Below, in pieces: positions 1 through 64,000 of a DNA stretch of 64,000 nucleotides; within the stretch, counting starts at the first letter, position 1, and every line of letters begins with the position of its first letter. The notes under the pieces were generated by a model. The model was not told the origin of the DNA. It did no database searches and worked only from the letters and a program-made list of their open reading frames with translations. Position numbers and translations under genes: made by a program. The stretch spans positions 1 through 64,000 of IMG/VR virus record IMGVR_UViG_3300032236_001850; one strand, written 5' to 3'.

Positions 1-240
1 ATGAACCATTAGAACCTGAGGAACCATTAGAAGATACTGAACCATTGGAGCCATTAGAACCATTAGTACCTGAGGAATCTGATGAACCATTAGAACCTGA
101 GGAACCATTAGAAGATACTGAACTATTAGAACCTGAGGAACCATTAGAACCTGAGGAACCATTAGAAACTGAGGAACCATTAGAAGATACTGATCCATTA
201 GAACCTGAGGAACCATTAGAACCTGAGGAACCGGAACTTG
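1..240. repeat. Coding tandem repeat, 18-nt unit GAACCATTAGAACCTGAG with variants
   Basis: Directly visible; encodes SGSNGS on the minus strand. Confidence 0.95.
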
Positions 241-721
241 TAGAATTTGAGGAGGTATTTTGTTTATTTTCCTTTCTGTTATCTGTTGTCGTTGAGCTTT
301 GTACACTTCCTATTGAAGATAACATGTTTGTTGAACCTGAACTTTCGGATGCTGCTTTTTCTGCTATGCTTGAAGTAATGTCACTTATTGCAGATAATGA
401 ATTTATAACACTTATTAAAGAAATAGCACTATCCTGAGCTATACCAACTGCTGTTGGAAGACCTATAATGGATGAGCACGGATTATTGTTTCCAAATGAC
501 TGATAAACACCATTAGCCCATGAACTAAAAGCACCATTTGTAAAATCGCCGGGTTGAAATGTTTGTATTTGACCGTAATAAGTTACTGTTATACCGTTTG
601 CTGGTACCTGTATTGTTTTAGATGTCCCTGTACAAGGGTCATTATAGGAATAATCAAGCGTCTGCGAATAACAGGCGCTTGATATAAGAAGCAGTATAAT
701 AAGTAAAGCTCTAACATGCAT
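2..721 (-). CDS. Secreted Ser/Gly/Asn-repeat protein (partial, runs off left edge; absent from ORF track)
   Basis: ATG at 721 overlaps the upstream TAA (TAATG). Manual translation MHVRALLIILLLISSACYSQTLDYSYNDPCTG... gives a signal peptide, then an open frame into (SSGSNG)n repeats with no stop seen to the window edge. Confidence 0.8.
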   Translation of the reverse strand, partial: MHVRALLIILLLISSACYSQTLDYSYNDPCTGTSKTIQVPANGITVTYYGQIQTFQPGDFTNGAFSSWANGVYQSFGNNNPCSSIIGLPTAVGIAQDSAISLISVINSLSAISDITSSIAEKAASESSGSTNMLSSIGSVQSSTTTDNRKENKQNTSSNSTSSGSSGSNGSSGSNGSVSSNGSSVSNGSSGSNGSSGSNSSVSSNGSSGSNGSSDSSGTNGSNGSNGSVSSNGSSGSNGS

Positions 722-1437
722 TACGATTTAAAGATTCCTTTTTTAATCATTCTAGCAACTATTCTGGAAGAAGCAGTTTCTAGTGATTTTTTTGTTGTTA
801 TACCTATTGTTGATTGGTTAAATTTAACCTCACTGTCGTCAACTCCATCCAGTATTGAAGCTGTTTTTATTGTTTTAGCCTCACCCAAACCAGATCCAAC
901 TAAAACCTCGTTGGTTTCTGCATCAACAAACTTAACCTGTAGACCAAGTCTTGTTACTTGTGTTGTTTTAGATTCGCCATTCACCTTTAATACTTCATCC
1001 TCCGAAACTGAGAAATCATAAACCTCTATATAAACAAAGTATTTAGCAAGTTTAATCTTTCCCTTACCGTCCAATTTGTTTTCAGTAAAACCTTTTGCTG
1101 AAGCTTTGAATTGGGAAATCATTCTTTCCTTAATTTCAAGTTTATCCTCAGTGAAAACAAATCTATTTGTCATCTCAAGAAATTCCAAAACTATATTGGT
1201 AACACCCAGACCAACTCTTTTATCCTTAAGCTCTGGATACATTTCATAAAGTTCCTCGTTTATACCAACTTTCAAAAGTTGAATTGGAACCTTTATCGTG
1301 TCATTATAGTCGGAAACTAAATCTATCGACTGTGTTTTTTCGAATGAAGCTTGATAGGTTTCTGTCTTAACAGAGCCTATTTGTGCCTTACTTGTTAAAG
1401 CAAATAAGACACAAATTATAATAAGCGCTCTTCTCAT
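721..1437 (-). CDS. CsgG/HfaB-like secreted protein
   Basis: Signal peptide; GLGVTNIVLEFL..RFVFTE and VTRLGLQVKFVDAETNEV..GSGLGEA resemble the CsgG/TolB-N-like fold family. Confidence 0.55.
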   Translation of the reverse strand: MRRALIIICVLFALTSKAQIGSVKTETYQASFEKTQSIDLVSDYNDTIKVPIQLLKVGINEELYEMYPELKDKRVGLGVTNIVLEFLEMTNRFVFTEDKLEIKERMISQFKASAKGFTENKLDGKGKIKLAKYFVYIEVYDFSVSEDEVLKVNGESKTTQVTRLGLQVKFVDAETNEVLVGSGLGEAKTIKTASILDGVDDSEVKFNQSTIGITTKKSLETASSRIVARMIKKGIFKS

Positions 1438-1441
1438 TTTA

Positions 1442-1789
1442 TTATTTTTGACCAGTTACATCAGATAGAGAAACTCCATCCTCTTCGTCAACTTTTTGGA
1501 TAAGCATTTTATCTCTGTCTTCAGAGTTAAACCAGTAATCAACAACTTTGTTTAAATTACCAACAAATGCACCTAGAAGGATAAGTAGCATTTCTTTCCA
1601 ATCCTCACCGATCGGCACACCGAAAAATACACCTGAGTTAATACCAAGTATAATTAATGTGAATAAACCCAATACGATTGCAGTTATTCTCCAACGATTG
1701 TTTTGCATCTCTTGAAGCATGTAGTAAAATCTGTTGTTAGCTTCAACAGGCTCTGGCTTTTTAGCCCCTAATAATTCTTTGATTTTCAT
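1442..1789 (-). CDS. Two-TM membrane protein (holin-like?)
   Basis: Start reassigned to MKIKELL (1789); two hydrophobic helices ending LLGAFVGNLNKVVDYWFNS. Confidence 0.6.
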   Translation of the reverse strand: MKIKELLGAKKPEPVEANNRFYYMLQEMQNNRWRITAIVLGLFTLIILGINSGVFFGVPIGEDWKEMLLILLGAFVGNLNKVVDYWFNSEDRDKMLIQKVDEEDGVSLSDVTGQK

Positions 1790-1811
1790 GTTTTGTTTTG
1801 TTTTGTTTGTT

Positions 1812-2015
1812 TTATCTATGACCGTGGCTATGACCATAATTATGACCATAACCACCATAATAGTGTATTTGGTAATATGGCTTTGGATAATAATATCTAG
1901 GTCCATAATTTGTGTAAATAGGTCTAGGTTCTACATAATATGATGACGGTGTTAATTGAATACCGCACGAGCTCATACCTAGAGCAACAAGTAATACTAT
2001 TATCAATTTTCTCAT
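1812..2015 (-). CDS. Small Tyr/Pro/Gly/His-rich lipoprotein
   Basis: MRKLIIVLLVALGMSSC lipobox. Confidence 0.65.
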   Translation of the reverse strand: MRKLIIVLLVALGMSSCGIQLTPSSYYVEPRPIYTNYGPRYYYPKPYYQIHYYGGYGHNYGHSHGHR

Positions 2016-2017
2016 AA

Positions 2018-2350
2018 TTACCAAGGTGCGTCTTCTGACTCACTTTTCTTTTTCTCCTCCTTTGAAGCTGCTGGTTTCTCAACAGTTTTTTCTTTGATGA
2101 TGGTTGTTGTTCCACCAGCTTGTTGTTTTTGTTGATTAGTGTTATTGTTTGTTAAATTAACCACAACAGGAGCAGCTGGAGCAGCTTGTTCAGTTTTTGG
2201 TTTTTCCTCGTCATCTTTATGACCACCAAATAGTTGTGTTGATAACCAGATACCCCCACCACCGATAACGGTGGTAAGAGTTCCAATTATAGTTTTCTTT
2301 AATCCAGACCAGGTTCCATCTGATTCTGGTACATTTGATTCTTCTGACAT
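2018..2350 (-). CDS. Single-TM protein with low-complexity tail
   Basis: IIGTLTTVIGGGGIWL hydrophobic segment; part of the operon. Confidence 0.7.
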   Translation of the reverse strand: MSEESNVPESDGTWSGLKKTIIGTLTTVIGGGGIWLSTQLFGGHKDDEEKPKTEQAAPAAPVVVNLTNNNTNQQKQQAGGTTTIIKEKTVEKPAASKEEKKKSESEDAPW

Positions 2351-2358
2351 CTTAATTG

Positions 2359-4293
2359 TTATTTTTTTATAATTTTCTCAGCTTCGTTTTGACTTTTAGC
2401 TTGTAAATAAGCTACATATACTCCACTAGCGAAGCTTTGTAGGTCATAGCTATATGTATAGGTACCCGCTGGCATTTCTTTGTCTAAAATAACGCTTTTA
2501 ATAGCTCCGTTCATGTCAACCACACAAAGCTTAACTTTACTAGACTCTTTAACCTCAAATTCTATATTAACAAGATTTGTTGTAGGATTTGGGTAAACTT
2601 TCATTGTTTCTTTGGTTTCTACACCAGTAATAGATGAAGTTTTATAAACCATCAATATTCCATTAGTTGGAGTTATTGACATGTCTTTTGCATTCTGATC
2701 TCCTGAGAATTTTCTTGTAGTGTAAAGTGGTGAAGCACTCCAAGTATCCTGTGGTGTTTTAGCTATAAATCTAAGGGTAAAAACATTATAATTATCAGGA
2801 AGCGAGTAGCTCTTATCAGCTGATGGATCATAACCACCCCATTCTATCTCTCCGTTAGTTGGATTTAGAAAAGAAAGCCAGAACATTGATTTTTCTGAAT
2901 TTTTTATGTCTTTAAATTCCAATAGGTTTTGATCATAAATCATACCAAATTGTAATGCAGTAATAGATTCACCTGCAGTTTTAAGTGTAACCGGGATCTC
3001 AACTAAATTACCTTCATTAACTGAAATACTAGGTACATTAAGTTCCATAGTTGAAGTTGGAAAATCGTAACTTACTTGTGTGTCTATAACATTTTGAGTA
3101 GCTGCTGGCATACCTGGAGCAGGTACAGCAGAAACTGTGATTGGTGTCATACGAGCCATGTGGTAACCTGTACCATTTGCATCACCAGTAACCATTACAT
3201 AATAAACAGAAGGAGCTTGGGCTGCGTCAGTTATAGGAATGTAAAAATCTGTTTGTCCTGGTATTGTTGATGTGTAGTTAGTTGTAGGTGAACCTGTTAT
3301 GGTTGCATACTCTGCTGCAGTAAAGAATTTGATATCAGCTACAGCATTAGGCCAAGTTGTGAATCTACCAGCAATTCTACCAAATACACCGTAAGCATCG
3401 GTAATTGTTACGTTATTAGAACCATTTACATCAGCTGCGTAAAATTGAAATCCTGATGGTGTTCCATTTCCAAGAACCCATTGGTTAATAAGTTCAGCAT
3501 CAGTTGTTGTTATAACGTTACCTGGAGTCATTGTGCTTCCTTTAACTGCTATACGTACATCATAATAAGTTAAATCTATAGGCTCAGTGAATTGGAAGTG
3601 TCCATTTGCATCTGTAGTGTATGAATTATGTATAGTCCAGTTTGATGTTGTTTTAACTTTCTTTTCAAGATTAAATGGTAAGTTCTTAGCTGGTGTTCCA
3701 GTTACGTTAGTAAAATCACCACTATAAGTAAGATTTTGGTTAAGCCAAGCACCACCATATGAATGTAAAGTCATAGCAACGTCTAAACCTGGTTGGTTCG
3801 ATGCAAGATACGGGAAAGAAGGTTGAGAAGCAAGCGGTACCCATGTTAAGTTTCCTATCGAAGTTAAAGAATAGAAAGTAGCAGCAGGTGCGTGCTGGAA
3901 AGTAAGTTCAAATAATTCACCCTGTGGTAAACTGTAATTTGTATCAGTACCAGTATAAACTAGTGTGATTGTAACGTAACCTTGTGACGGTTGATCGATA
4001 AATTGTAATGCTAAATTAGTTGTTGATCCAACTATTGCAGGAGAACATCCTACGAAAGCAGTTTTATCATAGAATAATCTAAACTGTAAACCAGTAACTT
4101 TTTCTGCATTTGTTGATGTGTTACTAAATGTTAATCTAGCTTTAGAAACACCAGCAGTAGATGTACCAATGGTGTAATTCTGTGCAAGTATCGTGTAGAT
4201 ACCATTCCCAGGTGCTGCCGGTACAGTTTGTGAAAATCCTAAAAAGGAAGCACAAAGAAAAGCAGCGATTAAAAAAATCTTCAATTTGTTCAT
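2359..4293 (-). CDS. T9SS cargo protein: signal peptide, cohesin-like, dockerin-like, cohesin-like, type A CTD
   Basis: CTD KVYPNPTTNLVNIEF...SGVYVAYL...EKIIKK; dockerin NVITTTDAELINQWVLG...AADVNGSNNVTITD; cohesin VEIPVTL..ITALQFGMIYDQNLLEF and VTGLQFRLFYDKTAF. Confidence 0.8.
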   Translation of the reverse strand: MNKLKIFLIAAFLCASFLGFSQTVPAAPGNGIYTILAQNYTIGTSTAGVSKARLTFSNTSTNAEKVTGLQFRLFYDKTAFVGCSPAIVGSTTNLALQFIDQPSQGYVTITLVYTGTDTNYSLPQGELFELTFQHAPAATFYSLTSIGNLTWVPLASQPSFPYLASNQPGLDVAMTLHSYGGAWLNQNLTYSGDFTNVTGTPAKNLPFNLEKKVKTTSNWTIHNSYTTDANGHFQFTEPIDLTYYDVRIAVKGSTMTPGNVITTTDAELINQWVLGNGTPSGFQFYAADVNGSNNVTITDAYGVFGRIAGRFTTWPNAVADIKFFTAAEYATITGSPTTNYTSTIPGQTDFYIPITDAAQAPSVYYVMVTGDANGTGYHMARMTPITVSAVPAPGMPAATQNVIDTQVSYDFPTSTMELNVPSISVNEGNLVEIPVTLKTAGESITALQFGMIYDQNLLEFKDIKNSEKSMFWLSFLNPTNGEIEWGGYDPSADKSYSLPDNYNVFTLRFIAKTPQDTWSASPLYTTRKFSGDQNAKDMSITPTNGILMVYKTSSITGVETKETMKVYPNPTTNLVNIEFEVKESSKVKLCVVDMNGAIKSVILDKEMPAGTYTYSYDLQSFASGVYVAYLQAKSQNEAEKIIKK

Positions 4294-4318
4294 GTTATGT
4301 TTTGTTTTGTTTTTTGGT

Positions 4319-5140
4319 TTATTTTAGAAGAGTATAGTACTCCTTAAAATGCTTAATTCTATCTGGTAGACCGATAGTACCACCATTTACTTTTTTAGTT
4401 ACTGCAGTAACTGTTGCATCATCTGCTCCTTTGTCACATATAGGCCAAAGACCATTTGAATTAAAGAAGAAAGCTGCAGAAGCTAAAGGATATTTAGTTG
4501 CAACTAAATCTGGGTTAGCCACGATATCCTCGGTTACCAATTTATCAAAAGAAGCATAATTCGATTTACCCGTTAATTGAATATAACCTCTTCCTCTAAA
4601 TTTAAAGCCTTCACCTGAAGCTTCATCGCCATTACCCATTCTATTAGAATAAACTTTGTTTGCAATTTTTTCCTTGTTTCTGTCGTATGGTTTTGCAGAT
4701 TCAAGGGTTGGGAAATACTTTTTGAATGTTGTATTCAATCCCGCTGCTCCATAGTTTAAATTCTCATAAACTGCTTTGAAACCTCCACTCTCGTGTCCAC
4801 ATTGTGATAGGAAGTGTGCCAATCTTAATGGTGTTGTGATATTGAAGGTTTTTGCAGTGTCAGGAATCTGTGCGATCACCTCTGCAGGTACGTGCCCTTT
4901 TAGAGCATCAAGTTTAAATGGACTAGCTGGTATGGTAGCAGCGGATGTTGTATTATCAGCACTGAACATTTTGTTCCATGTACCATCACCAACTATACCA
5001 TCAGCGGTTAATCCATTAGCAGCTTGCCATGCTTTTACGGCCTTTTCCGTACCCGGACCGAAAGCACCATCTGCTGCTAAACCTAGTTTACTTTGGAGTT
5101 TTTTTACATCATCTCCACTTGATCCAACTTTTAAAATCAT
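4319..5140 (-). CDS. Endolysin: peptidoglycan-binding domain + GH19 lysozyme-like domain
   Basis: LKVGSSGDDVKKLQSKLG..ADGAFGPGT (PG_binding_1); RLAHFLSQCGHESGGF and FRGRGYIQLTGKSNY (GH19). Confidence 0.92.
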   Translation of the reverse strand: MILKVGSSGDDVKKLQSKLGLAADGAFGPGTEKAVKAWQAANGLTADGIVGDGTWNKMFSADNTTSAATIPASPFKLDALKGHVPAEVIAQIPDTAKTFNITTPLRLAHFLSQCGHESGGFKAVYENLNYGAAGLNTTFKKYFPTLESAKPYDRNKEKIANKVYSNRMGNGDEASGEGFKFRGRGYIQLTGKSNYASFDKLVTEDIVANPDLVATKYPLASAAFFFNSNGLWPICDKGADDATVTAVTKKVNGGTIGLPDRIKHFKEYYTLLK

Positions 5141-5158
5141 ATTTTGTTTTTTTTCCTT

Positions 5159-5166
5159 TATATATC
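5159..5166 (-). promoter_or_regulatory. GATATATA putative late promoter (lysin/envelope operon)
   Basis: Motif recurs ahead of late-type operons. Confidence 0.65.
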
Positions 5167-5256
5167 CCCCTGGCCCCCAATATTTTTATGATTTTTCTGA
5201 CGTCTCTAACGAAACTTTTTTGACTTTTCCTGTTGAATATTGATAAACAATAAGTT

Positions 5257-5940
5257 ATGAAATATATTTCTATAGATGTGGAAACCAGTGGGTTAGATCC
5301 AGAATCAAATCAAGTTTTATCAATAGGAGCGGTAATTGAGGACACAAATAACCCTTTGCCCTTTGAAGAATGTCCAAAATTTCATGGTGCAATCAAGCAC
5401 GAGGATATAACTGGATCACTCTTTGCAATAAATCTAAATCGTGAGCTGATAGAGACTATAGTTTCTTATCAGACATGTAACAACGACGACGAGAGGAAAG
5501 ACGTCGAGAAAGCATCAGGAATGAAGTTTTATCATAAGGATGATATAGTTGAAGCTTTTTATCATTTTCTTTATCTTAATGGTATGGTTAATGTTGATCC
5601 CGATATGAACCTTCTGGAGAGAGTGATGAAACTAAATGACGATGGGAAATCTGTTCCTGTACTTACCTCCAGAATAAAACCCACCCACATAACAGTGGCT
5701 GGTAAGAATTTTGCTACCTTTGATAAACATTTTCTGGAGAGATTACCTAGATGGAAACAGGTAATTAGAATCAAACAAAGAATACTAGATCCTGCCATTT
5801 TGTATATTGATTGGAAAAATGATACTAGTCTTCCTTCACTGGGACAATGTAAAGAAAGAGCAGGAATTCACGGTATCGTGACTCACAATGCCTTGGAGGA
5901 CGCATGGGATGTTGTTGAATTATTAAGAAAAAAATACTAA
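5257..5940 (+). CDS. DEDDh 3'-5' exonuclease (DnaQ-like)
   Basis: IDVETSG, GKNFATFD, HNALEDA motifs. Confidence 0.85.
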   Translation: MKYISIDVETSGLDPESNQVLSIGAVIEDTNNPLPFEECPKFHGAIKHEDITGSLFAINLNRELIETIVSYQTCNNDDERKDVEKASGMKFYHKDDIVEAFYHFLYLNGMVNVDPDMNLLERVMKLNDDGKSVPVLTSRIKPTHITVAGKNFATFDKHFLERLPRWKQVIRIKQRILDPAILYIDWKNDTSLPSLGQCKERAGIHGIVTHNALEDAWDVVELLRKKY

Positions 5941-6210
5941 ATGAATTACACAAGACCAAACAACGAGGGATATAAGGATTCACCAGAGGATTGGCTAAAT
6001 TCTGCACTGATATTTAGTAGAACCATTTCTCTTCTACTTGAAGAGAACGAGGGTGTTGTTGTATCGATTAAAGGTGATGCAATAAATCCAATAAATCCCA
6101 AAAGTGACCGTGTCGTTGTCTTCTATAAGGATAGACAGATACACATCGATGATATACAAGATCCGAATCTCAAGGAGGGTGATTTTATTAGAATAGTTGA
6201 AGAAAATTAA
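5941..6210 (+). CDS. Hypothetical protein
   Basis: Intact ORF abutting neighbours. Confidence 0.7.
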   Translation: MNYTRPNNEGYKDSPEDWLNSALIFSRTISLLLEENEGVVVSIKGDAINPINPKSDRVVVFYKDRQIHIDDIQDPNLKEGDFIRIVEEN

Positions 6211-6221
6211 ATTATATAAAA

Positions 6222-6935
6222 ATGGAAGAAAAAAACAAAAAAATTAAGGAAGAAAATGTTGATGTGGCAAAGCAAACTGAGATAGTTGTTGTTCTGGATA
6301 GATCTGGATCAATGGCAAGTATTTCAAAATCCACAGTAGATGGATTCAATTCTTTTCTTAATGAACAGCAAAATGCCGAGGGTGAAGCTTTTATGACTCT
6401 GGTTCAGTTTGATGACAGATACGAGATTGACTATAAAAGTGTTCCAGTAAAAGATGTTAATCCATTAATAGATGGAGAAACATTTAAGCCTAGAGGAATG
6501 ACCGCTCTGTTAGATGCTATTGGTAAAACAATTAATGAGCTGGAAACTGACAGGGATGTTGTTTTTGTAATCATTACCGATGGTGATGAAAACTCAAGTA
6601 GAGAATACCAGAGAGATGCGATTATGAATATGATCAAAACCCTGGAGGACGAGAAAGGTTGGTATTTCTTATTCTTAGGAGCAAATCAGGATGCCATTGC
6701 AGCTGGTGGGAATATGGGTATCACCGGAAACAAATCATTTACGTATAGTGCTGATGATATCGGTACCGCTAACGCATTTGCTTCATTCTCTAGTAACATC
6801 TCAAACTACAGATCAGCCAAAATGAACTATTCCGCTATGAACATGGATAAAAATATTTCATTAAATGATTTGCAGGATCTTAAAATGAATCTGGATTTCA
6901 GCGAGGATCAAAGAAAAGAACAAGACAAAAAGTAA
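6222..6935 (+). CDS. vWA domain protein (TerY-like)
   Basis: MIDAS DRSGS, GMTALLDAIG, IITDG. Confidence 0.88.
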   Translation: MEEKNKKIKEENVDVAKQTEIVVVLDRSGSMASISKSTVDGFNSFLNEQQNAEGEAFMTLVQFDDRYEIDYKSVPVKDVNPLIDGETFKPRGMTALLDAIGKTINELETDRDVVFVIITDGDENSSREYQRDAIMNMIKTLEDEKGWYFLFLGANQDAIAAGGNMGITGNKSFTYSADDIGTANAFASFSSNISNYRSAKMNYSAMNMDKNISLNDLQDLKMNLDFSEDQRKEQDKK

Positions 6936-7141
6936 TGATTAAGGATCTATCCGATGAAGATCTGGACATGGCGATCTTCGAAATGAATGTTTGGAATGTT
7001 ATAAATGATCTTGATGATCGAATAATAGAACTAGACTCCAGGACTGAACTTTCCGACGAGGAAAGAGATGAACTGGAAAGATCCAAGACGAGATTAGAAG
7101 ATCTTTTGAAAAGAATAAACAATAAAAAAGGACTCAAATGA
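6935..7141 (+). CDS. Hypothetical coiled-coil protein
   Basis: TAATG overlap with the vWA gene. Confidence 0.7.
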   Translation: MIKDLSDEDLDMAIFEMNVWNVINDLDDRIIELDSRTELSDEERDELERSKTRLEDLLKRINNKKGLK

Positions 7142-7152
7142 GTCCTTTTTTA
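7123..7152. terminator. Bidirectional intrinsic terminator
   Basis: AAAAAAGGACTC-AAAT-GAGTCCTTTTTT between convergent genes. Confidence 0.9.
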
Positions 7153-7169
7153 ATTTATAGATATATGGA

Positions 7170-8624
7170 TTAATATCCGTTAGCCATATTATTATTCATG
7201 CATTCGTTGATTTTATTAGCAACATGTTCTTGTTTAGATTCCTTTATGTATTTTGTTATCTTAGCAAGTTCTGGATTTGTATAATCACCAGCGTCTAGAT
7301 ATTTGTCTACAAGTTCATGAAGATCTGCTTGTGACATATTTTCATAATCATCCTCTGTTGCAGGTGCAGGTGCTACTGGTTCCTCATCGTCAGGTGTAGG
7401 ATAATCCTCATCGTCATCATCTCCATAATCAGAATCACCTTTAAGACCAGCTTTTTCCATTTCGTAATCGTTAAGCATTTCTGCTATACCGTCTATTATT
7501 TCTTGAACCTGTTCTCTTGCTTCAGCAGTTCCTGATAAGATACCACTGAACAATTCTAAGAATTCTCTAGCTGGCATACGCATCATTTCACCAAAGACAT
7601 ATTCCTGTAGATTTTTGATCTTATCAGCTTCCTTGAAACTATTGATATAATCTCTTAAATCTGCTGCTATTTCTGGACCAAATCTAAGATCTTCCAATTC
7701 ATCAGCTAACGAGTCAGTGTTTGCTATAATGGTTTCAGCTTTTTCTGTATCATCGGTAGGTAGTGCAGCAGCAGAGATCAACTCATAGATACCCTTTACT
7801 GTCTCGTGTAACAGCATAACAAATTCCGTTCCGATAGCATTAATTGTTGGTCCGATCGAATCCATCAGATCTTCAAGATCCTCAGCATCTGGCTCGTCTG
7901 TATTCATAAGCTCATCTAGAATTTTTTGAGCTAATTTTTCGGCATCCTCTGGGTCTTCTGGTGTGTTCCATTCAACTTTAACCGATCCTGAAAATCCAGA
8001 TTTGTCTCTTGTCCACATTTCTTTTTGAACTGCTAATGGTATAGCCCAATCGAAGAATGATGCTATTTCTGATATCTTATTAAGTAATAGGATATACTCC
8101 TCACCAAGTTCGTTACCTAATATTGTTTTAAGTCCATCCGAACAATCCTCAAGATTAAGTATTAATTTGGTATTCTTAGCCATACCTTGTGCTATGTTAT
8201 TAGCAATTTTTCTTCTGTGAACTTCGGATATGATATCCTCATCCTCTAGAGCTTTAAGCATTTGATCCTCTGGTGGTTCACCTGGTACGTCCTTCATCAT
8301 CTTCTGAATCTCGTCGTCCCTTTGTAATTTTATCTTAAGGTTTACGCCGTCAAGAATATCTCCATAGTGTTCCATTATCACATCAACAGCAAGTCTTTCT
8401 AGTGCATCCTCATGTCCTCTTTGGATTTGTCTTGCTCTACTAACGTGTTGCATGAACATTGGAATTTCTCTACCGAATCTTCTTTGAAAATCTGCATTTA
8501 TTTGTTGTGCTCTTGCTTCAACATCATGCAAATAATTACCTGGTGTATCTCCCTCCCCAGGAATTCCTGGATTTCCTTGCAATGATGCTTCGTCTATTGC
8601 ATATTCATCAAACTTCTTAATCAT
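7170..8624 (-). CDS. Hypothetical acidic protein with capsid-targeting-like leader
   Basis: MIKKFDEYAIDE/A N-terminus. Confidence 0.8.
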   Translation of the reverse strand: MIKKFDEYAIDEASLQGNPGIPGEGDTPGNYLHDVEARAQQINADFQRRFGREIPMFMQHVSRARQIQRGHEDALERLAVDVIMEHYGDILDGVNLKIKLQRDDEIQKMMKDVPGEPPEDQMLKALEDEDIISEVHRRKIANNIAQGMAKNTKLILNLEDCSDGLKTILGNELGEEYILLLNKISEIASFFDWAIPLAVQKEMWTRDKSGFSGSVKVEWNTPEDPEDAEKLAQKILDELMNTDEPDAEDLEDLMDSIGPTINAIGTEFVMLLHETVKGIYELISAAALPTDDTEKAETIIANTDSLADELEDLRFGPEIAADLRDYINSFKEADKIKNLQEYVFGEMMRMPAREFLELFSGILSGTAEAREQVQEIIDGIAEMLNDYEMEKAGLKGDSDYGDDDDEDYPTPDDEEPVAPAPATEDDYENMSQADLHELVDKYLDAGDYTNPELAKITKYIKESKQEHVANKINECMNNNMANGY

Positions 8625-9003
8625 TGTGTTTAGCTTTTAATTTTGGTAAATCAAACTCCAATGGAATTTTATTTTTTCTTAATTCTGTCATAAATCTAGC
8701 AACAACATCTTTAGCTGATGCTTTTGGGTGTGGTTCGACAGCTGGCTTATCTCTTCTAATTGGACTAGGTCTTTGAGGGGTTTTACCTGGAGCTGTACCT
8801 GGTTTGATTGTTGGTGCAGGCTTAGAAGGAGCTTCTTGAGCTGCTTTTGGATGTGGCTCGACAGCTGGCTTATCTCTTCTTATCGGACTAGGTCTTTGAG
8901 GGGTTTTACCTGGAGCTGTACCTGGCTTAGTTCCAGGTGCAGGTTTACTTGGTGCCTTCTGAGGACCATTCGATAAAAACTCGTCGATTTTTGTATAAAT
9001 CAT
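8617..9003 (-). CDS. Pro/Lys-rich protein with 41-aa internal duplication
   Basis: Start reassigned to MIYTKIDEFL (9003), downstream of the GATATATA motif. Confidence 0.75.
   Translation of the reverse strand: MIYTKIDEFLSNGPQKAPSKPAPGTKPGTAPGKTPQRPSPIRRDKPAVEPHPKAAQEAPSKPAPTIKPGTAPGKTPQRPSPIRRDKPAVEPHPKASAKDVVARFMTELRKNKIPLEFDLPKLKAKHND
8719..8964. repeat. Two-copy 123-nt coding direct repeat
   Basis: APSKPAPxxKPGTAPGKTPQRPSPIRRDKPAVEPHPKA twice. Confidence 0.9.
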
Positions 9004-9024
9004 AACTATTATTATTTTTATATG

Positions 9025-9040
9025 TGGATATATATATCCA
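9025..9040. promoter_or_regulatory. Palindrome TGGATATATATATCCA giving GATATATA on both strands (putative divergent late promoter)
   Basis: Perfect 16-bp palindrome between divergent genes starting at 9003 (-) and 9061 (+). Confidence 0.75.
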
Positions 9041-9060
9041 AATCTAATATTATATTTATT

Positions 9061-10725
9061 ATGAAGAATCAAAGTTTTCGTACCTTTTTCGATATTGAGC
9101 CGCTAATGGAGAACGTTCAGGATGCAAAATCCTATCTTGTTAAGCTTTATGCGGAAAAAAATAAAATCAAACCTTCGGAAATAGACGAAGAAACAAAGAA
9201 ACACATTTGGGACAATCCAAAATTCCTTGAAGTAAAGGATCTTATGGATAGAAATAAAATGCCAGGTAACACTCTACCGTTTCTTAAATTTGCAGTTGAT
9301 CAAAGAGCAACCATGGAACAATTGGAAGAAATTGTTGAATTATTGAAAGATAATAAAAACAATCTTAATTCCTTGCCTATGTCTATTCTTGAGTATTCTA
9401 AAATTGATAGAAACAAGAAGAAAAAAGAGGGAGAAGATGAAGAGGATGATAATGATCACAGACCAGGATGGGAAATGCTTCGAGATGATCTTTCAAATAT
9501 TGAGAGAAAAAGAAAATTGAAAAATTTCATCGACAGATTAACTCCTAGAATGAAAGAATATGTTAATAAAAAAGCAACAACAAAGCAACTAGAAAAATTA
9601 GAAGAGATATCAAGCCAATTAAAACTTATGCCTAAAAATAAGGAGGGCAGAGAAGCTTGGGATGCTTTTTTCTATCCAGATCTTGGTGTTCTAAATGATC
9701 ACGGTAAGGTAAAAGGTAGAATGGGATCTTATGATGACACCATAACATATACTGATTATAAAGATCCAGCAAAAGCAATGGATGGCATAATATCTGACGC
9801 CGAGGCTTTTATTTCTAAATGGGGAGAAGACGAGGATGCTGTTATCGCTAAAATAAAATCACTTGGTCCACAAGCTGGTATCATTTTCGCAAGAGATGGT
9901 TTTCTAATTATGTCTGCAAGAACACCGGAAGCACAAAGATTAGTTTGTTCAGAAACCGGCTGGTGTATTAGAACAGATTCTACATTTTGGAGCTATAGTT
10001 CAGGTAGAGTCCAAGTAAATGTAATTAATAATAATATACCAACCTCTGAAAGAAATAGTTTGGTTGGTATAACTATTAATAAAAACGGTACAGTTCACAC
10101 CGATGCAGATAGACCTAACGGTAGAATTCAGGCACAAGGTGGAGGAAATTACACTGGAAAACCTGCTACTGAATTACTTAGAAGAATTGGCGTACCTCAA
10201 GCTGGTATAGAAGCATTTGAAAGACAATTTCCAAAGGAAGCAAATGTTAAAATAATTCTAGAGCATTTCTTTAAAAATGCTGGAGGATTAAAACCTGATT
10301 TTATTGTTGAATCTCTTGTTAGCTTTAATAAAGGATTTCTTAAAGGAACTTTACCTGAAGATGAATGGGAAGAAATATCAGCTCTAATCTCTGAAATTAT
10401 ATCGGATGTTGAGGGTCTGAAACCTAAGGATTTCCTATCAGCATTCCTTGGTGACGGAGCAGATAAAACTGGTGGAATTTATGTCGAAGCAGCTTGGAAT
10501 ATATTTGATAAGCTTATTGGTGTTAAGAATGTAACTGAGGCTCAAATCGAGAGAATGTACGAAGATACAAAAGAAGGATACGAGGCTTTAGAACTGCTGA
10601 TTGGAATGTACGATGAAGGTTCCTTACCTGGGGTACCAAGAGAAGATTACGAAGCAATGAAATCTGCATACTCATACAAGGATAAATCTCTTGCTAGATT
10701 TAAGAAATTAATGAAAGAAAAATAA
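9061..10725 (+). CDS. Hypothetical protein, paralog of 31257..32756, capsid-targeting-like leader
   Basis: Start at MKNQSFRTFFDIEPLME/N; shared blocks AGII, AQ..C...WCI, GIY..A.W..FD..IG. Confidence 0.85.
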   Translation: MKNQSFRTFFDIEPLMENVQDAKSYLVKLYAEKNKIKPSEIDEETKKHIWDNPKFLEVKDLMDRNKMPGNTLPFLKFAVDQRATMEQLEEIVELLKDNKNNLNSLPMSILEYSKIDRNKKKKEGEDEEDDNDHRPGWEMLRDDLSNIERKRKLKNFIDRLTPRMKEYVNKKATTKQLEKLEEISSQLKLMPKNKEGREAWDAFFYPDLGVLNDHGKVKGRMGSYDDTITYTDYKDPAKAMDGIISDAEAFISKWGEDEDAVIAKIKSLGPQAGIIFARDGFLIMSARTPEAQRLVCSETGWCIRTDSTFWSYSSGRVQVNVINNNIPTSERNSLVGITINKNGTVHTDADRPNGRIQAQGGGNYTGKPATELLRRIGVPQAGIEAFERQFPKEANVKIILEHFFKNAGGLKPDFIVESLVSFNKGFLKGTLPEDEWEEISALISEIISDVEGLKPKDFLSAFLGDGADKTGGIYVEAAWNIFDKLIGVKNVTEAQIERMYEDTKEGYEALELLIGMYDEGSLPGVPREDYEAMKSAYSYKDKSLARFKKLMKEK

Positions 10726-10745
10726 TAACAAAACTCTAATTAAAA

Positions 10746-12014
10746 ATGGAAAAAAGCATAAAAATAGCAAGATTTGAAGATTATCTTTTAGAAGCTAGAA
10801 AAAGATGGGATTCGTTGAATAACAGAACTAATGAGCTCTATAGATCTTTCGAGGAAACCAACGAAGGTAAAGATTTATCAGCCATTGGGGTTTATATCGA
10901 GGAGAGAACACCACAGGTTCTTATTTGTAAAAGAAGAGGTGGTCCTATGGCAACTGTTGAGCTTTTCAAAGATGAAGATGGAAAATATTGTTACGAATAC
11001 ACATCAACTAAGGAAGGTGTTGAGAGATACAATCTTTCCAAATTTGATTCCCCACATGCTTGTCTGAGAGGTTTCTTTCTAAGAATCATAAGAAACAACA
11101 TTCCAGCTGCAATCATACCTAAAAAAGATATACCAAATCTAAATTTCAATGAGCTTGTTCCTGTTGGAGCAGGTTTACCATTTACTGAAATTCTTGCGAG
11201 AATGAAAAGAGTGATTGGTGGTGAGGAATTAACAAACCTTGATGCTAATGCAGTTCAAAAACTTCCAATTATAAAAAACCTTGAGGATATGGGTATGGTT
11301 GGTAGAAGAGTTGATAATAAAGAAACCATAATCAAGAAGGTGGATATCATATCACCCAAATATAAATTCTACTCAAGAGCAGCATTCAGAGTTGGTGAGA
11401 TATATGGTAAAACCATTGCTGGTATCTTAAAATTGCAGTATGATGATCTAAGAAGATCAAGTAAAGGTAAAGGTCTTTTATTTGACGATGGTCAGGAAAT
11501 CTGGAGAGTTAATAACTCAAACCGTATTCCTTTAAATAGTATAAATTATAGAACTGGTGATAATTCACTTAAATGCAATATTCAAGACGAGGAAGTATTT
11601 GGATCTGTTTTTGTTTCCATATTCGTTAGAACTTTCAAGAGAGCTAAGGGAAGATACGAGAATGAAAAATTAATTAATCCAGAGGCTCACATGATAAAAA
11701 GTGAGGGTGAGGAAACACAAAGAATTGCTACCGAACTTAATGGTCTTCTCTCTGATTACTTTACTGAAGCAGCAGCAAGATTAGAGCCAACCATATTCAT
11801 CAGTCCAGAATTCGATAAAAATCAAGCAATTGTTAATAATGCTAATGCACTTTTGATTAAGTATCTTATGAAAAATGGAACTTTTGAATTAAAGAATAGA
11901 ATAATAAAAAACAGAGAACTTGATGATCTTGTTAATATTACAACTAGACACGAGGATATTGATGACTTAACAAGAAAATTAATTAGAGCTGCTAGAGTTC
12001 TTAGATTTACATAA
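10746..12014 (+). CDS. Hypothetical protein with capsid-targeting-like leader
   Basis: MEKSIKIARFEDYLLE/A. Confidence 0.8.
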   Translation: MEKSIKIARFEDYLLEARKRWDSLNNRTNELYRSFEETNEGKDLSAIGVYIEERTPQVLICKRRGGPMATVELFKDEDGKYCYEYTSTKEGVERYNLSKFDSPHACLRGFFLRIIRNNIPAAIIPKKDIPNLNFNELVPVGAGLPFTEILARMKRVIGGEELTNLDANAVQKLPIIKNLEDMGMVGRRVDNKETIIKKVDIISPKYKFYSRAAFRVGEIYGKTIAGILKLQYDDLRRSSKGKGLLFDDGQEIWRVNNSNRIPLNSINYRTGDNSLKCNIQDEEVFGSVFVSIFVRTFKRAKGRYENEKLINPEAHMIKSEGEETQRIATELNGLLSDYFTEAAARLEPTIFISPEFDKNQAIVNNANALLIKYLMKNGTFELKNRIIKNRELDDLVNITTRHEDIDDLTRKLIRAARVLRFT

Positions 12015-12259
12015 TGGAAGCAATAGACGAGAGAAAGAAACAGGAAGTTTGCGAAGGATGTGGTAAACAAATAGCAGACCCTGAAAAAGAATGTCCAACA
12101 TGCGGAACTTTTCCACATAAAGCCTATCACGAGAGAGCAGCAGCTAAAACACTGGGAATTTCAAAATGGGTCAAGAATTCTCCAGTCATGCAACCCAATC
12201 AGAAACTAACTGAAAACACACACAAACTGATAAATATAATATCCTTTGATGATTTTTAA
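12014..12259 (+). CDS. Zn-ribbon protein with C-terminal targeting-like motif
   Basis: CEGC..CPTC; ends KLTE/NTHKLINIISFDDF. Confidence 0.7.
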   Translation: MEAIDERKKQEVCEGCGKQIADPEKECPTCGTFPHKAYHERAAAKTLGISKWVKNSPVMQPNQKLTENTHKLINIISFDDF

Positions 12260-12291
12260 AAAAAATTCCGGCTTTGACCGGAATTTTTTTT
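12258..12291 (+). terminator. Intrinsic terminator
   Basis: A8-TTCCGG-CTTTGA-CCGGAA-T8. Confidence 0.9.
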
Positions 12292-12313
12292 GATATGTGT
12301 CTAAAAAATATTG

Positions 12314-13183
12314 ATGAGAATATTAAAAGCAACATACGGAGATCAGGATATAACTGAATTGATAAGATCAAGGATCAATAATCAAAAATTAGTTATTAGA
12401 GTAAATAATGATATATGTGGTGATCCAAATCCAGGAACAATAAAATCACTAAATATTGATTGGACCGATGGTGGTAAATTTTTCAGCCAATCCTGGATTG
12501 AAGGCACCACTTGTACAATACCAAAGTCAATAAATAGAAAATTGGGTATATTTTATTCCAATAATAAGGATTATCAAACCTACCCAACCATAAAAGAATC
12601 TTTAGAAAGAATAAAAATTGCATCCGATGGTATTGCTGATGTGTTTACGTGTTTATGGGAAAGAATGGACAGTAATCCATTTCCTGAATCCCCTAGTTGG
12701 TATAAAGTTTCCTCGCATCTAACACAAACAATTCAGATACTACAAACCTTATATAGTGCTAGATCCTCAGGTGAATATGATTATGTAAGCTTTCTTGAGC
12801 ATGATTGTTTATATGCCGAGGGATGCTTCGATTATCCAGATTTTGAAAGTGGACAAATGTTATGTAATATGAATTATATAGGTCTATGTAAAGAGGGATG
12901 GCAGGAAAGAAATCAAAATGACAAACCTTTATCACAAATAACAATGAGATTTCATGATGCAATATCACATTTTGAGTCGATTTTACCAAATGCTATCTTA
13001 ACAAACAGCGGATTGGTTGAACCTCAATGTGAAATTCTAGAATGGAGATCTATAAATCCATCAGTTCATGTTAATCATGGATTTCATTTCACTTCTCATT
13101 TTTCTATCTATAGTAAGGATAGAATATCCGGGTATGATCCATACTGGGGTGATTTTAGAAAATTTTCAAATTTATTTTTTTAA
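12314..13183 (+). CDS. Putative glycosyltransferase-like protein with N-terminal lectin-like module
   Basis: ATYG..DIT...N..CGDPNPG..K.L resembles SUEL-type lectin-like domains; YVSFLEHDCLY is a DxD-like motif. Confidence 0.45.
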   Translation: MRILKATYGDQDITELIRSRINNQKLVIRVNNDICGDPNPGTIKSLNIDWTDGGKFFSQSWIEGTTCTIPKSINRKLGIFYSNNKDYQTYPTIKESLERIKIASDGIADVFTCLWERMDSNPFPESPSWYKVSSHLTQTIQILQTLYSARSSGEYDYVSFLEHDCLYAEGCFDYPDFESGQMLCNMNYIGLCKEGWQERNQNDKPLSQITMRFHDAISHFESILPNAILTNSGLVEPQCEILEWRSINPSVHVNHGFHFTSHFSIYSKDRISGYDPYWGDFRKFSNLFF

Positions 13184-13206
13184 TCCGCAACTTTTTATTA
13201 TCTTTG
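13175..13206 (+). promoter_or_regulatory. Conserved 32-bp promoter (copy 1)
   Basis: TTTTTTTAATCCG-N11-TATCTTTG. Confidence 0.85.
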
Positions 13207-13210
13207 CAAT

Positions 13211-13495
13211 ATGAGAAAAGCAAGAACGATCATACATGTTAACCAGCACAACATAAAAGCGAATGCTAGAGGTGAAAGTAAACCTGTATTAACGTGTAAG
13301 ACCTCTAAGGGTAACAATTACTCTAACGAGATTGTGATTCTCGGGCAAGATGGCAAGGAAGCAGCAAGAGTAATCTACTCTCCCAATAAGCCATTAGCAT
13401 GTGGAGCTAAAGTTTGGATAGAAACATACAGTGGAGTTCAAATAGACAATCCTATTGATGTAAAAGAAGCAACAAAAACAATTTGTAAGATATAA
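13211..13495 (+). CDS. Hypothetical phage protein
   Basis: Intact ORF directly after the promoter. Confidence 0.75.
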   Translation: MRKARTIIHVNQHNIKANARGESKPVLTCKTSKGNNYSNEIVILGQDGKEAARVIYSPNKPLACGAKVWIETYSGVQIDNPIDVKEATKTICKI

Positions 13496-13497
13496 AG

Positions 13498-13887
13498 ATG
13501 TCAAGAAAAAAATCAACCGCTCACGTTGTCGTATTGAACCAAAACGGACAAGTACTTTGTGTTAGTAGAAAGGACAATCATAATGATTTTGGATTGCCCG
13601 GGGGTAAGATTGAAAAGAAAGATAAAAGTAATAAATCTGCTGCGATCAGGGAAACTCTAGAGGAAACTGGAATAGTGGTTAAAAAGGCTACTCTAATTTA
13701 TGCTGAACATAGAAGAGGTGCAATGGGTTACACTTATTTAGCAACCGATTGGTCTGGAGAAATTGGAACTGATGAACCACACATGGTTAAATGGGGAGAA
13801 TTTACAGATTTAGTTGCTGGAACATACGGGGAATGGAATTTGAAGGTTTTCAAATCTTTATCTGATTATAAAAAAGTAAAAAAATGA
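13498..13887 (+). CDS. Nudix hydrolase
   Basis: Nudix box GGKIEKKDKSNKSAAIRETLEETG. Confidence 0.9.
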   Translation: MSRKKSTAHVVVLNQNGQVLCVSRKDNHNDFGLPGGKIEKKDKSNKSAAIRETLEETGIVVKKATLIYAEHRRGAMGYTYLATDWSGEIGTDEPHMVKWGEFTDLVAGTYGEWNLKVFKSLSDYKKVKK

Positions 13888-14117
13888 AAAAAGCAGGAAT
13901 TATAATATCAATGTTACTTGGTGGTGCTTTATTGATGTGCATATTAATTAGTGCTACCAAACCAAAGAATGAATTATCAAATTACACAGTAGCAAAAACG
14001 TGTAGTGGTTTCACTGACGCTGAGTATTTTATAAATTCCTATAAAAACAACGGATACACTGTTAAGTTTATGATTGGTGATCGAAATGGTTGTTTGGTGG
14101 TGATGGAAAAAATGTAA
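13884..14117 (+). CDS. Small membrane-anchored protein
   Basis: N-terminal hydrophobic helix. Confidence 0.7.
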   Translation: MKKAGIIISMLLGGALLMCILISATKPKNELSNYTVAKTCSGFTDAEYFINSYKNNGYTVKFMIGDRNGCLVVMEKM

Positions 14118-14122
14118 TAATT

Positions 14123-14524
14123 ATGGAAATATTAAAAGGACACGTTACAAAAAATAATAATAATTGGATTTTTAAATGGACCTATCTTATAGAGGATGGA
14201 GACGCTGTTCATATGAAGTCAGCTCCACTTTCACCTGAATACATACACGGAGTAAATGATGGAGATAAGGTTGAGGCCTACATCGTTGAAACAAAAGATG
14301 GTGAAACTCTGGCAAGGCTTTTACCCAAAGATCCGTACGATACGCCATACTCAAATGAATTTCCAGAATTGTGGGTTAAGAATGTTGAGGATGGATCTGT
14401 TCATGAGGTTTTCAAATACATAAAAGATCACGAAGGTGAAATCCATATTTGGTGTAGCACTTGGTATGGACATCACAGAATAGGTAGGGATTGTATATTT
14501 ACACATGTTGCTTACAAAGAATAA
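14123..14524 (+). CDS. Hypothetical protein
   Basis: Start reassigned to MEILKG. Confidence 0.7.
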   Translation: MEILKGHVTKNNNNWIFKWTYLIEDGDAVHMKSAPLSPEYIHGVNDGDKVEAYIVETKDGETLARLLPKDPYDTPYSNEFPELWVKNVEDGSVHEVFKYIKDHEGEIHIWCSTWYGHHRIGRDCIFTHVAYKE

Positions 14525-14540
14525 TTAAACAAAAGAAAAG

Positions 14541-15164
14541 ATGAGAATGCCAATCGACAATTTTGATCAAATAAGAGGTATGCTGGATTTCTCGATTCCT
14601 GGTACTTTCTATTTTCTTCAGATACTAAAAAGACGTAAAGAAAATCCAGATCTTGGGAAGGACATGGTTCACATAGCAGATTACTATATTGATAGCCTGA
14701 CTAAATATGATGATCTAAAACCCATGATAATCAGACAATGTGATGCTGAGAATGCTAGAGCATACTTCAGACTTAATCGTAGGGACGAAAAACGTGTTGC
14801 TAGCGAGGCTTTAAAGCTTATGGTGGAGTATGTGTTGTCTGAAAATTATAAGCCAGCTAGGAGCGCCTATGCGTCCTGTGCGGGCAAGTACCCATCGGAG
14901 AAAAATAAGACATGGATAGTTGATTTAGATTGGAAAGACATCCCGCAGGGATTCACCAAAGACATTTATATAGATTCTGTTATTTCGTCGATTAACTCCA
15001 TAACCAAATCTTATAAGCCCGATGCAGTCCAAAATATAGTTAAGATACAAACTATGAACGGAATGCATCTTATTGTTAGTCCATTTAGACTTGATGAGTT
15101 TGAGAAACACTGGCCAGAAATAGATGTACACAAGGACAACCCGTCGGTTTTATATCAACCTTAA
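14541..15164 (+). CDS. Hypothetical protein, possible AEP-superfamily fold
   Basis: WIVDLD and TMNGMH resemble AEP motifs I and II; weak. Confidence 0.4.
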   Translation: MRMPIDNFDQIRGMLDFSIPGTFYFLQILKRRKENPDLGKDMVHIADYYIDSLTKYDDLKPMIIRQCDAENARAYFRLNRRDEKRVASEALKLMVEYVLSENYKPARSAYASCAGKYPSEKNKTWIVDLDWKDIPQGFTKDIYIDSVISSINSITKSYKPDAVQNIVKIQTMNGMHLIVSPFRLDEFEKHWPEIDVHKDNPSVLYQP

Positions 15165-15175
15165 GAAATAAAGAT

Positions 15176-15523
15176 ATGAGAGATCCAAATTTTAAAATTG
15201 GACAGTTCGTATACCATAGAGATGTATACGATCACAGAGAACCACTAAAAATTGTGGGGATCAGAGAAACAGAATTGGAACTTGAGGGTGACTACTCGGG
15301 AGGAACTCATGGTGTCACGCAGAAACAATGGATGCCTATAAAGGGTATTTCTAGGATTAGAGACCACAAATACAAAAAAGAATGTAGAGACGCTGCAGTG
15401 GTGATAGAGGAACTAGCAAAACCAGTAGATAGAAACCATGATAACATGACAAGAACTATGTTTGATTTGCTTGACATGGTTTTTAAATTGACCAATGACG
15501 TTTCTTTAAATCCAGAATTTTAA
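15176..15523 (+). CDS. Hypothetical protein
   Basis: Intact ORF in gene train. Confidence 0.7.
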   Translation: MRDPNFKIGQFVYHRDVYDHREPLKIVGIRETELELEGDYSGGTHGVTQKQWMPIKGISRIRDHKYKKECRDAAVVIEELAKPVDRNHDNMTRTMFDLLDMVFKLTNDVSLNPEF

Positions 15524-15525
15524 TC

Positions 15526-15738
15526 GTGGATTTAAAACTGTTTTTTAGAATAAATATTGATCTTAGTAGAAGAAGATGGGAATTCTATCCTGGAAAGGAT
15601 GTAAATTCAACCAGATATTCTATTAGCCTTTCTGAAGCAACTACTGAGAACGATGCTTGGAAAACACTCAATCTAGCTCTTCAAAAAAGTCCAGATTTTT
15701 GCTTCAAAAAATTTTATTTTATAGATATACCAATATAA
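15526..15738 (+). CDS. Hypothetical protein
   Basis: GTG start; stop overlaps the helicase ATG. Confidence 0.5.
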   Translation: MDLKLFFRINIDLSRRRWEFYPGKDVNSTRYSISLSEATTENDAWKTLNLALQKSPDFCFKKFYFIDIPI

Positions 15739-17180
15739 TGACCACAAAGAAAAAGAAAAAACCAATAGTTGATATAGACGTTCTAAACTCGGATCAGAGG
15801 GAAGCTTTTGAAGAGTTGAGAGATTTTATATGCGACAGGGATGACGAAAATGTTTATGTTCTTAAGGGTTGGGCAGGTACAGGTAAAACCTTTTGTATAA
15901 GCGTTCTCGTTAGATACATTTTGGAAGTGGTGCATCCTAAAAGCGCTTGGTATAAAATAGCTGTAACTGGACCTACTAATAAATCGGTTAGAGTTATAAA
16001 GAAGACAAGCAATCTAAGAAATCCTAGAGTTACTTTCCAAACAATACACAAGCTTCTTGGTTTAACCGAGAAGATAACCAATGATGGGCAGCAAGTTTTT
16101 GTCAACCAGGAGAAGAACTTCAAACCACAGATCAACTCTGTGAAGCTTCTAATCATAGACGAGGTTTCCATGCTTAATGATGATCTTTTTCATGAGATCC
16201 TTAAATATCGGGACAAGCTAAAGATTATCTGCATGGGTGATCCAGCACAGATACCACCAGTGGGTAAACCTGACTGTATCCCGTTCAGAGACGAGTTAGC
16301 TGATCCTTATGGTATTAAAACTCTTCAACTCAAAAAGATAATGAGACAGAAAGAGGGTAATGCCATCATAGATTCCTCTGTGCTTATTCGTGAAGATCTT
16401 TGGTCTGAAAGAAATCCAGTTAAGCCTGTTACCTCTCTAAATTCACTTGGCGAGGGTGTGGAATTTTTAAATCTTAATGATGGGGAGACAAGGAAGGGCT
16501 TCGGTGATATTCTTGCCAAATATTTCAGATCAGAAGAATTTAAGGATGATTCTGAGTACTGCAAGATTATAGCATGGAGAAATAAAACGGTTTCCAGCAT
16601 GAATAATCTTGTTAGAAGAATCATATTCGGAGAGGATGAATGTAGATCTAAGATACTCGTTGGTGAAAAGTTAATTGCAAATTCTCCGGTTATAATTCAG
16701 GGGAATCTGATACTATTTAATACCAATGATGAATTTTCTGTTGAGTCTACCAAGATAAGGGAGATGAACATGGTTCTAAAAACATTCTCCCCCGTTATAG
16801 AAGTGAAACTAAAGTTCTATGATGCCGTGGTTAGCTATCTTAATGACGAGGATGAGATTGAGAAGACCTCAATAGAAATACTACATGAGGATAGTGAAGC
16901 CGAATTTTCCAAAATTGCAAACCTACTTAAACTGAAGGCAATAGAAAAGAAGGGCAGGGATAGAAGCTGGATAGATTACTACGATTTTATGAGAAACTTT
17001 GCTGATGTTAGCTTTGCATATGCAATAACAGCACACAAAAGCCAAGGGAGCACTTATAACACAACATTTGTACTGGAAGATGATATAGATGTAAACATCA
17101 ACGTTGTTGAAAGAAACAGAATCAAATATACTGCCTACACAAGATCAAGTAAAAAGGTTTACATATTGAAAAGATTTTAA
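15738..17180 (+). CDS. dda: SF1B DNA helicase (Dda/RecD-like)
   Basis: GWAGTGKT, IIDEVSM, MGDPAQIPPV, YAITAHKSQGST; start at MTTKK. Confidence 0.85.
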   Translation: MTTKKKKKPIVDIDVLNSDQREAFEELRDFICDRDDENVYVLKGWAGTGKTFCISVLVRYILEVVHPKSAWYKIAVTGPTNKSVRVIKKTSNLRNPRVTFQTIHKLLGLTEKITNDGQQVFVNQEKNFKPQINSVKLLIIDEVSMLNDDLFHEILKYRDKLKIICMGDPAQIPPVGKPDCIPFRDELADPYGIKTLQLKKIMRQKEGNAIIDSSVLIREDLWSERNPVKPVTSLNSLGEGVEFLNLNDGETRKGFGDILAKYFRSEEFKDDSEYCKIIAWRNKTVSSMNNLVRRIIFGEDECRSKILVGEKLIANSPVIIQGNLILFNTNDEFSVESTKIREMNMVLKTFSPVIEVKLKFYDAVVSYLNDEDEIEKTSIEILHEDSEAEFSKIANLLKLKAIEKKGRDRSWIDYYDFMRNFADVSFAYAITAHKSQGSTYNTTFVLEDDIDVNINVVERNRIKYTAYTRSSKKVYILKRF

Positions 17181-18379
17181 ATAAGCCCTTGATTTAGTTT
17201 CCTTCCAATATTAACAGTTTGTCTAGTTACACCAATTTTTTTCATTATTCTATCTTGCATTTCTTGGAATCCATCGATCTTGTATAATTCTAGCGGATTC
17301 TTTTTGTAGAAATCACAAATTTTATCAAAATATTTTCTATGAAAATCATCAAGGCTTACATTATCTATATAATCTCGTATTAGGTCACTATAAATATTTG
17401 GTAAAATTGATGATAAATCAGTCATACCAAATATGGTATTAACATGTTCTAAAAATCTTAAAGAAAGAACATTGCCCCAACTACCATACCTGTCACACGT
17501 TATTTTGGTTATAGATAGGAGATTGTCAATAATGCATTTTTTTATAATGTCAACAACCTCCTCTGAAGTTGATTTGTTGGATATCTGTAAAAGAATGGTC
17601 CCGTTACTTCTCCTTGTAATGCTTGTTTTTTTTCCATAAACGTATTCGACGGTAATCCAGCTATGTAAGGCGCTATGAAAGTTATTCATAAACACATTTA
17701 AAATAAAATGATCATCCTCCTCTTCCTCGTTTATGGCAAATAAATTTTTTAATATAGCATCCCTAAGACCGCTATGCAGCGTGGGTGAGATAGTATATCT
17801 TTTATTCCCCAAAGTAAGTAGTTGATTATTTATTAATATTTGACTTTTTTTACCATGTTCATTAAAAGTGGCGTGGTACCCAAGATCTACCGAGAATTTG
17901 TTACATATATCTGCTATTTCCCTTAAATCTGCAGGTTCTGTAATTCCAGAATTTTGTTTTATGATTGATTCTATTTCACTTTTGGATTTACCAAGGATCC
18001 TTTTAATTCCTATTTCTTCTATTTTTTTAATAAGATTTTCCTTTTTTATCCCATTGATTGCTACCATTTTTGATATAAGATATAGGTATAAGCTATTTAA
18101 ACATTCGTTTAGAGATGGAAATGCTCTGTCAACAAAAGTATTTCCCTGGGATACGCATTTATATGCATACCCACCATCACCGGTTGGATAAAGCATTGTC
18201 TTGGAGCCGACACCATTCATATGAATAAAACCGCTGGATTTTACATCGAATGTTATGAATCCTGGTTGTTTAAGTGCCATTATTCCATTCATCGTTTCAT
18301 TTCTTCCCAATTCTCTGGTTAGCTCGGCAGCTTGTTCTTTCTTGCTTGCCTCGAATAATCTGAAGTTTAATATTTTCAT
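17177..18379 (-). CDS. Hypothetical protein with capsid-targeting-like leader
   Basis: MKILNFRLFE/A; GATATATAG just upstream. Confidence 0.8.
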   Translation of the reverse strand: MKILNFRLFEASKKEQAAELTRELGRNETMNGIMALKQPGFITFDVKSSGFIHMNGVGSKTMLYPTGDGGYAYKCVSQGNTFVDRAFPSLNECLNSLYLYLISKMVAINGIKKENLIKKIEEIGIKRILGKSKSEIESIIKQNSGITEPADLREIADICNKFSVDLGYHATFNEHGKKSQILINNQLLTLGNKRYTISPTLHSGLRDAILKNLFAINEEEEDDHFILNVFMNNFHSALHSWITVEYVYGKKTSITRRSNGTILLQISNKSTSEEVVDIIKKCIIDNLLSITKITCDRYGSWGNVLSLRFLEHVNTIFGMTDLSSILPNIYSDLIRDYIDNVSLDDFHRKYFDKICDFYKKNPLELYKIDGFQEMQDRIMKKIGVTRQTVNIGRKLNQGLI

Positions 18380-18383
18380 CCTC

Positions 18384-18391
18384 TATATATC
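18384..18391 (-). promoter_or_regulatory. GATATATA putative late promoter
   Basis: 4 nt upstream of the ATG at 18379. Confidence 0.65.
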
Positions 18392-18408
18392 AAAAAAATA
18401 CAAAATCA

Positions 18409-18440
18409 TTTTTTTATTTCGCGAATCTTTCATATGTTTG
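18409..18440 (+). promoter_or_regulatory. Conserved 32-bp promoter (copy 2)
   Basis: TTTTTTTATTTCG-N11-TATGTTTG. Confidence 0.85.
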
Positions 18441-18463
18441 CAATGAAATTAAAAACAATTAAA

Positions 18464-18961
18464 ATGATTAAAAAATTAGTAGAAAATTTGATCTTTGGAT
18501 CCCGATGGTTACTTATACCATTCTATTTGGGTCTTATTGTAGTCATGACAATTTACACTTTTGTCTACACCAAGGAGATTCTCCATCTGGTGTCGGAAGT
18601 TAATCACATAACCAAGGAAGAGGTTATGCTGATGATTCTGGAACTTGTGGATATTGTTATGATAGCAAACTTGGTCAAGATGATTATAACGGGAAGTTAT
18701 AATTCTTTTGTTGACAAGTCACACGGAGTTGATGGTGAGAATGTTTCATCAGGAATGCTTAAAGTTAAGATGAGTACTTCACTCATCGGTGTTTCTTCGA
18801 TTCACTTATTACAAACGTTTATTAATGCCTCTGCCATTAGTTGGGATAACCTAAATAAACAAATGCTTATACATGGATCATTCCTTGTGGGCTCGCTAAT
18901 ACTAGCAATAATAGATTACTTACACGAAAAAGCTGAAGCAAATGCAGGAGGACATCACTAA
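18464..18961 (+). CDS. UPF0114/YqhA-family inner-membrane protein
   Basis: IFGSRWLLIPFYLGL, LVDIVMIANL..MII.GSY..FV, LKVKM..S.IG.SSIHLL; start uncertain (18443 or 18464). Confidence 0.85.
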   Translation: MIKKLVENLIFGSRWLLIPFYLGLIVVMTIYTFVYTKEILHLVSEVNHITKEEVMLMILELVDIVMIANLVKMIITGSYNSFVDKSHGVDGENVSSGMLKVKMSTSLIGVSSIHLLQTFINASAISWDNLNKQMLIHGSFLVGSLILAIIDYLHEKAEANAGGHH

Positions 18962-19136
18962 AAAACAGAAAGAGCATCTGGTTATCATTATAGATGACCT
19001 GGGTAAAATCTCGCCAAAAAAGTACTCTTGTCCATTCGAGAACAAGACAAAGGAGGAAGCAGTAAAAGCTGCTAAGGCTCAGTATGAGCTAAACAACAAG
19101 AACATTTATTATAAATCTTATTATTTCGAACACTAA
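18942..19136 (+). CDS. Hypothetical protein
   Basis: Fills gap in gene train. Confidence 0.55.
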   Translation: MQEDITKKQKEHLVIIIDDLGKISPKKYSCPFENKTKEEAVKAAKAQYELNNKNIYYKSYYFEH

Positions 19137-19149
19137 TTTAATTTTAACT

Positions 19150-19632
19150 ATGAAGAATTTTTTCTATCTTTTTCTGACAATCTTTATTGTCTCGTGTGTG
19201 GGTAATCACCACAAAAAACACAATGGTGAAACCTATGCAACTACAGATCGACCTGGATATTGCTATCATGGCAATGATGGCCTTTGGTATCTGTACTACC
19301 TAAATTCTACCGGTAATGGTTACACTTATGCTGGTACAGCCCAAAACTTTACAAGTTACAACTCATCAGAGACTGTTAGCTGGTCTCCAACAGCAGAGAA
19401 TGTAACAAATTTTGAATCTGTTCCTGAAGGAGTAGCGGAATCTATGACAGAAGCAACGGGTGAAACGACAGGTGGAACTGAAGCTACTGAAGGTGCAGAT
19501 GGAAGCATGTCGGAAGCTGATGGAAGTTCTGAAGGTGGATCTGATGGTGATTCAGGTTCTAGCAGTTCAGATTCAGGATCCGGTGGAGGTGACTCTGGTG
19601 GAGGTGGAGACGGTGGAGGTGGCGGAGAATAG
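19150..19632 (+). CDS. Lipoprotein with Gly/Ser/Glu-rich tail
   Basis: MKNFFYLFLTIFIVSC lipobox. Confidence 0.75.
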   Translation: MKNFFYLFLTIFIVSCVGNHHKKHNGETYATTDRPGYCYHGNDGLWYLYYLNSTGNGYTYAGTAQNFTSYNSSETVSWSPTAENVTNFESVPEGVAESMTEATGETTGGTEATEGADGSMSEADGSSEGGSDGDSGSSSSDSGSGGGDSGGGGDGGGGGE

Positions 19633-19642
19633 CCATAAAAAC

Positions 19643-19676
19643 ATAAAAAACCCAATCTGATGATTGGGTTTTTTAT
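19643..19676. terminator. Bidirectional intrinsic terminator
   Basis: ATAAAAAACCCAATC-TGAT-GATTGGGTTTTTTAT between convergent genes. Confidence 0.9.
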
Positions 19677-20644
19677 TAATCGTCAAATTCTGTTAATGCT
19701 CCGACTGGGGCAAATATTATTTTACCAAATGGTGGTTTATTGTACATTTGTGGTGAACATATAAACCAAATGACCTTATTCACATATTTTTTAATATTGA
19801 ATTGACTTTCTTTTGGCATTTCACCACCAGTATCCGTTAAATAAATAAAAACCGAGGGGTTTATTTTTTCATCTTCAACGTATTTGAAAGGAGGTAGAAA
19901 TCCACAATCGTTACCCCCTGTGGTTGCCCATTTGGAAAGATCCGGAAGTTGACCTCTTTTAATATTTACTTTATCAACATTATCTATTTGATCGCTACAG
20001 TATATAATATAAAGTGTATCGCACTTAAACTTTTTTGCTAAAAAGACAACCTCGTTAATAAAGGTCTTTGATTGGTTTTCCGATATCGAACCTGAAGTAT
20101 CGACTGCAGCAACTATTGTTTTCAATGTTTCCACTCCGCTTCTTTTCTGTCCATATATTGCTGTTCCTCCGGCTATAAATCTTCTATTTGGAAAAACCCA
20201 ATCCATTTTATTTACCGCCTTGTCAAAGAATCTTTTTAATTCTCCTTTCCAATCAACTAGAGCTGTTGTTCCTATTGAAGAATCAAGCATGGATCTTATG
20301 CTATCTGTTACTGCTCCCCCGTTAGTTGAAAGAGCCGATGCTGTTATTTTTCCCCAATCCGGCATTTTTATTTTTTTGTCGTAGGTTGTTGATTTTTTAT
20401 CTCCCTTATATTCTTTAGCATCAGTTTTTATAAGCTTTCCCTTGTTAGCAACATCGTTTGTTGTCGCAGCAGAATCACTTCCCTTACCAGTTGCTTTTGG
20501 AATATCTGACATAATATTGGGATTTTCTGAGAATTCAACATTCCCAATTTCCCCTTCCGGTTCACCATTATTGTTAACTTTTTCTCCTCCCTTTTTGGAG
20601 TCTTTTTTATTAACTACTGAATATTGACCTTTTTTTACTAACAT
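19676..20644 (-). CDS. vWA-like domain protein (DUF2201 C-terminal type)
   Basis: IVAAVDTSGSIS, GGND, FIYLTDTGG; DWK.EL.RF preceding motif. Confidence 0.8.
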   Translation of the reverse strand: MLVKKGQYSVVNKKDSKKGGEKVNNNGEPEGEIGNVEFSENPNIMSDIPKATGKGSDSAATTNDVANKGKLIKTDAKEYKGDKKSTTYDKKIKMPDWGKITASALSTNGGAVTDSIRSMLDSSIGTTALVDWKGELKRFFDKAVNKMDWVFPNRRFIAGGTAIYGQKRSGVETLKTIVAAVDTSGSISENQSKTFINEVVFLAKKFKCDTLYIIYCSDQIDNVDKVNIKRGQLPDLSKWATTGGNDCGFLPPFKYVEDEKINPSVFIYLTDTGGEMPKESQFNIKKYVNKVIWFICSPQMYNKPPFGKIIFAPVGALTEFDD

Positions 20645-20647
20645 GTT

Positions 20648-21664
20648 TTAAATTTCTATATCGCCGTTATTGTACACTTTTTTTATTGTACCACTTCCAC
20701 CTGATTTTAATACTACCTTATCGCCAACCTTAGGTAATAGTTTTCCGTTACTTTCCCCTGGTTTACCTTCTCCAGGTTTTCCTTCACCTTCTCCAGGTTC
20801 TCCGTTACCTTCCCCTTCTCCAGGTTCTCCGTTACCTTCTCCAGGTTCTCCATCACCTTCTCCAGGTTCTCCATCACCTTCTCCAGGTTCTCCATCACCT
20901 TCTTCATCTCCATCTCCATCTCCATCACCTTCTTCTGATTCTCCATCACCTTCCCCAGGTTCTCCTTCTCCAGATTCGTTATCTCCTTCCGCATCTTCCT
21001 GTTCATCTGAATCGTTTTTTCCCTCTTGTACTTGAAGATCTTCATTTGCTTCCGGTGTTTTCTCCTCTGGATCGTTAACTTCGCCCATCGCTGCCTGCAT
21101 CATAAGCTGATCTATTCTATTCATTGCTCCATCCTCTAAGAGTAGCTGGTAAATATCTTCAGCTCTCATACCAGCATATTTTCTTTCGTATAATCCAGCT
21201 TCCTTACCGCCCATTATTGGTTTTTTCCATTTACCGTTTATGAAATTGTCGTCGTGAATTAATAGCGGGTTTATTGCATAATCACAAGCAACGTTCCATA
21301 ATCTTGGATCTCTATTCTCTCTTCTTATATTATGCTGAAACATACAATGAAGAACCTCATGTGCAAGAACAAATCTTAGTGCTTCATCCGATTGATCCTG
21401 CACAAATTTTGGATGGAATATAATGGAAATTCCATTTGTGCACATTGTTGGTGGATCTATTTTATCTGAACCATAGATATCCAAATGCGCCAGCAATCTT
21501 CCGTAAAGATTTGCATTAAGATTAAGCCATAAAATGGCTCGCTTCATCTTTTTGTTTATCTCCTCAGAATCATAGGATTCCGACTCGTTTATGGCTTTAA
21601 TGTAAACATTAAAGCTAGTTATAGCCTTTCCTATGCCGGATCTAGTTTCTAATAATCTTTCCAT
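20648..21664 (-). CDS. Putative HExxH metallopeptidase (DUF2201_N type) with acidic repeat linker
   Basis: TMCTNG, FVLAHEVLHCMFQH, WNVACDYAIN; C-terminal KVGDKVVLKSGG small beta-barrel. Confidence 0.8.
   Translation of the reverse strand: MERLLETRSGIGKAITSFNVYIKAINESESYDSEEINKKMKRAILWLNLNANLYGRLLAHLDIYGSDKIDPPTMCTNGISIIFHPKFVQDQSDEALRFVLAHEVLHCMFQHNIRRENRDPRLWNVACDYAINPLLIHDDNFINGKWKKPIMGGKEAGLYERKYAGMRAEDIYQLLLEDGAMNRIDQLMMQAAMGEVNDPEEKTPEANEDLQVQEGKNDSDEQEDAEGDNESGEGEPGEGDGESEEGDGDGDGDEEGDGEPGEGDGEPGEGDGEPGEGNGEPGEGEGNGEPGEGEGKPGEGKPGESNGKLLPKVGDKVVLKSGGSGTIKKVYNNGDIEI
20755..20965. repeat. Coding tandem repeat, about 21-nt unit (G[DN]GEPGE)
   Basis: Directly visible; TTCTCCAGGTTCTCCATCACC units. 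Confidence 0.9.
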
Positions 21665-21669
21665 GGATA

Positions 21670-23166
21670 TTATATGTGTCCACTTGATTTTAATTTCCCC
21701 GTTAATAGAACAACAGCATCTCTTTTTGGACCTTCTTTATCTGTTGGAAGCGGTGTAAATTCTGGGAATTTACCAAGTATTAATGTTTTGTACATCCAGG
21801 ATAAAACTTCATTTTCATCATATCTAGAAATGTATTTTAATGCATTGTAAATTTTAGTAGGATCATACTCCTCTATTCTACCAAGTAGTAATGTTGCTAT
21901 ACCGTAAAGAACTGCGATGTCTGTCTTTGCTTTCATTACCAATGGAACATCGTCTGGATCTTCTAATATTCTATCAAGATCACTTTCCGGTATTTCTTTA
22001 AGAACTTTAAGGTAGTCTACGAAATCTGTTGCTCCTTCTATACCAACGGATGGTGAGAATATGTCAAATATTTGATCCATTGGAAGTTGTCTCCAGTTTT
22101 TCAAACCTTTAATTTTTAATTTACCAGCTAATTTAAGTGCTCCATCGGTCCAAGATCTAGGTGATGGATAAACTTTACCTTGATCTGGATCATTCTTATG
22201 AAATAAATGTTTCTTTCTCATAATGAATGCAGGTAATTCTGGTAATATTTTACTGTGTCCTACTGCAAATTCTTCCCATTCTTCTGGTTTAGGCACAAAG
22301 TTATAAACATCAAATCTATTTGCAAGAGCTGTCGACATTGGGTGGATATCAGCATCCGGGTCATCCTCTTGTCTGTTACCAGCTCCAACTATAATCCATT
22401 TATCAGGTAATTGGTAATCACCAATTCTGCCAGCTTGTACGAATTTAAGAAGCACATTATAGATTGGACCTTGAGCTCTGTTCATCTCATCAAGGAATAC
22501 TATACCACCTTTTCCATTCTCACCGTTATCTCTTGGTAATATAGATGGCGGGTTATCTCTGGTAAATCCTGAACCTGGATCGATAATAGCACCATTTTTA
22601 ACAACAGATGGTGTTATCTCGTGCTGTGATGGTATACCTCTAAAATCCTCAGGCAACATTGTTTCCAAATCTAGGAATAGGAAATTACATCCTATTTTGG
22701 AAGCTGCTTCAACCACAATTTCAGTTTTACCAATACCTGGTGCACCGTACATAAAAATAGGTTTTGCTCTTTCTCCTGCAACTTTTAATTCATATAGATC
22801 AATGATTTGGTTTTGTAGAAATTTACCTGATTTATCTATCGGGTTACCAGATTTAACTCCCCCTGGCCAACCAGTTCCAACCACAGCCTCATCTAGAGAT
22901 TCAGTAATACCAACTTCTCCAAAGAAATTTCTAAATTGGTCCAGAATAGGTCCATTCTCAGGCACAAATAACATGGCTCCAGGAAGTCCTTTTTTAGGAC
23001 CTCTTTTAATTTTTCTAATTTTATCATTTGCAAGAAGCTCAAAGAAATCCTTTGTCCATCCTGTGAATTTATCTATAACATTTGCTTTTAACCAGCTAAA
23101 AAGTCCTTCGTTGACCATGTATGATTCATTAACATAATCCTGAAAATTAAAAATTCTTTTTTTCAT
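21670..23166 (-). CDS. MoxR-family AAA+ ATPase with capsid-targeting-like leader
   Basis: GAPGIGKT, FLDEMNRA, ALANRF; N-term MKKRIFNFQDYVNE/S..VNE/G. Confidence 0.88.
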   Translation of the reverse strand: MKKRIFNFQDYVNESYMVNEGLFSWLKANVIDKFTGWTKDFFELLANDKIRKIKRGPKKGLPGAMLFVPENGPILDQFRNFFGEVGITESLDEAVVGTGWPGGVKSGNPIDKSGKFLQNQIIDLYELKVAGERAKPIFMYGAPGIGKTEIVVEAASKIGCNFLFLDLETMLPEDFRGIPSQHEITPSVVKNGAIIDPGSGFTRDNPPSILPRDNGENGKGGIVFLDEMNRAQGPIYNVLLKFVQAGRIGDYQLPDKWIIVGAGNRQEDDPDADIHPMSTALANRFDVYNFVPKPEEWEEFAVGHSKILPELPAFIMRKKHLFHKNDPDQGKVYPSPRSWTDGALKLAGKLKIKGLKNWRQLPMDQIFDIFSPSVGIEGATDFVDYLKVLKEIPESDLDRILEDPDDVPLVMKAKTDIAVLYGIATLLLGRIEEYDPTKIYNALKYISRYDENEVLSWMYKTLILGKFPEFTPLPTDKEGPKRDAVVLLTGKLKSSGHI

Positions 23167-23190
23167 TACCTCTATTTTTATTTTATTATC

Positions 23191-23198
23191 TATATATC
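23191..23198 (-). promoter_or_regulatory. GATATATA putative late promoter (MoxR operon)
   Basis: Recurrent motif. Confidence 0.65.
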
Positions 23199-23208
23199 GC
23201 CAAAAATA

Positions 23209-23240
23209 TTTTTATATTCCGAAAGAATTTATTACTTTTG
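23209..23240 (+). promoter_or_regulatory. Conserved 32-bp promoter (copy 3)
   Basis: TTTTTATATTCCG-N11-TACTTTTG. Confidence 0.85.
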
Positions 23241-23258
23241 CAATATAAAAATGAAGAA

Positions 23259-23726
23259 ATGGATAAAGATCTAGCTGAAGCGGAAGCAAGAGTTCTAAAT
23301 TATATAAGAACAACCAAGGAATATTCTGAAATGAATTTCCAGGATAATAACAGTAAAATATGGGTTGCCCATAATTCGCTGATTGCCGCTGCCAAAATAT
23401 ACATCATCGACAATTATAAATTGATTGACGATTACACTGATCTTGATCTTATATTGAGAAGTGGAGCAACAGGCGGGAGGTTTTATTTTGGGCCAAAAAG
23501 AAACAGGGAGGTTTCTAGATCAAAGGAGTTAACCAGAATTTTAAAAGAACTGGATAACCAAACAATAGTTATAGAAAGCTTCGATGAAGCTATCTATGAC
23601 TGGACAGATGGGGATTTTTCAGTGGTGTTCAATGGTGAATCATACAATTGGATAGACGATGATTCAGTTATAAGTATAGCGTCTTACATAGAAAAAAAAT
23701 TAGAGGAAAATGAAATACAATATTGA
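23259..23726 (+). CDS. Hypothetical protein
   Basis: Start reassigned to MDKDLAE. Confidence 0.7.
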   Translation: MDKDLAEAEARVLNYIRTTKEYSEMNFQDNNSKIWVAHNSLIAAAKIYIIDNYKLIDDYTDLDLILRSGATGGRFYFGPKRNREVSRSKELTRILKELDNQTIVIESFDEAIYDWTDGDFSVVFNGESYNWIDDDSVISIASYIEKKLEENEIQY

Positions 23727-24828
23727 GGAAGTTAACGAATATGTGGCTAAGGGATTGGTTGATAAATGTGAGCATAAAGAACTCCCGATAGCAATCTATA
23801 AATATTCACGTAATTGTCAGTTCGAATGGATCTGGGATAACATCACGATGAATATGAGAGGTACCGTTCTCGATGAGAATGGAAACCTTATAGCCCGTAC
23901 ATTTCCTAAGTTTTTCAATATTGACGAGGGGAACATACCAAATTTACCATTTGAAGTTTTCGAAAAACTTGATGGTTCACTTGGTGTCCTATTCAACTAT
24001 GAGGGAGAATGGCATCTGGCAACACAAGGTTCATTCTATTCTGATATTGCTATTTATGCACAGGAGATATTGAAACGAAACGAAACTTATAAGGATGTGT
24101 TCTCTGAGAAATTTACTTTCCTTTTTGAAATCATATACCCAAAGAATCGAATAGTTTGTTCATATGGTGATGATGAGAAATTGGTGCTTCTTGCTGCTTT
24201 CAATACTAAATCAGGTAGAGAGGTTCCTTATCAGGAATTAAAGGACGTTGCGGAAAGAACTGGATTTGAATGTGCTAAAAGATATGATGGGATCAAGGAT
24301 CTTAAAAAGATAAAATCACTAATCGGTGATAATCAGGAGGGATTTGTTATAAGATTCTCTGATGGAACTAGAGTAAAAGCAAAGGGGGAGGAATATGTAA
24401 GGCTTCATGGGGTTCTGACATCGTTCTCCAACTTAGATATCTGGAGATGCTTAAAAGAGGGAAGCGATTATAGATCTTTAATGGTTGATGTTCCTGATGA
24501 ATATGATGCATGGGTTACAAACATTGAACAGGATCTCCAATCTAATTTTAATTTTATAGAGGCAACGGTAAAGGCCGAATATAAATTATTAGTAAAGAAA
24601 CTTAAAAGTCAAATCCCGACGGAGGAGGAAAGACAAGATCGAAACTCACCAGTACTTAAGGCATACAATAAGGAATTCTTTGAGCTTGTGGAAGGAAACA
24701 GATTAGCTGGGTATTTATTAGATCATCACAGAAATAAGGACTATTCAGGATCAATCTGGAATCAAATAAGGCCGGATTACGAAAAACCATTTTGGACAGA
24801 TTACTCATTAAAAAGAAATAAACCATGA
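23710..24828 (+). CDS. RNA ligase, T4 Rnl1-like
   Basis: Motif I EKLDGSLG, FEIIYPKNRIV, EGFVIRF, RVKAK. Confidence 0.88.
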   Translation: MKYNIEEVNEYVAKGLVDKCEHKELPIAIYKYSRNCQFEWIWDNITMNMRGTVLDENGNLIARTFPKFFNIDEGNIPNLPFEVFEKLDGSLGVLFNYEGEWHLATQGSFYSDIAIYAQEILKRNETYKDVFSEKFTFLFEIIYPKNRIVCSYGDDEKLVLLAAFNTKSGREVPYQELKDVAERTGFECAKRYDGIKDLKKIKSLIGDNQEGFVIRFSDGTRVKAKGEEYVRLHGVLTSFSNLDIWRCLKEGSDYRSLMVDVPDEYDAWVTNIEQDLQSNFNFIEATVKAEYKLLVKKLKSQIPTEEERQDRNSPVLKAYNKEFFELVEGNRLAGYLLDHHRNKDYSGSIWNQIRPDYEKPFWTDYSLKRNKP

Positions 24829-25133
24829 TATACCCAATTATAACAAACCAAAGAAGAAAGTCAAAGATTGAGAAACCCAAGATCGAGACTCTAGGAAGCT
24901 ATACAAAATTAACACCGGAGGAATTCCAGAAACTCATGGCAGAGAGAACAAGAGTTTCTGGTTTAGTTGAATCTATTGGGTATATTAGCAACTGGTACGG
25001 ATTCGATAATCTCAAACATGAGGAGAAGATCGATTTTGTCAGAAGAATCGAAACACCAGAGTATTACACTTTGGCTGCAAGGATTAAAAGAATCATTAAA
25101 AAAGTTAGAAATGGAAGAGGTAATAAGTCATAA
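24825..25133 (+). CDS. Hypothetical protein
   Basis: Overlapping gene train. Confidence 0.65.
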   Translation: MIYPIITNQRRKSKIEKPKIETLGSYTKLTPEEFQKLMAERTRVSGLVESIGYISNWYGFDNLKHEEKIDFVRRIETPEYYTLAARIKRIIKKVRNGRGNKS

Positions 25134-25347
25134 GGTAAGAAGTAAAGTTGGTGAATTCTTATGCAAGAATGGATTTGAAGATAATGGACGAGGATTCTTC
25201 AATGAATATTGTTTGGTTATAGTGGAAGAGAATCACTATTGCGTGGAGATGGATCAGGGACACATGTTTAGCAATGATCTAAATATTTATTGGTTGATAG
25301 GTGTTCTTACTTATAATGGTTTAATGAATAAAAATTACATTCAATAA
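25111..25347 (+). CDS. Hypothetical protein
   Basis: Start reassigned to MEEVISHK. Confidence 0.6.
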   Translation: MEEVISHKVRSKVGEFLCKNGFEDNGRGFFNEYCLVIVEENHYCVEMDQGHMFSNDLNIYWLIGVLTYNGLMNKNYIQ

Positions 25348-25748
25348 TGATTAAAGAACAAGAAATAGAAAAAGCAAAATTAGAGTTTGCAATAGAGCAA
25401 TTGGAGCAACATATAGTTCATCCAATGAAACCCGGTTATAGAAGACATGACGTCATGGATAAGATCAAGGAATTAAAATCCCAGCTTAAGTCCATTACTG
25501 ATTCCGAGAGTAAAGAAATCATCATATTAATCCAAACCGATGGATCTTGCGAGATGGCAAGGGTATCAATGGATGGTGTTGGTGTGATGGAAGGCAACTT
25601 TTGGGATTTTCACCCAGGGTGTCACAATATAAATGAATATGGTGACTTTGGAAACTGTGATGATTTAGCAATAAAGATATTGCTTAAGCTCACAAAGGAA
25701 GGTAAAAAAGCCAAGATAATTAAGGAAAAATATAAATACGAATACTAA
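25347..25748 (+). CDS. Hypothetical protein
   Basis: TAATG-coupled. Confidence 0.7.
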   Translation: MIKEQEIEKAKLEFAIEQLEQHIVHPMKPGYRRHDVMDKIKELKSQLKSITDSESKEIIILIQTDGSCEMARVSMDGVGVMEGNFWDFHPGCHNINEYGDFGNCDDLAIKILLKLTKEGKKAKIIKEKYKYEY

Positions 25749-26395
25749 TGAAAATAATATTACAAGGACATCAGAAGATCTTCTGGACATCTGATTCCCA
25801 CTATAACCACTCCAACATATGTAGTGCTACTAGCGAATGGCCTGCAGGAAGAGGAACTCGGAAATTCAATTCATTGAATGAAATGAACGACCGACTAGTA
25901 TACGAGATCAATGCAATGGTAGGAGAGAATGATATACTAATCCACCTGGGAGATTGGAGCTTTGGTGGCATAGAATCTATCTCGGAGTTTCGAAATAGAA
26001 TTAACTGTAAAAACGTACACATCTTCTTAGGGAACCACGATCATCACATAAAAAACAACAGGGATAATGTGAGAGATCTTTTTGCTAGTGTCAATAAGCT
26101 GGAAACTATAGAGCTTCGAGTTCCACAAGGAAAGGAAACTAAGAAATACACATTTGAATGCTGTCATTTCCCAATAGCTAGTTGGGATGGACTTGGCAAG
26201 GGATATTCACATTTGCATGGACACGTTCATCTTCCTGGTAACTTAAAGATACACAAGGGAAGAGCAATGGATGTTGGTGCAGACGGAAACAACTACAAGC
26301 CATATTCATTGAATGAAATATTGAAGGCATTGGAGGGAAGACCTAAGATGCACTTATCATTACCAAAGGATCATCACACTGAGGAGGGGGACTAA
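25748..26395 (+). CDS. Calcineurin-like metallophosphoesterase
   Basis: SDSHYNH, HLGDWS, GNHD, HGHVH. Confidence 0.9.
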   Translation: MKIILQGHQKIFWTSDSHYNHSNICSATSEWPAGRGTRKFNSLNEMNDRLVYEINAMVGENDILIHLGDWSFGGIESISEFRNRINCKNVHIFLGNHDHHIKNNRDNVRDLFASVNKLETIELRVPQGKETKKYTFECCHFPIASWDGLGKGYSHLHGHVHLPGNLKIHKGRAMDVGADGNNYKPYSLNEILKALEGRPKMHLSLPKDHHTEEGD

Positions 26396-26396
26396 T

Positions 26397-26783
26397 ATGA
26401 AAACTTTATATCTATTGAGAGGATTACCAGGATCTGGTAAAACAACACTAGCTAAAAATATTGGCGGAGTTCACTATGAAGCCGACCAATATTTTGAGGC
26501 TAATGCTGGTGTACATTTCGATGGATATCAGTTGCAAAATGCCCATAATTACTGTAGAGAAAATGTAATTGGTGCTATGGAGTTGGGTGAACCTAGCATC
26601 ATAGTTTCCAATACTTTGACTAGAAAAAAAGAGGTCGAAGAATACATGGAACTCGGTGAAAAATATGGCTATAGAGTTTTCTCACTGGTTGTTGAAAATC
26701 GCCACGGTGGTGAAAATTCACACGATGTTGGTGAAGCAACATTAAACAAAATGAAAAACAGATTTGATTTAAAATTAATGTGA
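26397..26783 (+). CDS. P-loop kinase (AAA_33/PNK-kinase-like)
   Basis: LLRGLPGSGKTT, EADQYF, VSNT. Confidence 0.85.
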   Translation: MKTLYLLRGLPGSGKTTLAKNIGGVHYEADQYFEANAGVHFDGYQLQNAHNYCRENVIGAMELGEPSIIVSNTLTRKKEVEEYMELGEKYGYRVFSLVVENRHGGENSHDVGEATLNKMKNRFDLKLM

Positions 26784-27523
26784 TGGAAGAAAAATATTTG
26801 ACGCTTGAGGAGGCAAAGAAAAAATATGGGACATTTGAGAATGGTAGATTCTATGGGGTTCATAAAATATTCGACATTTACATAAATGATAAGCCACAGA
26901 GTGTTTATCGTGTGTCTGGATATGAACATCAACTCGGAAAGAATAACGGTGGACCTGCAGAATGGTGGCTTGATTATTCAACAGAAGTAAATCCAGAGAG
27001 GGAATTGGTTCCATATCTTGACCGCGGTGTACACAGGATATGTTGGGAAATCCGTTACAAACAGACCAATAGAACAAAACACAAATGGGGTGAATGGAGA
27101 ATCAATGCCACTGGGCTTTGTGAGATCCACGCAAACGGTAGGCACATTTACACCATGGTTAACTCAGATTTAGGTTCTGCTCTTTCAAATGCGCATGTTA
27201 TGACCGAAAGGCTTCTAAGTCACGTTTACGATTTTATAAATCCTGAGAATGACAATAACAGAAAGATCTATTACTATGGCCTACCAGCAACAGTAAGAAC
27301 TGGTTCAGCTCCCGGTGAGATCTGGGTTTATCCTGACTATGAAAAAATACCTGAAGCTAAATGGTGGAAGATATACTCGGAAAGAAGAACGCCAGCAGAA
27401 GATCTTGGTTCTAGGGAGGATAGAGAAATGGAGGAATCTGATGTGGAAGAGCATAAGGGATACGGATCGATCAATCACGGTGATGCTTTTTGGGATGGTA
27501 TGATTAACTGGTTTAGAAAATAA
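26780..27523 (+). CDS. Hypothetical protein
   Basis: Intact ORF. Confidence 0.75.
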   Translation: MMEEKYLTLEEAKKKYGTFENGRFYGVHKIFDIYINDKPQSVYRVSGYEHQLGKNNGGPAEWWLDYSTEVNPERELVPYLDRGVHRICWEIRYKQTNRTKHKWGEWRINATGLCEIHANGRHIYTMVNSDLGSALSNAHVMTERLLSHVYDFINPENDNNRKIYYYGLPATVRTGSAPGEIWVYPDYEKIPEAKWWKIYSERRTPAEDLGSREDREMEESDVEEHKGYGSINHGDAFWDGMINWFRK

Positions 27524-27933
27524 TGAAGTTTCTACATAGAGAACTGAATATGAGTTATTTCTCAGAATTTTCTGAGGAGAACATTAGAATTATATCTTTG
27601 AAAATTGATGAGATTAATGAGGATATGGTCAGTATGCTTTTTTCCATTATGCACGAATTTCTTGATTCCAAAACTCTTAACCATATATGTTATCACACTA
27701 GTAAATTACTGGGTATCGATGGCAATAATATGTATATTATAATGGATGGGGATTGGGTAAAAACAAAAGATCTAAATTTTGGTAAAGATTTGGATTTTAT
27801 AGTAATCGATGATAGAAGGGGCGATCCTCAATCCATAATTAATGCAATTAAAATAAAAACGAAACAAGGCGATGTTTTTCCGGTAGAAAGATATCTAGAG
27901 ACATTAATAATATTTTGGAAAACAATAAAATGA
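27523..27933 (+). CDS. Hypothetical protein
   Basis: TAATG-coupled. Confidence 0.7.
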   Translation: MKFLHRELNMSYFSEFSEENIRIISLKIDEINEDMVSMLFSIMHEFLDSKTLNHICYHTSKLLGIDGNNMYIIMDGDWVKTKDLNFGKDLDFIVIDDRRGDPQSIINAIKIKTKQGDVFPVERYLETLIIFWKTIK

Positions 27934-28346
27934 TGAACACATATAACCTATTTTTGGACGATATAAGACATCCTTATGATTGCATAAGTTATATGCCATC
28001 CCCAGGAATATATTCAAAATACGACTGGAAAACGGTCCGCAATTATGATGAATTCGTTTCTTTCATCACAAAGAACGGACTTCCCGATCTAATCTCATTC
28101 GATCATGATCTAGCGGACGAGCACTATAACCCTGACATGTACAACGGCCAGGAGATCTACAACAAGCACTATTCAGAATTCAATGAGAAGACTGGTATGG
28201 ACTGTGCAAAATGGCTCGTTGACTATTGCATAGACAACAAAAAGGAACTTCCTGATTTTGTGGTTCATTCCATGAATCCAGCGGGAGGCGAGAACATCAG
28301 ACAACTATTAACACAATTTAAAGAATTTCAACACAAAAATCAATAA
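27930..28346 (+). CDS. Cyclic-phosphate-processing receiver (cREC) domain protein
   Basis: LFLDDIR.P, ISFDHDL, TG.DCAKWL, VHSMNPAG. Confidence 0.8.
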   Translation: MMNTYNLFLDDIRHPYDCISYMPSPGIYSKYDWKTVRNYDEFVSFITKNGLPDLISFDHDLADEHYNPDMYNGQEIYNKHYSEFNEKTGMDCAKWLVDYCIDNKKELPDFVVHSMNPAGGENIRQLLTQFKEFQHKNQ

Positions 28347-28347
28347 C

Positions 28348-29025
28348 ATGGATTACGGAGCAGAATTTAGAAAGTACGCACAGAGCGAAAAGGGAATTAG
28401 TTCATTAACAATGGACTATCATGCAAAACACGTCGAAGCATCAATGACTCCAATGATTCTCGAAGAAAGAGAATTAAGGGTAACACAGATGACAGTTTTT
28501 GACAGATTAATGATGGACAGAATCCTTTGGGTTGCTGGACCGGTTAACGATAGAATGTCAACAATAGTTCAAGCACAACTTATGTTCTTGGATTCTGTGG
28601 AAGTGAAGGACATCATCATGCACATTGATTCACCTGGTGGATCTGTTAAAAGTGGTTTAAGTATGGTTGATGTTATGGACTACATCAAATCTGATATCTC
28701 AACGATCAACACAGGTATGGCTGCTTCAATGGGATCAGTGCTTTTAGGTGCTGGTACAAAAGGTAAAAGATCATCGTTAAGATTTAGTAAAGTGATGCTT
28801 CACCAATCCAGCGGTGGTTTCAGAGGAAACATCCAAGATGCTGAAATTGACTGGAAAGAGTGGCAAGAGGTAAACTCTATCCTATTTGATTTGCTTGGTG
28901 ATTTCTGTGACAAAGATCCAGAACAAGTTAAGAAAGACTCACAAAGAGATTTCTGGATGAGTGCTCAGGAAGCAGTTGATTATGGAATCATTGACGAGAT
29001 CGTAAAAGGTAAAAGAGTAAGATAA
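28348..29025 (+). CDS. clpP: ATP-dependent Clp protease proteolytic subunit
   Basis: VFDRLMMDRI, QAQLMFL, IDSPGGSV, GMAASMGS, MLHQ. Confidence 0.95.
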   Translation: MDYGAEFRKYAQSEKGISSLTMDYHAKHVEASMTPMILEERELRVTQMTVFDRLMMDRILWVAGPVNDRMSTIVQAQLMFLDSVEVKDIIMHIDSPGGSVKSGLSMVDVMDYIKSDISTINTGMAASMGSVLLGAGTKGKRSSLRFSKVMLHQSSGGFRGNIQDAEIDWKEWQEVNSILFDLLGDFCDKDPEQVKKDSQRDFWMSAQEAVDYGIIDEIVKGKRVR

Positions 29026-29435
29026 TGGAAAGAAAGATACCAAGTAATTTGGGAGCACAAATCCTACACCCCCTAATTGGGTGGAGTGACGAGATGCACA
29101 CGGAGGAAAGGTATGTTGAGAAGATACAAGAATTTGAGAGAAAGGTTGAGAAGTCAATCATAGAGACATTCAAAAGAATTGATATTCATGGGATCGTTAA
29201 AACCGATCCCTATTCTCTTCCATACAAGAATGAGGTTAAAGTAACACTAAGAGGTGAAAGTTATCTTAATGGACCTTATGAGATCTTTAGAGTTGTTAGA
29301 CCCATTATAAAGCAATTACTAAATGAGAATCTTTATAAAATTAGATTCTATGTTTATATTGATGTTGATACTAAGGGAAGACATCCATTAAGCATGGGTG
29401 AGATTAATTATTATTTCAGATATTATGAGCACTAA
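29025..29435 (+). CDS. Hypothetical protein
   Basis: TAATG-coupled. Confidence 0.7.
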   Translation: MERKIPSNLGAQILHPLIGWSDEMHTEERYVEKIQEFERKVEKSIIETFKRIDIHGIVKTDPYSLPYKNEVKVTLRGESYLNGPYEIFRVVRPIIKQLLNENLYKIRFYVYIDVDTKGRHPLSMGEINYYFRYYEH

Positions 29436-29688
29436 GGAGGAAGCACTAGAAAAAAGACATCAGTTTATTTTGAACTCAGTGGAAACTTTTGGTCTTAATG
29501 TTGATTTTGATCAATGGAACGAGAAGGGATGGATCAGAATAGAAAGTAAGGTTTGTAAAGATTTTAGACCTTTGATAATCTTCCAGGATTTTACTGAGGA
29601 TGCTATTCTTGATGAATTAAGAAATTATATGTATTGTCTAGGTGAATACAGCTTTAAATTAAAGTTTAAAAATTTATTGGATTTATAA
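29425..29688 (+). CDS. Hypothetical protein
   Basis: Start reassigned to MSTKEE. Confidence 0.65.
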   Translation: MSTKEEALEKRHQFILNSVETFGLNVDFDQWNEKGWIRIESKVCKDFRPLIIFQDFTEDAILDELRNYMYCLGEYSFKLKFKNLLDL

Positions 29689-29879
29689 TGGCACGTCTTA
29701 CTATAAACGAGAAGGAGCAAGAGTCTCTTGATAAATGGAAAAAAGCAATATCTGAACTTTATGAAGATCCAGGTAATATCCATTTCACTGTCAATGTAAC
29801 AGGAATCGGAACCACGGTAATAGCACACAGTAGTAAGGTTCAAGTTACCAAGGATATAACTGATTACAGTTCTTGGTAG
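29688..29879 (+). CDS. Hypothetical protein
   Basis: TAATG-coupled. Confidence 0.65.
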   Translation: MARLTINEKEQESLDKWKKAISELYEDPGNIHFTVNVTGIGTTVIAHSSKVQVTKDITDYSSW

Positions 29880-29887
29880 GATATATA
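29880..29887 (+). promoter_or_regulatory. GATATATA putative late promoter
   Basis: 4 nt before the ATG at 29892. Confidence 0.65.
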
Positions 29888-29891
29888 GTGG

Positions 29892-30623
29892 ATGCTTAAA
29901 CACATAAAGGAATATGAGGAATACGATCCCTCACTGGAAAAACTAAACGAGGGTCTGGGAGATCTTTGGGAGAGATTTAAAAAAGCTGTTAGTGACTTTT
30001 TCAGCAGAAAGAAAACTGTTGTGGTGAAGAAGCCGGGAGCTAAAGTTATGGATCCAAGTCTTATAACGGGGGAACATATGATATATTTAACACATCAGCA
30101 AGGACCAACTGGACTTGCTAATATCTTAGATATACTTAGAGGCGATGCTAAAATTGAGGACAACTCAAGAAATAAGCTGCTTAATAATATGCCACAGTCA
30201 GATCCAAGATACCAAAAAGTTCAGACAGGCAAAAGCAAACAAGCAGTCAAGGCATTTTTAGAATATCAAAAATCCACTTGGGATGAATATAAAAAAGAGG
30301 CTTTAACCAAAATTAATGATCCTCAGAATGCCAAGGTTAAACAAGCCATAGAGAAGGCTAAGGCTAAGATACCGGATTTCACTAAAGATTTTATAACAAC
30401 AGTGGCTTATAAGGAATCAAGATTTGATCCTAATCCAAAAACAAATAAGGCATATAGAGGTTTATTTCAGATAGGTGATAGTGCTTGGGCTGAACTTAAA
30501 AGAGTTTATCCAATGAAATATAAAGGTGCTAAAGCTCCTCTTGCACCAATCAAGAACACGGAAGCTGGGTGTGATTATTTAAAATTGGTTTATGATAGAT
30601 TTGAGAATCTAATTAAGCATTAA
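29892..30623 (+). CDS. Lytic transglycosylase (SLT)-like protein with capsid-targeting-like leader
   Basis: VAYKESRFDP...YRGLFQI; N-term MLKHIKEYEEY..KLNE/G. Confidence 0.7.
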   Translation: MLKHIKEYEEYDPSLEKLNEGLGDLWERFKKAVSDFFSRKKTVVVKKPGAKVMDPSLITGEHMIYLTHQQGPTGLANILDILRGDAKIEDNSRNKLLNNMPQSDPRYQKVQTGKSKQAVKAFLEYQKSTWDEYKKEALTKINDPQNAKVKQAIEKAKAKIPDFTKDFITTVAYKESRFDPNPKTNKAYRGLFQIGDSAWAELKRVYPMKYKGAKAPLAPIKNTEAGCDYLKLVYDRFENLIKH

Positions 30624-31239
30624 ACCTCTCACAGAATTTATAAAAGTTTCTAAAAGGTATACCATCAGTCCAGCTTTTTTCTGGATGAAACTGCAAACCA
30701 AAAACTCCAATATCTAGATTTTCGAATCCTGCTATTGGAGTTTCTTTTGTTTCTGCTATTAGTCTACACCCTCTAGGTAGTGAAGCTAACATATATGAAT
30801 GTGCCATGAAAACCATCTGGTCTTCCGTTATATCTAGGCCTTCAAATAGGATGCTAGGGTAGAGGTGTGCAATAACCTCGGAATATTCACCAATACTGTC
30901 GTTGCAATTAATTATCTCCGAACCAAGATAGGAACCAAGTTCCTCATTACCATAACAAAGTCCAAGTTTAGGTAATTTTGATTCGAATATTTTGGAGGAT
31001 GTTCTTATTGACGTGTCTCTAGATCCTGAAATTATAATACCAAAACATTCTGATAATTTGGAATCTAATAATTCATCCAAATTTGGATCATCGTATGCTA
31101 CTGCGACAAAAGGAATTCTGTTAGCTCTTAGTTGTATCTCAACGTCAAGGTGAGGTGCATTCATATGCATCACCAGAAGTTTATTATTTACCCAAGATTT
31201 GAAGGGCTTGACTCTATTTAAAGCTAAATTACTTTCCAT
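30613..31239 (-). CDS. Class I glutamine amidotransferase (GMP-synthase GAT-like)
   Basis: GIIISGS, LGLCYG, GLQFHPE (Cys-His-Glu triad). Confidence 0.85.
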   Translation of the reverse strand: MESNLALNRVKPFKSWVNNKLLVMHMNAPHLDVEIQLRANRIPFVAVAYDDPNLDELLDSKLSECFGIIISGSRDTSIRTSSKIFESKLPKLGLCYGNEELGSYLGSEIINCNDSIGEYSEVIAHLYPSILFEGLDITEDQMVFMAHSYMLASLPRGCRLIAETKETPIAGFENLDIGVFGLQFHPEKSWTDGIPFRNFYKFCERFNA

Positions 31240-31256
31240 CCGTTTTATTTTTGGCT

Positions 31257-32756
31257 CTATTTGGCCCTTTTGTTAAATTCTCCCATCATTTCCTCTCTGT
31301 CTGCTATAAGCTCTCTCATTCTTGTCAAACTCTGAATAAAACTAGGATCAAGTCCATTGGTATCTTCATAATCATCAATAAGTGATTCCATGCTTTCCCA
31401 TCCTCCTATAGAGGTCTCTTTGATTTCATCAATTTCAGATTTTGTGTAATCCTTACCTATAATTGCATCAAATACTCTCCATCCTGCAATTGTATAAATC
31501 CCTTGACCTATAAACCAATCCATAAAATCTGATTTTGGTATTTTCTTATTGTTGTAGATTATCTCTGAAACCGTTCCAGCAATCTTATTCCAGATACCCT
31601 CCGGCATTTCACCTGCAAGATCACCTTTACTTGCACCTAATAATGCCTCAATTATTTGATCTTTGTTTTTACTTTTGTATAACTGTGAAAGTGACTTCTT
31701 TATTGCAAATTCTGAATCTAGTGAATCTACTATGGTGTCAACTAAGGATTTTGGATAACCCAATTTGGTAAAATGTTCCTCTGGTGAATTGCTTTTTTTA
31801 ATGTTTACATCGTTTATATCATGTGAATCTGTAACAGATCCAGCAAATGATACGGTGTTACCAGTTAGAAAAAGAGGATCTGCTGGATCTATTCCAAAAT
31901 TAAATATATTAATCTGTAGACCCTTGGAAGAATACCCTTCGAATGAACCCCTATTGATACACCAGTTTGCAACGGCGCATAATTTTTTCTGTGCGTCTTC
32001 GGTTCGGATTGTCATTACTAAATATTTATCGTCAGAGTAAATAATACCTGCTTCAGGCTCAAGACTTTCAAGTTCATCAATTTTCTTTTTCATCCCAAGA
32101 TTTGAAAACCCACCAATGTAATTTGATATGTATTGAATCACATCGTCAATTTTCCATCTCTCCATGGATTTTATTTTTTCAAAAAGACGATCTATAGCAG
32201 ATTTACCAAGTTCTTGTAATTGAACTGCCATGGTGATTACTTTTTTCTGTTTTTCTGTATCCAATGAACGATATTGATCTCTTAATCCCTTAGGTAGCGA
32301 ATTTACAAACCATTTAGATTCTTTTTCTCTCTCTATAGTTCTAATTTCGTCGGTCAACTGTTCAAATCCGCTTATTCCCTCTCCTCTTTCTTCATTAGCA
32401 AATTTTTCAATAGGTTTACTCAATTGTTGAACTATATACTTCTTAGTTGTTATCGTGTCAAGTAATTGCTTTAATGATCTTACCTCCTCAGTATCTGTGG
32501 AAAGAGCCACAGGTATACCCTGATCAAAGTGAAATTTCACAAAAGGTAAAACGTATCCAGGATGATTTTTCAAAAGATTCATTATTGCCTGGTAAGATCC
32601 ATTTTTCAATGCTTCTTCCTTTTCTTCGGGAGTTAGTTGATTAGTTTCTTTTTTGTGTATTTTTGCATATCTTTTTTGCATATAAGCCTTTGCAGCAGAT
32701 ATGTTCTCATTTAAACTCCAATCTACAAAGGATTCAAATATATAGGATTTTCTCAT
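31257..32756 (-). CDS. Hypothetical protein, paralog of 9061..10725, capsid-targeting-like leader
   Basis: MRKSYIFESFVDWSLNE/N; shared blocks. Confidence 0.85.
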   Translation of the reverse strand: MRKSYIFESFVDWSLNENISAAKAYMQKRYAKIHKKETNQLTPEEKEEALKNGSYQAIMNLLKNHPGYVLPFVKFHFDQGIPVALSTDTEEVRSLKQLLDTITTKKYIVQQLSKPIEKFANEERGEGISGFEQLTDEIRTIEREKESKWFVNSLPKGLRDQYRSLDTEKQKKVITMAVQLQELGKSAIDRLFEKIKSMERWKIDDVIQYISNYIGGFSNLGMKKKIDELESLEPEAGIIYSDDKYLVMTIRTEDAQKKLCAVANWCINRGSFEGYSSKGLQINIFNFGIDPADPLFLTGNTVSFAGSVTDSHDINDVNIKKSNSPEEHFTKLGYPKSLVDTIVDSLDSEFAIKKSLSQLYKSKNKDQIIEALLGASKGDLAGEMPEGIWNKIAGTVSEIIYNNKKIPKSDFMDWFIGQGIYTIAGWRVFDAIIGKDYTKSEIDEIKETSIGGWESMESLIDDYEDTNGLDPSFIQSLTRMRELIADREEMMGEFNKRAK

Positions 32757-32762
32757 AATTTT

Positions 32763-33332
32763 TTATTTCTTTTTCTTAGCTGCTTTTGCTTTTTTAGCTT
32801 GTTTATAAAGAGCTCCATCGCTAACTTCGGTTGTTCTACCTCCAACTATGAAGGAATTAACTCTAGCAAATCCCCACTGTTCAGGATTTGTTCCAGGCAC
32901 GTGTCCTTTTTTCCATGCTGCATAACCCCGATCGAAAATTTTTCTTAATATACCAAGAGGAAATCCAGATTTTTTAGCTTTATTTTTTAAAGCAACAGAA
33001 ACTTTAGAATCCTCAAATAGAGACTCTTCGTTGTTAAGTTCTTCAAACACTTCGAAAGCTGCCCACTCGATTTCGGAATTAAATTTCTCAATCGGCACTA
33101 TATTTCTAGCTGTATCAAAATCCTCACTCTCCCCGTACATCTCCTTGAATTTCTTGGTGTACTTACTTGGCTTTGTTGGTACTTTTTTACCCTTACCTGC
33201 TTTACCACTTTTGTAGTCTGCATCCCAAGGACCGTATGCTGAATCATCATTATCAGCTTTGTTTCCATGTTTTTTGATTTCTCTTTTCATTATGTCCGGA
33301 TTTGTTGTTAGGTATTTCTTTGGGTATTTCAT
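32763..33332 (-). CDS. Basic hypothetical viral protein
   Basis: C-term LKNKAKKSG..LRKIFDRG.AAW..GH.PG...QWGFARVNSF, recalled as a conserved viral domain of unknown function. Confidence 0.7.
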   Translation of the reverse strand: MKYPKKYLTTNPDIMKREIKKHGNKADNDDSAYGPWDADYKSGKAGKGKKVPTKPSKYTKKFKEMYGESEDFDTARNIVPIEKFNSEIEWAAFEVFEELNNEESLFEDSKVSVALKNKAKKSGFPLGILRKIFDRGYAAWKKGHVPGTNPEQWGFARVNSFIVGGRTTEVSDGALYKQAKKAKAAKKKK

Positions 33333-33338
33333 ATGAAT

Positions 33339-34205
33339 TTATGCTTTGATTATTTTATGATATTGGCCGTAGTTATTTATTGCCCATCTAACAACTATAT
33401 TTAGATCAGGATTGCCGAATAATATTTTTCCATTTTTCCCGCATATTATATATCTAAATGGATCATTTTTAAATTCTATGAGTATTATATCTTTAGCATC
33501 CCTCCCATTAAAAATCACTTGGTGCTCCTTATCCTTTTCGTGCCAAACTCTAATTCCAGAAGCTCTAAACAGTACTGCATAATTTCCATATCTATGTTGG
33601 TATCCGTATGCTGTAGGATATAAATAATGCTTGGGAAAGTCATCAATAGTAAATCCAAAATTATAGCCTCCCTCCACTTTATCAGAAGCTGGCAAGCCTC
33701 TTGTACATGCCAAGTCATCTATATTTTTAGCTCCGAGTTTGAATCCGGATTTGCTAATTTCTTTAGCGGCATTACTAAAATGTATGAGCCATTGATTTTT
33801 AAGTATTTCTGGTGATTTAAACCACCTCCAGGAGGGATATTTGTTTGGCCTTATGGGTAGAGTTTCTTTCTCTATTTTATCATATAGGTATTCTGCAAAT
33901 TTATCGTAGGTTTTCTTATCGTTTTTTTCTAACCAAGATATTATTTTATTTTCTCCGGCCTCCCTTGGACCTTCAAATTTATACCCAGTATCTAAAACAA
34001 AATCGTTAAAAAGGTGTGAATATTTATACGGGAGTGGATTCTTCTTCGAAGCCTTTGAAGATTTAAGATATTCGTTAAATTTTATTAATTCATTTGTTAA
34101 AAATTCATTTATTATTCGAGATCCAGTAAAACTCTTAAGAGTATCTGAACCCGTAAATTCTTTAAACAATTTAAGTGATTTCATGGTTGTTATATTTTTA
34201 TCCAA
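33339..34205 (-). CDS. Hypothetical protein with repeated targeting-like motifs
   Basis: MKSLKLFKEF..IINEF..LIKFNEYL; alternative start 34184. Confidence 0.75.
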   Translation of the reverse strand: MDKNITTMKSLKLFKEFTGSDTLKSFTGSRIINEFLTNELIKFNEYLKSSKASKKNPLPYKYSHLFNDFVLDTGYKFEGPREAGENKIISWLEKNDKKTYDKFAEYLYDKIEKETLPIRPNKYPSWRWFKSPEILKNQWLIHFSNAAKEISKSGFKLGAKNIDDLACTRGLPASDKVEGGYNFGFTIDDFPKHYLYPTAYGYQHRYGNYAVLFRASGIRVWHEKDKEHQVIFNGRDAKDIILIEFKNDPFRYIICGKNGKILFGNPDLNIVVRWAINNYGQYHKIIKA

Positions 34206-34918
34206 TCTCTGAATCTTATGATTGATTCATTTAGTGTTTCTTTAAAGTTGAATACCTTCATAAATTTAGCAAAATCAGCTTTGTAACCTCTCTGTGTTTC
34301 GTCATATTCATCTTTGGTGTATTGCCAATTGAATGAAAGTTGCTCTGGTGTTTTAAATCCGAAAAATTTAAGTACTTCTCTCTCGGTCTTAACAGCAACT
34401 TCTCCATTCCAATTATGGCCTATTGCAACCACACCACATTCTTTATCTTTTAGCAGATTGGATTCCCCAAGAGTTGTGTGTCTGTTTTCCAACCAGGTCA
34501 ATCTCTCAATTAATTGTGCGTAGATTGCATTCATCTTACCCCATCTGATAGAACCAAAGAATATAATTATATCAGCGTCATAGATGGCATTTGCAACTTT
34601 ATACATTTCGTCTGTTTTGTTGTTTATTGCTGCCCAGCATCTTATGAATTTCTCCGGATTATTGCTTTTTAACATTGCATCCTTAACTCCGCAATGATTA
34701 CCGTCCCTTGTTGAAACATTACCTTCACAAGGAAATATTTTAAGTTTACTAACATCTATAATTTCAGCATTCTTAAGCTTCTTTTTTAGCTCCGCTGCAA
34801 TCATCGATGACTTTGGCAATTCCTTCTCACCACTCCATCTATTGGATGTTGTCAGAAAAAGTATTTTCTTTTTCTTATCTTTCTTTATGTAGTTATAAAG
34901 TCTTTTCAATTTATCCAT
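34190..34918 (-). CDS. Flavodoxin-fold protein (NADPH-dependent FMN reductase / iron-sulfur flavoprotein-like)
   Basis: ILFLTTSNR..SS, IFPCEG..C..C Cys motif, DADIIIFFGSIRWG; ends TLNE/SIIRFRDWIKI. Confidence 0.8.
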   Translation of the reverse strand: MDKLKRLYNYIKKDKKKKILFLTTSNRWSGEKELPKSSMIAAELKKKLKNAEIIDVSKLKIFPCEGNVSTRDGNHCGVKDAMLKSNNPEKFIRCWAAINNKTDEMYKVANAIYDADIIIFFGSIRWGKMNAIYAQLIERLTWLENRHTTLGESNLLKDKECGVVAIGHNWNGEVAVKTEREVLKFFGFKTPEQLSFNWQYTKDEYDETQRGYKADFAKFMKVFNFKETLNESIIRFRDWIKI

Positions 34919-34922
34919 GGAT

Positions 34923-34930
34923 TATATATC
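34923..34930 (-). promoter_or_regulatory. GATATATA putative late promoter
   Basis: 4 nt upstream of the ATG at 34918. Confidence 0.65.
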
Positions 34931-34935
34931 CATAA

Positions 34936-34967
34936 TTTTTTTTATCCGCAAGAATGTTTTATATTTG
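34936..34967 (+). promoter_or_regulatory. Conserved 32-bp promoter (copy 4)
   Basis: TTTTTTTTATCCG-N11-TATATTTG. Confidence 0.85.
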
Positions 34968-34985
34968 CATTGTAAAAAATAAGAT

Positions 34986-35300
34986 ATGACTGTAAGTGAA
35001 TTTAGAAACGACCTGGCTGACCTATCAAAGGTCATTCATGAAAAGTGTGTTAAAGAATTCTACCTCATCTCTGGTAATTTCTACATGAGTAAACATCTAA
35101 TACCAGAGGAGCTAAGAGGTGAATTTGAACCATTCTATTCTGGAGGTGATTATGGAGAATGGACAGCTAACACTGCTGAATTCATACATCAATTTGCTAG
35201 AGACATGGAAGCAAATATGGTTCTGATGGATTTTGAAATAGATGAATTTTTAGAAACGTTAACCGCTGTCAGAAACTCTGAAGCAGAAGAAATGGATTAA
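34986..35300 (+). CDS. Hypothetical protein
   Basis: First ORF after the promoter. Confidence 0.75.
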   Translation: MTVSEFRNDLADLSKVIHEKCVKEFYLISGNFYMSKHLIPEELRGEFEPFYSGGDYGEWTANTAEFIHQFARDMEANMVLMDFEIDEFLETLTAVRNSEAEEMD

Positions 35301-35302
35301 TT

Positions 35303-36088
35303 ATGGGATTAGATATAACAGTTTATCGACCAATAAAGGTTACAGACAATGAAAATTTAGGGGACTATTATGTTCTTAGCGAAATGCCTGAGCTAGAGAA
35401 ATTTGCAGATCTTTCTTTTGAGAAGGAAAACTCTTATTATGACACAGATGGTGCTATAAAAATCATGGGAAGGGATCCTGAAGATTTTCTATGGACAGGT
35501 ACGAGTTACGGAGAGAAACCGGTTTTTAGTTACATTGACACCAAACACGAGCTTTACGAAGCTTCCAAATTTTTAGATAATTGTTGGAACGATGCTTATT
35601 TTGAAACTAAAGAGCAACTATTCGAATCTGAAGTTTTCAAAGAGTACAACAGAAGATTTGCTTCTGTCATGAAGAAATTTGGTTACCGTCCTAGATATAA
35701 ATATTTTGCTAGTGGAAGCATGAAAACATACTACACCCTCAATTATGCAAGATCCTTTGCTGACAAATGGGTTAATGTGAGTGTGATAGATCCACCAACA
35801 TATAAGGTGATAGAAAAATGTATAGGATTTGAAGAAGTTGGTTACCAGAGAAAGGGAGCTAATAAGAAATTCTACGAGGATGGCATGTGGGATTCACCAT
35901 GCGTCGTTGATTCGAAGACACTTAACGAACACTGGAAAAAATACTTCTCGTACCAAACCCCAGAAAGCAAGGGCGGATGGGGATCCGGTGTGGAATACAA
36001 TAAAGAAGACACTGAAATGCGTGAGGATTTCAAAAGGAATATTATTGATAAGTTCATCGAAGGTGAAACCTTTGTGATTTACCATTAG
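35303..36088 (+). CDS. Hypothetical protein
   Basis: Intact ORF. Confidence 0.8.
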   Translation: MGLDITVYRPIKVTDNENLGDYYVLSEMPELEKFADLSFEKENSYYDTDGAIKIMGRDPEDFLWTGTSYGEKPVFSYIDTKHELYEASKFLDNCWNDAYFETKEQLFESEVFKEYNRRFASVMKKFGYRPRYKYFASGSMKTYYTLNYARSFADKWVNVSVIDPPTYKVIEKCIGFEEVGYQRKGANKKFYEDGMWDSPCVVDSKTLNEHWKKYFSYQTPESKGGWGSGVEYNKEDTEMREDFKRNIIDKFIEGETFVIYH

Positions 36089-36110
36089 TATTAATTGTTT
36101 TTATTTTGCG

Positions 36111-36149
36111 AAAAATCCTCGGGAATATTTTTTATTCTCGAGGATTTTT
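36111..36149 (+). terminator. Long inverted repeat / terminator overlapping promoter copy 5
   Basis: 17-bp arms AAAAATCCTCGGGAATA / TATTCTCGAGGATTTTT (one G-U). Confidence 0.7.
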
Positions 36150-36159
36150 ATTATATTTG
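36128..36159 (+). promoter_or_regulatory. Conserved 32-bp promoter (copy 5)
   Basis: TTTTTTATTCTCG-N11-TATATTTG. Confidence 0.85.
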
Positions 36160-36179
36160 CATTATAAAATATAAAAAGC

Positions 36180-36545
36180 ATGAGTCTAAAGATAAACAAA
36201 GATCAAATAGCTAGTGTTACCCAGCACAACAACCTGAAATCTCATTACTATGACGAGTGGACTGAAGCAGGCAAGGATACATGGTTTTTCGGCTTATTAA
36301 CGATCAATGAGTGGCGTGCCGGTTATTATTCATCCTTTCTTGAAACATACTCGACTAAAGAACAATGGGAGAAGGATGGATATTACGAGCCAGTTCCTAA
36401 AGGTGGTCTTTATTACGATCCACACTTGATAATCACAATGTCAAGTGGTGAAAATATCAACAAATCGTTCAAAAGTGTCAATGATATGGAATGGTGGGTT
36501 GCTGATAACCTTAAAGGTGTTAATTTAATAAAAATAGTGGACTAA
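36180..36545 (+). CDS. Hypothetical protein
   Basis: Intact ORF. Confidence 0.75.
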   Translation: MSLKINKDQIASVTQHNNLKSHYYDEWTEAGKDTWFFGLLTINEWRAGYYSSFLETYSTKEQWEKDGYYEPVPKGGLYYDPHLIITMSSGENINKSFKSVNDMEWWVADNLKGVNLIKIVD

Positions 36546-36547
36546 CC

Positions 36548-36937
36548 ATGGAAGATCTATCAATTGGATATTTATTATCCGTAGAATTAATGAAATTCGG
36601 ATTCAATGAACCATGTTTTGCTTACTATGGCGAAATAAATGGTGGAGAGATTGAATTGTTTCATAAGAAACGTTTCGATACCGAACATGCTGGTGTTCTT
36701 GCTCCTACTATTCAACAGGTTGAAAAATGGCTTTTGGAAGTGCATGAGATATTGTTAATGCCAAATTTTGATGATAATACATGGACTTGCGATATTTTTG
36801 AGTTTGCAGTGCCAGATTTGGTTCATATTGAGACTGTAGGTCTAGAAGAGAAAGAATCATATAAGGAATCTCTTCGAGCTAGAAATGAAATTGTAATTAA
36901 GGCAATAAAAGAATCACTAAATAATATAAAGAAATGA
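36548..36937 (+). CDS. Paralog family GFxEPC/APxxQ, member 1
   Basis: LMKFGFNEPCF...APTIQQVEKWL. Confidence 0.8.
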   Translation: MEDLSIGYLLSVELMKFGFNEPCFAYYGEINGGEIELFHKKRFDTEHAGVLAPTIQQVEKWLLEVHEILLMPNFDDNTWTCDIFEFAVPDLVHIETVGLEEKESYKESLRARNEIVIKAIKESLNNIKK

Positions 36938-37059
36938 TTGAGTTAATAAAATTCTGCTTCAAGAATGAGAATTCCGGAGCTGCAACCATAATAGTTCTGG
37001 CTATAATGGTTTGGGGAATAGTTTCAATAATTAAAGCTATCAAAGGTACCGATGATTAG
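36934..37059 (+). CDS. 41-aa single-TM protein (not in ORF track)
   Basis: MIELIKFCFKNENSGAATIIVLAIMVWGIVSIIKAIKGTDD; fills the gap with ATGA overlap. Confidence 0.6.
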   Translation: MIELIKFCFKNENSGAATIIVLAIMVWGIVSIIKAIKGTDD

Positions 37060-37432
37060 AGACAGATCTGAAATGAGCAGGGATGAGATCATCGACATGG
37101 AACATTCTTTGGAGTGTGAAATGTATGGAAGAGAATACCCTGACACATTCAAGAAAAAATACCCAAAGATCTCAAATAAGCATACCGAGGAGATGGAACT
37201 AGCATATTGTGATCACTCAGTTAAAAATTTGAAGGTTGGAAATAGACTAATAACCTCATTCTATACACCGTATGGTATATCGGGAATAGATGGATGGTTT
37301 GCTAGACAGATTAAGGATGGCCCAGGTAGGTATACCAAGGAGGACATGATGAGAATGATTAGAAGAAATCCACACCTCTCAAATATTATAAAAACCAATT
37401 TATTGGATAATCTAGAATCGATGTGGAACTAA
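37052..37432 (+). CDS. Hypothetical protein
   Basis: Intact ORF. Confidence 0.7.
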   Translation: MIRDRSEMSRDEIIDMEHSLECEMYGREYPDTFKKKYPKISNKHTEEMELAYCDHSVKNLKVGNRLITSFYTPYGISGIDGWFARQIKDGPGRYTKEDMMRMIRRNPHLSNIIKTNLLDNLESMWN

Positions 37433-37806
37433 AAACATCAAAAATAGAAGAGAAGCCAACCTATTGCCATGCTTGGGTTTCTAAAGTGTCAGACAAGGTT
37501 ATGTGTAATAGCATTCCTTGCTGTGGCTACGCTCATCATGGTTTAAAGGACAGAGTAACAAATGGTTTTATGAAGTCATTAAATAAGGATATGATTCTTG
37601 AGGATGATCCACATAAACTGGAAAAGATTGGATCACATCCTTTGGTTGATGGAAAATTCATGTTTAATGATGGAACATTTCACGATCCAAATAAAACACC
37701 AGAGCAATATAAAAAAGACATCGAAGAGATCCACAGAAGAGTGGACGAGGAGATGAGAGAAAAATTTGGTGACTATATGAACGATTTAGACGAAGAAGAT
37801 GAGTAA
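37423..37806 (+). CDS. Hypothetical protein
   Basis: Intact ORF. Confidence 0.7.
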   Translation: MELKTSKIEEKPTYCHAWVSKVSDKVMCNSIPCCGYAHHGLKDRVTNGFMKSLNKDMILEDDPHKLEKIGSHPLVDGKFMFNDGTFHDPNKTPEQYKKDIEEIHRRVDEEMREKFGDYMNDLDEEDE

Positions 37807-38083
37807 AATATTATTGGAAAAGTACATATCATACCACAAGTGTCCTCGCTGTGGAAGTGGGGAAACATATCATAGTCATGCTATGGAAAATCTAGATATG
37901 AGCAAATATGGCAACGTTATTGGAATAAATCTAGCGAAGAGTCACTTTAATAAAGATGATGTGACATTGACTAAAAAAGATCTTTGTCTATCTTGCGGGT
38001 GTGAATGGGTTATGTTTATACAAAGATTAGATATGGAGGGAGAGGAACCAATGCTTATGTTTAATAGGAGTAAAGATGAGTAA
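37799..38083 (+). CDS. Zn-ribbon protein
   Basis: CPRC..CLSC. Confidence 0.7.
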   Translation: MSKILLEKYISYHKCPRCGSGETYHSHAMENLDMSKYGNVIGINLAKSHFNKDDVTLTKKDLCLSCGCEWVMFIQRLDMEGEEPMLMFNRSKDE

Positions 38084-38552
38084 TGAATTTGAAAGATACT
38101 GCAACCTGATGTATGCAGCAGGAGGTCACATGTGGACCAGTCTTAACAATGGTACAGCAATGTATCTTTATGAAGGTGAGGTTTATTACGAGGGTAGGGA
38201 TTGTTTTAAGGACGCAAAATACGGTTATCTTTATTTCATAACAAGGGATGAAGAAGGCAAAATGATAGCAAATAGAGCAGCAAAGAATTACAAACAAATT
38301 GGGCATGAGCTCACTTTGAATCTTGCAATCTATCTTCTTAGGAGAGCAGATGAAGAAGTTTACAACGTGGTTCCTGTGGAGAGAGGATTTAGAATATTCA
38401 CTCCGATTGGAACGTATCATTATTACGATGGAAACTTTTACGAAAATCGTGAGATAATAGATAGACTCTGTGTGGCATTCGAGGAGGATCTTAAAAAATA
38501 CCCACTATTTGTGGATAAAGTTGAATTTAAAAATATAGAGCACCATGGATAA
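38076..38552 (+). CDS. Hypothetical protein
   Basis: Intact ORF. Confidence 0.7.
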   Translation: MSNEFERYCNLMYAAGGHMWTSLNNGTAMYLYEGEVYYEGRDCFKDAKYGYLYFITRDEEGKMIANRAAKNYKQIGHELTLNLAIYLLRRADEEVYNVVPVERGFRIFTPIGTYHYYDGNFYENREIIDRLCVAFEEDLKKYPLFVDKVEFKNIEHHG

Positions 38553-39189
38553 AGAATTTGTATCATATGAAATTGCTGAGACTATGAAATCACTTGGTTA
38601 CGATGAACCATGCCTAGCAATGTACTCCGACGAGATTTTGGAAATGTGGCTTCAGGATCAATATAATTTCAGAAGTATCGGTGAAGAAAGCGGATTCCAA
38701 TTTAAGAATTCAATGTGGGATGACTCAAGATTCGTAGCAGCACCTTTATTGCAGCAGGCTTTTAATTGGTTTCTTGATAATTATGGTCTATTTGCTGAAA
38801 CAACACTATGGGGTGACGGTATAGGATATATGAGCTCAATCAAGGAGATAAAACAGGAGGAATTCAAAGTGGTTTATGATCTTGGATTGGCAACACCGAA
38901 TAGGGGGATTCCTAATTGGGACAAGGGGCTGGAGGATTTGGCTTGTTTGAAAAAGATAATTCAAATAGTGGGGGAAAAGAAAGATCTCGACACTGAATCA
39001 TGGAGGGTGCTGATAAATCCGATCGAGAGAGATGATTTCCTGTTATTGGTTAGATCAACTCTCCCGGATCAAAACGGAGACTTGGAGGATGGTAGGTATC
39101 AAGAAACATATAACACCAAAAATGGAACATACCAAGTTGTATGGGAAACCGATAATGAACAACCAATTGTTAGAAAACTTATAGTATGA
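38545..39189 (+). CDS. Paralog family member 2 (with C-terminal extension)
   Basis: VSYEIAETMKSLGYDEPC...APLLQQAFNWF. Confidence 0.8.
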   Translation: MDKEFVSYEIAETMKSLGYDEPCLAMYSDEILEMWLQDQYNFRSIGEESGFQFKNSMWDDSRFVAAPLLQQAFNWFLDNYGLFAETTLWGDGIGYMSSIKEIKQEEFKVVYDLGLATPNRGIPNWDKGLEDLACLKKIIQIVGEKKDLDTESWRVLINPIERDDFLLLVRSTLPDQNGDLEDGRYQETYNTKNGTYQVVWETDNEQPIVRKLIV

Positions 39190-39623
39190 CCGAAGAAATA
39201 GTAAAGTATGAAACCGCTACACTAGCTAAAGAAAGCGGATTTATTTTATCTCACCCCCTATATCTTTATGATGAAAATGGTGAAATAGTGGATACTAAAA
39301 GAAGTTTTGATTTGGCAAGCCGAACTTTTATTTTAGATTCAAAAACAATAATAGCACCCACACAGTCTCTACTCCAAAGATGGCTTAGAGAAATCCACAA
39401 CATTGATGTTGATGTTACTAGAGATAGTGAGGTTCACTATCAGGATGAAACGAGATGGATAGTTAGAGTTTCAAATTGGAATGATATTCGGATAAAGGAT
39501 TTTCCAATTGCCCAATTGAAGTTTCCAAATCATTCACATCACACAGATTTTAAATCGTACGAGGAGGCACTAGAAAAAGGATTAGTAGAAGGATTAAAAT
39601 TTATAGACAATGAGAAAATTTGA
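39186..39623 (+). CDS. Paralog family member 3
   Basis: VKYETA.LAKESGF..APTQSLLQRWLREIH..YEEALEKGL. Confidence 0.8.
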   Translation: MTEEIVKYETATLAKESGFILSHPLYLYDENGEIVDTKRSFDLASRTFILDSKTIIAPTQSLLQRWLREIHNIDVDVTRDSEVHYQDETRWIVRVSNWNDIRIKDFPIAQLKFPNHSHHTDFKSYEEALEKGLVEGLKFIDNEKI

Positions 39624-40095
39624 GAAATTAACACAGCTTAGAAATTATGTTACAAGGACTTTAAATAGGGGTCTTAAGGAGGTTCATATAGGTGATGGTG
39701 TTTGGCTTTTTGGAAGACAAAAATATGTAAAGGGTAAGGGTATGCACATGGTTGTTTATGGACCTGATCGAAAAACGGAGTATCACATTTGGGGTCAGGA
39801 TGTGAAAGACCTAGTGATCGATGATGATTACGGAAATGATGGCTACGTTAATAGAGATGGCAACAGAGCAGCAGAGTCGAAAGTGAAGATCTACATACTT
39901 ACTACCATCCTAGATAAACGCCAAAATTGGTGCTTTGATTTGAAAGTGATTCCAGAAAACGGTCCGCTTAAAGTTGTTTATTCAAATGGTACTGTTAAGA
40001 ATATAGAATTCAATGGTGTGTTTGAAAATGTACAATTGAAAAAAGATTGGGGTTACAGATACGAGGTTTCTCCTGTGGCGTATCGAATTAAATAG
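39610..40095 (+). CDS. Hypothetical protein
   Basis: Intact ORF. Confidence 0.75.
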   Translation: MRKFEKLTQLRNYVTRTLNRGLKEVHIGDGVWLFGRQKYVKGKGMHMVVYGPDRKTEYHIWGQDVKDLVIDDDYGNDGYVNRDGNRAAESKVKIYILTTILDKRQNWCFDLKVIPENGPLKVVYSNGTVKNIEFNGVFENVQLKKDWGYRYEVSPVAYRIK

Positions 40096-40102
40096 GAATT
40101 TA

Positions 40103-40134
40103 TTTTTTTATCTCGAATCTTTTATTTATATTTG
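40103..40134 (+). promoter_or_regulatory. Conserved 32-bp promoter (copy 6)
   Basis: TTTTTTTATCTCG-N11-TATATTTG. Confidence 0.85.
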
Positions 40135-40152
40135 CATAATAAAATAAAAATT

Positions 40153-40293
40153 ATGACATTTACTGAATGGTGGGCTCAAAATGGTCCGGTTTACGAAAAA
40201 GCTGGAGTTAGCGAATCAATAGCTAAAGCTATTTGGGGAGCAGCTTGTGACAACATAGAAATTGCAATGATAAAAGCTCTTGTTAAAAAATAG
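40153..40293 (+). CDS. 46-aa protein (not in ORF track)
   Basis: MTFTEWWAQNGPVYEKAGVSESIAKAIWGAACDNIEIAMIKALVKK directly after the promoter. Confidence 0.7.
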   Translation: MTFTEWWAQNGPVYEKAGVSESIAKAIWGAACDNIEIAMIKALVKK

Positions 40294-40295
40294 CG

Positions 40296-41084
40296 ATGAA
40301 GGACTTCTATCTCAAAAGCGGTGAAAAAGTAAGGCTTATTGAAAAGATAGGCGATAAAAGATTCTTGGTTGAATCCTATATGTACTACTCCGGATACGAG
40401 GGTGATGAATACGAGGATCTTTCAGGAACACAGATCGTAGTTAATGAAATATTCGAGACAGTTAATCACGTTTTTGCCAAGGAGGTTGAATTCAATAAAC
40501 AGAGACTTATTGAGATAAACAAGGAAATCTCGGATAAAAGAAAAGAGTTGCTCGACATAAAGACTGAATTGACGATCAACGAGAAAAAAAGAAATGATCT
40601 GAATAGATTGATAATTGATCGTAGCCAATTTTTGGATTGCAAGGAGTTTATAGTTTTTATAAAGGACAGGGTAATGCCAGTCAGAAGAGAAGGCGGTGCG
40701 AGAGGATTAAAGATGTCGATTGAAATAAATCTCATAACAGGTGAGCAAAGGAGCTGGGTTTACAAGATTTATGATGATTATAATTCGAGCAGTGACTATG
40801 TTGAAAAATCATCGGATATTCTTTTCGACCCAACAGAGGAGGAGATAACTGAACGCATCAAGGAAAGAATAAAATCAGGAAAATTCTCTGCAACGCAGAT
40901 ATCAATGACTGATGACAAATATCTGGATGAAGCTCAAATCAATGCTAAGCACTCAGAAATCTTGGATAGACAGATGAAAGAATATAACAAGATTGAAGCT
41001 GAGATCGCAGCAGGTAAAGAAAAATTAGATAATCTTGCTACCAAGATTAGCACTAATATAAAATGGCAAAAACAAGAAGCATGA
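40296..41084 (+). CDS. Hypothetical coiled-coil protein
   Basis: Intact ORF. Confidence 0.75.
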   Translation: MKDFYLKSGEKVRLIEKIGDKRFLVESYMYYSGYEGDEYEDLSGTQIVVNEIFETVNHVFAKEVEFNKQRLIEINKEISDKRKELLDIKTELTINEKKRNDLNRLIIDRSQFLDCKEFIVFIKDRVMPVRREGGARGLKMSIEINLITGEQRSWVYKIYDDYNSSSDYVEKSSDILFDPTEEEITERIKERIKSGKFSATQISMTDDKYLDEAQINAKHSEILDRQMKEYNKIEAEIAAGKEKLDNLATKISTNIKWQKQEA

Positions 41085-41458
41085 TAAACATAAACAACAT
41101 GAGCTACTCCGGTAGAAGCATATCCATTAGTGGTAACAAGATTATCATAGACGGCAAGGAGGTGACGGGTGATCACAAGGACACAAAAAACATCACGATC
41201 TCAGTTAGTGGGGATTTGGATTCTCTGGATGTCGACTATTGCGACAAGATAGAAATTGGTGGAAATGTCAACAAGGCAAGAACCGGCAGTGGAGACATCA
41301 ACTGTGCTAACATCACAAACGGAGCACAAACAGGATCTGGTGATATTGAATGCGAATCCATCAATGGAGACGTACAGACCGGATCAGGAGACGTAAAAGC
41401 AACAACCATCACTGGATCAGTTAGAACTGGTTCAGGTGATATTAAATACAGAAAATAA
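41063..41458 (+). CDS. Beta-solenoid repeat protein (DUF4097-like)
   Basis: Repeated xTGSGD[IV] units. Confidence 0.65.
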   Translation: MAKTRSMININNMSYSGRSISISGNKIIIDGKEVTGDHKDTKNITISVSGDLDSLDVDYCDKIEIGGNVNKARTGSGDINCANITNGAQTGSGDIECESINGDVQTGSGDVKATTITGSVRTGSGDIKYRK

Positions 41459-41459
41459 T

Positions 41460-42329
41460 ATGAGTCATTTTACAGTTATGGTTTTCGGGGATGATGCCGA
41501 GAAACAATTAGCTCCTTTCCAGGAGAACAACATGGGTGATTGTCCAGAACAATACATGGAATTTCATGATGAAACCGAGTACATTCAAAAGGAATGGGAA
41601 GGCGAGGATCAAGAAACAAAAGACCAGTATAACAACGACATCGATGCTTATGCAGACGATTATCACGGTTACAAAAAGGACGAGGAGACAGGAAAGTATG
41701 GTTACTGGGAAAATCCAAATAGAAAATGGGATTGGTACCAATTGGGCGGAAGATGGTCAGGCTTCTTTAAATTGAAACCAGGAGCAACTGGGATCGAAGG
41801 TCAAGCGGGATTATTCAGCAAAGGTGCTGAACCTGGACACGCAGATGCTGTTAGAAAATGTGATATTGATTTCGAAGGTATGAGAGCCACTGCAGAAAAA
41901 GAGGCAGGGGAAAAATACGATGGGATCATCTCCATAGTTGGTGAATCTATAAACGAGATGCACGACTGGACACACGTTAGGGAAAATATGTTTCCTGGGG
42001 ATATAGATTTAGCTAGAAACTTCTACAACTCTCAAATAGCACCAACAAAACTGAAAGAATGGAATTCTAAAAATGATCATAAAAATTCTTTTCTTAATCT
42101 GGAGGACTTTAAAACCACAAGAGAGCATTATCTTAAAAGATGTGGTGACGCAGCTTTCTCGAGTTTTGCAGTACTTAAAGATGGTGTTTGGTACGAGAAA
42201 GGTGATATGGGATGGTGGGGAATGGTCTCAGACGAGAAGGAGCAATCAGATTGGAATGCTGAGGTTGCTAGTCTGTTAGCAGATCTTCCTGAAGACACAT
42301 TAATTTCAATTTACGATTGCCACATTTAA
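41460..42329 (+). CDS. Hypothetical phage protein
   Basis: MSHFTVMV..NP..KWDWYQLGGRWSG; start at 41460. Confidence 0.8.
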   Translation: MSHFTVMVFGDDAEKQLAPFQENNMGDCPEQYMEFHDETEYIQKEWEGEDQETKDQYNNDIDAYADDYHGYKKDEETGKYGYWENPNRKWDWYQLGGRWSGFFKLKPGATGIEGQAGLFSKGAEPGHADAVRKCDIDFEGMRATAEKEAGEKYDGIISIVGESINEMHDWTHVRENMFPGDIDLARNFYNSQIAPTKLKEWNSKNDHKNSFLNLEDFKTTREHYLKRCGDAAFSSFAVLKDGVWYEKGDMGWWGMVSDEKEQSDWNAEVASLLADLPEDTLISIYDCHI

Positions 42330-42339
42330 AAACAACACA

Positions 42340-42612
42340 ATGACACAAGACAAAGATCTATTAATTTGCGACTGTAATAGCACAGAGCACATGATGATGG
42401 TTTTCTATGCAGAAGACGAAATAGGGGATAAGACATATCCAACTGTTTATATTCATATTCATCTGACCAAGAAACCATTCTGGAAAAGAGTCAAATATGC
42501 AATTAATTACATCTTTGGAAGACAGTGTAAATATGGTGCTTTTGATGAGATGATTTTAAATCCGGATGACGCACCTAAATTTGAAAAAATTTCGGAATTT
42601 CTAAAAAAGTAG
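42340..42612 (+). CDS. Hypothetical protein
   Basis: Intact ORF. Confidence 0.7.
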   Translation: MTQDKDLLICDCNSTEHMMMVFYAEDEIGDKTYPTVYIHIHLTKKPFWKRVKYAINYIFGRQCKYGAFDEMILNPDDAPKFEKISEFLKK

Positions 42613-42613
42613 A

Positions 42614-42829
42614 ATGAAAGCAAAAATAACAAAAAGTATGGCTTTAGCTATCGAGATAGGAATAGCAGAGCTTGAAAATAGCGGAATCTGGGAGGATGGT
42701 CTTTCCAAAAAGGAAATAAAGAAAACTTACAAGGGAATAGAGGAGCTTGAAATGCTTCTTAGTAAAATAGAACAAAACAAAAAGGAAAAAGAAAATGGAA
42801 AGAAAACTAGCGAGCATTCGGAAGATTAG
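42614..42829 (+). CDS. Hypothetical protein
   Basis: Intact ORF. Confidence 0.6.
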   Translation: MKAKITKSMALAIEIGIAELENSGIWEDGLSKKEIKKTYKGIEELEMLLSKIEQNKKEKENGKKTSEHSED

Positions 42830-43934
42830 TGATCTCCAGCCAATCGAGGGTGCTGACCTTATAGAATTGGCTATCGTTGATGGCTGGAAGGTTGTGGTTG
42901 CCAAAGAGGTTGGTCACAAGATTGGTAATTTTGTTATCTACTGTGAGGTTGATTCATTCCTTCCAATTAGAGAGGAATTTGAATTTCTAAGAAAAAGCTC
43001 ATATAGAAAGATGGCTGACGGGAATGAGGGATTCAGACTTAAAACCATAAAGCTTAGAGGTCAGGTTTCTCAGGGACTTATTCTACCGCTTTCCATATTG
43101 GAAGGCGAGGAAGAGGATGAAAAATTAGGGTACCTACAAACTCCTGATGGACCAATATACCAATTAGGTCCTTACGAGGGAGCTCTTGTTATTGAGGAAG
43201 GTGCTGATGTTACGGCTAAGCTTGGTATCATTAAATGGGATCCACCAATGCCTGCTGAATTAGCTGGTGTTGCAAAAGGAAACTTCCCAAGCTTCATCCC
43301 TAAAACTGACGAGGAGAGAATCCAAAATCTTGCAAAGAATTACGAGAAAATGAGATCCCAAAAGTACTATGTAACTGAAAAGCTAGATGGTTCATCTTCA
43401 ACATTCTACGTTTACAATGGAGAATTTGGGGTTTGTTCTAGAAATCTAGATCTTTGCCGTCCTGAACCTTTCGTTGAAGGCATGGTTATGTGCGAGGATG
43501 GGATAGAAAGACCTAAAAGGGAGAACACTTTCTGGAAAGTTGCAAGAGAACTTGGAATTGAGGAGAATATGCTTGATCTCAGTGGAAATCTTGCAATCCA
43601 GGGGGAAATCATAGGCGAGGGTGTGCAAGGTAATCCCTACAAGATCAAAGGTCAAACTCTTAGAGTTTACAATGCTTTTGATATTGATGCCCAAGAATAT
43701 TTAACTTTTGAAAAATTCAAGTTGACCGTTAAGGTTCTTGGATTGGAAACTGTGCCTATTATCGATGAGGATTTCACTTTACCAGAAACAATAGACGAGC
43801 TTCTAAAGTTTGCTGAGGGTAAATCAGTGCTTAATGCGTCTGCAGAGAGGGAAGGTTATGTGATTAGAAGTTTTGACATGACAACAAGCTTTAAAGTTAT
43901 ATCAAACAATTTCTTACTTAAGGAGAAAGAGTAA
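42795..43934 (+). CDS. RNA ligase, DRB0094/Rnl2-like with N-terminal OB-like domain
   Basis: RKLASIRKI..IEGAD.IE, FIPKTDEERIQN, TEKLDGSS, QGEIIG, EGYV, FKVISN. Confidence 0.9.
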   Translation: MERKLASIRKISDLQPIEGADLIELAIVDGWKVVVAKEVGHKIGNFVIYCEVDSFLPIREEFEFLRKSSYRKMADGNEGFRLKTIKLRGQVSQGLILPLSILEGEEEDEKLGYLQTPDGPIYQLGPYEGALVIEEGADVTAKLGIIKWDPPMPAELAGVAKGNFPSFIPKTDEERIQNLAKNYEKMRSQKYYVTEKLDGSSSTFYVYNGEFGVCSRNLDLCRPEPFVEGMVMCEDGIERPKRENTFWKVARELGIEENMLDLSGNLAIQGEIIGEGVQGNPYKIKGQTLRVYNAFDIDAQEYLTFEKFKLTVKVLGLETVPIIDEDFTLPETIDELLKFAEGKSVLNASAEREGYVIRSFDMTTSFKVISNNFLLKEKE

Positions 43935-44338
43935 TGTTAATCAACCCGGTTTCACCTTATAGAGAGAGGAACGATCTCAAGTTAATAATCTGGAATGGCA
44001 GGAAAGCTACATTCTTCTGTGACCAATGTGAAAAATGTAACAGTACAGAGATATCACAGATCCGATTTAGAGGAGACGATGATATGGAGATCTATATGAG
44101 TAATTCTTATCTACCGATTTCTGGAAAAGTAATGATGAGGTGTAAGGATCACAGAGTGAGCAATGACACAGTAGAGATCGAGACAATATACCATCCAAAT
44201 TACACGGAAATGAACTATGGTTGGGAAAGAAGAAGGATTCAAGCTCCTCCTATACAGGAGAATGTCATATCTCACAGTCCCGGGAGAGATAGCATAATTT
44301 TTGATAAAAATGATTTTGCATGGGTAACTCTGAAATAG
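43934..44338 (+). CDS. Hypothetical protein
   Basis: TAATG-coupled; CxxC. Confidence 0.65.
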   Translation: MLINPVSPYRERNDLKLIIWNGRKATFFCDQCEKCNSTEISQIRFRGDDDMEIYMSNSYLPISGKVMMRCKDHRVSNDTVEIETIYHPNYTEMNYGWERRRIQAPPIQENVISHSPGRDSIIFDKNDFAWVTLK

Positions 44339-44541
44339 ATTATACTAGAGTAGCAAGGATGGATAGTGATATAATCGTAATAAAACAATACAGCGATTAT
44401 GTAGGATCAACTCTAAATGATACAATCAACACAATCGAAGACTTGGAGAAAAGGGTTGCCGAATTGGAAACTATACTCAGTATGGTTAAACGCATAGACT
44501 GGACAACAGTAAAATATAAAGAGGCCGAAACTTTCCAATAG
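44320..44541 (+). CDS. Hypothetical coiled-coil protein
   Basis: Intact ORF. Confidence 0.55.
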   Translation: MGNSEIDYTRVARMDSDIIVIKQYSDYVGSTLNDTINTIEDLEKRVAELETILSMVKRIDWTTVKYKEAETFQ

Positions 44542-44614
44542 ATCTATTGTATAATATAGCATACGGGGAAATCCGAAAACCGTCAATAGAGTAGGTAAAT
44601 CAAAATTTGAAAAA

Positions 44615-45145
44615 ATGAAAAAACTTTTATTTATCGCAATTGCTTTAATCGCAATGCAAACGAGCTTTGCTCAAACATTTTCTAAAGGTGATACTTTTGT
44701 AGAGGGCACCGTTAAATTCGTATCTTCAAATGATACAAAAACTTTCGACTTCAATCCAACTGTTGGTCATTTTGTGACAGACAAAGTTGCTGTTGGGATT
44801 TCTGTTAACACAGAAAACACAAAAACTGCAGGTGTAACTACAACTGACTCTTTTGGTTTTGGTGTATTTGCTAGATGCTACTTTTTAAGAATTGGTGAGC
44901 ATTTCAACGTTCATTCGCAATTAGGCGTGAATAGTGATAAAGCAGGTGATACAAAAACTTTAAGTGCTAATTTAGGTTTAGGTGCTAACTATTTTGTTAC
45001 CAAAAACTTATCTTTAACTTTATCTGTTGCAGACTTAGCTTCTTTCAAATCTGTTAAAGATGGAGATAGCACAACTACTATTGGATTCAGTGGGGTTACA
45101 AATCCATTCGCAACACCTACATTTGGTGTGAACTACAGATTCTAA
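44615..45145 (+). CDS. Outer-membrane beta-barrel protein (Bacteroidetes type)
   Basis: Signal peptide ..SFAQ; alternating beta-strands; terminal FGVNYRF. Confidence 0.8.
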   Translation: MKKLLFIAIALIAMQTSFAQTFSKGDTFVEGTVKFVSSNDTKTFDFNPTVGHFVTDKVAVGISVNTENTKTAGVTTTDSFGFGVFARCYFLRIGEHFNVHSQLGVNSDKAGDTKTLSANLGLGANYFVTKNLSLTLSVADLASFKSVKDGDSTTTIGFSGVTNPFATPTFGVNYRF

Positions 45146-45163
45146 TAAAAAAATATTGCTGAT

Positions 45164-45194
45164 AAAAAGGACCAGTACACTGGTCCTTTTTTTT
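45164..45194 (+). terminator. Intrinsic terminator
   Basis: AAAAAGGACCAG-TACA-CTGGTCCTTTTTTTT. Confidence 0.9.
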
Positions 45195-45199
45195 GTTTG

Positions 45200-45207
45200 A
45201 ATATATA
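45200..45207 (+). promoter_or_regulatory. AATATATA(G) variant of putative late promoter
   Basis: One mismatch to GATATATA; precedes an operon of targeting-motif genes. Confidence 0.5.
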
Positions 45208-45227
45208 GAGTAAAGTATTACTTAGAA

Positions 45228-45950
45228 ATGAAATATATCAGGATATTTGAAAATTACAGCAAAGAAAATCCAACTGAGGAGGAAGTTTATTCCGATGCAG
45301 ATGAGTATTTTCTTTCACTGAATCCAGATTTGCTTCAAACCACAGGGTTTAACACATATGCACACCACATCAAATCGAGAAAGAATGTTGATTTTGAAGC
45401 ATCCTATGCTATAAATATAAAACATTTTGGTGATAAAACATCCGATGACATATTCAGAGGACTACAGGAATTTTTTGCAAAAAAAGGGTATAATTTCAAA
45501 ATGTATTCTCCTCTCTTAAACGGAGATGAAAAAAGAGTAGCTGATCTTGTAGCCAGAATTAATATGGCAAGACCCTCAAATCGAGGCGGAGAATTGGGAA
45601 GAGCTTTATGGATAAAATGCAGAAGCGGTAAATCAATCTGTTTTTATTTCTCTCCAATAGATGATCCAAATTGGTGGCCAATTTGTTTATCCATACATAG
45701 ATTTGATGATAAAAGAATGAATTCCATTTATTGGACAAGTCTTCGTGAATATGAAAGTTTCAATATGGTTTTCTGGAATAAAACAGAAGTGATTGATGGA
45801 AATTTTTCAATTGTGTATGACTATGATGAAGAAAACGAATGTACTGCCGTGTGTGATTCAGCTTCAGATTCAATTGGATACTCAGCAACAGTAAAAATAC
45901 CGGAGGGTGAGGCTGATCCGGAGGATGTTAAATACATCCATAGAAAATAG
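45228..45950 (+). CDS. Hypothetical protein with capsid-targeting-like leader
   Basis: MKYIRIFENYSKE/N. Confidence 0.8.
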   Translation: MKYIRIFENYSKENPTEEEVYSDADEYFLSLNPDLLQTTGFNTYAHHIKSRKNVDFEASYAINIKHFGDKTSDDIFRGLQEFFAKKGYNFKMYSPLLNGDEKRVADLVARINMARPSNRGGELGRALWIKCRSGKSICFYFSPIDDPNWWPICLSIHRFDDKRMNSIYWTSLREYESFNMVFWNKTEVIDGNFSIVYDYDEENECTAVCDSASDSIGYSATVKIPEGEADPEDVKYIHRK

Positions 45951-45956
45951 GAATAA

Positions 45957-46367
45957 ATGAACAAGAAACAAGAAGTTAGCGACCTGGAGGTTGCGAGAAA
46001 GATGATAAAAATACATCAAAGTGCTGCAGATAGAAAGCTAGATTTTGATTTAAGTTTAGAAACAGTTAGAAAACTATTATCATACAAAACATGTTATTAT
46101 ACAGGAAGAGAATTTGATGAGGAAGGAGCTTTCGCAAGAAGCTTTGACCGTGTGAATTCATCCAAAGGATACGTGGAAGGAAATGTGGTTTCGTGCACTG
46201 TTGATATAAACGGCAAAAAGAGCAATCTGACATTTGATGAAATATCCGCTCTATACCACAAATTAAAGCCATTAAATGAAGAACAACCTCCCGTTGAGGT
46301 TGAGGTTAAGGTAAAGAAAACAAAGCCTGCTAGAAAGAAAAAAACGAGTGTTGAAGATGTCAACTAA
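45957..46367 (+). CDS. HNH-like (beta-beta-alpha) domain protein, possibly degenerate
   Basis: CYYTG..SFDRVNSSKGYVEGNVVSC...N..K. Confidence 0.55.
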   Translation: MNKKQEVSDLEVARKMIKIHQSAADRKLDFDLSLETVRKLLSYKTCYYTGREFDEEGAFARSFDRVNSSKGYVEGNVVSCTVDINGKKSNLTFDEISALYHKLKPLNEEQPPVEVEVKVKKTKPARKKKTSVEDVN

Positions 46368-47184
46368 AAAATTTAAAGATTGGGATATAGGTGAGTCAAT
46401 CTCCCACGAGTTGGCCGATGAGGTTGCTAAGGATCTGTATGAAATACCTCTCATAAAAAAGTGGGAGGAACACAGGGCAAAAACTTTACATTTTAATGCT
46501 GGAAGATACACCATAAACATATTGAAAGGATTTAAGGTTCATGGGTACACCAATGGATTAAAAATGGCTTTCAATCTGCCAAGGGTTTTTATAAACAAGG
46601 TAAAGGAATTGGAGAAGTATTCACACTGTCACATAGCACCAGATGTTGTTTCGGATAAACTCTATATCACATTGATCGACGACACAAAATTAAGTAGCTA
46701 CGTGAGTGATTCCGATGTGGTGAGAACTTTTAAGGAGACCGGAGACATGGAGCTTGAGGTTAGATTCAACACCAACTCTAAAAGTGAAGTAAGAAAAATA
46801 TTTGAGAAATCCATAGATTTTATAATGGATGATCTTAGGGATTCGCATTACATCTTTAATGCTGACATCAGAAAAATACCAAAACTTAACGCCATCATGA
46901 AGGAACAGGTTAATGAAACCTACCGAAATATGATTGATGATCTAAGCAAGGGAGATTTGGATGCGATTCAAAATAATTACAAATTTGATTCAAATACGAT
47001 TATAGCAATGTTGGGTAGAGCTATCGATGAGGATCCTTCATTGGAAGACCAAATAAATTCCCTACCAGATGAGGCCAAGGATATATGGTTTGAAGCATTA
47101 GGAGGAAGAGGATTCAAGGTCACCAAAAATCTATCAAAATTGTTAAAATCTATCAAAATTGTTAATGCAATGAAAATGATATGA
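46357..47184 (+). CDS. Hypothetical protein with capsid-targeting-like leader
   Basis: MSTKKFKDWDIGE/S. Confidence 0.75.
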   Translation: MSTKKFKDWDIGESISHELADEVAKDLYEIPLIKKWEEHRAKTLHFNAGRYTINILKGFKVHGYTNGLKMAFNLPRVFINKVKELEKYSHCHIAPDVVSDKLYITLIDDTKLSSYVSDSDVVRTFKETGDMELEVRFNTNSKSEVRKIFEKSIDFIMDDLRDSHYIFNADIRKIPKLNAIMKEQVNETYRNMIDDLSKGDLDAIQNNYKFDSNTIIAMLGRAIDEDPSLEDQINSLPDEAKDIWFEALGGRGFKVTKNLSKLLKSIKIVNAMKMI

Positions 47185-47561
47185 TGAAAAATGTAAAAAT
47201 ATACGAGGAGTGGGATGGGGAATCCGAAGAGAATCTTGATATACTAAGGAATTATCTCGAAAATAACAAATTTAGATCCGCTTTCGATAAGGCTTTCCTA
47301 GATAGAGGTATGGAAGCTGACGTTGTTAGAGAGCCTCTTTCAGACACTGAGATCATTGTGGAATGGTGGCCATTAGGTGAAACAGTTCCCAATAAGATAA
47401 GTTATTACATTGATGATATTGCAAAAATACTTTCCGGACTTTTTGGTGTCAAGGAGGTCACATGGAGGTTCGAACCAGGTAAGGGTGTATCGAGGATAAT
47501 ATTCGATTTGAATGAACCAATAAATAGAAACATGGTCAGATTTAAAAACATGTTAATGTAG
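47181..47561 (+). CDS. Hypothetical protein with capsid-targeting-like leader
   Basis: MKNVKIYEEWDGE/S. Confidence 0.75.
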   Translation: MMKNVKIYEEWDGESEENLDILRNYLENNKFRSAFDKAFLDRGMEADVVREPLSDTEIIVEWWPLGETVPNKISYYIDDIAKILSGLFGVKEVTWRFEPGKGVSRIIFDLNEPINRNMVRFKNMLM

Positions 47562-47576
47562 TAATTAAAAAAATTC

Positions 47577-47612
47577 AAAATAACCTTAATTTTCATTAAG
47601 GTTATTTTTTTT
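47577..47612 (+). terminator. Intrinsic terminator sharing its T-tract with promoter copy 7
   Basis: AAAATAACCTTAAT-TTTC-ATTAAGGTTATTTT(TTTT). Confidence 0.8.
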
Positions 47613-47636
47613 GTTCGAATATTTTTCATATATTTG
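47605..47636 (+). promoter_or_regulatory. Conserved 32-bp promoter (copy 7)
   Basis: TTTTTTTTGTTCG-N11-TATATTTG. Confidence 0.85.
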
Positions 47637-47654
47637 CAATATAATAATTGCAAT

Positions 47655-47870
47655 ATGGATAAGAAGTATGAAGATTGGTTGTCTCTTAGAGAATCAACAA
47701 AAAATGAGGATGGAGCTTTATGTTACTGTGGTCACACCAAAAGATGCGACTGCGGGGATCCTGACGAGACAACATTTAACGAATCAGTAGCGAGGGAGGA
47801 CATCGTTATAGGCGATCCCAATAACGGTTGGAAAACGGTAGAAAATGAAGGTAATTTCACAAAAGAATAA
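47655..47870 (+). CDS. Small Cys/His-containing protein
   Basis: CYCGH...CDC; start at MDKKY. Confidence 0.65.
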   Translation: MDKKYEDWLSLRESTKNEDGALCYCGHTKRCDCGDPDETTFNESVAREDIVIGDPNNGWKTVENEGNFTKE

Positions 47871-47873
47871 ATT

Positions 47874-48089
47874 ATGAGCGAACTAGTAAAAGTTGGAAAA
47901 ACGATGAAGAGTACATTTGAGCAAATCTCTGAGCAGGGATTCTTGGATGAATTCCCAGATTCAGAATTTAGAAACGAATCAGCATTCTCTGGAATGGGCG
48001 ACGTTTATATTAAAAGCGAATTGGTTGAAAAATTCAACCAAATGAAAGAGCAAAATCTAGGAACTAATGGAAGTTTCCCAATACTATAA
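47874..48089 (+). CDS. Hypothetical protein
   Basis: Intact ORF. Confidence 0.65.
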   Translation: MSELVKVGKTMKSTFEQISEQGFLDEFPDSEFRNESAFSGMGDVYIKSELVEKFNQMKEQNLGTNGSFPIL

Positions 48090-48092
48090 AAA

Positions 48093-48830
48093 ATGCCAAA
48101 ATTATACAAAGTAGGAGGTACAGTTCGGGATGCTATCCTTGGGATTGATTCCAAAGATATAGATTTCACTTTCGTGCTGGATGACTTAAACCAGACGGTC
48201 GAAGAGGGATTCCAAAAGATGGATGACTGGATGACGGAGAATGGATTTGAAATATTTCTCAGAGTTCCCGAAATGTACACCATTCGTGCTAGGTTTCCTA
48301 AAGGAGATCCAAACGAGAAACTGGTAGCAGATTTCGTGATGTCAAGAAAAGAAGTTGGCTACATTGAAGGAACAAGAAGACCTAAGCTTGAACTTGGAAC
48401 GCTGGAGGATGATTTAATTCGTAGAGACTTCACTATCAATGCGATGGCAGTGGACGAGGATGGGGAAATCATAGATCTGTTTGGTGGACAAGATGACCTA
48501 AGAATGGAGATATTAAGAACACCCAGGGATCCAATGATAACTCTAATGGATGATCCGCTAAGGCTTCTTCGTGCTATGAGATTTTGCATAACTAAGGATC
48601 TTGTTATCCATGACGACATCTGGGATGCTATGAAGCAACCAGCTCTGATTGATAAACTGAATCTCACAGTCAGCGGAGAGAGAATCAGAGAGGAGATTGA
48701 GAAGATGATGAAATTCGATACTGTTACATCAATGAGACTAATAACAGATTGTGACGATCACATGGAGGGAAAATTATTAAGAACACTATTCAAAGCAGGG
48801 CTTTGGCTAAAACCAACATTCAAACAATGA
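48093..48830 (+). CDS. tRNA nucleotidyltransferase / poly(A) polymerase family (class II head domain)
   Basis: VGGTVRD..DIDF, EDDLIRRDFTINAMA, DDPLRLLRAMRF, SGERIREE. Confidence 0.9.
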   Translation: MPKLYKVGGTVRDAILGIDSKDIDFTFVLDDLNQTVEEGFQKMDDWMTENGFEIFLRVPEMYTIRARFPKGDPNEKLVADFVMSRKEVGYIEGTRRPKLELGTLEDDLIRRDFTINAMAVDEDGEIIDLFGGQDDLRMEILRTPRDPMITLMDDPLRLLRAMRFCITKDLVIHDDIWDAMKQPALIDKLNLTVSGERIREEIEKMMKFDTVTSMRLITDCDDHMEGKLLRTLFKAGLWLKPTFKQ

Positions 48831-49513
48831 GAAATATAATCATTTTAATTTTATGTGCAACCACAATGTCTGCACAGTTTAAGAAAACATTCAATGAAAC
48901 AGTTACTGGTTCATATAACACAATAAAAACTGGAGAGCAGATCATAGCTTCAGTGAATTCTTTGAATCATGCGGACTATGGAAAGTTTGAGTTTGACCTA
49001 AATCCAATTTATAATGTGACTTACGTGGCTGGGAAAATGACAGCCAATGAGTTCATGAATAAAACTAATATTGGATTTAAGCACAACACCCTGTCCTTTT
49101 TCTATCTTAATCAATATGATACTTCCCTTATAAGAAGCATAGATTGGGACGAGTGGAATGGTCTTGGTGCGGGAAAGAAATTTAAGATAAGCGATAAGTT
49201 TACCACATCAGTTTCATACTGTTTCGAACAGCAACTTAGGAAGTATGTTGGTTCCGATTTAGAAACCATATACAGGAATTCATTCAGGCTGAAATCTTCA
49301 CTGAATTACGAGACAGTGGCTTTCTCAATAGAGTATTATTACCAACCAGCAATAAACACCAATGACGTCAATGTTTTTGGCACATCCAAGATAACAATTC
49401 TACCAAATAAACCAGTTAGCTTTGTTGTACAGAACACGTACAATTATATGAGCACTGACGCTGTTAAAACAATACAGAACACAACATTTGGAGTAAATGT
49501 AAATATAAAATGA
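48827..49513 (+). CDS. Outer-membrane beta-barrel protein (DUF481-like)
   Basis: Signal peptide MRNIIILILCATTMSAQ; GLGAG, RNSFRLK, YYYQP, terminal FGVNVNIK. Confidence 0.6.
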   Translation: MRNIIILILCATTMSAQFKKTFNETVTGSYNTIKTGEQIIASVNSLNHADYGKFEFDLNPIYNVTYVAGKMTANEFMNKTNIGFKHNTLSFFYLNQYDTSLIRSIDWDEWNGLGAGKKFKISDKFTTSVSYCFEQQLRKYVGSDLETIYRNSFRLKSSLNYETVAFSIEYYYQPAINTNDVNVFGTSKITILPNKPVSFVVQNTYNYMSTDAVKTIQNTTFGVNVNIK

Positions 49514-49992
49514 AAATGAATCCACTGGTAGTTGCAGCATTCCCTGGATCTGGGAAATCCTATTATAGTGAAGAATTGGATCAGTCCGGATCTTCAGTAT
49601 CAGTTGAGGTTTCTGATCTGCTATTAAAATATTACAGCTTCAATACAGAAAGAGTTAATTTAGAAATTAGTGAGATCTACCAGAAATATTCATTATTTAT
49701 AGATGAGAAAATAAATGATGGCTACTCTATAATTTTTATCCCTGCATTCTATGATGATGTATTGGAACTGATGAGATTCGAAAAGTACCGGATCGTTTTA
49801 GTTTACCCGAAACAGGATCTCCTTAATGAGTACCTGACAAGATACAAATCCCGAGGAAGTGACGGGATCTATATAGAAAAGATCTCGAGAGAATGGAACG
49901 ATTCCCTTGATAAATTAAAATCAATAGCTGGATGCAGACATATAGAGTTGAATAGCATGCAATACATATCGGATATAATAAAAGATCTTTAA
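49510..49992 (+). CDS. P-loop kinase-like protein
   Basis: VVAAFPGSGKS. Confidence 0.7.
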   Translation: MKMNPLVVAAFPGSGKSYYSEELDQSGSSVSVEVSDLLLKYYSFNTERVNLEISEIYQKYSLFIDEKINDGYSIIFIPAFYDDVLELMRFEKYRIVLVYPKQDLLNEYLTRYKSRGSDGIYIEKISREWNDSLDKLKSIAGCRHIELNSMQYISDIIKDL

Positions 49993-49994
49993 AA

Positions 49995-50912
49995 ATGAAA
50001 AGAAATCTAAAAAAAATAATCATGAACTCAGATCTCCCAATGACCAGCGGTCCGTTACTCAGATTTGATCAGGAGACAGCTGATAAGATAACAGAGAGTG
50101 GGAAAGAAACCATCAGGGAAGCCATCAAGGTTGTCAGTGCAGGAATATATGGGGAGGTAGGAGACAAATCAGATTTTAAGAAGATGCTGGAGTCATGGAA
50201 CCCAGTTGATTCGCTTGGATCCGGAGAGCCAGAGCAATTAACACAGGAGGAGATCGACGAGAGACAGGCTTATATAGACGACACCAAAAATGGATACTCT
50301 GAAGCTGCCGTTCATAAGATACTCAAGGATCTAAAGATTGACGAACCTGTTCTCAATATCTATAGATACGGAAGCCGAATCTATGGAACTGCTGATCAGA
50401 ATTCAGATCACGATTACATCATAGTTACCAGAGGAGCTATGCTTAAGAGTGGTGCTTTTAAACAGAATGCCATCTCCAGCGAAAACCGTAACATCCAAGG
50501 AATCCTTTATTCCAGAAGCGGATTTACGGATGCTATCAACAACTACGATATTAGTGCATTGGAATGCCTATCATTACATCCTGATGATGTGGTTAAAAGC
50601 ACTTGGCCTTTCAAGGTTCAAAAATGGGACAATAAGGTGATGACAAAAAAGATCATCTCGAAAGTTTCAGCATCCTGGCACACTGCTGACATGCAGGCTA
50701 AAGATGGATTCAAAGATCGTGCTAAGAAGGGTATTTTTCATGCACTTAGAATTCTGCACTTTGCATTACAGTTGAAGGAGAATCAGAAGATTGATGACTT
50801 TGGATGTGTTAACTATATCTGGGAGGATTTTAAATTGATTCCAGATGAGGAGTTTGATACCAGAGACTATATCAAGGAGAGGGATGAACTAATGGAAGAA
50901 TTAAGATCATGA
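49995..50912 (+). CDS. Pol-beta-superfamily nucleotidyltransferase with helical C-terminal domain
   Basis: YGSRIYGTADQNSDHD (GS..DxD). Confidence 0.8.
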   Translation: MKRNLKKIIMNSDLPMTSGPLLRFDQETADKITESGKETIREAIKVVSAGIYGEVGDKSDFKKMLESWNPVDSLGSGEPEQLTQEEIDERQAYIDDTKNGYSEAAVHKILKDLKIDEPVLNIYRYGSRIYGTADQNSDHDYIIVTRGAMLKSGAFKQNAISSENRNIQGILYSRSGFTDAINNYDISALECLSLHPDDVVKSTWPFKVQKWDNKVMTKKIISKVSASWHTADMQAKDGFKDRAKKGIFHALRILHFALQLKENQKIDDFGCVNYIWEDFKLIPDEEFDTRDYIKERDELMEELRS

Positions 50913-51145
50913 TAAAAATAGACGAGAAGAAACTTGACAGATATTACCAGGAATACCTAAATAGTATTGCGGAAAATCCAGAGATTAGTCACAATCTAAA
51001 GAGTCTTGCACCAGTAAATTGGTATAGTACTAGTTTGGTATCGTGTGTCTTTGCATCTATATTGGAAAGTAATTTTCACGACATAGCAACACTCGAAGAA
51101 GTTAAATTTGAAAAATTAGGAAATGAAAATAAAAGCGATTTATAA
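50909..51145 (+). CDS. Hypothetical protein
   Basis: Overlapping gene train. Confidence 0.6.
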   Translation: MIKIDEKKLDRYYQEYLNSIAENPEISHNLKSLAPVNWYSTSLVSCVFASILESNFHDIATLEEVKFEKLGNENKSDL

Positions 51146-51374
51146 AAGAAATTTGAAGATGCCGGAGGGCAAGGTGGCTTCACAAGTTGCACATGCTGTT
51201 AAGAATCTTGGGATCACTCCGATTGATTCGATTATAGTGGTTCTTTGTGTTTCGGATAAGAAGTTTGAAGAGCTTGTTGCGGAACACCCAAATTGCTATG
51301 TACAAACGGATCTAGGTTTAACCTGCGTTGAAAGTGGTACACGTACTGCTGCAGCATGGATAGAGGAGGAATAA
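51123..51374 (+). CDS. pth2: Peptidyl-tRNA hydrolase, Pth2 family (minimal)
   Basis: LKMPEGKVASQVAHA and QTDLGLT.VESGTRTA match Pth2 GK.AAQ..HA and D.G.T...GT.T. Confidence 0.8.
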   Translation: MKIKAIYKRNLKMPEGKVASQVAHAVKNLGITPIDSIIVVLCVSDKKFEELVAEHPNCYVQTDLGLTCVESGTRTAAAWIEEE

Positions 51375-51820
51375 TGGTAAACAAAGTCAACATAAACAAC
51401 AGGAAAGCAAAGTTCGATTTCGAGTTCATTAGAACTCTAACTGCTGGTATGCAGCTGATGGGATCGGAAGTAAAGGCTATCCGAGATGGCAGAGTTTCCT
51501 TTGTGGATTCCTACTGTTACTTCAACGGCAAAGAACTTTTTCTAAAGAATCTAAATATAACTCCAATATCATCTACATATTCTCACGAACCCAACAGGGA
51601 GAGAAGGTTGCTTCTTAATAGAAGTGAACTTAGAAAACTTCAGAATGATATGGACAGAGGAATGACTATAGTTCCTTTTAGAATTTTTACAAATGAGAAG
51701 GGCTTGATCAAACTAGATATCGCACTTGCTAAGGGAAAGAAGAGTTACGACAAAAAAGAAAAAATAAAGGAGGCAGATATAAAAAGGGATACTAAAAGAT
51801 TCATTGCTGGAGATATATAG
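51374..51820 (+). CDS. smpB: SsrA-binding protein
   Basis: NRKAKFDF, AGMQLMGSEVKAIR, RERRLLLNRSE, IALAKGKK..DKK; TAATG-coupled to pth2. Confidence 0.95.
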   Translation: MVNKVNINNRKAKFDFEFIRTLTAGMQLMGSEVKAIRDGRVSFVDSYCYFNGKELFLKNLNITPISSTYSHEPNRERRLLLNRSELRKLQNDMDRGMTIVPFRIFTNEKGLIKLDIALAKGKKSYDKKEKIKEADIKRDTKRFIAGDI

Positions 51821-51838
51821 GTATAAAATCATACCTAT
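51812..51838 (+). promoter_or_regulatory. GATATATA motif plus initiation-region hairpin upstream of homing endonuclease
   Basis: GATATATA at 51812-51819; hairpin ATAGGTAT-AAAATC-ATACCTAT (51817-51838) ending 1 nt before ATG 51840. Confidence 0.7.
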
Positions 51839-51839
51839 T

Positions 51840-52874
51840 ATGAGACACAGTAAAAAATATCTGATTAATTATTTAATAGAAAATTATAACAAAAAAAGTA
51901 AATCCGAGATAATTAGTGAACTCGACCTTTCGTGGACATATCTGCAAAAAATAGCATCTTTAAATGGTATAAAAAGAGAATTTTGTGAAAATAAAAACGG
52001 AGGTAAATATTCAATATTAACAAATTATGATAATATTATAAGTTGTTATTGGTTAGGATTTATGTTAGCTGATGGTAATATAAGCAAAAAAAATAATATG
52101 ATGCTCAATTTAGCAATATGTGATAAAGATCATATACTCAAAATAGAAACTCATGTTGGAAAAACCTGCGTGTATTATAAAAAAGACAATATAATAACAA
52201 TTGTTTTGAATGATTCTGTTACATTTAAAAAAATAGCATCAGATTTCAATTGGAAAACTAATAAAACAAAAAACCCACCCGTTCTACCGGGATCAATGAG
52301 CCCTGATTGTATATTTTCAATGATCATCGGATTCATTGATGGTGATGGATGTATTGATGAAAGGTATGGACTGAAAGTTAAATGTGATGGATCGTGGCAA
52401 GACATGCTTAACTATTTCCATTTAATATTAACAGGTAATTCTAAAAAATATCAAATTAACAATAATGGTTATTCGGTATTTCGAGTGGGTGACATGGTTA
52501 AACTAAAGGATATAAAGAAAAAAATTTTAGACCTTGGTATTCCAGCTATGGATAGGAAGTGGGATAAAATAGATATTAATAGGATATACAAATCGGAGAA
52601 AAAATCTATTATTTCGGAGATGCTAAATAACGGGGATAACATGGAGTCGATATTAGAAAAAACAGGATTTAGCAAAACGTTATATTATTCAGTTGCAAAC
52701 AAGGAAGGAATAAATGTAAGAAAAAATAAAATATCCGATAATCAATCCGCATCGATAGTAACAATGTATAATAACGGAATTACTACCAGGGAGATATCTA
52801 GCTCACTCAAATTAAGTATATCAACAATACACAGACACATTAAAAAATACAAAGAAGCTAAAAGAAGTTTATAA
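51840..52874 (+). mobile_element. Free-standing double-motif LAGLIDADG homing endonuclease with C-terminal HTH-like region
   Basis: YWLGFMLADGNI and MIIGFIDGDGCI; HTH-like ITTREISSSLKLSISTIHRHI; more AT-rich than neighbours. Confidence 0.85.
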
Positions 52875-53341
52875 TGGAAAGAGTAGAAATGCGTGACAAA
52901 TCGCACAGGTCGATTGTACAGAAACAAGAAACACCACAATCGGAAAAGCAGAAGGTTAAAACAGAAAAGAAAATCAAATATGATCAGAATCTTAAGAATT
53001 CGATCATGAAAATGTTTAAGGATAGTAGATACTGTTCCATGATGATTAGCTATTCGTATAGATACTCTGATGAGATTGTGATTGAAGACGTGAAAGCAAC
53101 AATTCTGAAGGATGACTATGATGCCTTTATCAAGGAGATAAAGGCATGTAATTTTGATAAGACATCAACATTATCGGTTATCAACAAATATTCACCAGTA
53201 AACAGGGAGAATAGATCAACAGGATCAACAAATATCGGTTGGGTGACACCAATAGAAAGATTAGGTCCATCGTCGGGTTTAATAAAGATTGGTAAGTCTT
53301 CTAGAAATCAAGATGACGATGCATTTAATAAATTTTTCTAA
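52874..53341 (+). CDS. Hypothetical protein
   Basis: TAATG-coupled. Confidence 0.7.
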   Translation: MERVEMRDKSHRSIVQKQETPQSEKQKVKTEKKIKYDQNLKNSIMKMFKDSRYCSMMISYSYRYSDEIVIEDVKATILKDDYDAFIKEIKACNFDKTSTLSVINKYSPVNRENRSTGSTNIGWVTPIERLGPSSGLIKIGKSSRNQDDDAFNKFF

Positions 53342-53613
53342 TGAAAGAAGGAATAGTTTTAATAGCGATCCCCATATTGGTCCTAGGACTCATTATAGCT
53401 CTCCATACGAAGTCCGATAAGTATGTGGGTACTGTAGTAAAGGTTAGCTCGTGGGATGGAGCAGCGAGCTTAAAAACAAAGAATAAGAGAGGTCAAGACA
53501 CCATCATTGAGGTTAAGCCTCGAAGATTTGAAAGATTCACCGAGGGGCAGGTAATTACAGCTTGGATTGGTGGAGATTTAATAGGAGACATAGCAACAAC
53601 AAATCCACAATAA
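53341..53613 (+). CDS. Membrane-anchored OB-like protein
   Basis: N-terminal TM helix then beta-strands. Confidence 0.65.
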   Translation: MKEGIVLIAIPILVLGLIIALHTKSDKYVGTVVKVSSWDGAASLKTKNKRGQDTIIEVKPRRFERFTEGQVITAWIGGDLIGDIATTNPQ

Positions 53614-53614
53614 T

Positions 53615-53782
53615 ATGACAGTAAAACATCTAATCAAAATTCTAGAAAAAATTGACGGTGATAAAATAGTCGTCATAACAGATCCCGATGGGATATCTTG
53701 GACCAATGTCGGTGATGTGGTTGAGGAAAAGTGTGAGGTAAAGATAATAGAGGATGGTGATGATCCTTTCCATGATAGCTAA
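53615..53782 (+). CDS. 55-aa protein (not in ORF track)
   Basis: MTVKHLIKILEKIDGDKIVVITDPDG... fills the gap exactly. Confidence 0.65.
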   Translation: MTVKHLIKILEKIDGDKIVVITDPDGISWTNVGDVVEEKCEVKIIEDGDDPFHDS

Positions 53783-53783
53783 T

Positions 53784-53999
53784 ATGAAGTATTACTTTAT
53801 AACATATCAGGCAACTAGCAGTTCAGGTTCAATTTCCAAATGGAATCAGGTTATCTGCACATCTCCCATGGAGTTCATAAAGAAAGTCGAGAAAGCGGAG
53901 GATCATGGAACTCCATTTAGAAGATATTTCGGATTCGTTGTCATCAACACATGTGAAATATCTGAGGATGACTACAATAAGTATAAAGATCAATTTTAA
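53784..53999 (+). CDS. Hypothetical protein
   Basis: Start at MKYYFITY. Confidence 0.65.
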   Translation: MKYYFITYQATSSSGSISKWNQVICTSPMEFIKKVEKAEDHGTPFRRYFGFVVINTCEISEDDYNKYKDQF

Positions 54000-54010
54000 A
54001 AACAATTATA

Positions 54011-54352
54011 ATGGCTTACGATAAGGAATACTACGAAAAAAACAAAGACAAATTCTCAGAGGCAAGAAAAAAATGGTATTATAAAGACAGAGCCAAAAAG
54101 ATGGCTATGGGTTTAATAAAACCAAGACTCACTGAGGAACAGAAAAAAGAAAAAGCAGATAGCTACAGAATAAAAGCTGTTGAAAGATACCACACAGATC
54201 CCGATTTTAGAGAGAAATGTTTAGAAAATTACAGCAAAAGATATCATTCGGATCCGGACTTCAGAGAAAGAAAAAAAGTGTATCTTAAAGCATGGAGAGC
54301 AAAACGTAGAGAAAATAAGAAAAATAATGAAACAGCACATAGAGGAAATTAA
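54011..54352 (+). CDS. Basic helical protein with RYHxDPDFRE repeat
   Basis: Two 19-aa-spaced repeats. Confidence 0.7.
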   Translation: MAYDKEYYEKNKDKFSEARKKWYYKDRAKKMAMGLIKPRLTEEQKKEKADSYRIKAVERYHTDPDFREKCLENYSKRYHSDPDFRERKKVYLKAWRAKRRENKKNNETAHRGN

Positions 54353-54812
54353 AAAAATCGCAATCGAAACATTTGCGATGAATCATGATTCCATCCATGG
54401 AATCCAACATTGGGAGGAAGTTCACGAGAATGGACTTATGTTATCGAGACAACCTGGTGTGGATTTGGTGGTTGTTCGCCTTTTTGCATACCTACATGAT
54501 TGTAAAAGAGAAGACGACCATCAGGATCCGGAGCATGGCGACAGAGCTGCTGATTTTGTTGTTTGGCTTAGAAACACCGGGAAATTACATTTTTTGAAAC
54601 ATGAACAATATCACAAATTATGGATGGCATGTTTACAACATCATAAAGGTGTAGTCGACACTGAGGATATCACTATCGGAGCTTGCTTTGATGCTGATAG
54701 AATAGAGCTAATACGTTGCGGCATAACACCAAGAGAAGATCTAATGAGCACACCAATGGGAATTAGGATCGCTAAGAAGATGAACGAATTAAAAACATTT
54801 AAAGGACATTAA
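54327..54812 (+). CDS. HD-domain phosphohydrolase
   Basis: HGIQHW, FAYLHDCKR, HGDRAA, CFDADR. Confidence 0.85.
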   Translation: MKQHIEEIKKIAIETFAMNHDSIHGIQHWEEVHENGLMLSRQPGVDLVVVRLFAYLHDCKREDDHQDPEHGDRAADFVVWLRNTGKLHFLKHEQYHKLWMACLQHHKGVVDTEDITIGACFDADRIELIRCGITPREDLMSTPMGIRIAKKMNELKTFKGH

Positions 54813-54816
54813 ATAA

Positions 54817-54848
54817 TTTTTTTAATTCGAAATTAATCATTACATTTG
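54817..54848 (+). promoter_or_regulatory. Conserved 32-bp promoter (copy 8)
   Basis: TTTTTTTAATTCG-N11-TACATTTG. Confidence 0.85.
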
Positions 54849-54868
54849 CGATATAAAAATAAAAGAAT

Positions 54869-55453
54869 ATGGATTTGACAACCTACGTAGACTGGTGCAT
54901 AGCACAACACGATAACACCAACCACATGTACGACAAATATATTCCGTACAGTTTTCACCTGAGAATGGTAGATAGAGCAGCACAGCAATTTGAACACCTT
55001 TTGGATGATACTAAAGACATGCAAACTGGTAAATCTAGAGAGATTCTAGAGGGAAGCAGAATTGGATTCGTTTCTCTTAAAATGGCTTGTAGAAAAGCTT
55101 GCTGGGGACACGATACAATTGAGGACACAAGAACTTCCTACAACGATGCAGTTAACCATCTCGGTAAAGATGCAGCTGATATTGTTTATGCAGTTACCAA
55201 CGAGAAAGGTAAAAATCGTGCAGAAAGAGCCAATGACAAGTACTATGCTGGAATAGTAGAAACACCAGGAGCAGTTTTTGTTAAACTTTGCGACCGTATA
55301 GCTAATGTTCAATATGGTAAAATGACGGGGAGCTCAATGTACGACAAGTACAAAAAAGAAAATGCTAACTTTGTTACTAAACTTGGTGGTGACGACAAAG
55401 ACCACAAGCTAGCACCAATGTTCGAATATTTGTTGAATCTTTTTAAAGATTAG
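54869..55453 (+). CDS. Small alarmone hydrolase-like HD protein (RelA/SpoT HD type)
   Basis: PYSFHL..V, HDTIEDT, V..VT.EKG, VKLCDRIANV. Confidence 0.85.
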   Translation: MDLTTYVDWCIAQHDNTNHMYDKYIPYSFHLRMVDRAAQQFEHLLDDTKDMQTGKSREILEGSRIGFVSLKMACRKACWGHDTIEDTRTSYNDAVNHLGKDAADIVYAVTNEKGKNRAERANDKYYAGIVETPGAVFVKLCDRIANVQYGKMTGSSMYDKYKKENANFVTKLGGDDKDHKLAPMFEYLLNLFKD

Positions 55454-55456
55454 AAC

Positions 55457-56338
55457 ATGATAACAAGCTCAAATAAATTAGAGATATTTGAAAATTTCAT
55501 ATCGCTTCCCAAAAAATCTTTACAATCTGGATCAAAGATGGAAATTGGTACCAATGGTATCGGTAATTTTCTAATCAGTGGTGCTATGGAGAGAGACTCA
55601 AATTCTCTTACTGATTCAATAGAGGTACGTGCAGTTGATTATTTTCACTATCTGCATATGCACGAACACACTCTCAAGAGTTGGATCAAATTAAAAGGTG
55701 CGGAATTATTATTTCCAAAAAAGAAGATAACAAAAATCAGATACCAATCGGTTGATGAATTCTTTAATGATGTTAAGGAGTCAATCAAAACTCTGGAGGT
55801 AAATCCAGGTTCTGTTGAATTCTACACCAATGCCATAGAAACTGCAAAAGAAAATGGGCAAATAGCTTTCTTAGAAATTCTGAGGGATAAAAAGAACGGT
55901 GTTCTTGCGGAAGCTAAGTTATTGGAAGTTGGTGAAATCAAATATGTTACCGAGGAGGATGTTGTTAAATTTTACAAGAAAGCAAATCTGAAGGAAAGAA
56001 TGCTAAAGATGACGTGGATGAAAAACTACGCCAGAATGATTCCGGACGAAGTTATAGCGGAGAAGAAAAAATACGATGCTTCTGAGTTATTCGATAACTA
56101 TGTTATATTACATTTTGATAAATATGACAATTCCACCCAGATGACAAAGGCGGAGGTTGAGAAGGCCAAGGATCCAATTCTATTTGGTGTTCTTAAAGGA
56201 ACCAGAAAATTGTACTTTATAGGGGATTGGATTGACGAGTACTGTGATCTAACTTTGGATAAATTCCTATCAACTCTAGAAATGGAAGAAGCTAGAAAGC
56301 TTTCAGAGGAGTCAATAAAGGAAGGATTAAAAATGTAA
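55457..56338 (+). CDS. Hypothetical phage protein
   Basis: Intact ORF; DPILFG..LYFIGDWIDEYCD C-term. Confidence 0.8.
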   Translation: MITSSNKLEIFENFISLPKKSLQSGSKMEIGTNGIGNFLISGAMERDSNSLTDSIEVRAVDYFHYLHMHEHTLKSWIKLKGAELLFPKKKITKIRYQSVDEFFNDVKESIKTLEVNPGSVEFYTNAIETAKENGQIAFLEILRDKKNGVLAEAKLLEVGEIKYVTEEDVVKFYKKANLKERMLKMTWMKNYARMIPDEVIAEKKKYDASELFDNYVILHFDKYDNSTQMTKAEVEKAKDPILFGVLKGTRKLYFIGDWIDEYCDLTLDKFLSTLEMEEARKLSEESIKEGLKM

Positions 56339-56354
56339 TTTTTTTCAAATTTTA

Positions 56355-56386
56355 TTTTTTTATTCCGGAAGAATTTCATATATTTG
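56355..56386 (+). promoter_or_regulatory. Conserved 32-bp promoter (copy 9), probably driving the ncRNA cluster
   Basis: TTTTTTTATTCCG-N11-TATATTTG. Confidence 0.85.
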
Positions 56387-56405
56387 CAATGTAATTAATA
56401 AAGGA

Positions 56406-56654
56406 ATGGCAAAGAACAAGATACAGGAAGAGATATACAAGGCAGAAGGACTTAGACGAATGCTTGCTAGAAAAAAGCAGAGATTCGAAAAGTACAGAAC
56501 CCTTGCTATTGAAGCTAGAGATCTAGGAATTCCTTTAGCAGGAGCAAGACTTGGAGGATCTTGGCCAGACCCAGATTCCCCAACAGGATATTCCCAGAAA
56601 TGCTCGTATGAGGCATGGGGAACATGTCAATCACCATGTAACGGTGATTGCTAA
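56406..56654 (+). CDS. Hypothetical protein, Cys-rich C-terminus
   Basis: First ORF after the promoter. Confidence 0.7.
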   Translation: MAKNKIQEEIYKAEGLRRMLARKKQRFEKYRTLAIEARDLGIPLAGARLGGSWPDPDSPTGYSQKCSYEAWGTCQSPCNGDC

Positions 56655-56661
56655 TAAGATT

Positions 56662-56720
56662 TGGTACGTAGCTTAGTGGTAGAGCTTTACAGCGGGAGTT
56701 CGATTCTTTCCGTGCCGGCA
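56662..56720 (+). ncRNA. tRNA-like RNA lacking an anticodon arm (mimic or tRNA pseudogene)
   Basis: Acceptor TGGTACG/CGTGCCG; D arm GCTT-AGTGGTA-GAGC; T arm GGGAG-TTCGATT-CTTTC; only an 8-nt linker TTTACAGC between them. Confidence 0.65.
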
Positions 56721-56888
56721 AAGCAGTTTTTATGATGCATCTCCATCGACAGAGAACGTTGTTTTAGATTTAAAAATAATGTTAATGTGGTCGGGTAGTT
56801 TAAAAGTTTTCCTAGCCTTAAGGAAAAGTACGGATGGGTTTGCAGAAGACAGTTTCCGAGCCTAGTGGAAAAGTCGGTATATAAACAG

Positions 56889-56916
56889 GGGAATCGGTCG
56901 GCTTTAACCGATTCCC
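56889..56916 (+). other. Perfect 10-bp hairpin preceding the second tRNA-like RNA
   Basis: GGGAATCGGT-CGGCTTTA-ACCGATTCCC. Confidence 0.8.
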
Positions 56917-56920
56917 AACA

Positions 56921-57048
56921 GGGGGAATAGACCAGGCGGTATGGTACGTCTCTAGCTTATATTATAGATAGAATCTATGACGTCTTCACACTAAGACGAA
57001 GCTTAGATGATTCAAGTGTCACAGGTTCGATTCCTGTTTCCCTCACTA
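56921..57048 (+). ncRNA. tRNA-like RNA with anticodon arm replaced by a branched domain
   Basis: Acceptor GGGGGAA/TTCCCTC + ACTA; D-like ACCA-GGCGGTA-TGGT; T arm ACAGG-TTCGATT-CCTGT; inner hairpins ATAGAT/ATCTAT and CGTCTT/AAGACG. Confidence 0.7.
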
Positions 57049-57049
57049 A

Positions 57050-57400
57050 CCGCGTCACTGTAAGCTGCAGTGATAACTGGACACGAACCAAGGTGGTTCC
57101 GCGGATCACCAATAAAATCGTCTGAGGCAGAGTCCAAGTCCAGGGTTAGGATATTGAGTCTACTACATAACGGCACGTGAAATTAATACCGACATGTACT
57201 GTCTGGCAGGTCAGGCTAGGCTCATTGGAACATGTTCTTCGTGGTGGATAGAACGGTATTTTATAGGATGGACGCATTGGTAATAGTTAGGTAAGGAGAG
57301 AACTGCAGTGGGCTGCTGCACTACACCTCGAGAAAAATCGCAAGATAAAACTGCCAATTTAGATGGGAGAACTAAGCCATCCAATAGAATACCAAACACA
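57050..57400 (+). ncRNA. Candidate structured ncRNA (unassigned)
   Basis: GC-richer ORF-poor region with several nested helices. Confidence 0.45.
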
Positions 57401-57420
57401 GAAGAAAATTATTATTGTTA

Positions 57421-57452
57421 TTTTTTTAATCCGAATTATTACCATATATTTG
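57421..57452 (+). promoter_or_regulatory. Conserved 32-bp promoter (copy 10), inside a perfect 15-bp inverted repeat
   Basis: TTTTTTTAATCCG-N11-TATATTTG; arms 57428-57442 / 57454-57468. Confidence 0.85.
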
Positions 57453-57489
57453 TGTAATAATTCGGATTTTTAATTTTAAATAAAAACTT

Positions 57490-57711
57490 ATGACACCAGA
57501 AAAATTAGACGAAGCTAAGGAATTCAAAAGAAACTCAGGTATAATGGCAATAGTGCTTTGGGTATTCGTAGGCTTCCTTGCATACATGGCAGATCCAAAA
57601 ACTATAGAAGTTGCAAGCTTTGTTGGTATTGGAGCTATTGCTTTAACCTACATATACTTCAGAATGGGTTCGTTAATTAAAGAATATGAAAAGATAATCA
57701 ATGGAAAATAA
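57490..57711 (+). CDS. Two-TM small membrane protein
   Basis: Two hydrophobic helices. Confidence 0.75.
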   Translation: MTPEKLDEAKEFKRNSGIMAIVLWVFVGFLAYMADPKTIEVASFVGIGAIALTYIYFRMGSLIKEYEKIINGK

Positions 57712-58237
57712 CATCCAAACCATCGAGGAAAGATTCTTGGATGCTCTAAGAAAAAAATCCGACAAGGAACCAAAACTTTTTATCTACTGGAATCTTTTCA
57801 GTATTCTACATTTGGGAGATCCTGATTTTTTAGAGCACATAATTATGGAATACCAACAAGCTCCCGAGGATAGCTGGTGGTTTATCAACTTCCATAGAGC
57901 TCTTAGACAGTGTGATTATTTCAGTGACTCGTTATGCATGAATAGGTCGACTATAACTAAAGATGAGAGTAGCAGGAGAAATGAAATTCTATTAAGAAGA
58001 GCAAGAATCAGGAGAGAAGCAGATTTTGACGAGAACGACAAGGAAACAGAATACTATTCGCTCGGAATTGAGTTGGATCAGTTAAACAGGAAAAATACCA
58101 CATATGAAAGAACCTCAATCTCCGGACACCTTGACTCCATACTTTACCAATGTATTAGTAATGGTAATGACGAGTTGTTCAATTTCATGAGAGAATTTCT
58201 TGCTAAAAATGTTGAACTAGAAGCGAAGGAAGCTTAG
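57701..58237 (+). CDS. Hypothetical protein
   Basis: Intact ORF. Confidence 0.7.
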   Translation: MENNIQTIEERFLDALRKKSDKEPKLFIYWNLFSILHLGDPDFLEHIIMEYQQAPEDSWWFINFHRALRQCDYFSDSLCMNRSTITKDESSRRNEILLRRARIRREADFDENDKETEYYSLGIELDQLNRKNTTYERTSISGHLDSILYQCISNGNDELFNFMREFLAKNVELEAKEA

Positions 58238-58238
58238 C

Positions 58239-58982
58239 ATGTCACGTATACTTTGTCCATGTTGTTTATCTCCATTGGTAGTCACTCACCAAGAAAGGTA
58301 TCAAGATATCAGCGAGCACGTATCCAACCCCAACGGAACGCCATCTATGAAGGACGGATACCAATGCCTAAATTTTGATTGGTGTTTTGCTTCAATGTAT
58401 AAATGTACATGGTTGGAGGACGGAGACTTCTTTTGTGGACCTCCACCAGAGGGCATGAATTACGGAGACATTAGAGATATCCTCGAGAGACACTGGAAAT
58501 TTCCAACCAAGACTATAGCGATTAATTCGTGGAATTTTTTCTATAAACTTGGTGAGATAGAAACCAAAAGAAGAATTAAAACCTATAAAATAGGAAGGTA
58601 CACCTTTAGATTTACACCCAAGGGGAAGGGTTATAAATACCCACCAAATGAACAATACATGCCAAGAAGGTTCTCCTATAAAATGGATATACTAAAAGAG
58701 ACATCCGATGGATGTCACACGTACATACTCAGCGACTATAGCATGGTAAGACATTCATTATCAGACTTTAGATCAAATTATAGGGATGCATTTAATCCAA
58801 AAACCAAATATCCAGATTGGGCAATTGATAAATGCATGGAGTTAATCAGATGCTCAACTCTTAGTGGTTACAATGACAGAAGAAGATATAAATTGATCTC
58901 AATGGTTCTCATAAAAATATTATTTCCGGTCAAGGTGAGGAGGATAAAAAATCTTGCAAAAGAGAAAAAAAGATTTTTTTAA
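58239..58982 (+). CDS. Hypothetical protein with N-terminal Cys motifs
   Basis: CPCC..C....C. Confidence 0.7.
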   Translation: MSRILCPCCLSPLVVTHQERYQDISEHVSNPNGTPSMKDGYQCLNFDWCFASMYKCTWLEDGDFFCGPPPEGMNYGDIRDILERHWKFPTKTIAINSWNFFYKLGEIETKRRIKTYKIGRYTFRFTPKGKGYKYPPNEQYMPRRFSYKMDILKETSDGCHTYILSDYSMVRHSLSDFRSNYRDAFNPKTKYPDWAIDKCMELIRCSTLSGYNDRRRYKLISMVLIKILFPVKVRRIKNLAKEKKRFF

Positions 58983-59005
58983 TTCGAAATCTTTTCATAT
59001 ATTTG
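58974..59005 (+). promoter_or_regulatory. Conserved 32-bp promoter (copy 11)
   Basis: TTTTTTTAATTCG-N11-TATATTTG. Confidence 0.85.
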
Positions 59006-59020
59006 TATAAAATTTTACAT

Positions 59021-59551
59021 ATGGCAACATTAACTTACATAGGATTGGCAATATTGGTGGTGACTGTAATAATCATTGGAGTTTCATCAGCTAAAAGTAG
59101 ATCAAGAAAAGCAGAGTACAAGGATTGGAAGATTGGTGATAAATTGGTTCTCGATGCGTATAACGGTGACACTGCATACACAGTTCTAAAGAAAAGTGGA
59201 AAAAATTATGCAACCCTTTGCGGGTGGTCTAAGAATAACATCTATGTCGATGTCCATGACGGTAACGTCTACAAAATTGAATGGGATGAACTAAAATTAA
59301 ATAAATCCGCTCTATGGAGAAGAAACTTCGAAGAGGCTAAGGAAGCTATGGGAGTTGATCCACATTTTAGTGCGGATATAGAGGAATCAGACAGAAGCTC
59401 GACACCAAGCTCACCAAAGGGAACCATAGACGGTAAACCAATAGAATTACTAAGTGAAGTTGAATGCGAGGTTTATTTGAAAAAAGCCATCGATGAGGAA
59501 GATTACCAAACTGCTGAGGCTTTAAGAAAAAGAATAGAGCACTTTAGATAA
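59021..59551 (+). CDS. Membrane-anchored protein with C-terminal UVR-like helix pair
   Basis: N-terminal TM; LKKAIDEEDYQTAEALRKRI. Confidence 0.7.
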   Translation: MATLTYIGLAILVVTVIIIGVSSAKSRSRKAEYKDWKIGDKLVLDAYNGDTAYTVLKKSGKNYATLCGWSKNNIYVDVHDGNVYKIEWDELKLNKSALWRRNFEEAKEAMGVDPHFSADIEESDRSSTPSSPKGTIDGKPIELLSEVECEVYLKKAIDEEDYQTAEALRKRIEHFR

Positions 59552-59910
59552 TGAGAGATCAAATAGTTTCACCAAACATAGCACAGATAGCTAGGGATTT
59601 TAATTTTGATTGGCTATGTGACGGTTTTTACCAGAATGGTAGATACGATAAACAATCAACTAAATGTCACAACTCAGCATGTGCTTTACCCTGTGCACCA
59701 ACACAATCTCTGCTACAAAGATGGTTTAGAGAGGTTCACGGATTACATTTTATAATCGATGCATCAATTAATGGTTGTGGTTACCGATGTTCGGTAGTTA
59801 GAGGAATAGGAGGAATTTATTATGATGTTGGTGGGAGATATGATGAGTACGAGGGAGCATTGGAAGTTTGCTTGTTAAGAGCTTTTAAAATAGTAGGAGA
59901 AAATGAATAG
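59551..59910 (+). CDS. Paralog family member 4
   Basis: VSPNIAQIA..F..APTQSLLQRWFREVH..YEGALE. Confidence 0.8.
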   Translation: MRDQIVSPNIAQIARDFNFDWLCDGFYQNGRYDKQSTKCHNSACALPCAPTQSLLQRWFREVHGLHFIIDASINGCGYRCSVVRGIGGIYYDVGGRYDEYEGALEVCLLRAFKIVGENE

Positions 59911-60271
59911 ATTATTTGTTAGTTTTGAATTGGCTAGAATTCTAAAAGAATTAGGATTCAATGAACCCTGCGTTGCAATATTTAATATGAGCAACGAGTT
60001 AAGTTTGGATGATGGGTTTTATAAACAGGAATTCTATCATAAGGACACAGTTCTTGCACCACTCCTCCAACAAGTAACAGATTGGCTTAGAGATGAGCAT
60101 GGGATCATTATAGTGATTATGCCATTTCTAATGGAAGATAATTCAATCACCTACGAGTACACAAATTACACCGATAAGGATCAGGACGAAATAGATCACG
60201 GCGATGGTCCTTACGAGGATTACTATGATGCATTAAACGCAGCAATAAAATCAGCACTATCATGCATATAA
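59903..60271 (+). CDS. Paralog family member 5
   Basis: VSFELARILKELGFNEPC..APLLQQVTDWLRDEH. Confidence 0.8.
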   Translation: MNRLFVSFELARILKELGFNEPCVAIFNMSNELSLDDGFYKQEFYHKDTVLAPLLQQVTDWLRDEHGIIIVIMPFLMEDNSITYEYTNYTDKDQDEIDHGDGPYEDYYDALNAAIKSALSCI

Positions 60272-60672
60272 TGGAAGAACATTGTGTACCTGTTGATATA
60301 GCGGTACAACTTCATAATAGAGGATTCAATGAACCATGCTTTATGGTTTATGACGAGGACGGTTTTCTGGAAGAGTGTGTAAATGTTAATACTCACAAGC
60401 TTCACCCAATGGACTATAATCACTTTGATGGTTTACCTGGATGCATTTCTGCTCCTCTATATTCTCAGGTTGTTAATTGGCTGGAAAAAAGATGCAGTAC
60501 ACTGATAGAAACGTTCAGAGGCGATGATGGGTTTTTAGATCTACGTGTTAGAGTGTGGGAAGACCATGATGCTGATGGCTACGGGTACATGGAAAAATAT
60601 AATTCATATTCAAAAAGGGATATGAGGGAATGTCTTAACGAGGGAATCAGAGAGGCACTAAAACTTTTATAA
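60271..60672 (+). CDS. Paralog family member 6
   Basis: VPVDIAVQLHNRGFNEPCF..APLYSQVVNWL. Confidence 0.8.
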   Translation: MEEHCVPVDIAVQLHNRGFNEPCFMVYDEDGFLEECVNVNTHKLHPMDYNHFDGLPGCISAPLYSQVVNWLEKRCSTLIETFRGDDGFLDLRVRVWEDHDADGYGYMEKYNSYSKRDMRECLNEGIREALKLL

Positions 60673-61025
60673 TGAGGAGACTTTTTAAATTTTATAATGA
60701 CGAGGCTGGATGGTTTGTGGATTTACCAGAGTGGGAGGGATCGAAAGCGGATCTTCAGATGGTTTCCGGTGCTGATACATTTCTGGATATACTTTCACAG
60801 GGAGACACAACAGTTTATGTCACTTTATCCGACGAGGATTTCGATGGTGCAGATTTCATGGAGTTTCTATATCTTGGCAGATTGGAAAATTGGGAGCTTG
60901 GTGAAGGTGCATGGTATAGGATGGGAAAATATATGGGGATCAGATACGATATTGATATGTGGCTTTGTGATGTTACCAAGTTTGTATTCGGAGGATTTCC
61001 AGCAACAATTTATTTTAAATCATGA
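60672..61025 (+). CDS. Hypothetical protein
   Basis: WFVDLPEW....LQMVSGADTFLD, WLCDVTKFVFG. Confidence 0.75.
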   Translation: MRRLFKFYNDEAGWFVDLPEWEGSKADLQMVSGADTFLDILSQGDTTVYVTLSDEDFDGADFMEFLYLGRLENWELGEGAWYRMGKYMGIRYDIDMWLCDVTKFVFGGFPATIYFKS

Positions 61026-61276
61026 AATACGGAATAGTTATAGCAGCAATTATATTGGTTATTAGCATTCAATGTTCGGGACCAAAAAATATATGCAAGA
61101 AAGCGGAGAGAATTGATGGTGAGGTGATCTATGCTATACCCTCGCCGGGTGGAAGAACAGTCACACTAGAAACCAAAAACGGCAGAGTTATAATTTACAG
61201 GGTTCCTTTAGAGCAACCACTTTATAATATCCCTGTTTGTAAGCACAGAGGAAAATATTATTGGGTGATGCCATGA
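61022..61276 (+). CDS. Small lipoprotein-like/membrane protein
   Basis: Hydrophobic N-term ending ISIQC. Confidence 0.65.
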   Translation: MKYGIVIAAIILVISIQCSGPKNICKKAERIDGEVIYAIPSPGGRTVTLETKNGRVIIYRVPLEQPLYNIPVCKHRGKYYWVMP

Positions 61277-61686
61277 AGGGAAGAGTAATATCAATACTAG
61301 CTTATAATAGATTCACTTTTGGAGATCAGGTTGTTTCACAGTTTGTTCTTTTTGAGTGTAAATGGTTATTCTCTATCATTTTCTTTTATTTCCATAAAAG
61401 CGACGGTTCTCAGGATAGATTCCACACTCATGCATTCAATGCTCTTTCGATAAAATTATTTGGTAGATATGATGAGTATTTGCTTCTTAGCGAGGAAACT
61501 GGAGAATATGTGGTAAGACCAAGAGTAAATACATTACAGTATTTTCCTAGGGATTCCTATCACAAAATAGGTAAATCAAACGGCTGTATGACAATATTAT
61601 TCTCTGGTCCATGGAATAAAACGTGGAAGGAATACATTAACGGAAAGGTTGTTAATTACAACTGGAATAGAAAACAAAAATTATGA
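61273..61686 (+). CDS. Cupin-like protein
   Basis: FHTHAF..G.YDE..YHKI..TILFSGP. Confidence 0.6.
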   Translation: MKGRVISILAYNRFTFGDQVVSQFVLFECKWLFSIIFFYFHKSDGSQDRFHTHAFNALSIKLFGRYDEYLLLSEETGEYVVRPRVNTLQYFPRDSYHKIGKSNGCMTILFSGPWNKTWKEYINGKVVNYNWNRKQKL

Positions 61687-62060
61687 CAGAATCAGAAATG
61701 TTGAAGAACTTCTTCGACTTCGATGGATTATATCGAGAAATAAGAAAAAACACATTAGAGGATTTCCCAACTCTGGAGGAATACCTTGATTTCATAGAAG
61801 ACCAGGGTGAGGATAAGGTGAAGGCAGAAAGTCTTTATCTTTTCATAATTGATCCAATTCACGATGATATTTTCATGGACTTTGAACCTGGAGAGGATAA
61901 TCAAATAGTTGTTAAAGATGACATTCTAGAAATCTACTTCTGGCAGGACACTGGTTATTCTAATGAGGGTGGAACCCATTATGGAGGATATGAATACTGG
62001 TTTAGGATAAACCTTGAACATGAAAATTTTATTAGTTTAGAAGTTGTAAATCAAAATTAA
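61683..62060 (+). CDS. Acidic hypothetical protein
   Basis: Intact ORF. Confidence 0.7.
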   Translation: MTESEMLKNFFDFDGLYREIRKNTLEDFPTLEEYLDFIEDQGEDKVKAESLYLFIIDPIHDDIFMDFEPGEDNQIVVKDDILEIYFWQDTGYSNEGGTHYGGYEYWFRINLEHENFISLEVVNQN

Positions 62061-62061
62061 A

Positions 62062-62352
62062 ATGAGCGAGACAGTAAACAATTATTGGTTCTGTGAAATA
62101 GGGCCATTACATGAAGGTGAAAGCGTTGGTGATTGGCCATTGAGAAGAGCAGTAGAGGAAAAATTCAGTGAAGTATTGGGTAGGGATGCATTGACATGTT
62201 CCTCCGGTTGGGGTTTAACCTACGAGATTAAGGATGTTATTTCAAGCATAAGACATCTGCATATAACTGACGAATCTGGTGAAAAGTTGAGAAAAATCAA
62301 GGAGATATTATACAATAAAGAATATCTAGAGTTTCCAAATCTCGAAAAATAA
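62062..62352 (+). CDS. Hypothetical protein
   Basis: Intact ORF. Confidence 0.7.
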   Translation: MSETVNNYWFCEIGPLHEGESVGDWPLRRAVEEKFSEVLGRDALTCSSGWGLTYEIKDVISSIRHLHITDESGEKLRKIKEILYNKEYLEFPNLEK

Positions 62353-62363
62353 TTCACAAATAA

Positions 62364-62395
62364 TTTTTTTATATCGAAACTTTTTCATATATTTG
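62364..62395 (+). promoter_or_regulatory. Conserved 32-bp promoter (copy 12)
   Basis: TTTTTTTATATCG-N11-TATATTTG. Confidence 0.85.
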
Positions 62396-62430
62396 CATTG
62401 TTAATTTAAAAACAATTAAAAAATAACAAG

Positions 62431-62889
62431 ATGGCAAAAAGAGAACAAGTATTAGGAAACTTTAAAGCAGTAGAAAAAGAAATTGCAGCAATCGAGTCTG
62501 CACCAGCAGTGGTTTATATCACAGCATCAAAATATATCCCGTCAGTTGGGTATGTGGCAGAATTAGCAGACATCAAACAAGTTGTTAAAGCACAAAAGCT
62601 TATCAACGAACAAAAAGGTGGTTTGGATGAAGCTGCTAAGGCATTAGGTCTTAGTGAAGACGACTTCCAAGAGGAAGCTGCAACATTCATGGGATTCCCA
62701 ATCTCAGTTTGGGAACAAGACATCAAAAATCGTTTGGCTGAACTTAAATCAGAGACGAGACTTGCTAAACTTAAAGTGGCAAGAAAAACTCTTAAGAAAA
62801 ACCTTTCCAAAGACGACAAGTTCGAATTGGAAATGGGAGACATCAATGATGTACTTTCAACATTGAATATTGAGGAGGAATCTAACTAA
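62431..62889 (+). CDS. Helical hypothetical protein (monocistronic)
   Basis: Own promoter and terminator. Confidence 0.8.
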   Translation: MAKREQVLGNFKAVEKEIAAIESAPAVVYITASKYIPSVGYVAELADIKQVVKAQKLINEQKGGLDEAAKALGLSEDDFQEEAATFMGFPISVWEQDIKNRLAELKSETRLAKLKVARKTLKKNLSKDDKFELEMGDINDVLSTLNIEEESN

Positions 62890-62910
62890 TCATAGAAATA
62901 TTTTATTCAC

Positions 62911-62940
62911 AAGCTGCATCTTTCTGGTGCAGCTTTTTTT
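62911..62940 (+). terminator. Intrinsic terminator
   Basis: AAGCTGCA..TGCAGC-T7. Confidence 0.85.
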
Positions 62941-62958
62941 AACCATAAATTATTTTCT

Positions 62959-63603
62959 ATGAAGACAAAGTTAGACAAAGAGTTTGACTTTCCTTCACTT
63001 ACAAACCTGAAAGCTCTCAGAGATGAATCTAAGAGAAGGAAGGAGCTGAAAAAAGAACTCGAAATAGTATCGGATAGTATAGACGACTACATTCAAAAAT
63101 TCATTGAGTGCAGTATGTTTAAATTGAATTCACTCCAGGATTTGGATACTGTGATTGCACCTCAAGACGTTCATAAATTTACACTTCTTGACATACCATT
63201 CAAGAACTTTAAAAAATTGAAATTAGCCTCTGAGATCATTTCGGAAATACTTAAATTAAAGGGTGTTGAATATTGTATGGGGTGGTTTTGTAAAACCCAA
63301 AGAAAGATCGATCCGTTTAAGAACGTGATTTTCGACGATGCTGAACCCTGCTCAATATTTGTGGATTTTCAGAACAAGAGTATGTTTTTCATCCCATCTG
63401 TTATCAATCCAGAAATTGGTGTGAATCACAAGGAAAACAAATTGGTTATAGCATATAGAAAAATGAGGGTTGGTGATCCTTATAACACATCTTCGTGGAA
63501 CCACCCGGTTGATCAAATATATCCATGGCACTATACATTCCATATGAAATGCACTGTTGATATAGACACGTTAAATTTTGAAACTACAGAACAAGGATGG
63601 TAA
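62959..63603 (+). CDS. Hypothetical protein
   Basis: Intact ORF. Confidence 0.75.
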   Translation: MKTKLDKEFDFPSLTNLKALRDESKRRKELKKELEIVSDSIDDYIQKFIECSMFKLNSLQDLDTVIAPQDVHKFTLLDIPFKNFKKLKLASEIISEILKLKGVEYCMGWFCKTQRKIDPFKNVIFDDAEPCSIFVDFQNKSMFFIPSVINPEIGVNHKENKLVIAYRKMRVGDPYNTSSWNHPVDQIYPWHYTFHMKCTVDIDTLNFETTEQGW

Positions 63604-64000
63604 AAGAAAAAATAATAAAAGAGCTCAAGCAAGAATACGATTTTAAATCTTTAACCGATCTGAAGAAGCTTGTGGAGATAGTTAAGGAGAAAAATGAAGT
63701 TCTTAACATCATAAGAAAATCCGAAATAGAAATCAGAGATTATATTGAGAAATTAGCTGATAGTTTTGAATATGATCTGAATGAAATAGATTCCTATATA
63801 GGTGTTAATAATTTTCCACAATTCTATAAGGACTCCGGGTTATCAGCTAAAGAGATCAAAAGTATAAAATCAATCTCCGAATTAATAAAGGATAATTATT
63901 GGACATCTGATAAACAAAAATATTTTATTGACACTGTTAATAAAAAAATATACATGAGATCTCAGAGATCGGTAATTATTTTTGAAAATGCAATAGTCAT
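63597..64000 (+). CDS. Hypothetical protein (partial), N-term similar to upstream gene
   Basis: MVKEKIIKELKQEYDFKSLTDLK vs EFDFPSLTNLK; open to the right edge. Confidence 0.7.
   Translation, partial: MVKEKIIKELKQEYDFKSLTDLKKLVEIVKEKNEVLNIIRKSEIEIRDYIEKLADSFEYDLNEIDSYIGVNNFPQFYKDSGLSAKEIKSIKSISELIKDNYWTSDKQKYFIDTVNKKIYMRSQRSVIIFENAIV

What the first reader, a model, noticed from the sequence alone, without database searches (positions are those of the whole stretch)
13175..62395. Twelve copies of a rigid 32-bp promoter with an invariant CG exactly 11 nt upstream of the Bacteroidetes -7 box
Seen: copies start at 13175, 18409, 23209, 34936, 36128, 40103, 47605, 54817, 56355, 57421, 58974 and 62364. 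In all twelve, a 5-8 nt T-tract starts 24 nt before TAnnTTTG and the YCG ends 11 nt before it, with no spacing variation. Each lies just upstream of a plus-strand gene train. Known: Bacteroidetes housekeeping promoters are TTTG(-33)/TAnnTTTG(-7) with some spacer tolerance; T4 middle promoters combine the host -10 with a MotA box replacing -35. Inference: a phage-specific promoter class in which T-tract+YCG replaces the -33 element and may bind a phage activator or be methylation-sensitive.
Basis: partly seen in the sequence, partly recalled or inferred. Interest (0 to 1): 0.75.

Follow-up and report, generated by a model that had tools for sequence, protein, structure and literature searches.

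The report
Jumbo-phage promoter with a fixed spacer CG
The twelve repeats are copies of the main pre-late promoter of an uncultivated 434-kb Bacteroidota jumbo phage: a host-type -7 box joined to a phage-specific upstream half (a T tract plus a CG at a fixed distance) that sampled bacterial genomes lack and related phages conserve.

Summary
All 12 copies are at the stated coordinates, against 0.01 expected by chance. The window is the first 64 kb of a complete 434,509-bp IMG/VR phage genome. That genome has 77 T-tract + TAnnTTTG boxes, and 45 of them carry CG exactly 11 nt before the box.

The CG is not invariant across the genome. About 17 intergenic promoters with the same T tract and spacing lack it. 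They cluster at 134-193 kb.

Related 340-430 kb phages keep both subclasses. Between this phage and its ~80%-identical relative, the CG survives in 36 of 37 orthologous promoters while neighbouring spacer bases change.

The composite pattern is not enriched in 201 sampled Bacteroidota genomes, and promoter-like boxes in two Flavobacteriaceae samples show no CG peak.

A second motif, GATATATA, sits before the structural genes and the window's minus-strand genes. It probably belongs to a gp55-like late sigma.

No MotA, AsiA or DNA methylase homologue was found. The phage does encode a paralogue of the host primary sigma with a rewritten region 4.2 helix. That is my favoured reader of the upstream half, but this is inferred, not shown.

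Verdict: a real, conserved, phage-specific promoter class and a new variant of a known kind.

The parts
13175..13206 (+). CG-class promoter copy 1 (TTTTTTTAATCCG-N11-TATCTTTG). ATG at 13211, only 4 nt after the box, so the mRNA may be leaderless.
18409..18440 (+). CG-class promoter copy 2 (box TATGTTTG), in front of the ORF train 18434-19632.
23209..23240 (+). CG-class promoter copy 3 (T5 tract, box TACTTTTG), in front of 23259-30623, which includes an RNA-ligase-like gene. The divergent minus-strand genes use a GATATATA motif at 23191-23198 instead.
34936..34967 (+). CG-class promoter copy 4. ATG at 34986.
36128..36159 (+). CG-class promoter copy 5. ATG at 36180. The CG lies in the 3' arm of an 11-bp inverted repeat.
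40103..40134 (+). CG-class promoter copy 6. ATG 19 nt after the box.
47605..47636 (+). CG-class promoter copy 7 (T8 tract). A 10-bp hairpin ends directly before the T tract.
54817..54848 (+). CG-class promoter copy 8 (box TACATTTG). ATG at 54869 (phosphohydrolase-like gene).
56355..56386 (+). CG-class promoter copy 9. ATG at 56406.
57421..57452 (+). CG-class promoter copy 10. ATG at 57490. The element sits inside a 15-bp inverted repeat (AATCCGAATTATTAC / GTAATAATTCGGATT) whose loop holds the -7 box.
58974..59005 (+). CG-class promoter copy 11. ATG 16 nt after the box.
62364..62395 (+). CG-class promoter copy 12. ATG at 62431.

Best explanation
The elements are the main pre-late (early/middle) promoters of a T4-like jumbo phage of Bacteroidota.

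Anatomy, numbering the T of TA as -12 as in F. johnsoniae promoters (PMC6847099):
- The 3' half, TAtATTTG followed by C, is an idealised Bacteroidota sigma-A -7 box.
- The T7 tract covers -36 to -30. It begins at the same offset as the -33 TTTG in the host-like promoters of phage G009, but lacks the G.
- The CG lies in the spacer at -25/-24.

Proposed mechanism (inferred): host core RNA polymerase reads these promoters with a sigma-A-type factor. Host sigma A can start transcription through the perfect -7 box. That is needed because the phage's own sigma gene sits behind such a promoter. The phage's 300-aa sigma-A paralogue then takes over or reinforces transcription. Its region 4.2 helix reads LTGETVRIRYMKG where bacterial sigma A has LTRERVRQIKEKA. 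I propose that this helix fits the phage upstream half rather than TTTG, which would separate phage promoters from host promoters.

The CG defines a subclass: about 60% of T-tract promoters in this phage and 63-78% in the relatives. It is kept by selection and acts as an extra, base-specific determinant of strength or timing. The CG-less subclass instead keeps ATTTC next to the box.

Shown: the anatomy, the statistics, the conservation, the lack of enrichment in sampled bacterial genomes, the sigma gene and its altered helix. Inferred: which protein reads the T tract and the CG, and the timing.
For: - 12 of 12 copies in the window against 0.01 expected.
- 45 of 77 T-tract boxes genome-wide carry CG at -13, against 0-2 at neighbouring offsets.
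- The CG class drives helicase, RNA-ligase and small-ORF trains, the tRNA arrays and two of the sigma genes. It is nearly absent from the block that holds the terminase and portal genes.
- The same architecture occurs in relatives G006, G007, G008 and L341: 45/77, 35/45, 29/46 and 7/9.
- The CG is kept in 36 of 37 G000/G006 orthologous promoters while spacer neighbours vary.
- The composite is not enriched in 201 Bacteroidota genomes.
- Two Flavobacteriaceae samples show no CG peak and no T tract.
- The phage sigma has the same N terminus and length as bacterial RpoD. Pfam detects only region 2 in it. It aligns along its full length to solved RpoS/SigA, with substitutions in the 4.2 helix.
- Every relative that has these promoters carries this sigma, and its gene is preceded by a CG-class promoter in four lineages.
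- Among 80 viral loci with sigma-A-like genes, multi-copy composite promoters occur only in five loci (L337-L341, three lineages), all with derived 2.4 and 4.2 helices. None of the loci with a host-like RERVRQIKEK helix has them.
- G009 has a host-like helix and host-like TTTG/-7 promoters.
- The literature reports that T4-like 'group 2' jumbo phages carry RpoD-like and minimal sigmas (PMC7824862).
Against: - There are no transcription data. No RNA run was listed, so start sites and timing are unproven.
- The sigma gene itself has a CG-class promoter. Host sigma A must therefore read at least that copy, and it could read them all.
- The CG lies in the spacer, where sigma region 4 is not known to make base contacts.
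- L347 has a similar 4.2 helix but no such promoters, and the L343 group has derived helices without them.
- The co-occurrence of sigma and promoter may be no more than shared ancestry within one clade. G009 is only a distant relative: 51 of 629 proteins are shared.
- The true host is unknown.
Confidence: 0.45

Rival explanations
1. Host sigma-A holoenzyme alone reads the whole element. The T tract is a G-less -33 element or an A-tract, and the CG is a favoured flexible or contacted step in the spacer. Together they make unusually strong early promoters, much as T4 early promoters are conserved beyond the sigma-70 consensus.
For: The -7 box is a perfect host type. The T tract starts at the same offset as the TTTG of G009's host-like promoters. 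The phage sigma gene itself depends on such a promoter. F. johnsoniae promoters have AT-rich motifs near -18 and -28, so the CG at -24.5 falls between them (PMC6847099).
Against: Sampled bacterial promoters show neither a T tract nor a CG at this offset. If only flexibility mattered, TA or CA would do as well, yet CG is kept in 36 of 37 orthologues. This reading also gives no reason for the phage to keep a sigma-A paralogue with a rewritten 4.2 helix.
Confidence: 0.25
2. A separate phage DNA-binding protein binds A-T7-ATTYCGAA, centred near -30. It would be a functional analogue of T4 MotA or a shut-off repressor. It would switch the CG class on or off as a block and leave the CG-less class untouched.
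For: The genome has two stable subclasses that differ mainly at the CG, and the subclass is conserved between orthologues. The element lies about 11 nt upstream of the -10-like box, as the MotA box does (established T4 knowledge). In this phage the core often reads TTCGAA, a palindrome.
Against: No MotA C-terminal or AsiA homologue was found. The palindrome is not kept in the relatives, which read ATCCCG(T/A). No candidate protein could be singled out: 169 proteins share the required distribution across genomes.
Confidence: 0.2
3. The CG is a target for methylation or another base modification, and that modification gates promoter use.
For: The only support is that the conserved dinucleotide is CG, often inside TCGA or TTCGAA.
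Against: The genome shows no C5 or N6/N4 methyltransferase family hit. TCGA (observed/expected 0.99) and TTCGAA (1.11) are neither avoided nor enriched. In lineage L341 the base before the CG varies.
Confidence: 0.03
4. The repeats are not promoters. They would be terminator tails, hairpin elements or recombination repeats that happen to contain a -7-like box.
For: Six copies have long inverted repeats that include the CG, and five have a hairpin directly before the T tract.
Against: Only 5 of 77 have a hairpin before the T tract, against 9% of other T6 runs. Only 9 of 39 have any stem of 6 bp or more through the CG. The elements share the orientation of the gene that follows and lie 4-38 nt before its start. 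Conservation is strongest at the -7 box positions.
Confidence: 0.03

Closest known systems
Bacteroidota primary-sigma (sigma ABfr) promoters: -33 TTTG / -7 TAnnTTTG
   Same: The -7 box is identical (TAHHTTTG). The upstream element starts at the same offset as the TTTG of host-like promoters. Leaders are short and A-rich, with TAAAA-like stretches before the start codon.
   Different: The G of TTTG is replaced by a 7-nt T tract. An A precedes the tract. A CG sits at -25/-24 at a fixed distance. Spacing is rigid. The pattern is not enriched in 201 sampled Bacteroidota genomes.
Phage T4 middle promoters (MotA box centred at -30 plus a host -10; AsiA/MotA sigma appropriation)
   Same: The host-type -10-like element is kept. 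The -35-like element is replaced by a phage-specific motif that ends about 11-13 nt upstream of it. The phage is T4-like, with a gp55-like late sigma, T4-type RNA ligases and a Dda-like helicase.
   Different: The motif sequence is unrelated. No MotA or AsiA homologue is present. This phage carries a full-length sigma-A paralogue instead.
Phage-encoded sigma factors that redirect host core polymerase (SPO1 gp28; the RpoD-like sigmas of 'group 2' jumbo phages, PMC7824862)
   Same: A phage gene for a complete sigma-70-family protein is transcribed early, and the phage has promoters that differ from host promoters.
   Different: Here the -10-like half stays of host type and only the upstream half differs. 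No promoter specificity has been described for these Bacteroidota phage sigmas, and none is shown here.
Phage T4 early promoters
   Same: There are dozens of near-identical, very strong-looking copies, conserved beyond the host consensus and spread through the early regions.
   Different: T4 early promoters keep the host -35 hexamer. These replace it.

Membership tests
Bacteroidota sigma-A promoter | -7 element TAnnTTTG | tested here: met
   All 12 copies and all 77 T-tract boxes carry it. The consensus is TAtATTTG followed by C.
Bacteroidota sigma-A promoter | -33 element TTTG (or TTG) about 19-21 nt upstream of the -7 element | tested here: not met
   The position is filled by TTTTTTT. G is absent at offsets -24 to -18 in 48 of 48 CG-class copies.
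Bacteroidota sigma-A promoter | Transcription starts 4-5 nt after the -7 element | not testable with these tools
   No RNA run holding the sequence was listed.
T4 middle promoter / MotA-AsiA system | MotA box (a/t)(a/t)(a/t)TGCTTtA centred at -30 | tested here: not met
   The conserved sequence is A-T7-ATTYCGAA and contains no TGCTT.
T4 middle promoter / MotA-AsiA system | The phage encodes MotA and AsiA | tested here: not met
   Pfam MotCF and AsiA give no match in the complete genome at E <= 1. Only those two models were tried.
T4 middle promoter / MotA-AsiA system | Host-type -10 element kept, with the phage motif about 12 nt upstream | tested here: met
   The host-type -7 box is kept, and the YCG ends 11 nt before it.
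Phage-sigma-dependent promoter class | The phage encodes a sigma-70-family protein with altered promoter-reading residues | tested here: met
   A 300-aa sigma-A paralogue is present. Its region 2.4 reads WHIRK against WWIRQ in bacteria, and its region 4.2 reads LTGETVRIRYMKG against LTRERVRQIKEKA.
Phage-sigma-dependent promoter class | The promoter type and the sigma type occur together across lineages | tested here: inconclusive
   Five loci (three lineages) with the promoters all have derived helices, and no locus with a host-like helix has the promoters. However, L347 and the L343 group have derived helices without these promoters, and the positive lineages form one clade.
Phage-sigma-dependent promoter class | The sigma directs transcription from the promoter | not testable with these tools
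   This needs biochemistry. The complex-prediction job was not folded for DNA and is not evidence either way.

The most novel reading that the evidence does not exclude
A clade of uncultivated freshwater Bacteroidota jumbo phages has rewritten promoter recognition in two layers. A captured host primary sigma with a remodelled 4.2 helix reads a T7 tract in place of the -33 TTTG. A single spacer dinucleotide, CG at -25/-24, works as a binary address that sorts pre-late promoters into two regulons. A so far unidentified phage factor, or an unprecedented spacer contact of the sigma, reads that CG.
Probability: 0.25. Interest if true: 0.75.

Novelty: new variant of a known kind. Interest (0 to 1): 0.55.

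Why it matters
Transcription programmes of Bacteroidota phages, and of huge uncultivated phages in general, are almost unknown. This work gives a concrete promoter grammar that can be searched for:
- a T-tract/-7 family with CG and CG-less subclasses;
- a GATATATA late-type motif.

The grammar holds for a whole clade of 340-430 kb phages. It links to a phage-borne paralogue of the unusual Bacteroidota primary sigma.

If that sigma reads the upstream half, the case would show how changing a few residues in region 4.2 re-addresses a polymerase. It would also supply orthogonal promoter/sigma pairs for genetic tools in Bacteroidota.

The motifs also allow operons and timing classes to be annotated in related metagenomic phage genomes.

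Tried and rejected
- **blastn against the phage collection:** 7.9 kb gave no match.
- **RNA evidence:** no RNA run was listed. Only pond and freshwater DNA runs hold the sequence.
- **Complex prediction:** I submitted the sigma region 4 with the upstream half as DNA. The job was not folded for this kind of complex and is not evidence.
- **Bidirectional promoter with the CG at the centre:** a reverse TAnnTTTG lies at 13174 and 23208. I rejected this reading because the minus-strand genes have their own GATATATA motif.
- **T tract as a terminator tail:** rejected, with 5 of 77 hairpins against 9% in controls.
- **CG kept because it sits in a hairpin stem:** rejected as a general cause. Only 9 of 39 copies have such a stem, and 6 of those are long.
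- **TTCGAA palindrome as a dimer site:** weakened, because the relatives read ATCCCG.
- **Methylation:** no methylase hit and no site avoidance.
- **MotA/AsiA:** absent.
- **Finding a CG-reading protein by its distribution across genomes:** unworkable. 169 proteins are shared with G006-G008 and absent from G009, which is only distantly related.
- **Third conserved motif for the RpoD-like sigma:** reading the unexplained upstream regions by eye showed none.
- **Promoter types of other sigma-bearing phage lineages:** looked at briefly and too mixed to use.
- **Pfam and PHROGs on genes behind CG-less promoters:** almost all of unknown function, so no timing could be read from them.
Full report
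**Observation**

Each has a T run of 5-8 nt that begins 24 nt before TAnnTTTG. Each has CCG or TCG ending 11 nt before the box. The pattern TTTTT-N5-YCG-N11-TANNTTTG matches 12 times in the window. The mean over 100 dinucleotide-preserving shuffles is 0.01. Every copy lies in a gap between ORFs, with a same-strand start 4-38 nt after the box. E. coli-type -35/-10 matches are not enriched in the same region: 55 found against 69 expected.

**Where the window lies**

The window is bases 1-64000 of a single 434,509-bp contig. It is an IMG/VR virus record with direct terminal repeats, rated complete. GC content is 35%. A crude ORF call covers 93% of the genome with code 11, giving 541 + strand and 88 - strand ORFs. 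DNA runs that hold the sequence are pond and freshwater metagenomes, and no RNA run was listed. No match was found by blastn in the phage collection.

The gene content is T4-like:
- a Dda-like helicase and two RNA ligases in the window;
- terminase at 264 kb, two portal paralogues at 282-286 kb, a DNA ligase and an SbcC-like protein;
- 31 tRNA genes at 210-229 kb.

**The motif across the genome**

I counted CG at every offset before all 626 TAnnTTTG boxes. Offset -13 gives 70; most other offsets give about 4-25 and the highest gives 29.

Among 77 boxes with at least 6 of 7 T at -24 to -18:
- 45 have CG at -13;
- 2 have it at -14;
- other offsets have none or one.

The CG-class consensus is A-TTTTTTT-ATT-Y-CG-AA ... 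T ... TAtATTTG-C. Information content is low at -9 to -6.

The copies lie at 13-235 kb and 390-422 kb. Only two or three lie in the block at 235-389 kb, which holds the terminase and portal genes. They precede helicase, RNA-ligase and small-ORF trains and the tRNA arrays. They also precede two of the phage's three sigma genes.

**A CG-less subclass**

The CG is therefore not invariant. About 17 intergenic promoters have the same T tract, spacing and box but AA, GA, GG or TG in place of CG. Nearly all lie at 134-193 kb, before small ORFs of unknown function. Their consensus keeps ATTTC next to the box.

A third set lies at 181-193 kb. It keeps the box and the leader but has TTTAACG-N7-ATCGTTG instead of the T tract.

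**A second promoter type**

GATATATA occurs about 75 times in intergenic DNA, 5-30 nt before starts, on both strands. It is found throughout the genome, including the block with the terminase and portal genes. In the window it sits before the minus-strand gene groups, at 5159, 18384, 23191 and 34923 (lower coordinates).

The phage has a 119-aa protein that contains only a sigma region 2. It matches the PHROG family 'late sigma transcription factor'. By analogy with T4 gp55 and its TATAAATA promoters, GATATATA is probably the late promoter. This is an inference.

**Relatives**

A scan of IMG/VR with the motif mostly returned relatives of this phage, at 65-90% nucleotide identity.

| Genome or locus | Size | T-tract boxes with CG at -13 |
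|---|---|---|
| G000 (this phage) | 434.5 kb | 45 of 77 |
| G006 | 430 kb | 45 of 77 |
| G007 | 348 kb | 35 of 45 |
| G008 | 343 kb | 29 of 46 |
| L341 (more distant) | 20.9-kb locus of a 123-kb contig | 7 of 9 |
| G009 | 326 kb | 1 of 19 |

G007 and G008 read TTTTTTTATCCCG where this phage reads TTTTTTTATTYCGAA. The T tract, the CG and their distances are therefore what is conserved, not the TTCGAA palindrome. G008 also has a clustered CG-less subclass, and a few of its copies have the CG one nt closer to the T tract.

I aligned 53 orthologous promoters of G000 and G006, which are about 80% identical. The CG is kept in 36 of 37 CG-class pairs. One pair shows CG changed to TG. A second apparent loss was an indexing artefact caused by gaps. 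Positions -15, -11, -8 to -6 and -3 vary among the ungapped pairs. Most CG-less promoters stay CG-less, with four switches or 1-nt shifts. This is the pattern expected under selection on the CG and on subclass identity.

**Host promoters**

The host is unknown, so I sampled widely.
- In 400 kb each of a Paenimyroides and a Zobellia genome, promoter-like boxes (86 and 55) show no CG peak at -13 (4 and 1), no T tract, and only a weak TTG signal.
- The composite pattern occurs 1-3 times in five 2.7-5.1 Mb Bacteroidota genomes.
- In a relaxed form it occurs 0-5 times per genome in 201 Bacteroidota genomes. That is no more than the reversed-pattern control.
- Hits in the species-genome collection are single copies, in Bacteroidota and in AT-rich unrelated taxa.

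It is not met in the genomes searched.

**Who reads it**

No AsiA or MotA C-terminal domain was found. No C5 or N6/N4 methyltransferase was found either. TCGA and TTCGAA are at expected frequency.

The phage encodes three sigma-like proteins:
- the gp55-like one described above;
- a 222-aa ECF-like one;
- a 300-aa protein that is plainly a paralogue of the Bacteroidota primary sigma.

The 300-aa protein has the same start as bacterial RpoD (MRQIKV... against MRQLKIT...) and the same length, at 31-32% identity. JGI names its homologues 'RNA polymerase primary sigma factor'. It aligns from region 1.2 to 4.2 with solved RpoS and SigA. Pfam detects only region 2 in it.

In the 4.2 helix, bacteria have LTRERVRQIKEKA and the phage has LTGETVRIRYMKG. 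By the alignment to E. coli RpoS and established work on sigma 70, three of the residues that read the -35 element are changed: the equivalents of R584, R586 and Q589. Region 2.4 reads WHIRK instead of WWIRQ.

All five relatives searched carry a homologue of this sigma. G009 is another Bacteroidota jumbo phage, but it shares only 51 of 629 proteins with this one. Its homologue has a host-like helix, LTKERVRQIKEKA. G009 has ordinary TTTG/-7 promoters and no T-tract/CG class.

Among 80 viral loci with sigma-A-like genes, multi-copy composite promoters occur only in the five loci L337-L341, which represent three lineages. All five have derived helices. None of the loci with a host-like helix has them.

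Several facts weigh against a simple reading:
- L347 has a similar helix without such promoters, and the L343 group has derived helices without them.
- The positive lineages form one clade.
- The sigma gene itself lies behind a CG-class promoter in all four lineages examined. Host sigma A must therefore be able to use that class at least weakly.

**Conclusion**

These are real, conserved, phage-specific promoters of the pre-late genes. The T tract takes the place of the -33 element. The CG at -25/-24 is a selected determinant that defines one of two subclasses.

My preferred mechanism is a hand-over from host sigma A to the phage sigma-A paralogue, with the paralogue reading the upstream half. 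Confidence in this is about 0.45. Host holoenzyme alone (0.25) and a separate phage DNA-binding protein (0.2) remain open. Methylation and non-promoter readings are unlikely.

Iyer and colleagues noted that T4-like 'group 2' jumbo phages, including ones from Bacteroidota, carry both minimal and RpoD-like sigmas (PMC7824862). I found no paper that describes their promoters.

**Limits**

- Gene calls are a simple ORF heuristic.
- The host is unknown.
- There are no transcription data.
- The complex-prediction job was not folded and is not evidence.

Noticed in passing
window 5159-5166, 18384-18391, 23191-23198, 34923-34930 (minus strand); about 75 intergenic copies in G000: A second conserved motif, GATATATA, lies 5-30 nt before start codons on both strands. 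It is the only motif before most genes of the block that holds the terminase and portal genes. It is probably the late promoter of the gp55-like sigma.
   Followed up: partly
G000 near 18379, 34918, 127970, 131910, 163015, 170614, 175532 and others: In about 14 cases GATATATA is followed by exactly 4 nt and then ATG. Three CG-class copies (13175, 96688, 199285) also have ATG 4 nt after the box. This suggests leaderless mRNAs in a phage of a phylum that lacks Shine-Dalgarno sites.
   Followed up: no
G000 181-193 kb (L423): A third promoter subclass keeps TATATTTG and the gtaattaaaa leader but has the upstream module TTTAACG-N7-ATCGTTG, an imperfect inverted repeat, instead of the T tract. Three tandem copies about 310 bp apart lie at 189077, 189388 and 189701. 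Some copies have the box variant TATATTTA.
   Followed up: partly
G000 204386-205288 (-), 274045-274713 (+), 281665-282024 (+): There are three sigma-family genes. One is a primary-sigma paralogue. One is ECF-like and lies next to a dCMP deaminase. One is gp55-like and lies next to a TnsA-like endonuclease gene. No promoter motif could be assigned to the ECF-like sigma.
   Followed up: partly
window 57428-57468; also 36111-36156 and G000 68646-68687, 79002-79041, 157082-157115: Some promoter copies are embedded in long perfect inverted repeats of 11-17 bp that include the CG. At 57421 the loop holds the -7 box and a T run follows. These look like overlapping terminator/promoter units.
   Followed up: partly
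G000 210-229 kb (L424, L425): Thirty-one tRNA genes lie in arrays behind CG-class promoters. Two nearly identical promoter-plus-leader units are at 213626 and 225785.
   Followed up: partly
G000 282552-284186 and 284191-285843: Two adjacent ORFs of 544 and 550 aa both match the same portal-protein PHROG family.
   Followed up: no
viral loci L337-L416: Sigma-A-like genes are common in IMG/VR contigs: 587 stretches matched. Their 4.2 helices are very diverse (for example TAEYMCQRYKLA, TSEWARLVYSKA, SREGVRQVRKKA). Many phage lineages may have re-addressed the host polymerase in their own ways.
   Followed up: partly
Genome-contig loci L117, L136, L161, L173: One 'uncultured bacterium' bin (SRR6231146_bin.88) has the promoter pattern on four short contigs. 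It may be a relative of this phage binned as a bacterium.
   Followed up: no
G000 about 113.1-113.8 kb: ORFs on both strands run through a stretch of repeated GGT/GCT-rich triplets. This may be a collagen-like Gly-X-Y coding repeat.
   Followed up: no

What the first reader, a model, noticed from the sequence alone, without database searches (positions are those of the whole stretch)
19676..23166. MoxR ATPase - HExxH peptidase - vWA triad in a late operon, with two members tagged for packaging
Seen: three adjacent minus-strand genes. The peptidase-like and vWA-like parts, which I recall as usually fused (DUF2201_N + DUF2201), are separate ORFs 3 nt apart. The peptidase has an acidic GEPGE repeat linker and a small C-terminal beta-barrel. 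ATPase and peptidase have capsid-targeting-like leaders. Known: MoxR ATPases use vWA adaptors to remodel client proteins. Inference: a virion-delivered unfoldase/protease machine that could inactivate host defence proteins right after injection, or chaperone head assembly.
Basis: partly seen in the sequence, partly recalled or inferred. Interest (0 to 1): 0.7.

Follow-up and report, generated by a model that had tools for sequence, protein, structure and literature searches.

The report
Late-gene MoxR ATPase with split peptidase–vWA partner
A 434-kb freshwater phage carries a late-gene operon for a protein-remodelling ATPase and a zinc protease/adaptor that has been naturally split into two re-associating halves, and two of the three proteins carry T4-like "put me in the capsid" leaders, so the machine may travel inside the virus particle.

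Summary
Three minus-strand genes, 23166→19676, encode:
- a MoxR-class AAA+ ATPase;
- a DUF2201_N HExxH peptidase with a 21-nt-repeat acidic linker and a small C-terminal β-domain;
- a DUF2201 vWA protein with an intact MIDAS motif.

The peptidase/vWA split is real and old. Here the two ORFs are in the same frame, separated by TAA plus one codon. More than 100 related protein clusters are also split, three relatives have the ORFs in different frames, and other pond metagenomes keep the stop. A complex prediction has the halves re-associating.

The "late operon" reading is supported. A GATATATA motif precedes the sheath, portal and head-protease/capsid genes, this operon, and its orthologues in relatives.

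The "packaging tag" reading is supported for the ATPase and is weaker for the peptidase. About 47 unrelated proteins share an MKxIKxFExF…[LIV]NE↓ leader that resembles the T4 capsid-targeting sequence. The genome encodes a T4-type prohead protease.

The MoxR + peptidase–vWA pair is already described for jumbo phages (Iyer et al. 2021). New here are the split with its predicted clasp and the predicted capsid targeting. Packaging and the clients are untested. Interest 0.6.

The parts
23191..23198 (-). GATATATA, candidate late promoter. It starts 32 nt upstream of the ATPase ATG. The predicted transcription start is the A at 23186.
   Evidence: 92 copies in the genome, 68 of them within 70 nt upstream of a same-strand ORF (4 expected). 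It precedes the sheath, portal, head-protease/MCP, Hc2 and tail-fibre genes. It is conserved upstream of the ATPase orthologues in L051, L052 and L053.
21670..23166 (-). MoxR-class AAA+ ATPase, 498 aa. Walker A G141-T148; Walker B D226-E227 within DEMNRA; N264; R284 within ANRF.
   Evidence: Pfam AAA_5 and phrog_1297; invariant columns; AF2 model with pLDDT 80, with top PDB matches NorQ and CbbQ2.
23107..23166 (-). ATPase leader/propeptide candidate, residues 1-20: MKKRIFNFQDYVNE|SYMVNE|G.
   Evidence: PSSM 12.6. Conserved in 119 orthologues down to 37% identity. E20 is at least 90% conserved. Disordered in the model.
20648..21664 (-). DUF2201_N zinc peptidase, 338 aa. This is the N-terminal half of a protein that is normally fused.
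   Evidence: Pfam PF13203 at 85.7 bits, profile positions 4-155 of 271. H102, E103, H106, H111 and D128 are conserved. AF2 core pLDDT is about 90.
21584..21622 (-). Leader-like segment of the peptidase, residues 15-27: ITSFNVYIKAINE|S.
   Evidence: Carries the N-terminally enriched [LIV]NE[SAGD] motif. F18 and E27 are at least 90% conserved. The motif is present at variable offset in orthologues and at the extreme N-terminus of fused relatives.
21332..21361 (-). HEVLHCMFQH, the zinc-binding motif (residues 102-111).
20765..20924 (-). Acidic GDGEPGE linker, a tandem repeat with a 21-nt unit and 7.5 copies.
   Evidence: TRF. Disordered in the model, residues 226-307. Length differs between strains only by multiples of 3 nt.
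20651..20737 (-). C-terminal KOW-like mini beta-domain, residues 310-338.
   Evidence: pLDDT of about 90. Precomputed PF00467 hits in orthologues. Predicted to pair with the first 11 residues of the vWA protein.
20645..20650 (-). Junction: TAA stop (20648-20650) plus an AAC spacer, in frame with the next ATG.
   Evidence: Unchanged in contigs from three other studies.
19676..20644 (-). vWA protein, 322 aa. This is the C-terminal half of the split protein.
   Evidence: Pfam PF09967 at 44.9 bits plus the PF13203 tail. MIDAS residues D182, S184, S186, T270 and D271 are invariant.
20612..20644 (-). Clasp strand MLVKKGQYSVV, residues 1-11.
   Evidence: Conserved as M[LI][VI]KKG[QDN][YF]x[VI][VI] in standalone vWA homologues. 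Contacts peptidase residues 315-338 with about 1 A expected error.
20162..20371 (-). Helical tail of DUF2201_N, encoded in the vWA ORF (residues 92-161).
   Evidence: Pfam profile positions 202-258. Predicted to pack on the peptidase core at residues 52-61, 107-113, 130-137 and 164-168.
19715..20116 (-). vWA-like domain (residues 177-310), with the DTSGS MIDAS motif at 20087-20101.
19643..19676 (.). Bidirectional intrinsic terminator (15-bp stem followed by a T run) that ends the operon.
   Evidence: sequence.

Best explanation
This is a self-contained late operon (promoter-like GATATATA, three genes, terminator) in a T4-like-headed 434-kb phage. It encodes a MoxR-class AAA+ ATPase and a DUF2201 zinc-peptidase/vWA co-factor.

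In this lineage the co-factor gene underwent fission inside its disordered linker. The two polypeptides are predicted to re-form the ancestral protein in two ways. The KOW-like C-terminal mini-domain of the peptidase is augmented by the first 11 residues of the vWA protein. The DUF2201_N tail helices, now encoded in the vWA ORF, pack back onto the peptidase core.

The working model is inferred from NorQ-NorD, CbbQ-CbbO and RavA-ViaA. The vWA MIDAS site grips an acidic residue of a client protein, the MoxR hexamer engages the vWA partner and remodels the client with ATP, and the tethered HExxH peptidase cuts it.

The ATPase, and probably the peptidase, carry N-terminal propeptides of the genome-wide MKxIKxFExF...[LIV]NE| type, which resembles the T4 capsid-targeting sequence. 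I therefore infer that they are recruited into the prohead core and trimmed after Glu by the phage's S77 (gp21-like) protease. The leaderless vWA half would ride along through the clasp.

What the machine does once in the head is unresolved. It may act during head maturation, or it may be ejected with the DNA to act on host proteins at time zero, as T4 Alt and IPI* do.

Shown: gene identities, the conserved split, motif statistics, and the predicted interaction. Inferred: late timing, packaging, cleavage, and the clients.
For: Identity:
- Pfam and PHROG hits.
- ATPase motifs are invariant.
- The best PDB matches of the ATPase fold are NorQ (in NorQ-NorD vWA complexes) and CbbQ2, TM by target 0.58-0.66.
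- HExxH and MIDAS residues are invariant.

Split:
- 114 of the 120 best clusters are 213-370 aa with DUF2201_N only, many with KOW as well.
- Three relatives have three ORFs with 8-, 2- and 17-nt gaps, the peptidase and vWA ORFs in different frames.
- The stop is unchanged in strains from three other studies, and all indels there are multiples of 3 nt.
- Fused relatives with 51-53% identity in the vWA part exist.

Re-association:
- ipSAE is 0.63 against a best control of 0.43. That mark was reached by 58 of 80 solved complexes and 2 of 110 mismatched pairs. Runs agree in at least 44% of contacts, and the partner's pLDDT is at least 62.

Late timing:
- GATATATA statistics and the genes it precedes.
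- A gp55-like sigma factor.
- The motif is conserved before the ATPase orthologues.
- All five minus-strand islands in the window start with it, while plus-strand runs carry TAnnTTTG.

Packaging:
- The leader PSSM reaches 8 or more in 47 of 538 N-termini against 42 of 121,356 internal positions.
- The 47 leader proteins fall into 40 unrelated clusters.
- Leader and GATATATA co-occur: 26/47 against 41/491, p = 4.5e-14.
- [LIV]NE[SAGD] is 5.2-fold enriched in the first 30 residues and occurs in the ATPase (twice), the peptidase, and before the mature part of the MCP.
- An S77 protease and a Gp23-type MCP are present.
- The T4 CTS is MKTYQEFIAE, and cleavage follows Glu (PMC8442874; PMC5694885).
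- The leader is absent from the PA5oct, phage G and N4-like homologues, so it is a lineage-specific addition.

Precedents:
- The MoxR ATPase p618 of ATV is a major virion component that binds a vWA protein (PMC4124505).
- The PA5oct homologue of the ATPase carries the record's ESI-MS/MS note.
Against: - There is no expression, proteomic or cleavage data for this uncultured phage, and no RNA run was listed.
- The peptidase leader is internal and not significant by PSSM (3.5). The vWA protein has no leader.
- GATATATA is assigned to 'late' only by the company it keeps.
- The resemblance to the T4 CTS is a resemblance of pattern, not homology.
- In N4-like phages the fused pair sits among middle and replication genes. 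It has no leader there, so the core function does not need packaging.
- PA5oct's virion mass spectrometry list includes '7 virion-unrelated enzymes', so that detection may be carry-over.
- The complex prediction passes the mark only at the +0.20 margin, and it used my own alignments.
Confidence: 0.5

Rival explanations
1. Late cytoplasmic virion-assembly chaperone that is not packaged. The MoxR-vWA-peptidase set folds, assembles or trims structural proteins in the infected cell, as Iyer et al. proposed for the fused pair in group 2.2 jumbo phages. The N-terminal leader has another role, such as recruitment to the assembly site, the membrane or the outside of the scaffold, or regulated turnover.
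For: - The published proposal (PMC7824862).
- Late-type promoter shared with structural genes.
- The homologues in PA5oct, phage G and N4-likes have no leader yet are retained, so a packaging-independent function exists.
- The vWA half has no leader.
Against: - The leader is shared by about 47 otherwise unrelated and mostly unannotatable proteins, and it ends in the same [LIV]NE| motif that precedes the mature MCP. This is the pattern of T4 head-internal proteins, not of assembly chaperones.
- Major structural late genes (sheath, portal, tail fibre) lack the leader.
Confidence: 0.3
2. Intracellular host-takeover or replication-support enzyme, as in N4-like phages. It is made and used in the same cell. 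GATATATA is a general phage promoter, or a middle plus late one, rather than strictly late. The leader is a translation or stability element of such transcripts.
For: - In N4-like Pokken the ATPase (N4 gp24-like) and the fused peptidase-vWA lie between RNAP II and dCTP deaminase.
- In this window the operon lies among Dda helicase and RNA-repair genes.
- 16 GATATATA genes have the motif about 12 nt from the ATG, implying leaderless mRNAs whose 5' coding sequence could be constrained.
Against: - The operon is its own oppositely oriented unit. Its promoter type differs from that of its neighbours, which carry TACTTTTG.
- Late structural genes with GATATATA do not need the leader.
- The leader is conserved at the protein level across orthologues at 37-50% identity.
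- Leader genes almost never carry TAnnTTTG: 1 of 47.
Confidence: 0.12
3. Decaying gene or artefact. A fused DUF2201 gene was hit by a nonsense mutation or an assembly error, or the stop is read through or recoded.
For: - The two ORFs are in the same frame, separated by one TAA and one codon.
- The assembler's contigs break in the nearby repeat.
Against: - More than 100 clusters share the same C-terminus (...NGDIEI) and the same vWA start (MLVKKG...).
- In three relatives the ORFs are in different frames.
- The stop is unchanged in three other studies.
- None of the 31 tRNAs is a suppressor.
- Catalytic and MIDAS residues are intact.
Confidence: 0.02

Closest known systems
MoxR AAA+ ATPase + metallopeptidase-vWA pair of group 2.2 (T4-like) jumbo phages (Iyer et al. 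2021, PMC7824862). Examples: PA5oct EST35_0335/0340, Bacillus phage G gp576, N4 gp24 and the adjacent gene.
   Same: The same three domains (AAA_5/MoxR, DUF2201_N, DUF2201) in the same gene order. The ATPase is 27% identical to the PA5oct ATPase. The same PHROGs, 1297 and 1314.
   Different: - There the peptidase and vWA form one protein of about 380-400 aa. Here they are two ORFs, with an inserted acidic repeat and a KOW-like clasp.
- Here the ATPase has a roughly 130-aa N-terminal extension.
- Here both the ATPase and the peptidase have CTS-like leaders that those homologues lack.
Acidianus two-tailed virus p618 (MoxR) / p892 (vWA)
   Same: A virus-encoded MoxR ATPase that binds a vWA partner. 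p618 is a major virion component (PMC4124505).
   Different: An archaeal spindle virus with no peptidase domain and no T4-type head or propeptide. Sequence relatedness to it was not tested here.
NorQ-NorD and CbbQ-CbbO (cellular MoxR-vWA remodelling pairs)
   Same: They are the best structural matches of the ATPase model (9qh8, 6l1q). A vWA/MIDAS partner is encoded next door.
   Different: About 15% identity. The cellular partners have no peptidase, and their clients are metalloenzymes (NOR, Rubisco). The client here is unknown.
T4 internal proteins IPI-III and Alt, with their capsid-targeting sequence
   Same: A short N-terminal M-K-x-hydrophobic-x-x-F amphipathic leader ending in (L/I/V)-x-Glu. 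A gp21/S77-type protease in the same genome. Late expression. Many unrelated, fast-evolving cargo proteins share the leader.
   Different: - The consensus differs: MKxIKxFExF...[LIV]NE against MKTYQEFIAE.
- There are about 47 carriers here, against a handful in T4.
- Function as a targeting signal is untested here.

Membership tests
MoxR-class AAA+ ATPase (Pfam AAA_5 / AAA_3) | Pfam model above the curated cut-off | tested here: met
   AAA_5 scores 31.3 bits against 22. The narrower AAA_3 (17.1 against 27) and bpMoxR (20.8 against 27) are below cut-off for this protein. Both are listed as precomputed hits for many orthologues.
MoxR-class AAA+ ATPase (Pfam AAA_5 / AAA_3) | Walker A GxxGxGKT, Walker B in hhhhDE(I/M)NRA, sensor-1 Asn, and Arg in the (D/N)RF motif | tested here: met
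   G141-T148, D226 E227 N229 R230, N264 and R284 are invariant in 37 orthologues. The roles of these residues are assigned by analogy.
MoxR-class AAA+ ATPase (Pfam AAA_5 / AAA_3) | The fold is closest to solved MoxR proteins | tested here: met
   The top Foldseek PDB hits are NorQ and CbbQ2, E about 4e-7 to 1e-6, TM by target 0.58-0.66, ahead of FtsH, dynein and RuvB.
MoxR-class AAA+ ATPase (Pfam AAA_5 / AAA_3) | Genomic linkage to a vWA/MIDAS partner | tested here: met
   They share an operon here and in L051, L052, L053 and L003.
MoxR-class AAA+ ATPase (Pfam AAA_5 / AAA_3) | Hexamer formation and ATPase activity stimulated by the vWA partner | not testable with these tools
This needs biochemistry.
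DUF2201_N putative metallopeptidase (PF13203) | Full-length match to the domain model | tested here: inconclusive
   The peptidase ORF matches only profile positions 4-155 of 271 (85.7 bits). Positions 202-258 are in the next ORF (18 bits, below the 23.2 cut-off). The domain is complete only across the two polypeptides.
DUF2201_N putative metallopeptidase (PF13203) | HExxH zinc site conserved | tested here: met
   E103 at least 90% conserved, H106 and H111 invariant, H102 at least 90% conserved, D128 invariant.
DUF2201_N putative metallopeptidase (PF13203) | Zincin fold | tested here: inconclusive
   Only weak matches: selecase/minigluzincins at E 0.014 with TM 0.42-0.47 by target, and TM_0929, a fused DUF2201 protein, at E 3.8e-5. 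No solved structure of the family was found by sequence.
DUF2201 vWA-like domain (PF09967) | Pfam model above cut-off, and a MIDAS motif DxSxS...T...D | tested here: met
   44.9 bits against 26.4. D182, S184, S186, T270 and D271 are invariant in 28 homologues.
KOW domain (PF00467) | Pfam match at the C-terminus of the peptidase | tested here: inconclusive
   No hit for this protein at E of 0.1 or less. Many orthologues have precomputed PF00467 hits. The model shows a confident small beta-domain.
T4-type capsid-targeting propeptide | A short N-terminal leader shared by unrelated late proteins | tested here: met
   47 of 538 N-termini against 42 of 121,356 internal positions. The carriers form 40 unrelated clusters. 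Association with GATATATA has p = 4.5e-14. The ATPase scores 12.6.
T4-type capsid-targeting propeptide | The leader ends in (L/I/V)-x-Glu, and a gp21/S77 prohead protease is present | tested here: met
   ATPase YVNE14 and MVNE20; peptidase AINE27. The motif is 5.2-fold enriched at N-termini. The S77 protease is ORF 296799-298763.
T4-type capsid-targeting propeptide | The leader is sufficient for incorporation into proheads and is removed there | not testable with these tools
   This needs virion proteomics or an in vitro cleavage assay.
T4-type late transcription unit | A -10-only promoter shared with structural genes, and a gp55-like sigma factor | tested here: inconclusive
   The motif is GATATATA, not T4's TATAAATA. 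It precedes the structural genes. There is a weak gp55 match, E 3e-5. Timing itself was not measured.

The most novel reading that the evidence does not exclude
This clade of freshwater megaphages loads a complete AAA+ remodelling machine into the capsid through a T4-like targeting leader: a MoxR ATPase with a two-piece peptidase/vWA adaptor. Some 45 other leader-tagged proteins go in with it. The phage ejects the machine with the DNA, so that host proteins, for example defence proteins, are unfolded and cut before any phage gene is expressed.
Probability: 0.25. Interest if true: 0.85.

Novelty: new variant of a known kind. Interest (0 to 1): 0.6.

Why it matters
The function of the widespread phage MoxR + peptidase-vWA pair (N4 gp24-like ATPase and its neighbour; jumbo-phage homologues) is unknown.

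This lineage offers two handles:
- A natural fission of the co-factor, with a predicted strand-swap clasp. This defines domain boundaries and a testable interface.
- Leaders that predict where the proteins go.

If the leader is a working capsid-targeting signal, the genome lists about 47 candidate head-internal or ejected proteins of an uncultured 434-kb phage. It would also add an ATP-driven remodelling machine to the known kinds of virion cargo. The leader plus the [LIV]NE| site could also serve as a packaging tag for engineering in this phage group.

Tried and rejected
- Frameshift or sequencing error: rejected. The ORFs are in the same frame, the split is conserved, and the stop is kept in other studies.
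- Stop-codon recoding or suppression: rejected. None of the 31 tRNAs is a suppressor, and the stop is TAA.
- Programmed read-through producing a fused form: unlikely. In three relatives the ORFs are in different frames.
- Known anti-phage defence system: no meaningful PADLOC hit.
- NCBIfam: nothing useful.
- DNA-level relatives among deposited phages: none.
- PDB by sequence: only P-loop-level matches for the ATPase, a marginal match for the peptidase, and none for the vWA protein.
- Pfam on ten large leader-bearing proteins: no family.
- PHROGs on genes flanking the MCP: uninformative.
- RNA runs to map the transcription start: none was listed.
- PA5oct supplementary tables, to see how its ATPase was classed: not held.
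It was rebuilt without them.

Full report
**Setting.** The window is the first 64 kb of a 434,509-bp IMG/VR virus record with direct terminal repeats. GC content is about 35%. The genome has 31 tRNAs and no suppressor. Near-identical sequence occurs in pond, freshwater and viral metagenomes from several studies. The genome has a T4-type head module:
- an S77 (gp21-like) head maturation protease in ORF 296799-298763;
- a Gp23-type major capsid protein at 298781-300505;
- a portal protein and a tail sheath;
- a weak gp55-like late sigma factor at 281677-281955 (E 3e-5).

**The observation.** The three minus-strand ORFs are as described.
- The 498-aa protein matches AAA_5 above cut-off and phrog_1297 at 5.5e-49.
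- The 338-aa protein matches DUF2201_N (E 5e-24), but only profile positions 4-155 of 271.
- The 322-aa protein matches DUF2201 (vWA-like) and also holds the missing DUF2201_N tail, profile positions 202-258.
- Both of the latter hit the same PHROG end to end.

Fused versions are the rule elsewhere. Examples are Bacillus phage G gp576, PA5oct gp340, N4-like Pokken gp32, Thermotoga TM_0929, and an uncultured 462-kb phage.

The junction reads ATT TAA AAC ATG. The ORFs are therefore 3 nt apart and in the same frame. The acidic linker is a 21-nt tandem repeat. The C-terminal 29 residues form a confident small beta-domain that Pfam calls KOW in many orthologues.

**Is the split real?** Yes.
- Of the 120 best protein clusters found with the peptidase, 114 are 213-370 aa with DUF2201_N only. 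They end in the same ...VYPNGDIEI motif.
- Three relatives fetched with context have ATPase, peptidase and vWA as three ORFs. The gaps are 8, 2 and 17 nt, and there the two ORFs lie in different frames. The in-frame arrangement here is therefore incidental, and read-through is not the design.
- Standalone vWA homologues nearly all begin M[LI][VI]KKG[QDN][YF]x[VI][VI].
- Contigs of related strains from three other studies keep the stop. They differ in the repeat only by multiples of 3 nt.
- Fused relatives exist whose vWA part is 51-53% identical. They lack the KOW module. Fission and clasp therefore arose together within this phage group.

**Do the halves re-associate?** A complex prediction scored ipSAE 0.63 against a best control of 0.43. 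That mark was reached by 58 of 80 solved complexes and 2 of 110 mismatched pairs. The runs agree in at least 44% of contacts, and the partner's pLDDT is at least 62. The interface has two parts:
- Peptidase residues 311-338 pair with vWA residues 1-11, a strand augmentation of the mini-domain, with about 1 A expected error.
- The peptidase core around the zinc helix (residues 52-61, 107-113, 130-137, 164-168) packs against vWA-ORF residues 92-124, which are the DUF2201_N tail.

This supports binding but does not demonstrate it. The margin over the controls is exactly at the threshold.

**The ATPase.** Walker A, DEMNRA, N264 and ANRF are invariant. The AF2 model (pLDDT 80) has a disordered leader (residues 1-22), a small N-domain, a disordered linker (85-109), and then the AAA+ and lid/helical domains. 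Its best PDB matches are NorQ, in NorQ-NorD vWA complexes, and CbbQ2. Both are MoxR proteins that work with vWA partners.

**The peptidase and the vWA domain.** The zinc motif and the MIDAS residues are conserved. No solved structure of DUF2201_N exists. The fold search gives only weak zincin matches: selecase, BlaR1, and Spartan-type proteases.

**Late operon?** One 8-mer, GATATATA, is 13-fold enriched upstream of ORFs. Of 92 copies in the genome, 68 lie within 70 nt upstream of a same-strand start, where 4 are expected. It precedes the tail sheath, portal, head closure, tail-fibre-like and head protease (then MCP) genes. It also lies 32 nt upstream of the ATPase ATG.

An A four nt after the motif is conserved in 59 of 68 sites. 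In 16 genes the motif lies 12-14 nt before the ATG; at 12 nt (14 genes) that A is the A of the ATG itself, which implies a fixed transcription start and leaderless mRNAs.

The motif is also present 29-40 nt upstream of the ATPase orthologues in three relatives. In the window, each of the five minus-strand islands begins with GATATATA. The plus-strand runs carry a Bacteroidota-type TAnnTTTG instead, including TACTTTTG for the divergent RNA-ligase unit.

The operon ends in a strong terminator. "Late" is thus a well-supported inference, not a measurement.

**Packaging tags?** A PSSM built from obvious cases (MKxIKxFExF...) reaches 8 or more in 47 of 538 predicted N-termini, against 42 of 121,356 internal positions.
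- The carriers fall into 40 unrelated clusters once the first 25 residues are removed.
- 26 of the 47 have GATATATA, against 41 of the 491 others (p = 4.5e-14). Only 1 has TAnnTTTG.
- Ten large carriers match no Pfam family.
- The ATPase scores 12.6. Its leader, MxKRILDFxxFVNESY..VNEG, is conserved across 119 orthologues down to 37% identity, with E20 at least 90% conserved.
- A second signature, [LIV]NE[SAGD], is 5.2-fold enriched in the first 30 residues (p = 1.7e-8). It occurs twice in the ATPase, once in the peptidase (AINE27|S), and in the capsid protein before its conserved part (SLNE|SAG).
- The peptidase segment alone is not significant (score 3.5). However, F18 and E27 are at least 90% conserved, and fused relatives carry a clear leader at the very N-terminus, for example MKYLITNYYKYLKEE and MKNLISNYYYFINEN.
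- The homologues in PA5oct, phage G and an N4-like phage lack any leader.

In T4, the 10-20-residue capsid-targeting sequence MKTYQEFIAE brings internal proteins and Alt into the prohead core. It is removed by gp21 after a Glu, at ITE or LTE in Alt (PMC8442874; PMC5694885). The parallel is close in pattern and context, but it is untested here.

**What is known.** Iyer et al. 2021 (PMC7824862) described the MoxR + metallopeptidase-vWA pair in group 2.2 jumbo phages. They proposed a role in virion assembly with peptidolytic processing, citing ATV. The ATV MoxR protein p618 is a major virion component and binds the vWA protein p892 (PMC4124505). The PA5oct ATPase homologue (27% identity) carries the record's ESI-MS/MS note, though that study lists 7 "virion-unrelated enzymes" among its detections. 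In N4-like phages the pair lies among middle genes.

**Verdict.** The objects and the split are certain. Late transcription is likely, at about 0.75. Loading into the prohead is plausible, at about 0.5. The clients are unknown: they could be head-core proteins during maturation, or host proteins after ejection. Relative to the literature this is a new variant of a known pair. The fission with a predicted clasp, the added N-terminal extension, and the capsid-targeting-like leaders are the new parts.

Noticed in passing
whole genome G000; in the window e.g. 17177-18379(-), 31257-32756(-), 33339-34184(-), 45228-45950(+): About 47 otherwise unrelated proteins share an N-terminal leader MKxIKxFExF...(L/I/V)NE. 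They cluster at 126-140, 162-177 and 194-213 kb, and most are preceded by GATATATA. They are candidate head-internal or ejected proteins.
   Followed up: partly
window 721-5140, 7170-9003, 17177-18379, 19676-23166, 30613-34918 (all minus strand): Every minus-strand island in the window starts with GATATATA. The plus-strand runs carry TAnnTTTG (mostly TATATTTG), a Bacteroidota-type -7 element. This suggests strand-segregated late versus early/middle transcription and a Bacteroidota host.
   Followed up: partly
window 23710-24828, 25748-26395, 26397-26783 (+): An RNA-repair-like cassette (Rnl1-type RNA ligase, phosphoesterase, PNK-like kinase) is transcribed divergently from the triad. The same ligase-triad-helicase synteny is conserved in the relatives L051 and L053.
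   Followed up: partly
window 20765-20924: The acidic linker repeat is length-polymorphic between strains (+30, +30, -6, +6, +6, +6, +21 nt), always in frame. The assembler's contigs of the source run break inside it, so the copy number in the window may not be exact.
   Followed up: yes
window 19150-19632 (+): This ORF has a lipoprotein-like N-terminus (...IFIVSC) and a Gly/Ser/Asp-rich tail. It converges on the vWA gene and shares the bidirectional terminator at 19643-19676.
   Followed up: no
L003 5314-6789 (LR756500.1): The fused homologue in a 462-kb uncultured phage has a GQ repeat and two CxxCxGxG (DnaJ-type zinc-finger) motifs at the linker position. Its neighbours start with MKYIQTYKDFLLEA-type leaders.
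   Followed up: no
G000 396321-397796: A RimK-like ATP-grasp enzyme (phrog_2599) also carries the leader (MMISKNVLDFSSFLNE|A) and GATATATA. It is a second recognisable enzyme in the leader set.
   Followed up: no
G000 298781-300505 and 300600-302937: The capsid protein N-terminus has LINE|Q, PLIE|S and SLNE|SAG. The unannotated genes just downstream start with leader-like sequences (MTLKFKEWDQLNE|AS, MITFNTFRLLED). This is consistent with scaffold or core proteins processed after Glu.
   Followed up: partly

Follow-up and report, generated by a model that had tools for sequence, protein, structure and literature searches.

The SmpB encoded in the 64-kb window (the whole stretch of DNA analysed here) has its partner RNA in the same phage genome. 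The window is the first part of a complete genome of 434,509 bp with direct terminal repeats, and this genome carries its own tmRNA gene, 349 kb away from smpB. We consider it likely that the phage has an SmpB of the huge-phage kind with its own distant tmRNA, that the compact peptidyl-tRNA hydrolase 2-fold protein encoded just upstream of smpB (hereafter mini-Pth2) belongs separately to a tRNA-repair context, and that the adjacency of the two genes is recent and incidental. The genome holds a ribosome-rescue and tRNA-repair kit of a kind known from huge phages, not an orphan SmpB. The host is probably a member of the Bacteroidota. ARAGORN counted 31 tRNAs in the whole genome, and no RF-1/ArfB-type or Pth1-type genes were found in the phage.

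The smpB gene

The features at the locus are as follows.

50909..51145, + strand: 78-aa ORF of unknown function, overlapping the start of mini-Pth2 by 23 nt, kept in close relatives
51123..51374, + strand: mini-Pth2, compact peptidyl-tRNA hydrolase 2-fold protein, 83 aa, phrog_31188
51360..51376, + strand: mini-Pth2/smpB junction, a GGAGG Shine-Dalgarno-like motif followed by the TAATG overlap
51374..51820, + strand: smpB, full-length SsrA-binding protein, 148 aa (Pfam, NCBIfam, homologue alignment)
51804..53341, + strand: insertion at the smpB 3' end, consisting of a LAGLIDADG/HTH homing-endonuclease-like ORF (51804-52874) and a 155-aa ORF

A sequence-only reading of the window had described a minimal 83-aa Pth2 whose gene overlaps smpB by TAATG. 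Both the ORF (51123-51374) and the overlap were found as claimed. Both identities held as well, that of SmpB by equivalog cut-offs and that of Pth2 by profile, AF2 model and Foldseek.

The longest ORF of smpB starts at 51356. Since the homologues start at the position equivalent to 51374 (MVNK/MKKP/MGKS), the latter was taken as the real start. The product matched Pfam PF01668 at 159.3 bits (cut-off 27) over profile positions 2-141 of 143, the NCBIfam equivalog NF003843 at 162.4 bits (cut-off 130) and TIGR00086 at 156.6 bits (cut-off 119.1). It was aligned with the solved SmpBs across nearly the full length, tail included, to residue 143. The basic C-terminal tail (KGKKSYDKK...) is present after the conserved Gly hinge and follows the pattern KGKK.YDK(R/K)..IK, in which G121, K122, K127, I131 and K132 were invariant in 23 phage and cellular sequences. 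SmpB was 55-59% identical to the cellular SmpBs of Bacteroidia and Sphingobacteriaceae, with the invariant columns common to both. Judged by its sequence, the product is a canonical SmpB, for which tmRNA binding and trans-translation are predicted. Among the relatives compared, the homing-endonuclease-like ORF downstream of smpB had a match in L011 only, and the 155-aa ORF had none.

The tmRNA gene of the phage

Inside the 64 kb there was no tmRNA, as had been stated: ARAGORN gave 0 genes, and Rfam at the gathering threshold gave one tRNA-like match only. As a trait of the phage, however, the missing tmRNA proved to be an artefact of the window. The sequence-only reading had itself named an ARAGORN/Infernal search of the whole genome as a check, and a phage tmRNA elsewhere as the result that would overturn it. 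In that search ARAGORN reported no tmRNA, and Infernal found the following gene.

400,049-400,510 of the whole genome (G000:C1), + strand: tmRNA gene (Infernal RF00023, covariation, tag frame, RNA contigs)

The locus matched RF00023 over its full length (1-374) with an E-value of 6.7e-16. Its score of 41.4 bits is below the Rfam gathering threshold of 47, and the tmRNAs of relatives in the same clade scored 59-79 bits. Since Infernal located the locus, the ARAGORN negative was dropped as proof of tmRNA absence; that program called one of the 12 members of this clade and missed the other 11. The gene occupies a gap of ~550 nt between ORFs, and a terminator, made up of a 9-bp hairpin and a T-run, follows 10 nt past its 3' end. 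The acceptor stem has 7 bp (GGGCCAA/UUGGUCC) with the discriminator A and contains G3:U70, which is the alanine identity pair. The T-arm, GGUUCGAAUCC, is tRNA-like.

The gene was compared with 12 distinct homologues drawn from 21 viral contigs. Seven different covarying versions of the acceptor stem were seen among them, G3:U70 being kept in all, and compensatory changes were also observed in the T stem and helix 2. Helix 2 and a PK1-type stem were supported, while the downstream region aligned poorly, with low posterior probabilities. The tag frame consists of 25 codons, GKNNVWETINAFGTPVAKTELAIAA-stop. It was exactly 25 codons long and ended with AA-stop in 12/12 homologues; the other two frames of the region contained stops, and the indels were whole codons. 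The tag motif G..NVW..IN.FG.P........AA was conserved in the clade. The variable sites of the tag fell on the three codon positions as 12/8/15, a mildly coding-like and weakly informative distribution. An RNA hairpin was predicted inside the tag region, and could partly account for the conservation of the tag.

Tags of the Bacteroidota start with the Gly resume codon GGC and end in ...AA, as in GENNYALAA. The phage system is like this cellular one in its SmpB, as described above, and in a tag with the same Gly resume codon (GGC) and the same ...AA ending. The phage tag, in contrast, is ~2.5 times longer and has a conserved internal motif, and the genes are phage-borne.

Metatranscriptome contigs of 435-457 nt from 4 runs covered the tmRNA gene (L001:1510/1527-1954/1963) with no flanks. 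These contigs came from a relative ~97% identical and not from this exact genome. One of them abutted the Illumina adapter at its 5' end. Judged from these gene-length contigs, the tmRNA is a discrete stable RNA. It is worth noting that RNA libraries can contain DNA; the sharp, gene-length contigs argue against that for the tmRNA.

SmpB travels with tmRNA and not with mini-Pth2. A tmRNA was present in 19 of the 22 other SmpB-bearing large phage records (5/5 + 14/17) and in 10/10 of those at least 90% complete, and mini-Pth2 in about 4 of the 22 (2/5 + 1-2/17). In roughly half of these records the smpB and tmRNA genes were no more than ~1.5 kb apart, in contrast to the 349 kb of the present phage. 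The 634-kb phage LR745206.1 has SmpB and mini-Pth2 without a clear RF00023 match.

The mini-Pth2 protein

As a single sequence, mini-Pth2 matched Pfam PF01981 at 25.5 bits (cut-off 23) over residues 6-27 only, and its scores against the NCBIfam equivalogs TIGR00283 and NF003314 were far below the cut-offs (27.3 bits vs 126 and 22.2 vs 82). A profile of 56 family members matched every solved Pth2 with E-values of 6e-13 to 2e-9, the best match extending over profile positions 2-84, nearly the whole length. In the AF2 model (pLDDT 94.9), 4 strands are combined with 2 helices; Foldseek returned Pth2 structures as the sole significant PDB matches (TM 0.7-0.8). The profile matches, the model and the Foldseek result together make the Pth2 call firm despite the weak single-sequence match. 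By profile and model, then, the ORF at 51123-51374 encodes a Pth2-fold protein, and hydrolase activity is predicted for it.

K17 and D63 were invariant, and T67 nearly so, in the 56 members. In the 1xty alignment these residues correspond to K18, D86 and T90 of the Sulfolobus solfataricus Pth2, which we take to be the active site (Fromant et al. 2005). Mini-Pth2 shares with the archaeal and eukaryotic enzymes (PF01981; 1xty, 1rlk, 1wn2, 2zv3, 3erj, 1q7s) the same beta-sheet core and the motifs GK(L/I)AAQ..HA and D-x-G-x-T, whereas it has lost ~13 residues behind helix 1 and ~18 at the C-terminus. Canonical Pth2 has 116-120 aa, a four-stranded sheet and four helices (PMC11202043). Mini-Pth2 falls outside this description, being ~35 residues shorter and without two of the four helices; its activity therefore stays a prediction.

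The family comprises 134 clusters at 50% identity, of uniform length (about 80-95 aa) across phages. Members occur in the cultured ICP1, Aeromonas, Shewanella and Pseudaeromonas phages, which lack both SmpB and tmRNA, and also in phages of ~115-135 kb such as ICP1, where the annotation is hypothetical. In unrelated phages they stand in early-gene-like arrays of small ORFs. In Pseudaeromonas phage KLEP7, mini-Pth2 adjoins Clp protease and CCA-adding enzymes. We regard phrog_31188, which had no assigned function before, as a probable minimal Pth2-type peptidyl-tRNA hydrolase.

In the present phage the following genes lie upstream of the pair.

23710..24828, + strand: T4 Rnl1-type RNA ligase
28348..29025, + strand: ClpP protease subunit
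42795..43934, + strand: RNA ligase (PHA02142; OB-fold and RNA_ligase domains)
48093..48830, + strand: PolyA_pol head-domain protein, class II CCA-adding / tRNA nucleotidyltransferase type
49510..49992, + strand: P-loop kinase-like protein (weak AAA_18 match; phrog_4182)
49995..50912, + strand: nucleotidyltransferase-domain protein (phrog_388; weak Pfam NTP_transf_2)

The protein at 48093..48830 shares 36% identity with the CCA enzyme near mini-Pth2 in KLEP7. The theme of rescue and recycling of translation components, put forward in the sequence-only reading, was broadly right: the surroundings include ClpP as well as the RNA ligases and the CCA-adding-type enzyme. Pfam searches of 20 further ORFs up- and downstream of the pair were mostly blank.

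The distribution of the family bears on another interpretation, to which we give some weight while not preferring it. Mini-Pth2 may serve mainly in counter-defence, unrelated to trans-translation. It could, for example, deacylate the N-acetyl-aminoacyl-tRNA that TacT/AtaT-type GNAT toxins produce, or remove peptidyl-tRNA left behind when tRNA or mRNA is cut. Its spread over unrelated phages without SmpB and tmRNA, in early-gene-like small-ORF arrays, and its tRNA-repair neighbours here and in KLEP7 are consistent with such a role. Bacterial Pth, moreover, is known to detoxify TacT products (PMC9241777). Housekeeping tRNA recycling, however, accounts for the same distribution. We think it unlikely that mini-Pth2 has lost catalysis and survives as a remnant, or that it binds tRNA 3' ends and is no hydrolase. 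Its reduced structure, with two helices and ~18 C-terminal residues fewer than Pth2, and the scores far below the equivalog cut-offs would fit a remnant; against it stand K, D and T at the presumed active-site positions, invariant or nearly so in 56 diverse members, the very confident fold prediction, and the size and uniform length of the family, which argue for selection on a working domain.

The mini-Pth2/smpB junction

The TAA stop of mini-Pth2 (51372-51374) has its last A in common with the ATG of smpB at 51374, forming TAATG, and the GGAGG motif lies just upstream of this ATG, still within the 3' end of mini-Pth2. The plus-strand gene run has 41 neighbouring pairs, of which 22 overlap; the count rises to 29 when pairs at most 5 nt apart are included. 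Since overlaps are common in the operon, the TAATG overlap is not distinctive.

A single-sequence search for related SmpB loci gave three close relatives, and an alignment-based repeat reached more. Mini-Pth2 was sought by tblastn at 81 SmpB loci and was matched in the three closest only (L009, L010 and L011), where the two genes are adjacent and SmpB is 91-92% identical to that of the window; within +/-4 kb of 77 other SmpB loci it was absent. In genome G003 and in LR745206.1 the two genes are far apart. In these comparisons the adjacency does not extend beyond close relatives, and the pair is not a conserved gene module. Because mini-Pth2 is also found in phages without SmpB and tmRNA, and because overlapping genes are usual in this operon, the adjacency is probably lineage-specific and incidental, inside a tRNA-repair island. 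A complex prediction for SmpB and mini-Pth2 scored 0.00, a score that carries no weight for or against a partnership.

Two further interpretations would give the pair a joint role. In one, which seems to us unlikely, the phage runs a private, rewired trans-translation: the 25-aa tag would be more than a degron, for instance a handle for the phage ClpP or another phage factor, and mini-Pth2 would act with SmpB, perhaps by freeing split or blocked ribosomes of their peptidyl-tRNA or peptidyl-tmRNA. As a further stretch, SmpB might have a second ligand in a conserved 57-nt tRNA-like RNA without an anticodon arm, which lies at 56662-56718, ~5 kb downstream of smpB; the MFE folding of this RNA was unremarkable (z 0.69).

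The other is the dedicated, translationally coupled Pth2-SmpB rescue module of the sequence-only reading, which would have no phage tmRNA and would capture or rewire that of the host. The TAATG overlap with its shared Shine-Dalgarno-like motif, the adjacency retained in the three closest relatives, the window without tmRNA and the 634-kb phage that has both proteins without a clear RF00023 match all agree with it. The tmRNA of the same genome, however, with its covariation, conserved tag and RNA-level support, largely refutes it. SmpB occurred with tmRNA in 10/10 near-complete relatives and seldom with mini-Pth2, G003 and the 634-kb phage have the two genes far from each other, and overlaps are generic in the operon. 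We therefore consider this module very improbable, and the earlier interpretation as a whole is partly supported. That the tRNA-like sequence matched at 400 kb is decayed or due to chance, with SmpB relying on the host tmRNA, can be dismissed almost entirely: its score under the Rfam gathering threshold and the ARAGORN negative would allow this, but the E-value across the full model, the covariation in several helices, the tag frame kept in 12 sequences, the terminator after the gene and the gene-length RNA contigs in 4 metatranscriptomes all speak against it.

Discussion

For the preferred reading, an SmpB with its own distant tmRNA and a separate mini-Pth2, we infer the following biochemical steps and a benefit to the phage. 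Host AlaRS would charge the phage tmRNA. The phage SmpB would take the place of the missing anticodon arm and bring the tmRNA to ribosomes stalled on mRNA that is broken or lacks a stop codon. A tag ending in ...AIAA would be added to the nascent chain, which would then be degraded by host Clp or Lon; the phage ClpP is a possible sink for the tagged proteins too. The freed ribosome would become available to phage mRNA. Mini-Pth2, in which the sheet of Pth2 and its Lys/Asp/Thr positions are retained, would act as a stand-alone enzyme, cleaving peptidyl- or N-blocked aminoacyl-tRNA released from the ribosome and returning the tRNA to the pool. In function it would group with the nearby tRNA-repair genes, namely the two RNA ligases, the CCA-adding-type enzyme, the kinase-like protein and the nucleotidyltransferase. 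Its position upstream of smpB, with the TAATG overlap, would be a recent, lineage-specific arrangement that provides co-expression and implies no obligate two-protein machine.

Neither component is new to huge and jumbo phages. tmRNA and SmpB were reported in huge phages by Al-Shayeb et al. 2020 (PMC7162821), whose tmRNA finder was ARAGORN. The present system is like those in belonging to a phage of >200 kb that has SmpB, a one-piece tmRNA, ~31 tRNAs and translation-related genes. It differs from them in that ARAGORN missed its tmRNA clade in 11/12 cases and in the unusually long, conserved 25-aa tag. For jumbo phages, Iyer et al. 2021 (PMC7824862) assigned PTH2 to RNA repair and ribosome rescue. 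Mini-Pth2 likewise presents an archaeo-eukaryotic-type Pth2 fold in a bacterial phage, amid RNA ligases and a CCA-adding-type enzyme, but with 83 aa and 2 helices it is smaller than canonical Pth2, which has 116-120 aa and 4 helices (PMC11202043).

The tempting story of an orphan SmpB is settled by a partner RNA that lies in the genome, outside the window. The huge-phage tmRNA clade to which this RNA belongs has members on at least 21 viral contigs; ARAGORN overlooks it, and its Rfam scores lie at or below the cut-off. Surveys based on ARAGORN or on this cut-off will undercount phage tmRNAs and overcount SmpB-only phages. The probable function of phrog_31188 extends to an uncharacterised gene of the well-studied Vibrio phage ICP1. 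If active, the 83-residue Pth2 would define the minimal catalytic core of the enzyme family.

Gene pair and SmpB protein

The two genes lie on the + strand of the window:

51123-51374, +, mini-Pth2 ORF, a compact Pth2-fold protein of 83 aa (from the ORF list)
51374-51820, +, smpB, 148 aa (from homologue starts and a GGAGG motif)

We placed smpB at 51374-51820 because its homologues (MVNK, MKKP, MGKS) start level with ATG 51374 in the alignment and because the GGAGG motif lies immediately 5' of this ATG; the mechanical ORF list puts the start at ATG 51356. One base is common to the smpB ATG and the mini-Pth2 TAA stop (TAATG), and the two ORFs and the overlap described in the sequence-only reading were thus confirmed. 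In the + strand run at 34986-56654, 22 of 41 neighbouring pairs overlap, and the count rises to 29 of 41 when pairs with gaps of up to 5 nt are included. The overlap is nothing special for its gene run. The TAATG junction points to co-expression, in this lineage only, of two products with predicted activities.

The Pfam SmpB match (159 bits) covers almost the entire profile, and both NCBIfam SmpB equivalog cut-offs are exceeded (162 vs 130 and 157 vs 119). The alignment to solved SmpBs includes the C-terminal tail; 23 aligned phage and cellular SmpBs share a conserved hinge glycine and tail (KGKK..DK(R/K)..IK). The closest named cellular SmpBs are those of Bacteroidia and Sphingobacteriaceae (55-59% identity). 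Matches of 60-95% identity sit on contigs as long as 403 kb, and relatives are encoded on at least 444 IMG/VR stretches. The homologues end either in ...SI (144 aa) or in ...(A/S)GDI (148 aa, the form in the window).

The extreme 3' end of smpB carries an insertion (51804-53341) made up of a LAGLIDADG/HTH homing-endonuclease-like ORF and an ORF of 155 aa. The endonuclease-like ORF has a match only in the relative L011; in L009, L010 and L102, a homologue of ORF 53341-53613 directly follows smpB.

A divergent tmRNA in the complete genome

The earlier statement that the 64 kb contain no tmRNA was correct for the window, where ARAGORN gave zero genes and Rfam at the gathering threshold returned a tRNA-like match at 56662-56718 only. 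It did not extend to the genome. The virus record (434,509 bp, with direct terminal repeats), of which the window forms bases 1-64000, is rated complete. ARAGORN found 31 tRNAs (210-229 kb) and no tmRNA in the whole 434,509-bp sequence. Infernal, in contrast, matched the Rfam tmRNA model RF00023 over its full length (1-374) to + strand positions 400,049-400,513 (E 6.7e-16), with a score of 41.4 bits, slightly below the gathering score of 47. The genome has its own tmRNA:

G000:C1:400,049-400,510, +, tmRNA gene (from the Infernal RF00023 match and homologues)

The gene sits in a space of ~550 nt between ORFs, and a terminator (9-bp hairpin and T-run) lies 10 nt past its 3' end. The acceptor stem pairs 5' GGGCCAA with 3' UUGGUCC, including G3:U70, and is followed by discriminator A; the T-arm is GAGGG-UUCGAAU-CCCUC.

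A conserved 27-mer query retrieved 21 viral contigs (L108-L128) with the same RNA, which gave 12 distinct complete sequences. Their seven acceptor-stem versions (GGGCCAA/UUGGUCC, GGGCCUA/UAGGUCC, GGGUCGG/CCGAUCC, GGGGCUG/CAGCUCC or CAGUUCC, GGGUCUG/CAGAUCC, GGGUCAU/AUGAUCC, GGGGACG/CGUCUCC) all pair, and G3:U70 is kept throughout. RNAalifold on 13 sequences gave 67 pairs with compensatory changes at 29, among them pairs of the T stem, helix 2 and a PK1-type stem. Counted from the GGC that Infernal aligns to the resume codon, the tag frame is open for exactly 25 codons and ends AA-stop in all 12 sequences, whereas stops interrupt both other frames; two sequences carry whole-codon indels that restore the 25-codon length. 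The tag in this genome is GKNNVWETINAFGTPVAKTELAIAA (400,144-400,221), and the positions invariant in 10 sequences are G..NVW..IN.FG.P........AA.

The RNA also appears in metatranscriptomes, as assembled contigs of 435-457 nt in four runs, in one of which the contig is 719 nt long with an unrelated tail. The contigs span L001:1510/1527 to 1954/1963 on the stretch with the tmRNA locus, that is, the predicted RNA with zero flanking coding sequence, and in one run the 5' end adjoins the Illumina adapter. They are ~97% identical, with the tag variant of the relative L120; their presence in the RNA libraries stems from a close relative and not from this exact genome. DNA carry-over could in principle be their source, but gene-length contigs would not be expected from it. 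In run X19, one contig continues for 255 nt beyond the tmRNA 3' end (L001:1963 onward) in sequence unlike the genome, which could be a chimeric assembly or another genomic context in a relative.

It could be argued that the match at 400 kb is a false tmRNA. ARAGORN detects only one of the 12 clade members, with a shortened tag, and two members, that of this genome included, score below the Rfam gathering score. Given the pairing, the tag frame and the RNA contigs, a false tmRNA is unlikely. The occurrence of tmRNA and SmpB in huge phages is already published (PMC7162821); the new detail is a tmRNA clade invisible to ARAGORN, supported at the RNA level and conserved in its 25-aa tag. Surveys relying on ARAGORN or the Rfam gathering score would undercount phage tmRNAs.

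Co-occurrence of SmpB, tmRNA and mini-Pth2

We compared 22 other SmpB-bearing large phage records (5 + 17). A full-length tmRNA match was found in 5/5 and 14/17, and in all ten records rated at least 90% complete. By coordinates, smpB and tmRNA are separated by no more than about 1.5 kb in roughly half of the 22; in the present lineage the distance between them is large. Matches to the mini-Pth2 profile were confined to 2/5 and 1-2/17 records. Only L009, L010 and L011, the three closest relatives, have mini-Pth2 within +/-4 kb of SmpB. In another SmpB-bearing phage genome, G003, it is ~20 kb away from smpB. The joining of mini-Pth2 and smpB as one overlapping pair is a new, lineage-specific detail.

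In the 634.8-kb uncultured phage LR745206.1 (634,780 bp), mini-Pth2 maps to ~10.5 kb and SmpB to 333 kb (332,958-333,383, 177 bits), and there is no full-length match to RF00023. It may carry a still more divergent tmRNA or be a genuine SmpB-only phage.

The compact Pth2

As a single sequence, mini-Pth2 matches Pfam marginally (25.5 vs 23, residues 6-27), scores far under the NCBIfam cut-off, and matches phrog_31188, which has no function assigned, over its full length. An exhaustive search gave a family of 134 clusters at 50% identity, mostly of ~80-100 aa. A 56-member profile matches every solved Pth2 (1rlk, 1wn2, 1xty, 1rzw/3erj, 2zv3, 1q7s, 24bt), with E values between 6e-13 and 2e-9 and alignments that span profile positions 2-84. 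The AlphaFold2 model (pLDDT 94.9) has two helices and four strands, and its significant Foldseek matches in the PDB are Pth2 structures only (TM 0.7-0.8). Canonical Pth2 has four strands and four helices in 116-120 aa (PMC11202043); the phage form lacks ~13 residues past helix 1 and the final ~18 residues.

K17 and D63 are invariant in the family, and T67, Q21 and H24 nearly so. K17/D63/T67 align to K18/D86/T90 of S. solfataricus Pth2 (1xty), which we take to be the active-site residues mapped by Fromant et al. (2005).

Members occur in Vibrio phage ICP1, Aeromonas phages, Shewanella phage 1/4 and Pseudaeromonas phage KLEP7; the ICP1 homologue is annotated as hypothetical, those of Shewanella phage 1/4 and KLEP7 as peptidyl-tRNA hydrolase. 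Neither SmpB nor tmRNA was found in four cultured mini-Pth2 phages. The compact 83-aa architecture and its spread to ICP1-like phages are new details.

Distant members are located in phage-type arrays of small ORFs. On the Logan contig L131, a weak match to a TROVE (Ro60-like RNA quality-control) domain protein (8396-9772) lies 3 kb from the distant homologue P0163, in a phage-like small-ORF array.

Gene context and proposed roles

The window contains the following neighbours:

23710-24828, T4 Rnl1-type RNA ligase
25748-26395, metallophosphoesterase
28348-29025, ClpP
42795-43934, second RNA ligase
48093-48830, PolyA_pol head-domain (CCA-adding type) protein
49510-49992, P-loop kinase-like protein
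49995-50912, nucleotidyltransferase
then a 78-aa ORF, mini-Pth2 and SmpB

In KLEP7, similarly, mini-Pth2 is flanked by a Clp protease on the one hand and CCA-adding enzymes and a nucleotidyltransferase on the other; sequence identity between the CCA-type proteins of KLEP7 and the present phage is 36%. PTH2 in jumbo phages is already published and placed in RNA repair (PMC7824862), and the context in the window and KLEP7 fits this assignment. No RF-1/ArfB-type or Pth1-type genes were found in the phage.

The best-supported reading is that the phage SmpB works with the phage's own tmRNA, with mini-Pth2 predicted to act separately. SmpB would serve this tmRNA in standard trans-translation. Mini-Pth2 would be an independent hydrolase of peptidyl-tRNA or N-blocked aminoacyl-tRNA and would recycle tRNA off the ribosome. 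Both could sustain translation capacity during infection, in parallel with putative tRNA healing, sealing and CCA repair. Alternatively, mini-Pth2 may be a counter-defence against tRNA-modifying toxins. That it is an inactive binder is unlikely, because K17, D63 and other family residues are conserved. A genuine Pth2-SmpB machine drawing on host tmRNA is largely refuted by the tmRNA of the genome itself.

Other elements of the window

Two outer-membrane beta-barrel-like ORFs, 44615-45145 (OMP_b-brl) and 48803-49513 (OprF, with a signal-peptide-like N-terminus), both under Pfam cut-offs, are unusual cargo amid the RNA-repair gene run.

An ~800-nt non-coding gap (56655-57490), which the closest relatives lack, holds two tRNA-like elements. 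The first (57 nt, 56662-56718, +; Rfam tRNA 34.2 bits vs gathering score 29), which ARAGORN does not detect, has an acceptor stem, a canonical D-arm and a T-arm, with one nucleotide in place of the anticodon arm. Its position 3:70 is G-C, and it therefore has no alanine identity. It is absent from L009 and L011 and kept in L010 (~5507-5563), where the substitutions in its acceptor and T stems are compensatory. The second (125 nt, 56921-57045, +; Rfam 30.8 bits) is read by ARAGORN in intron mode as tRNA-Val(aac) with a 35-nt anticodon-loop insert and a long extra arm.
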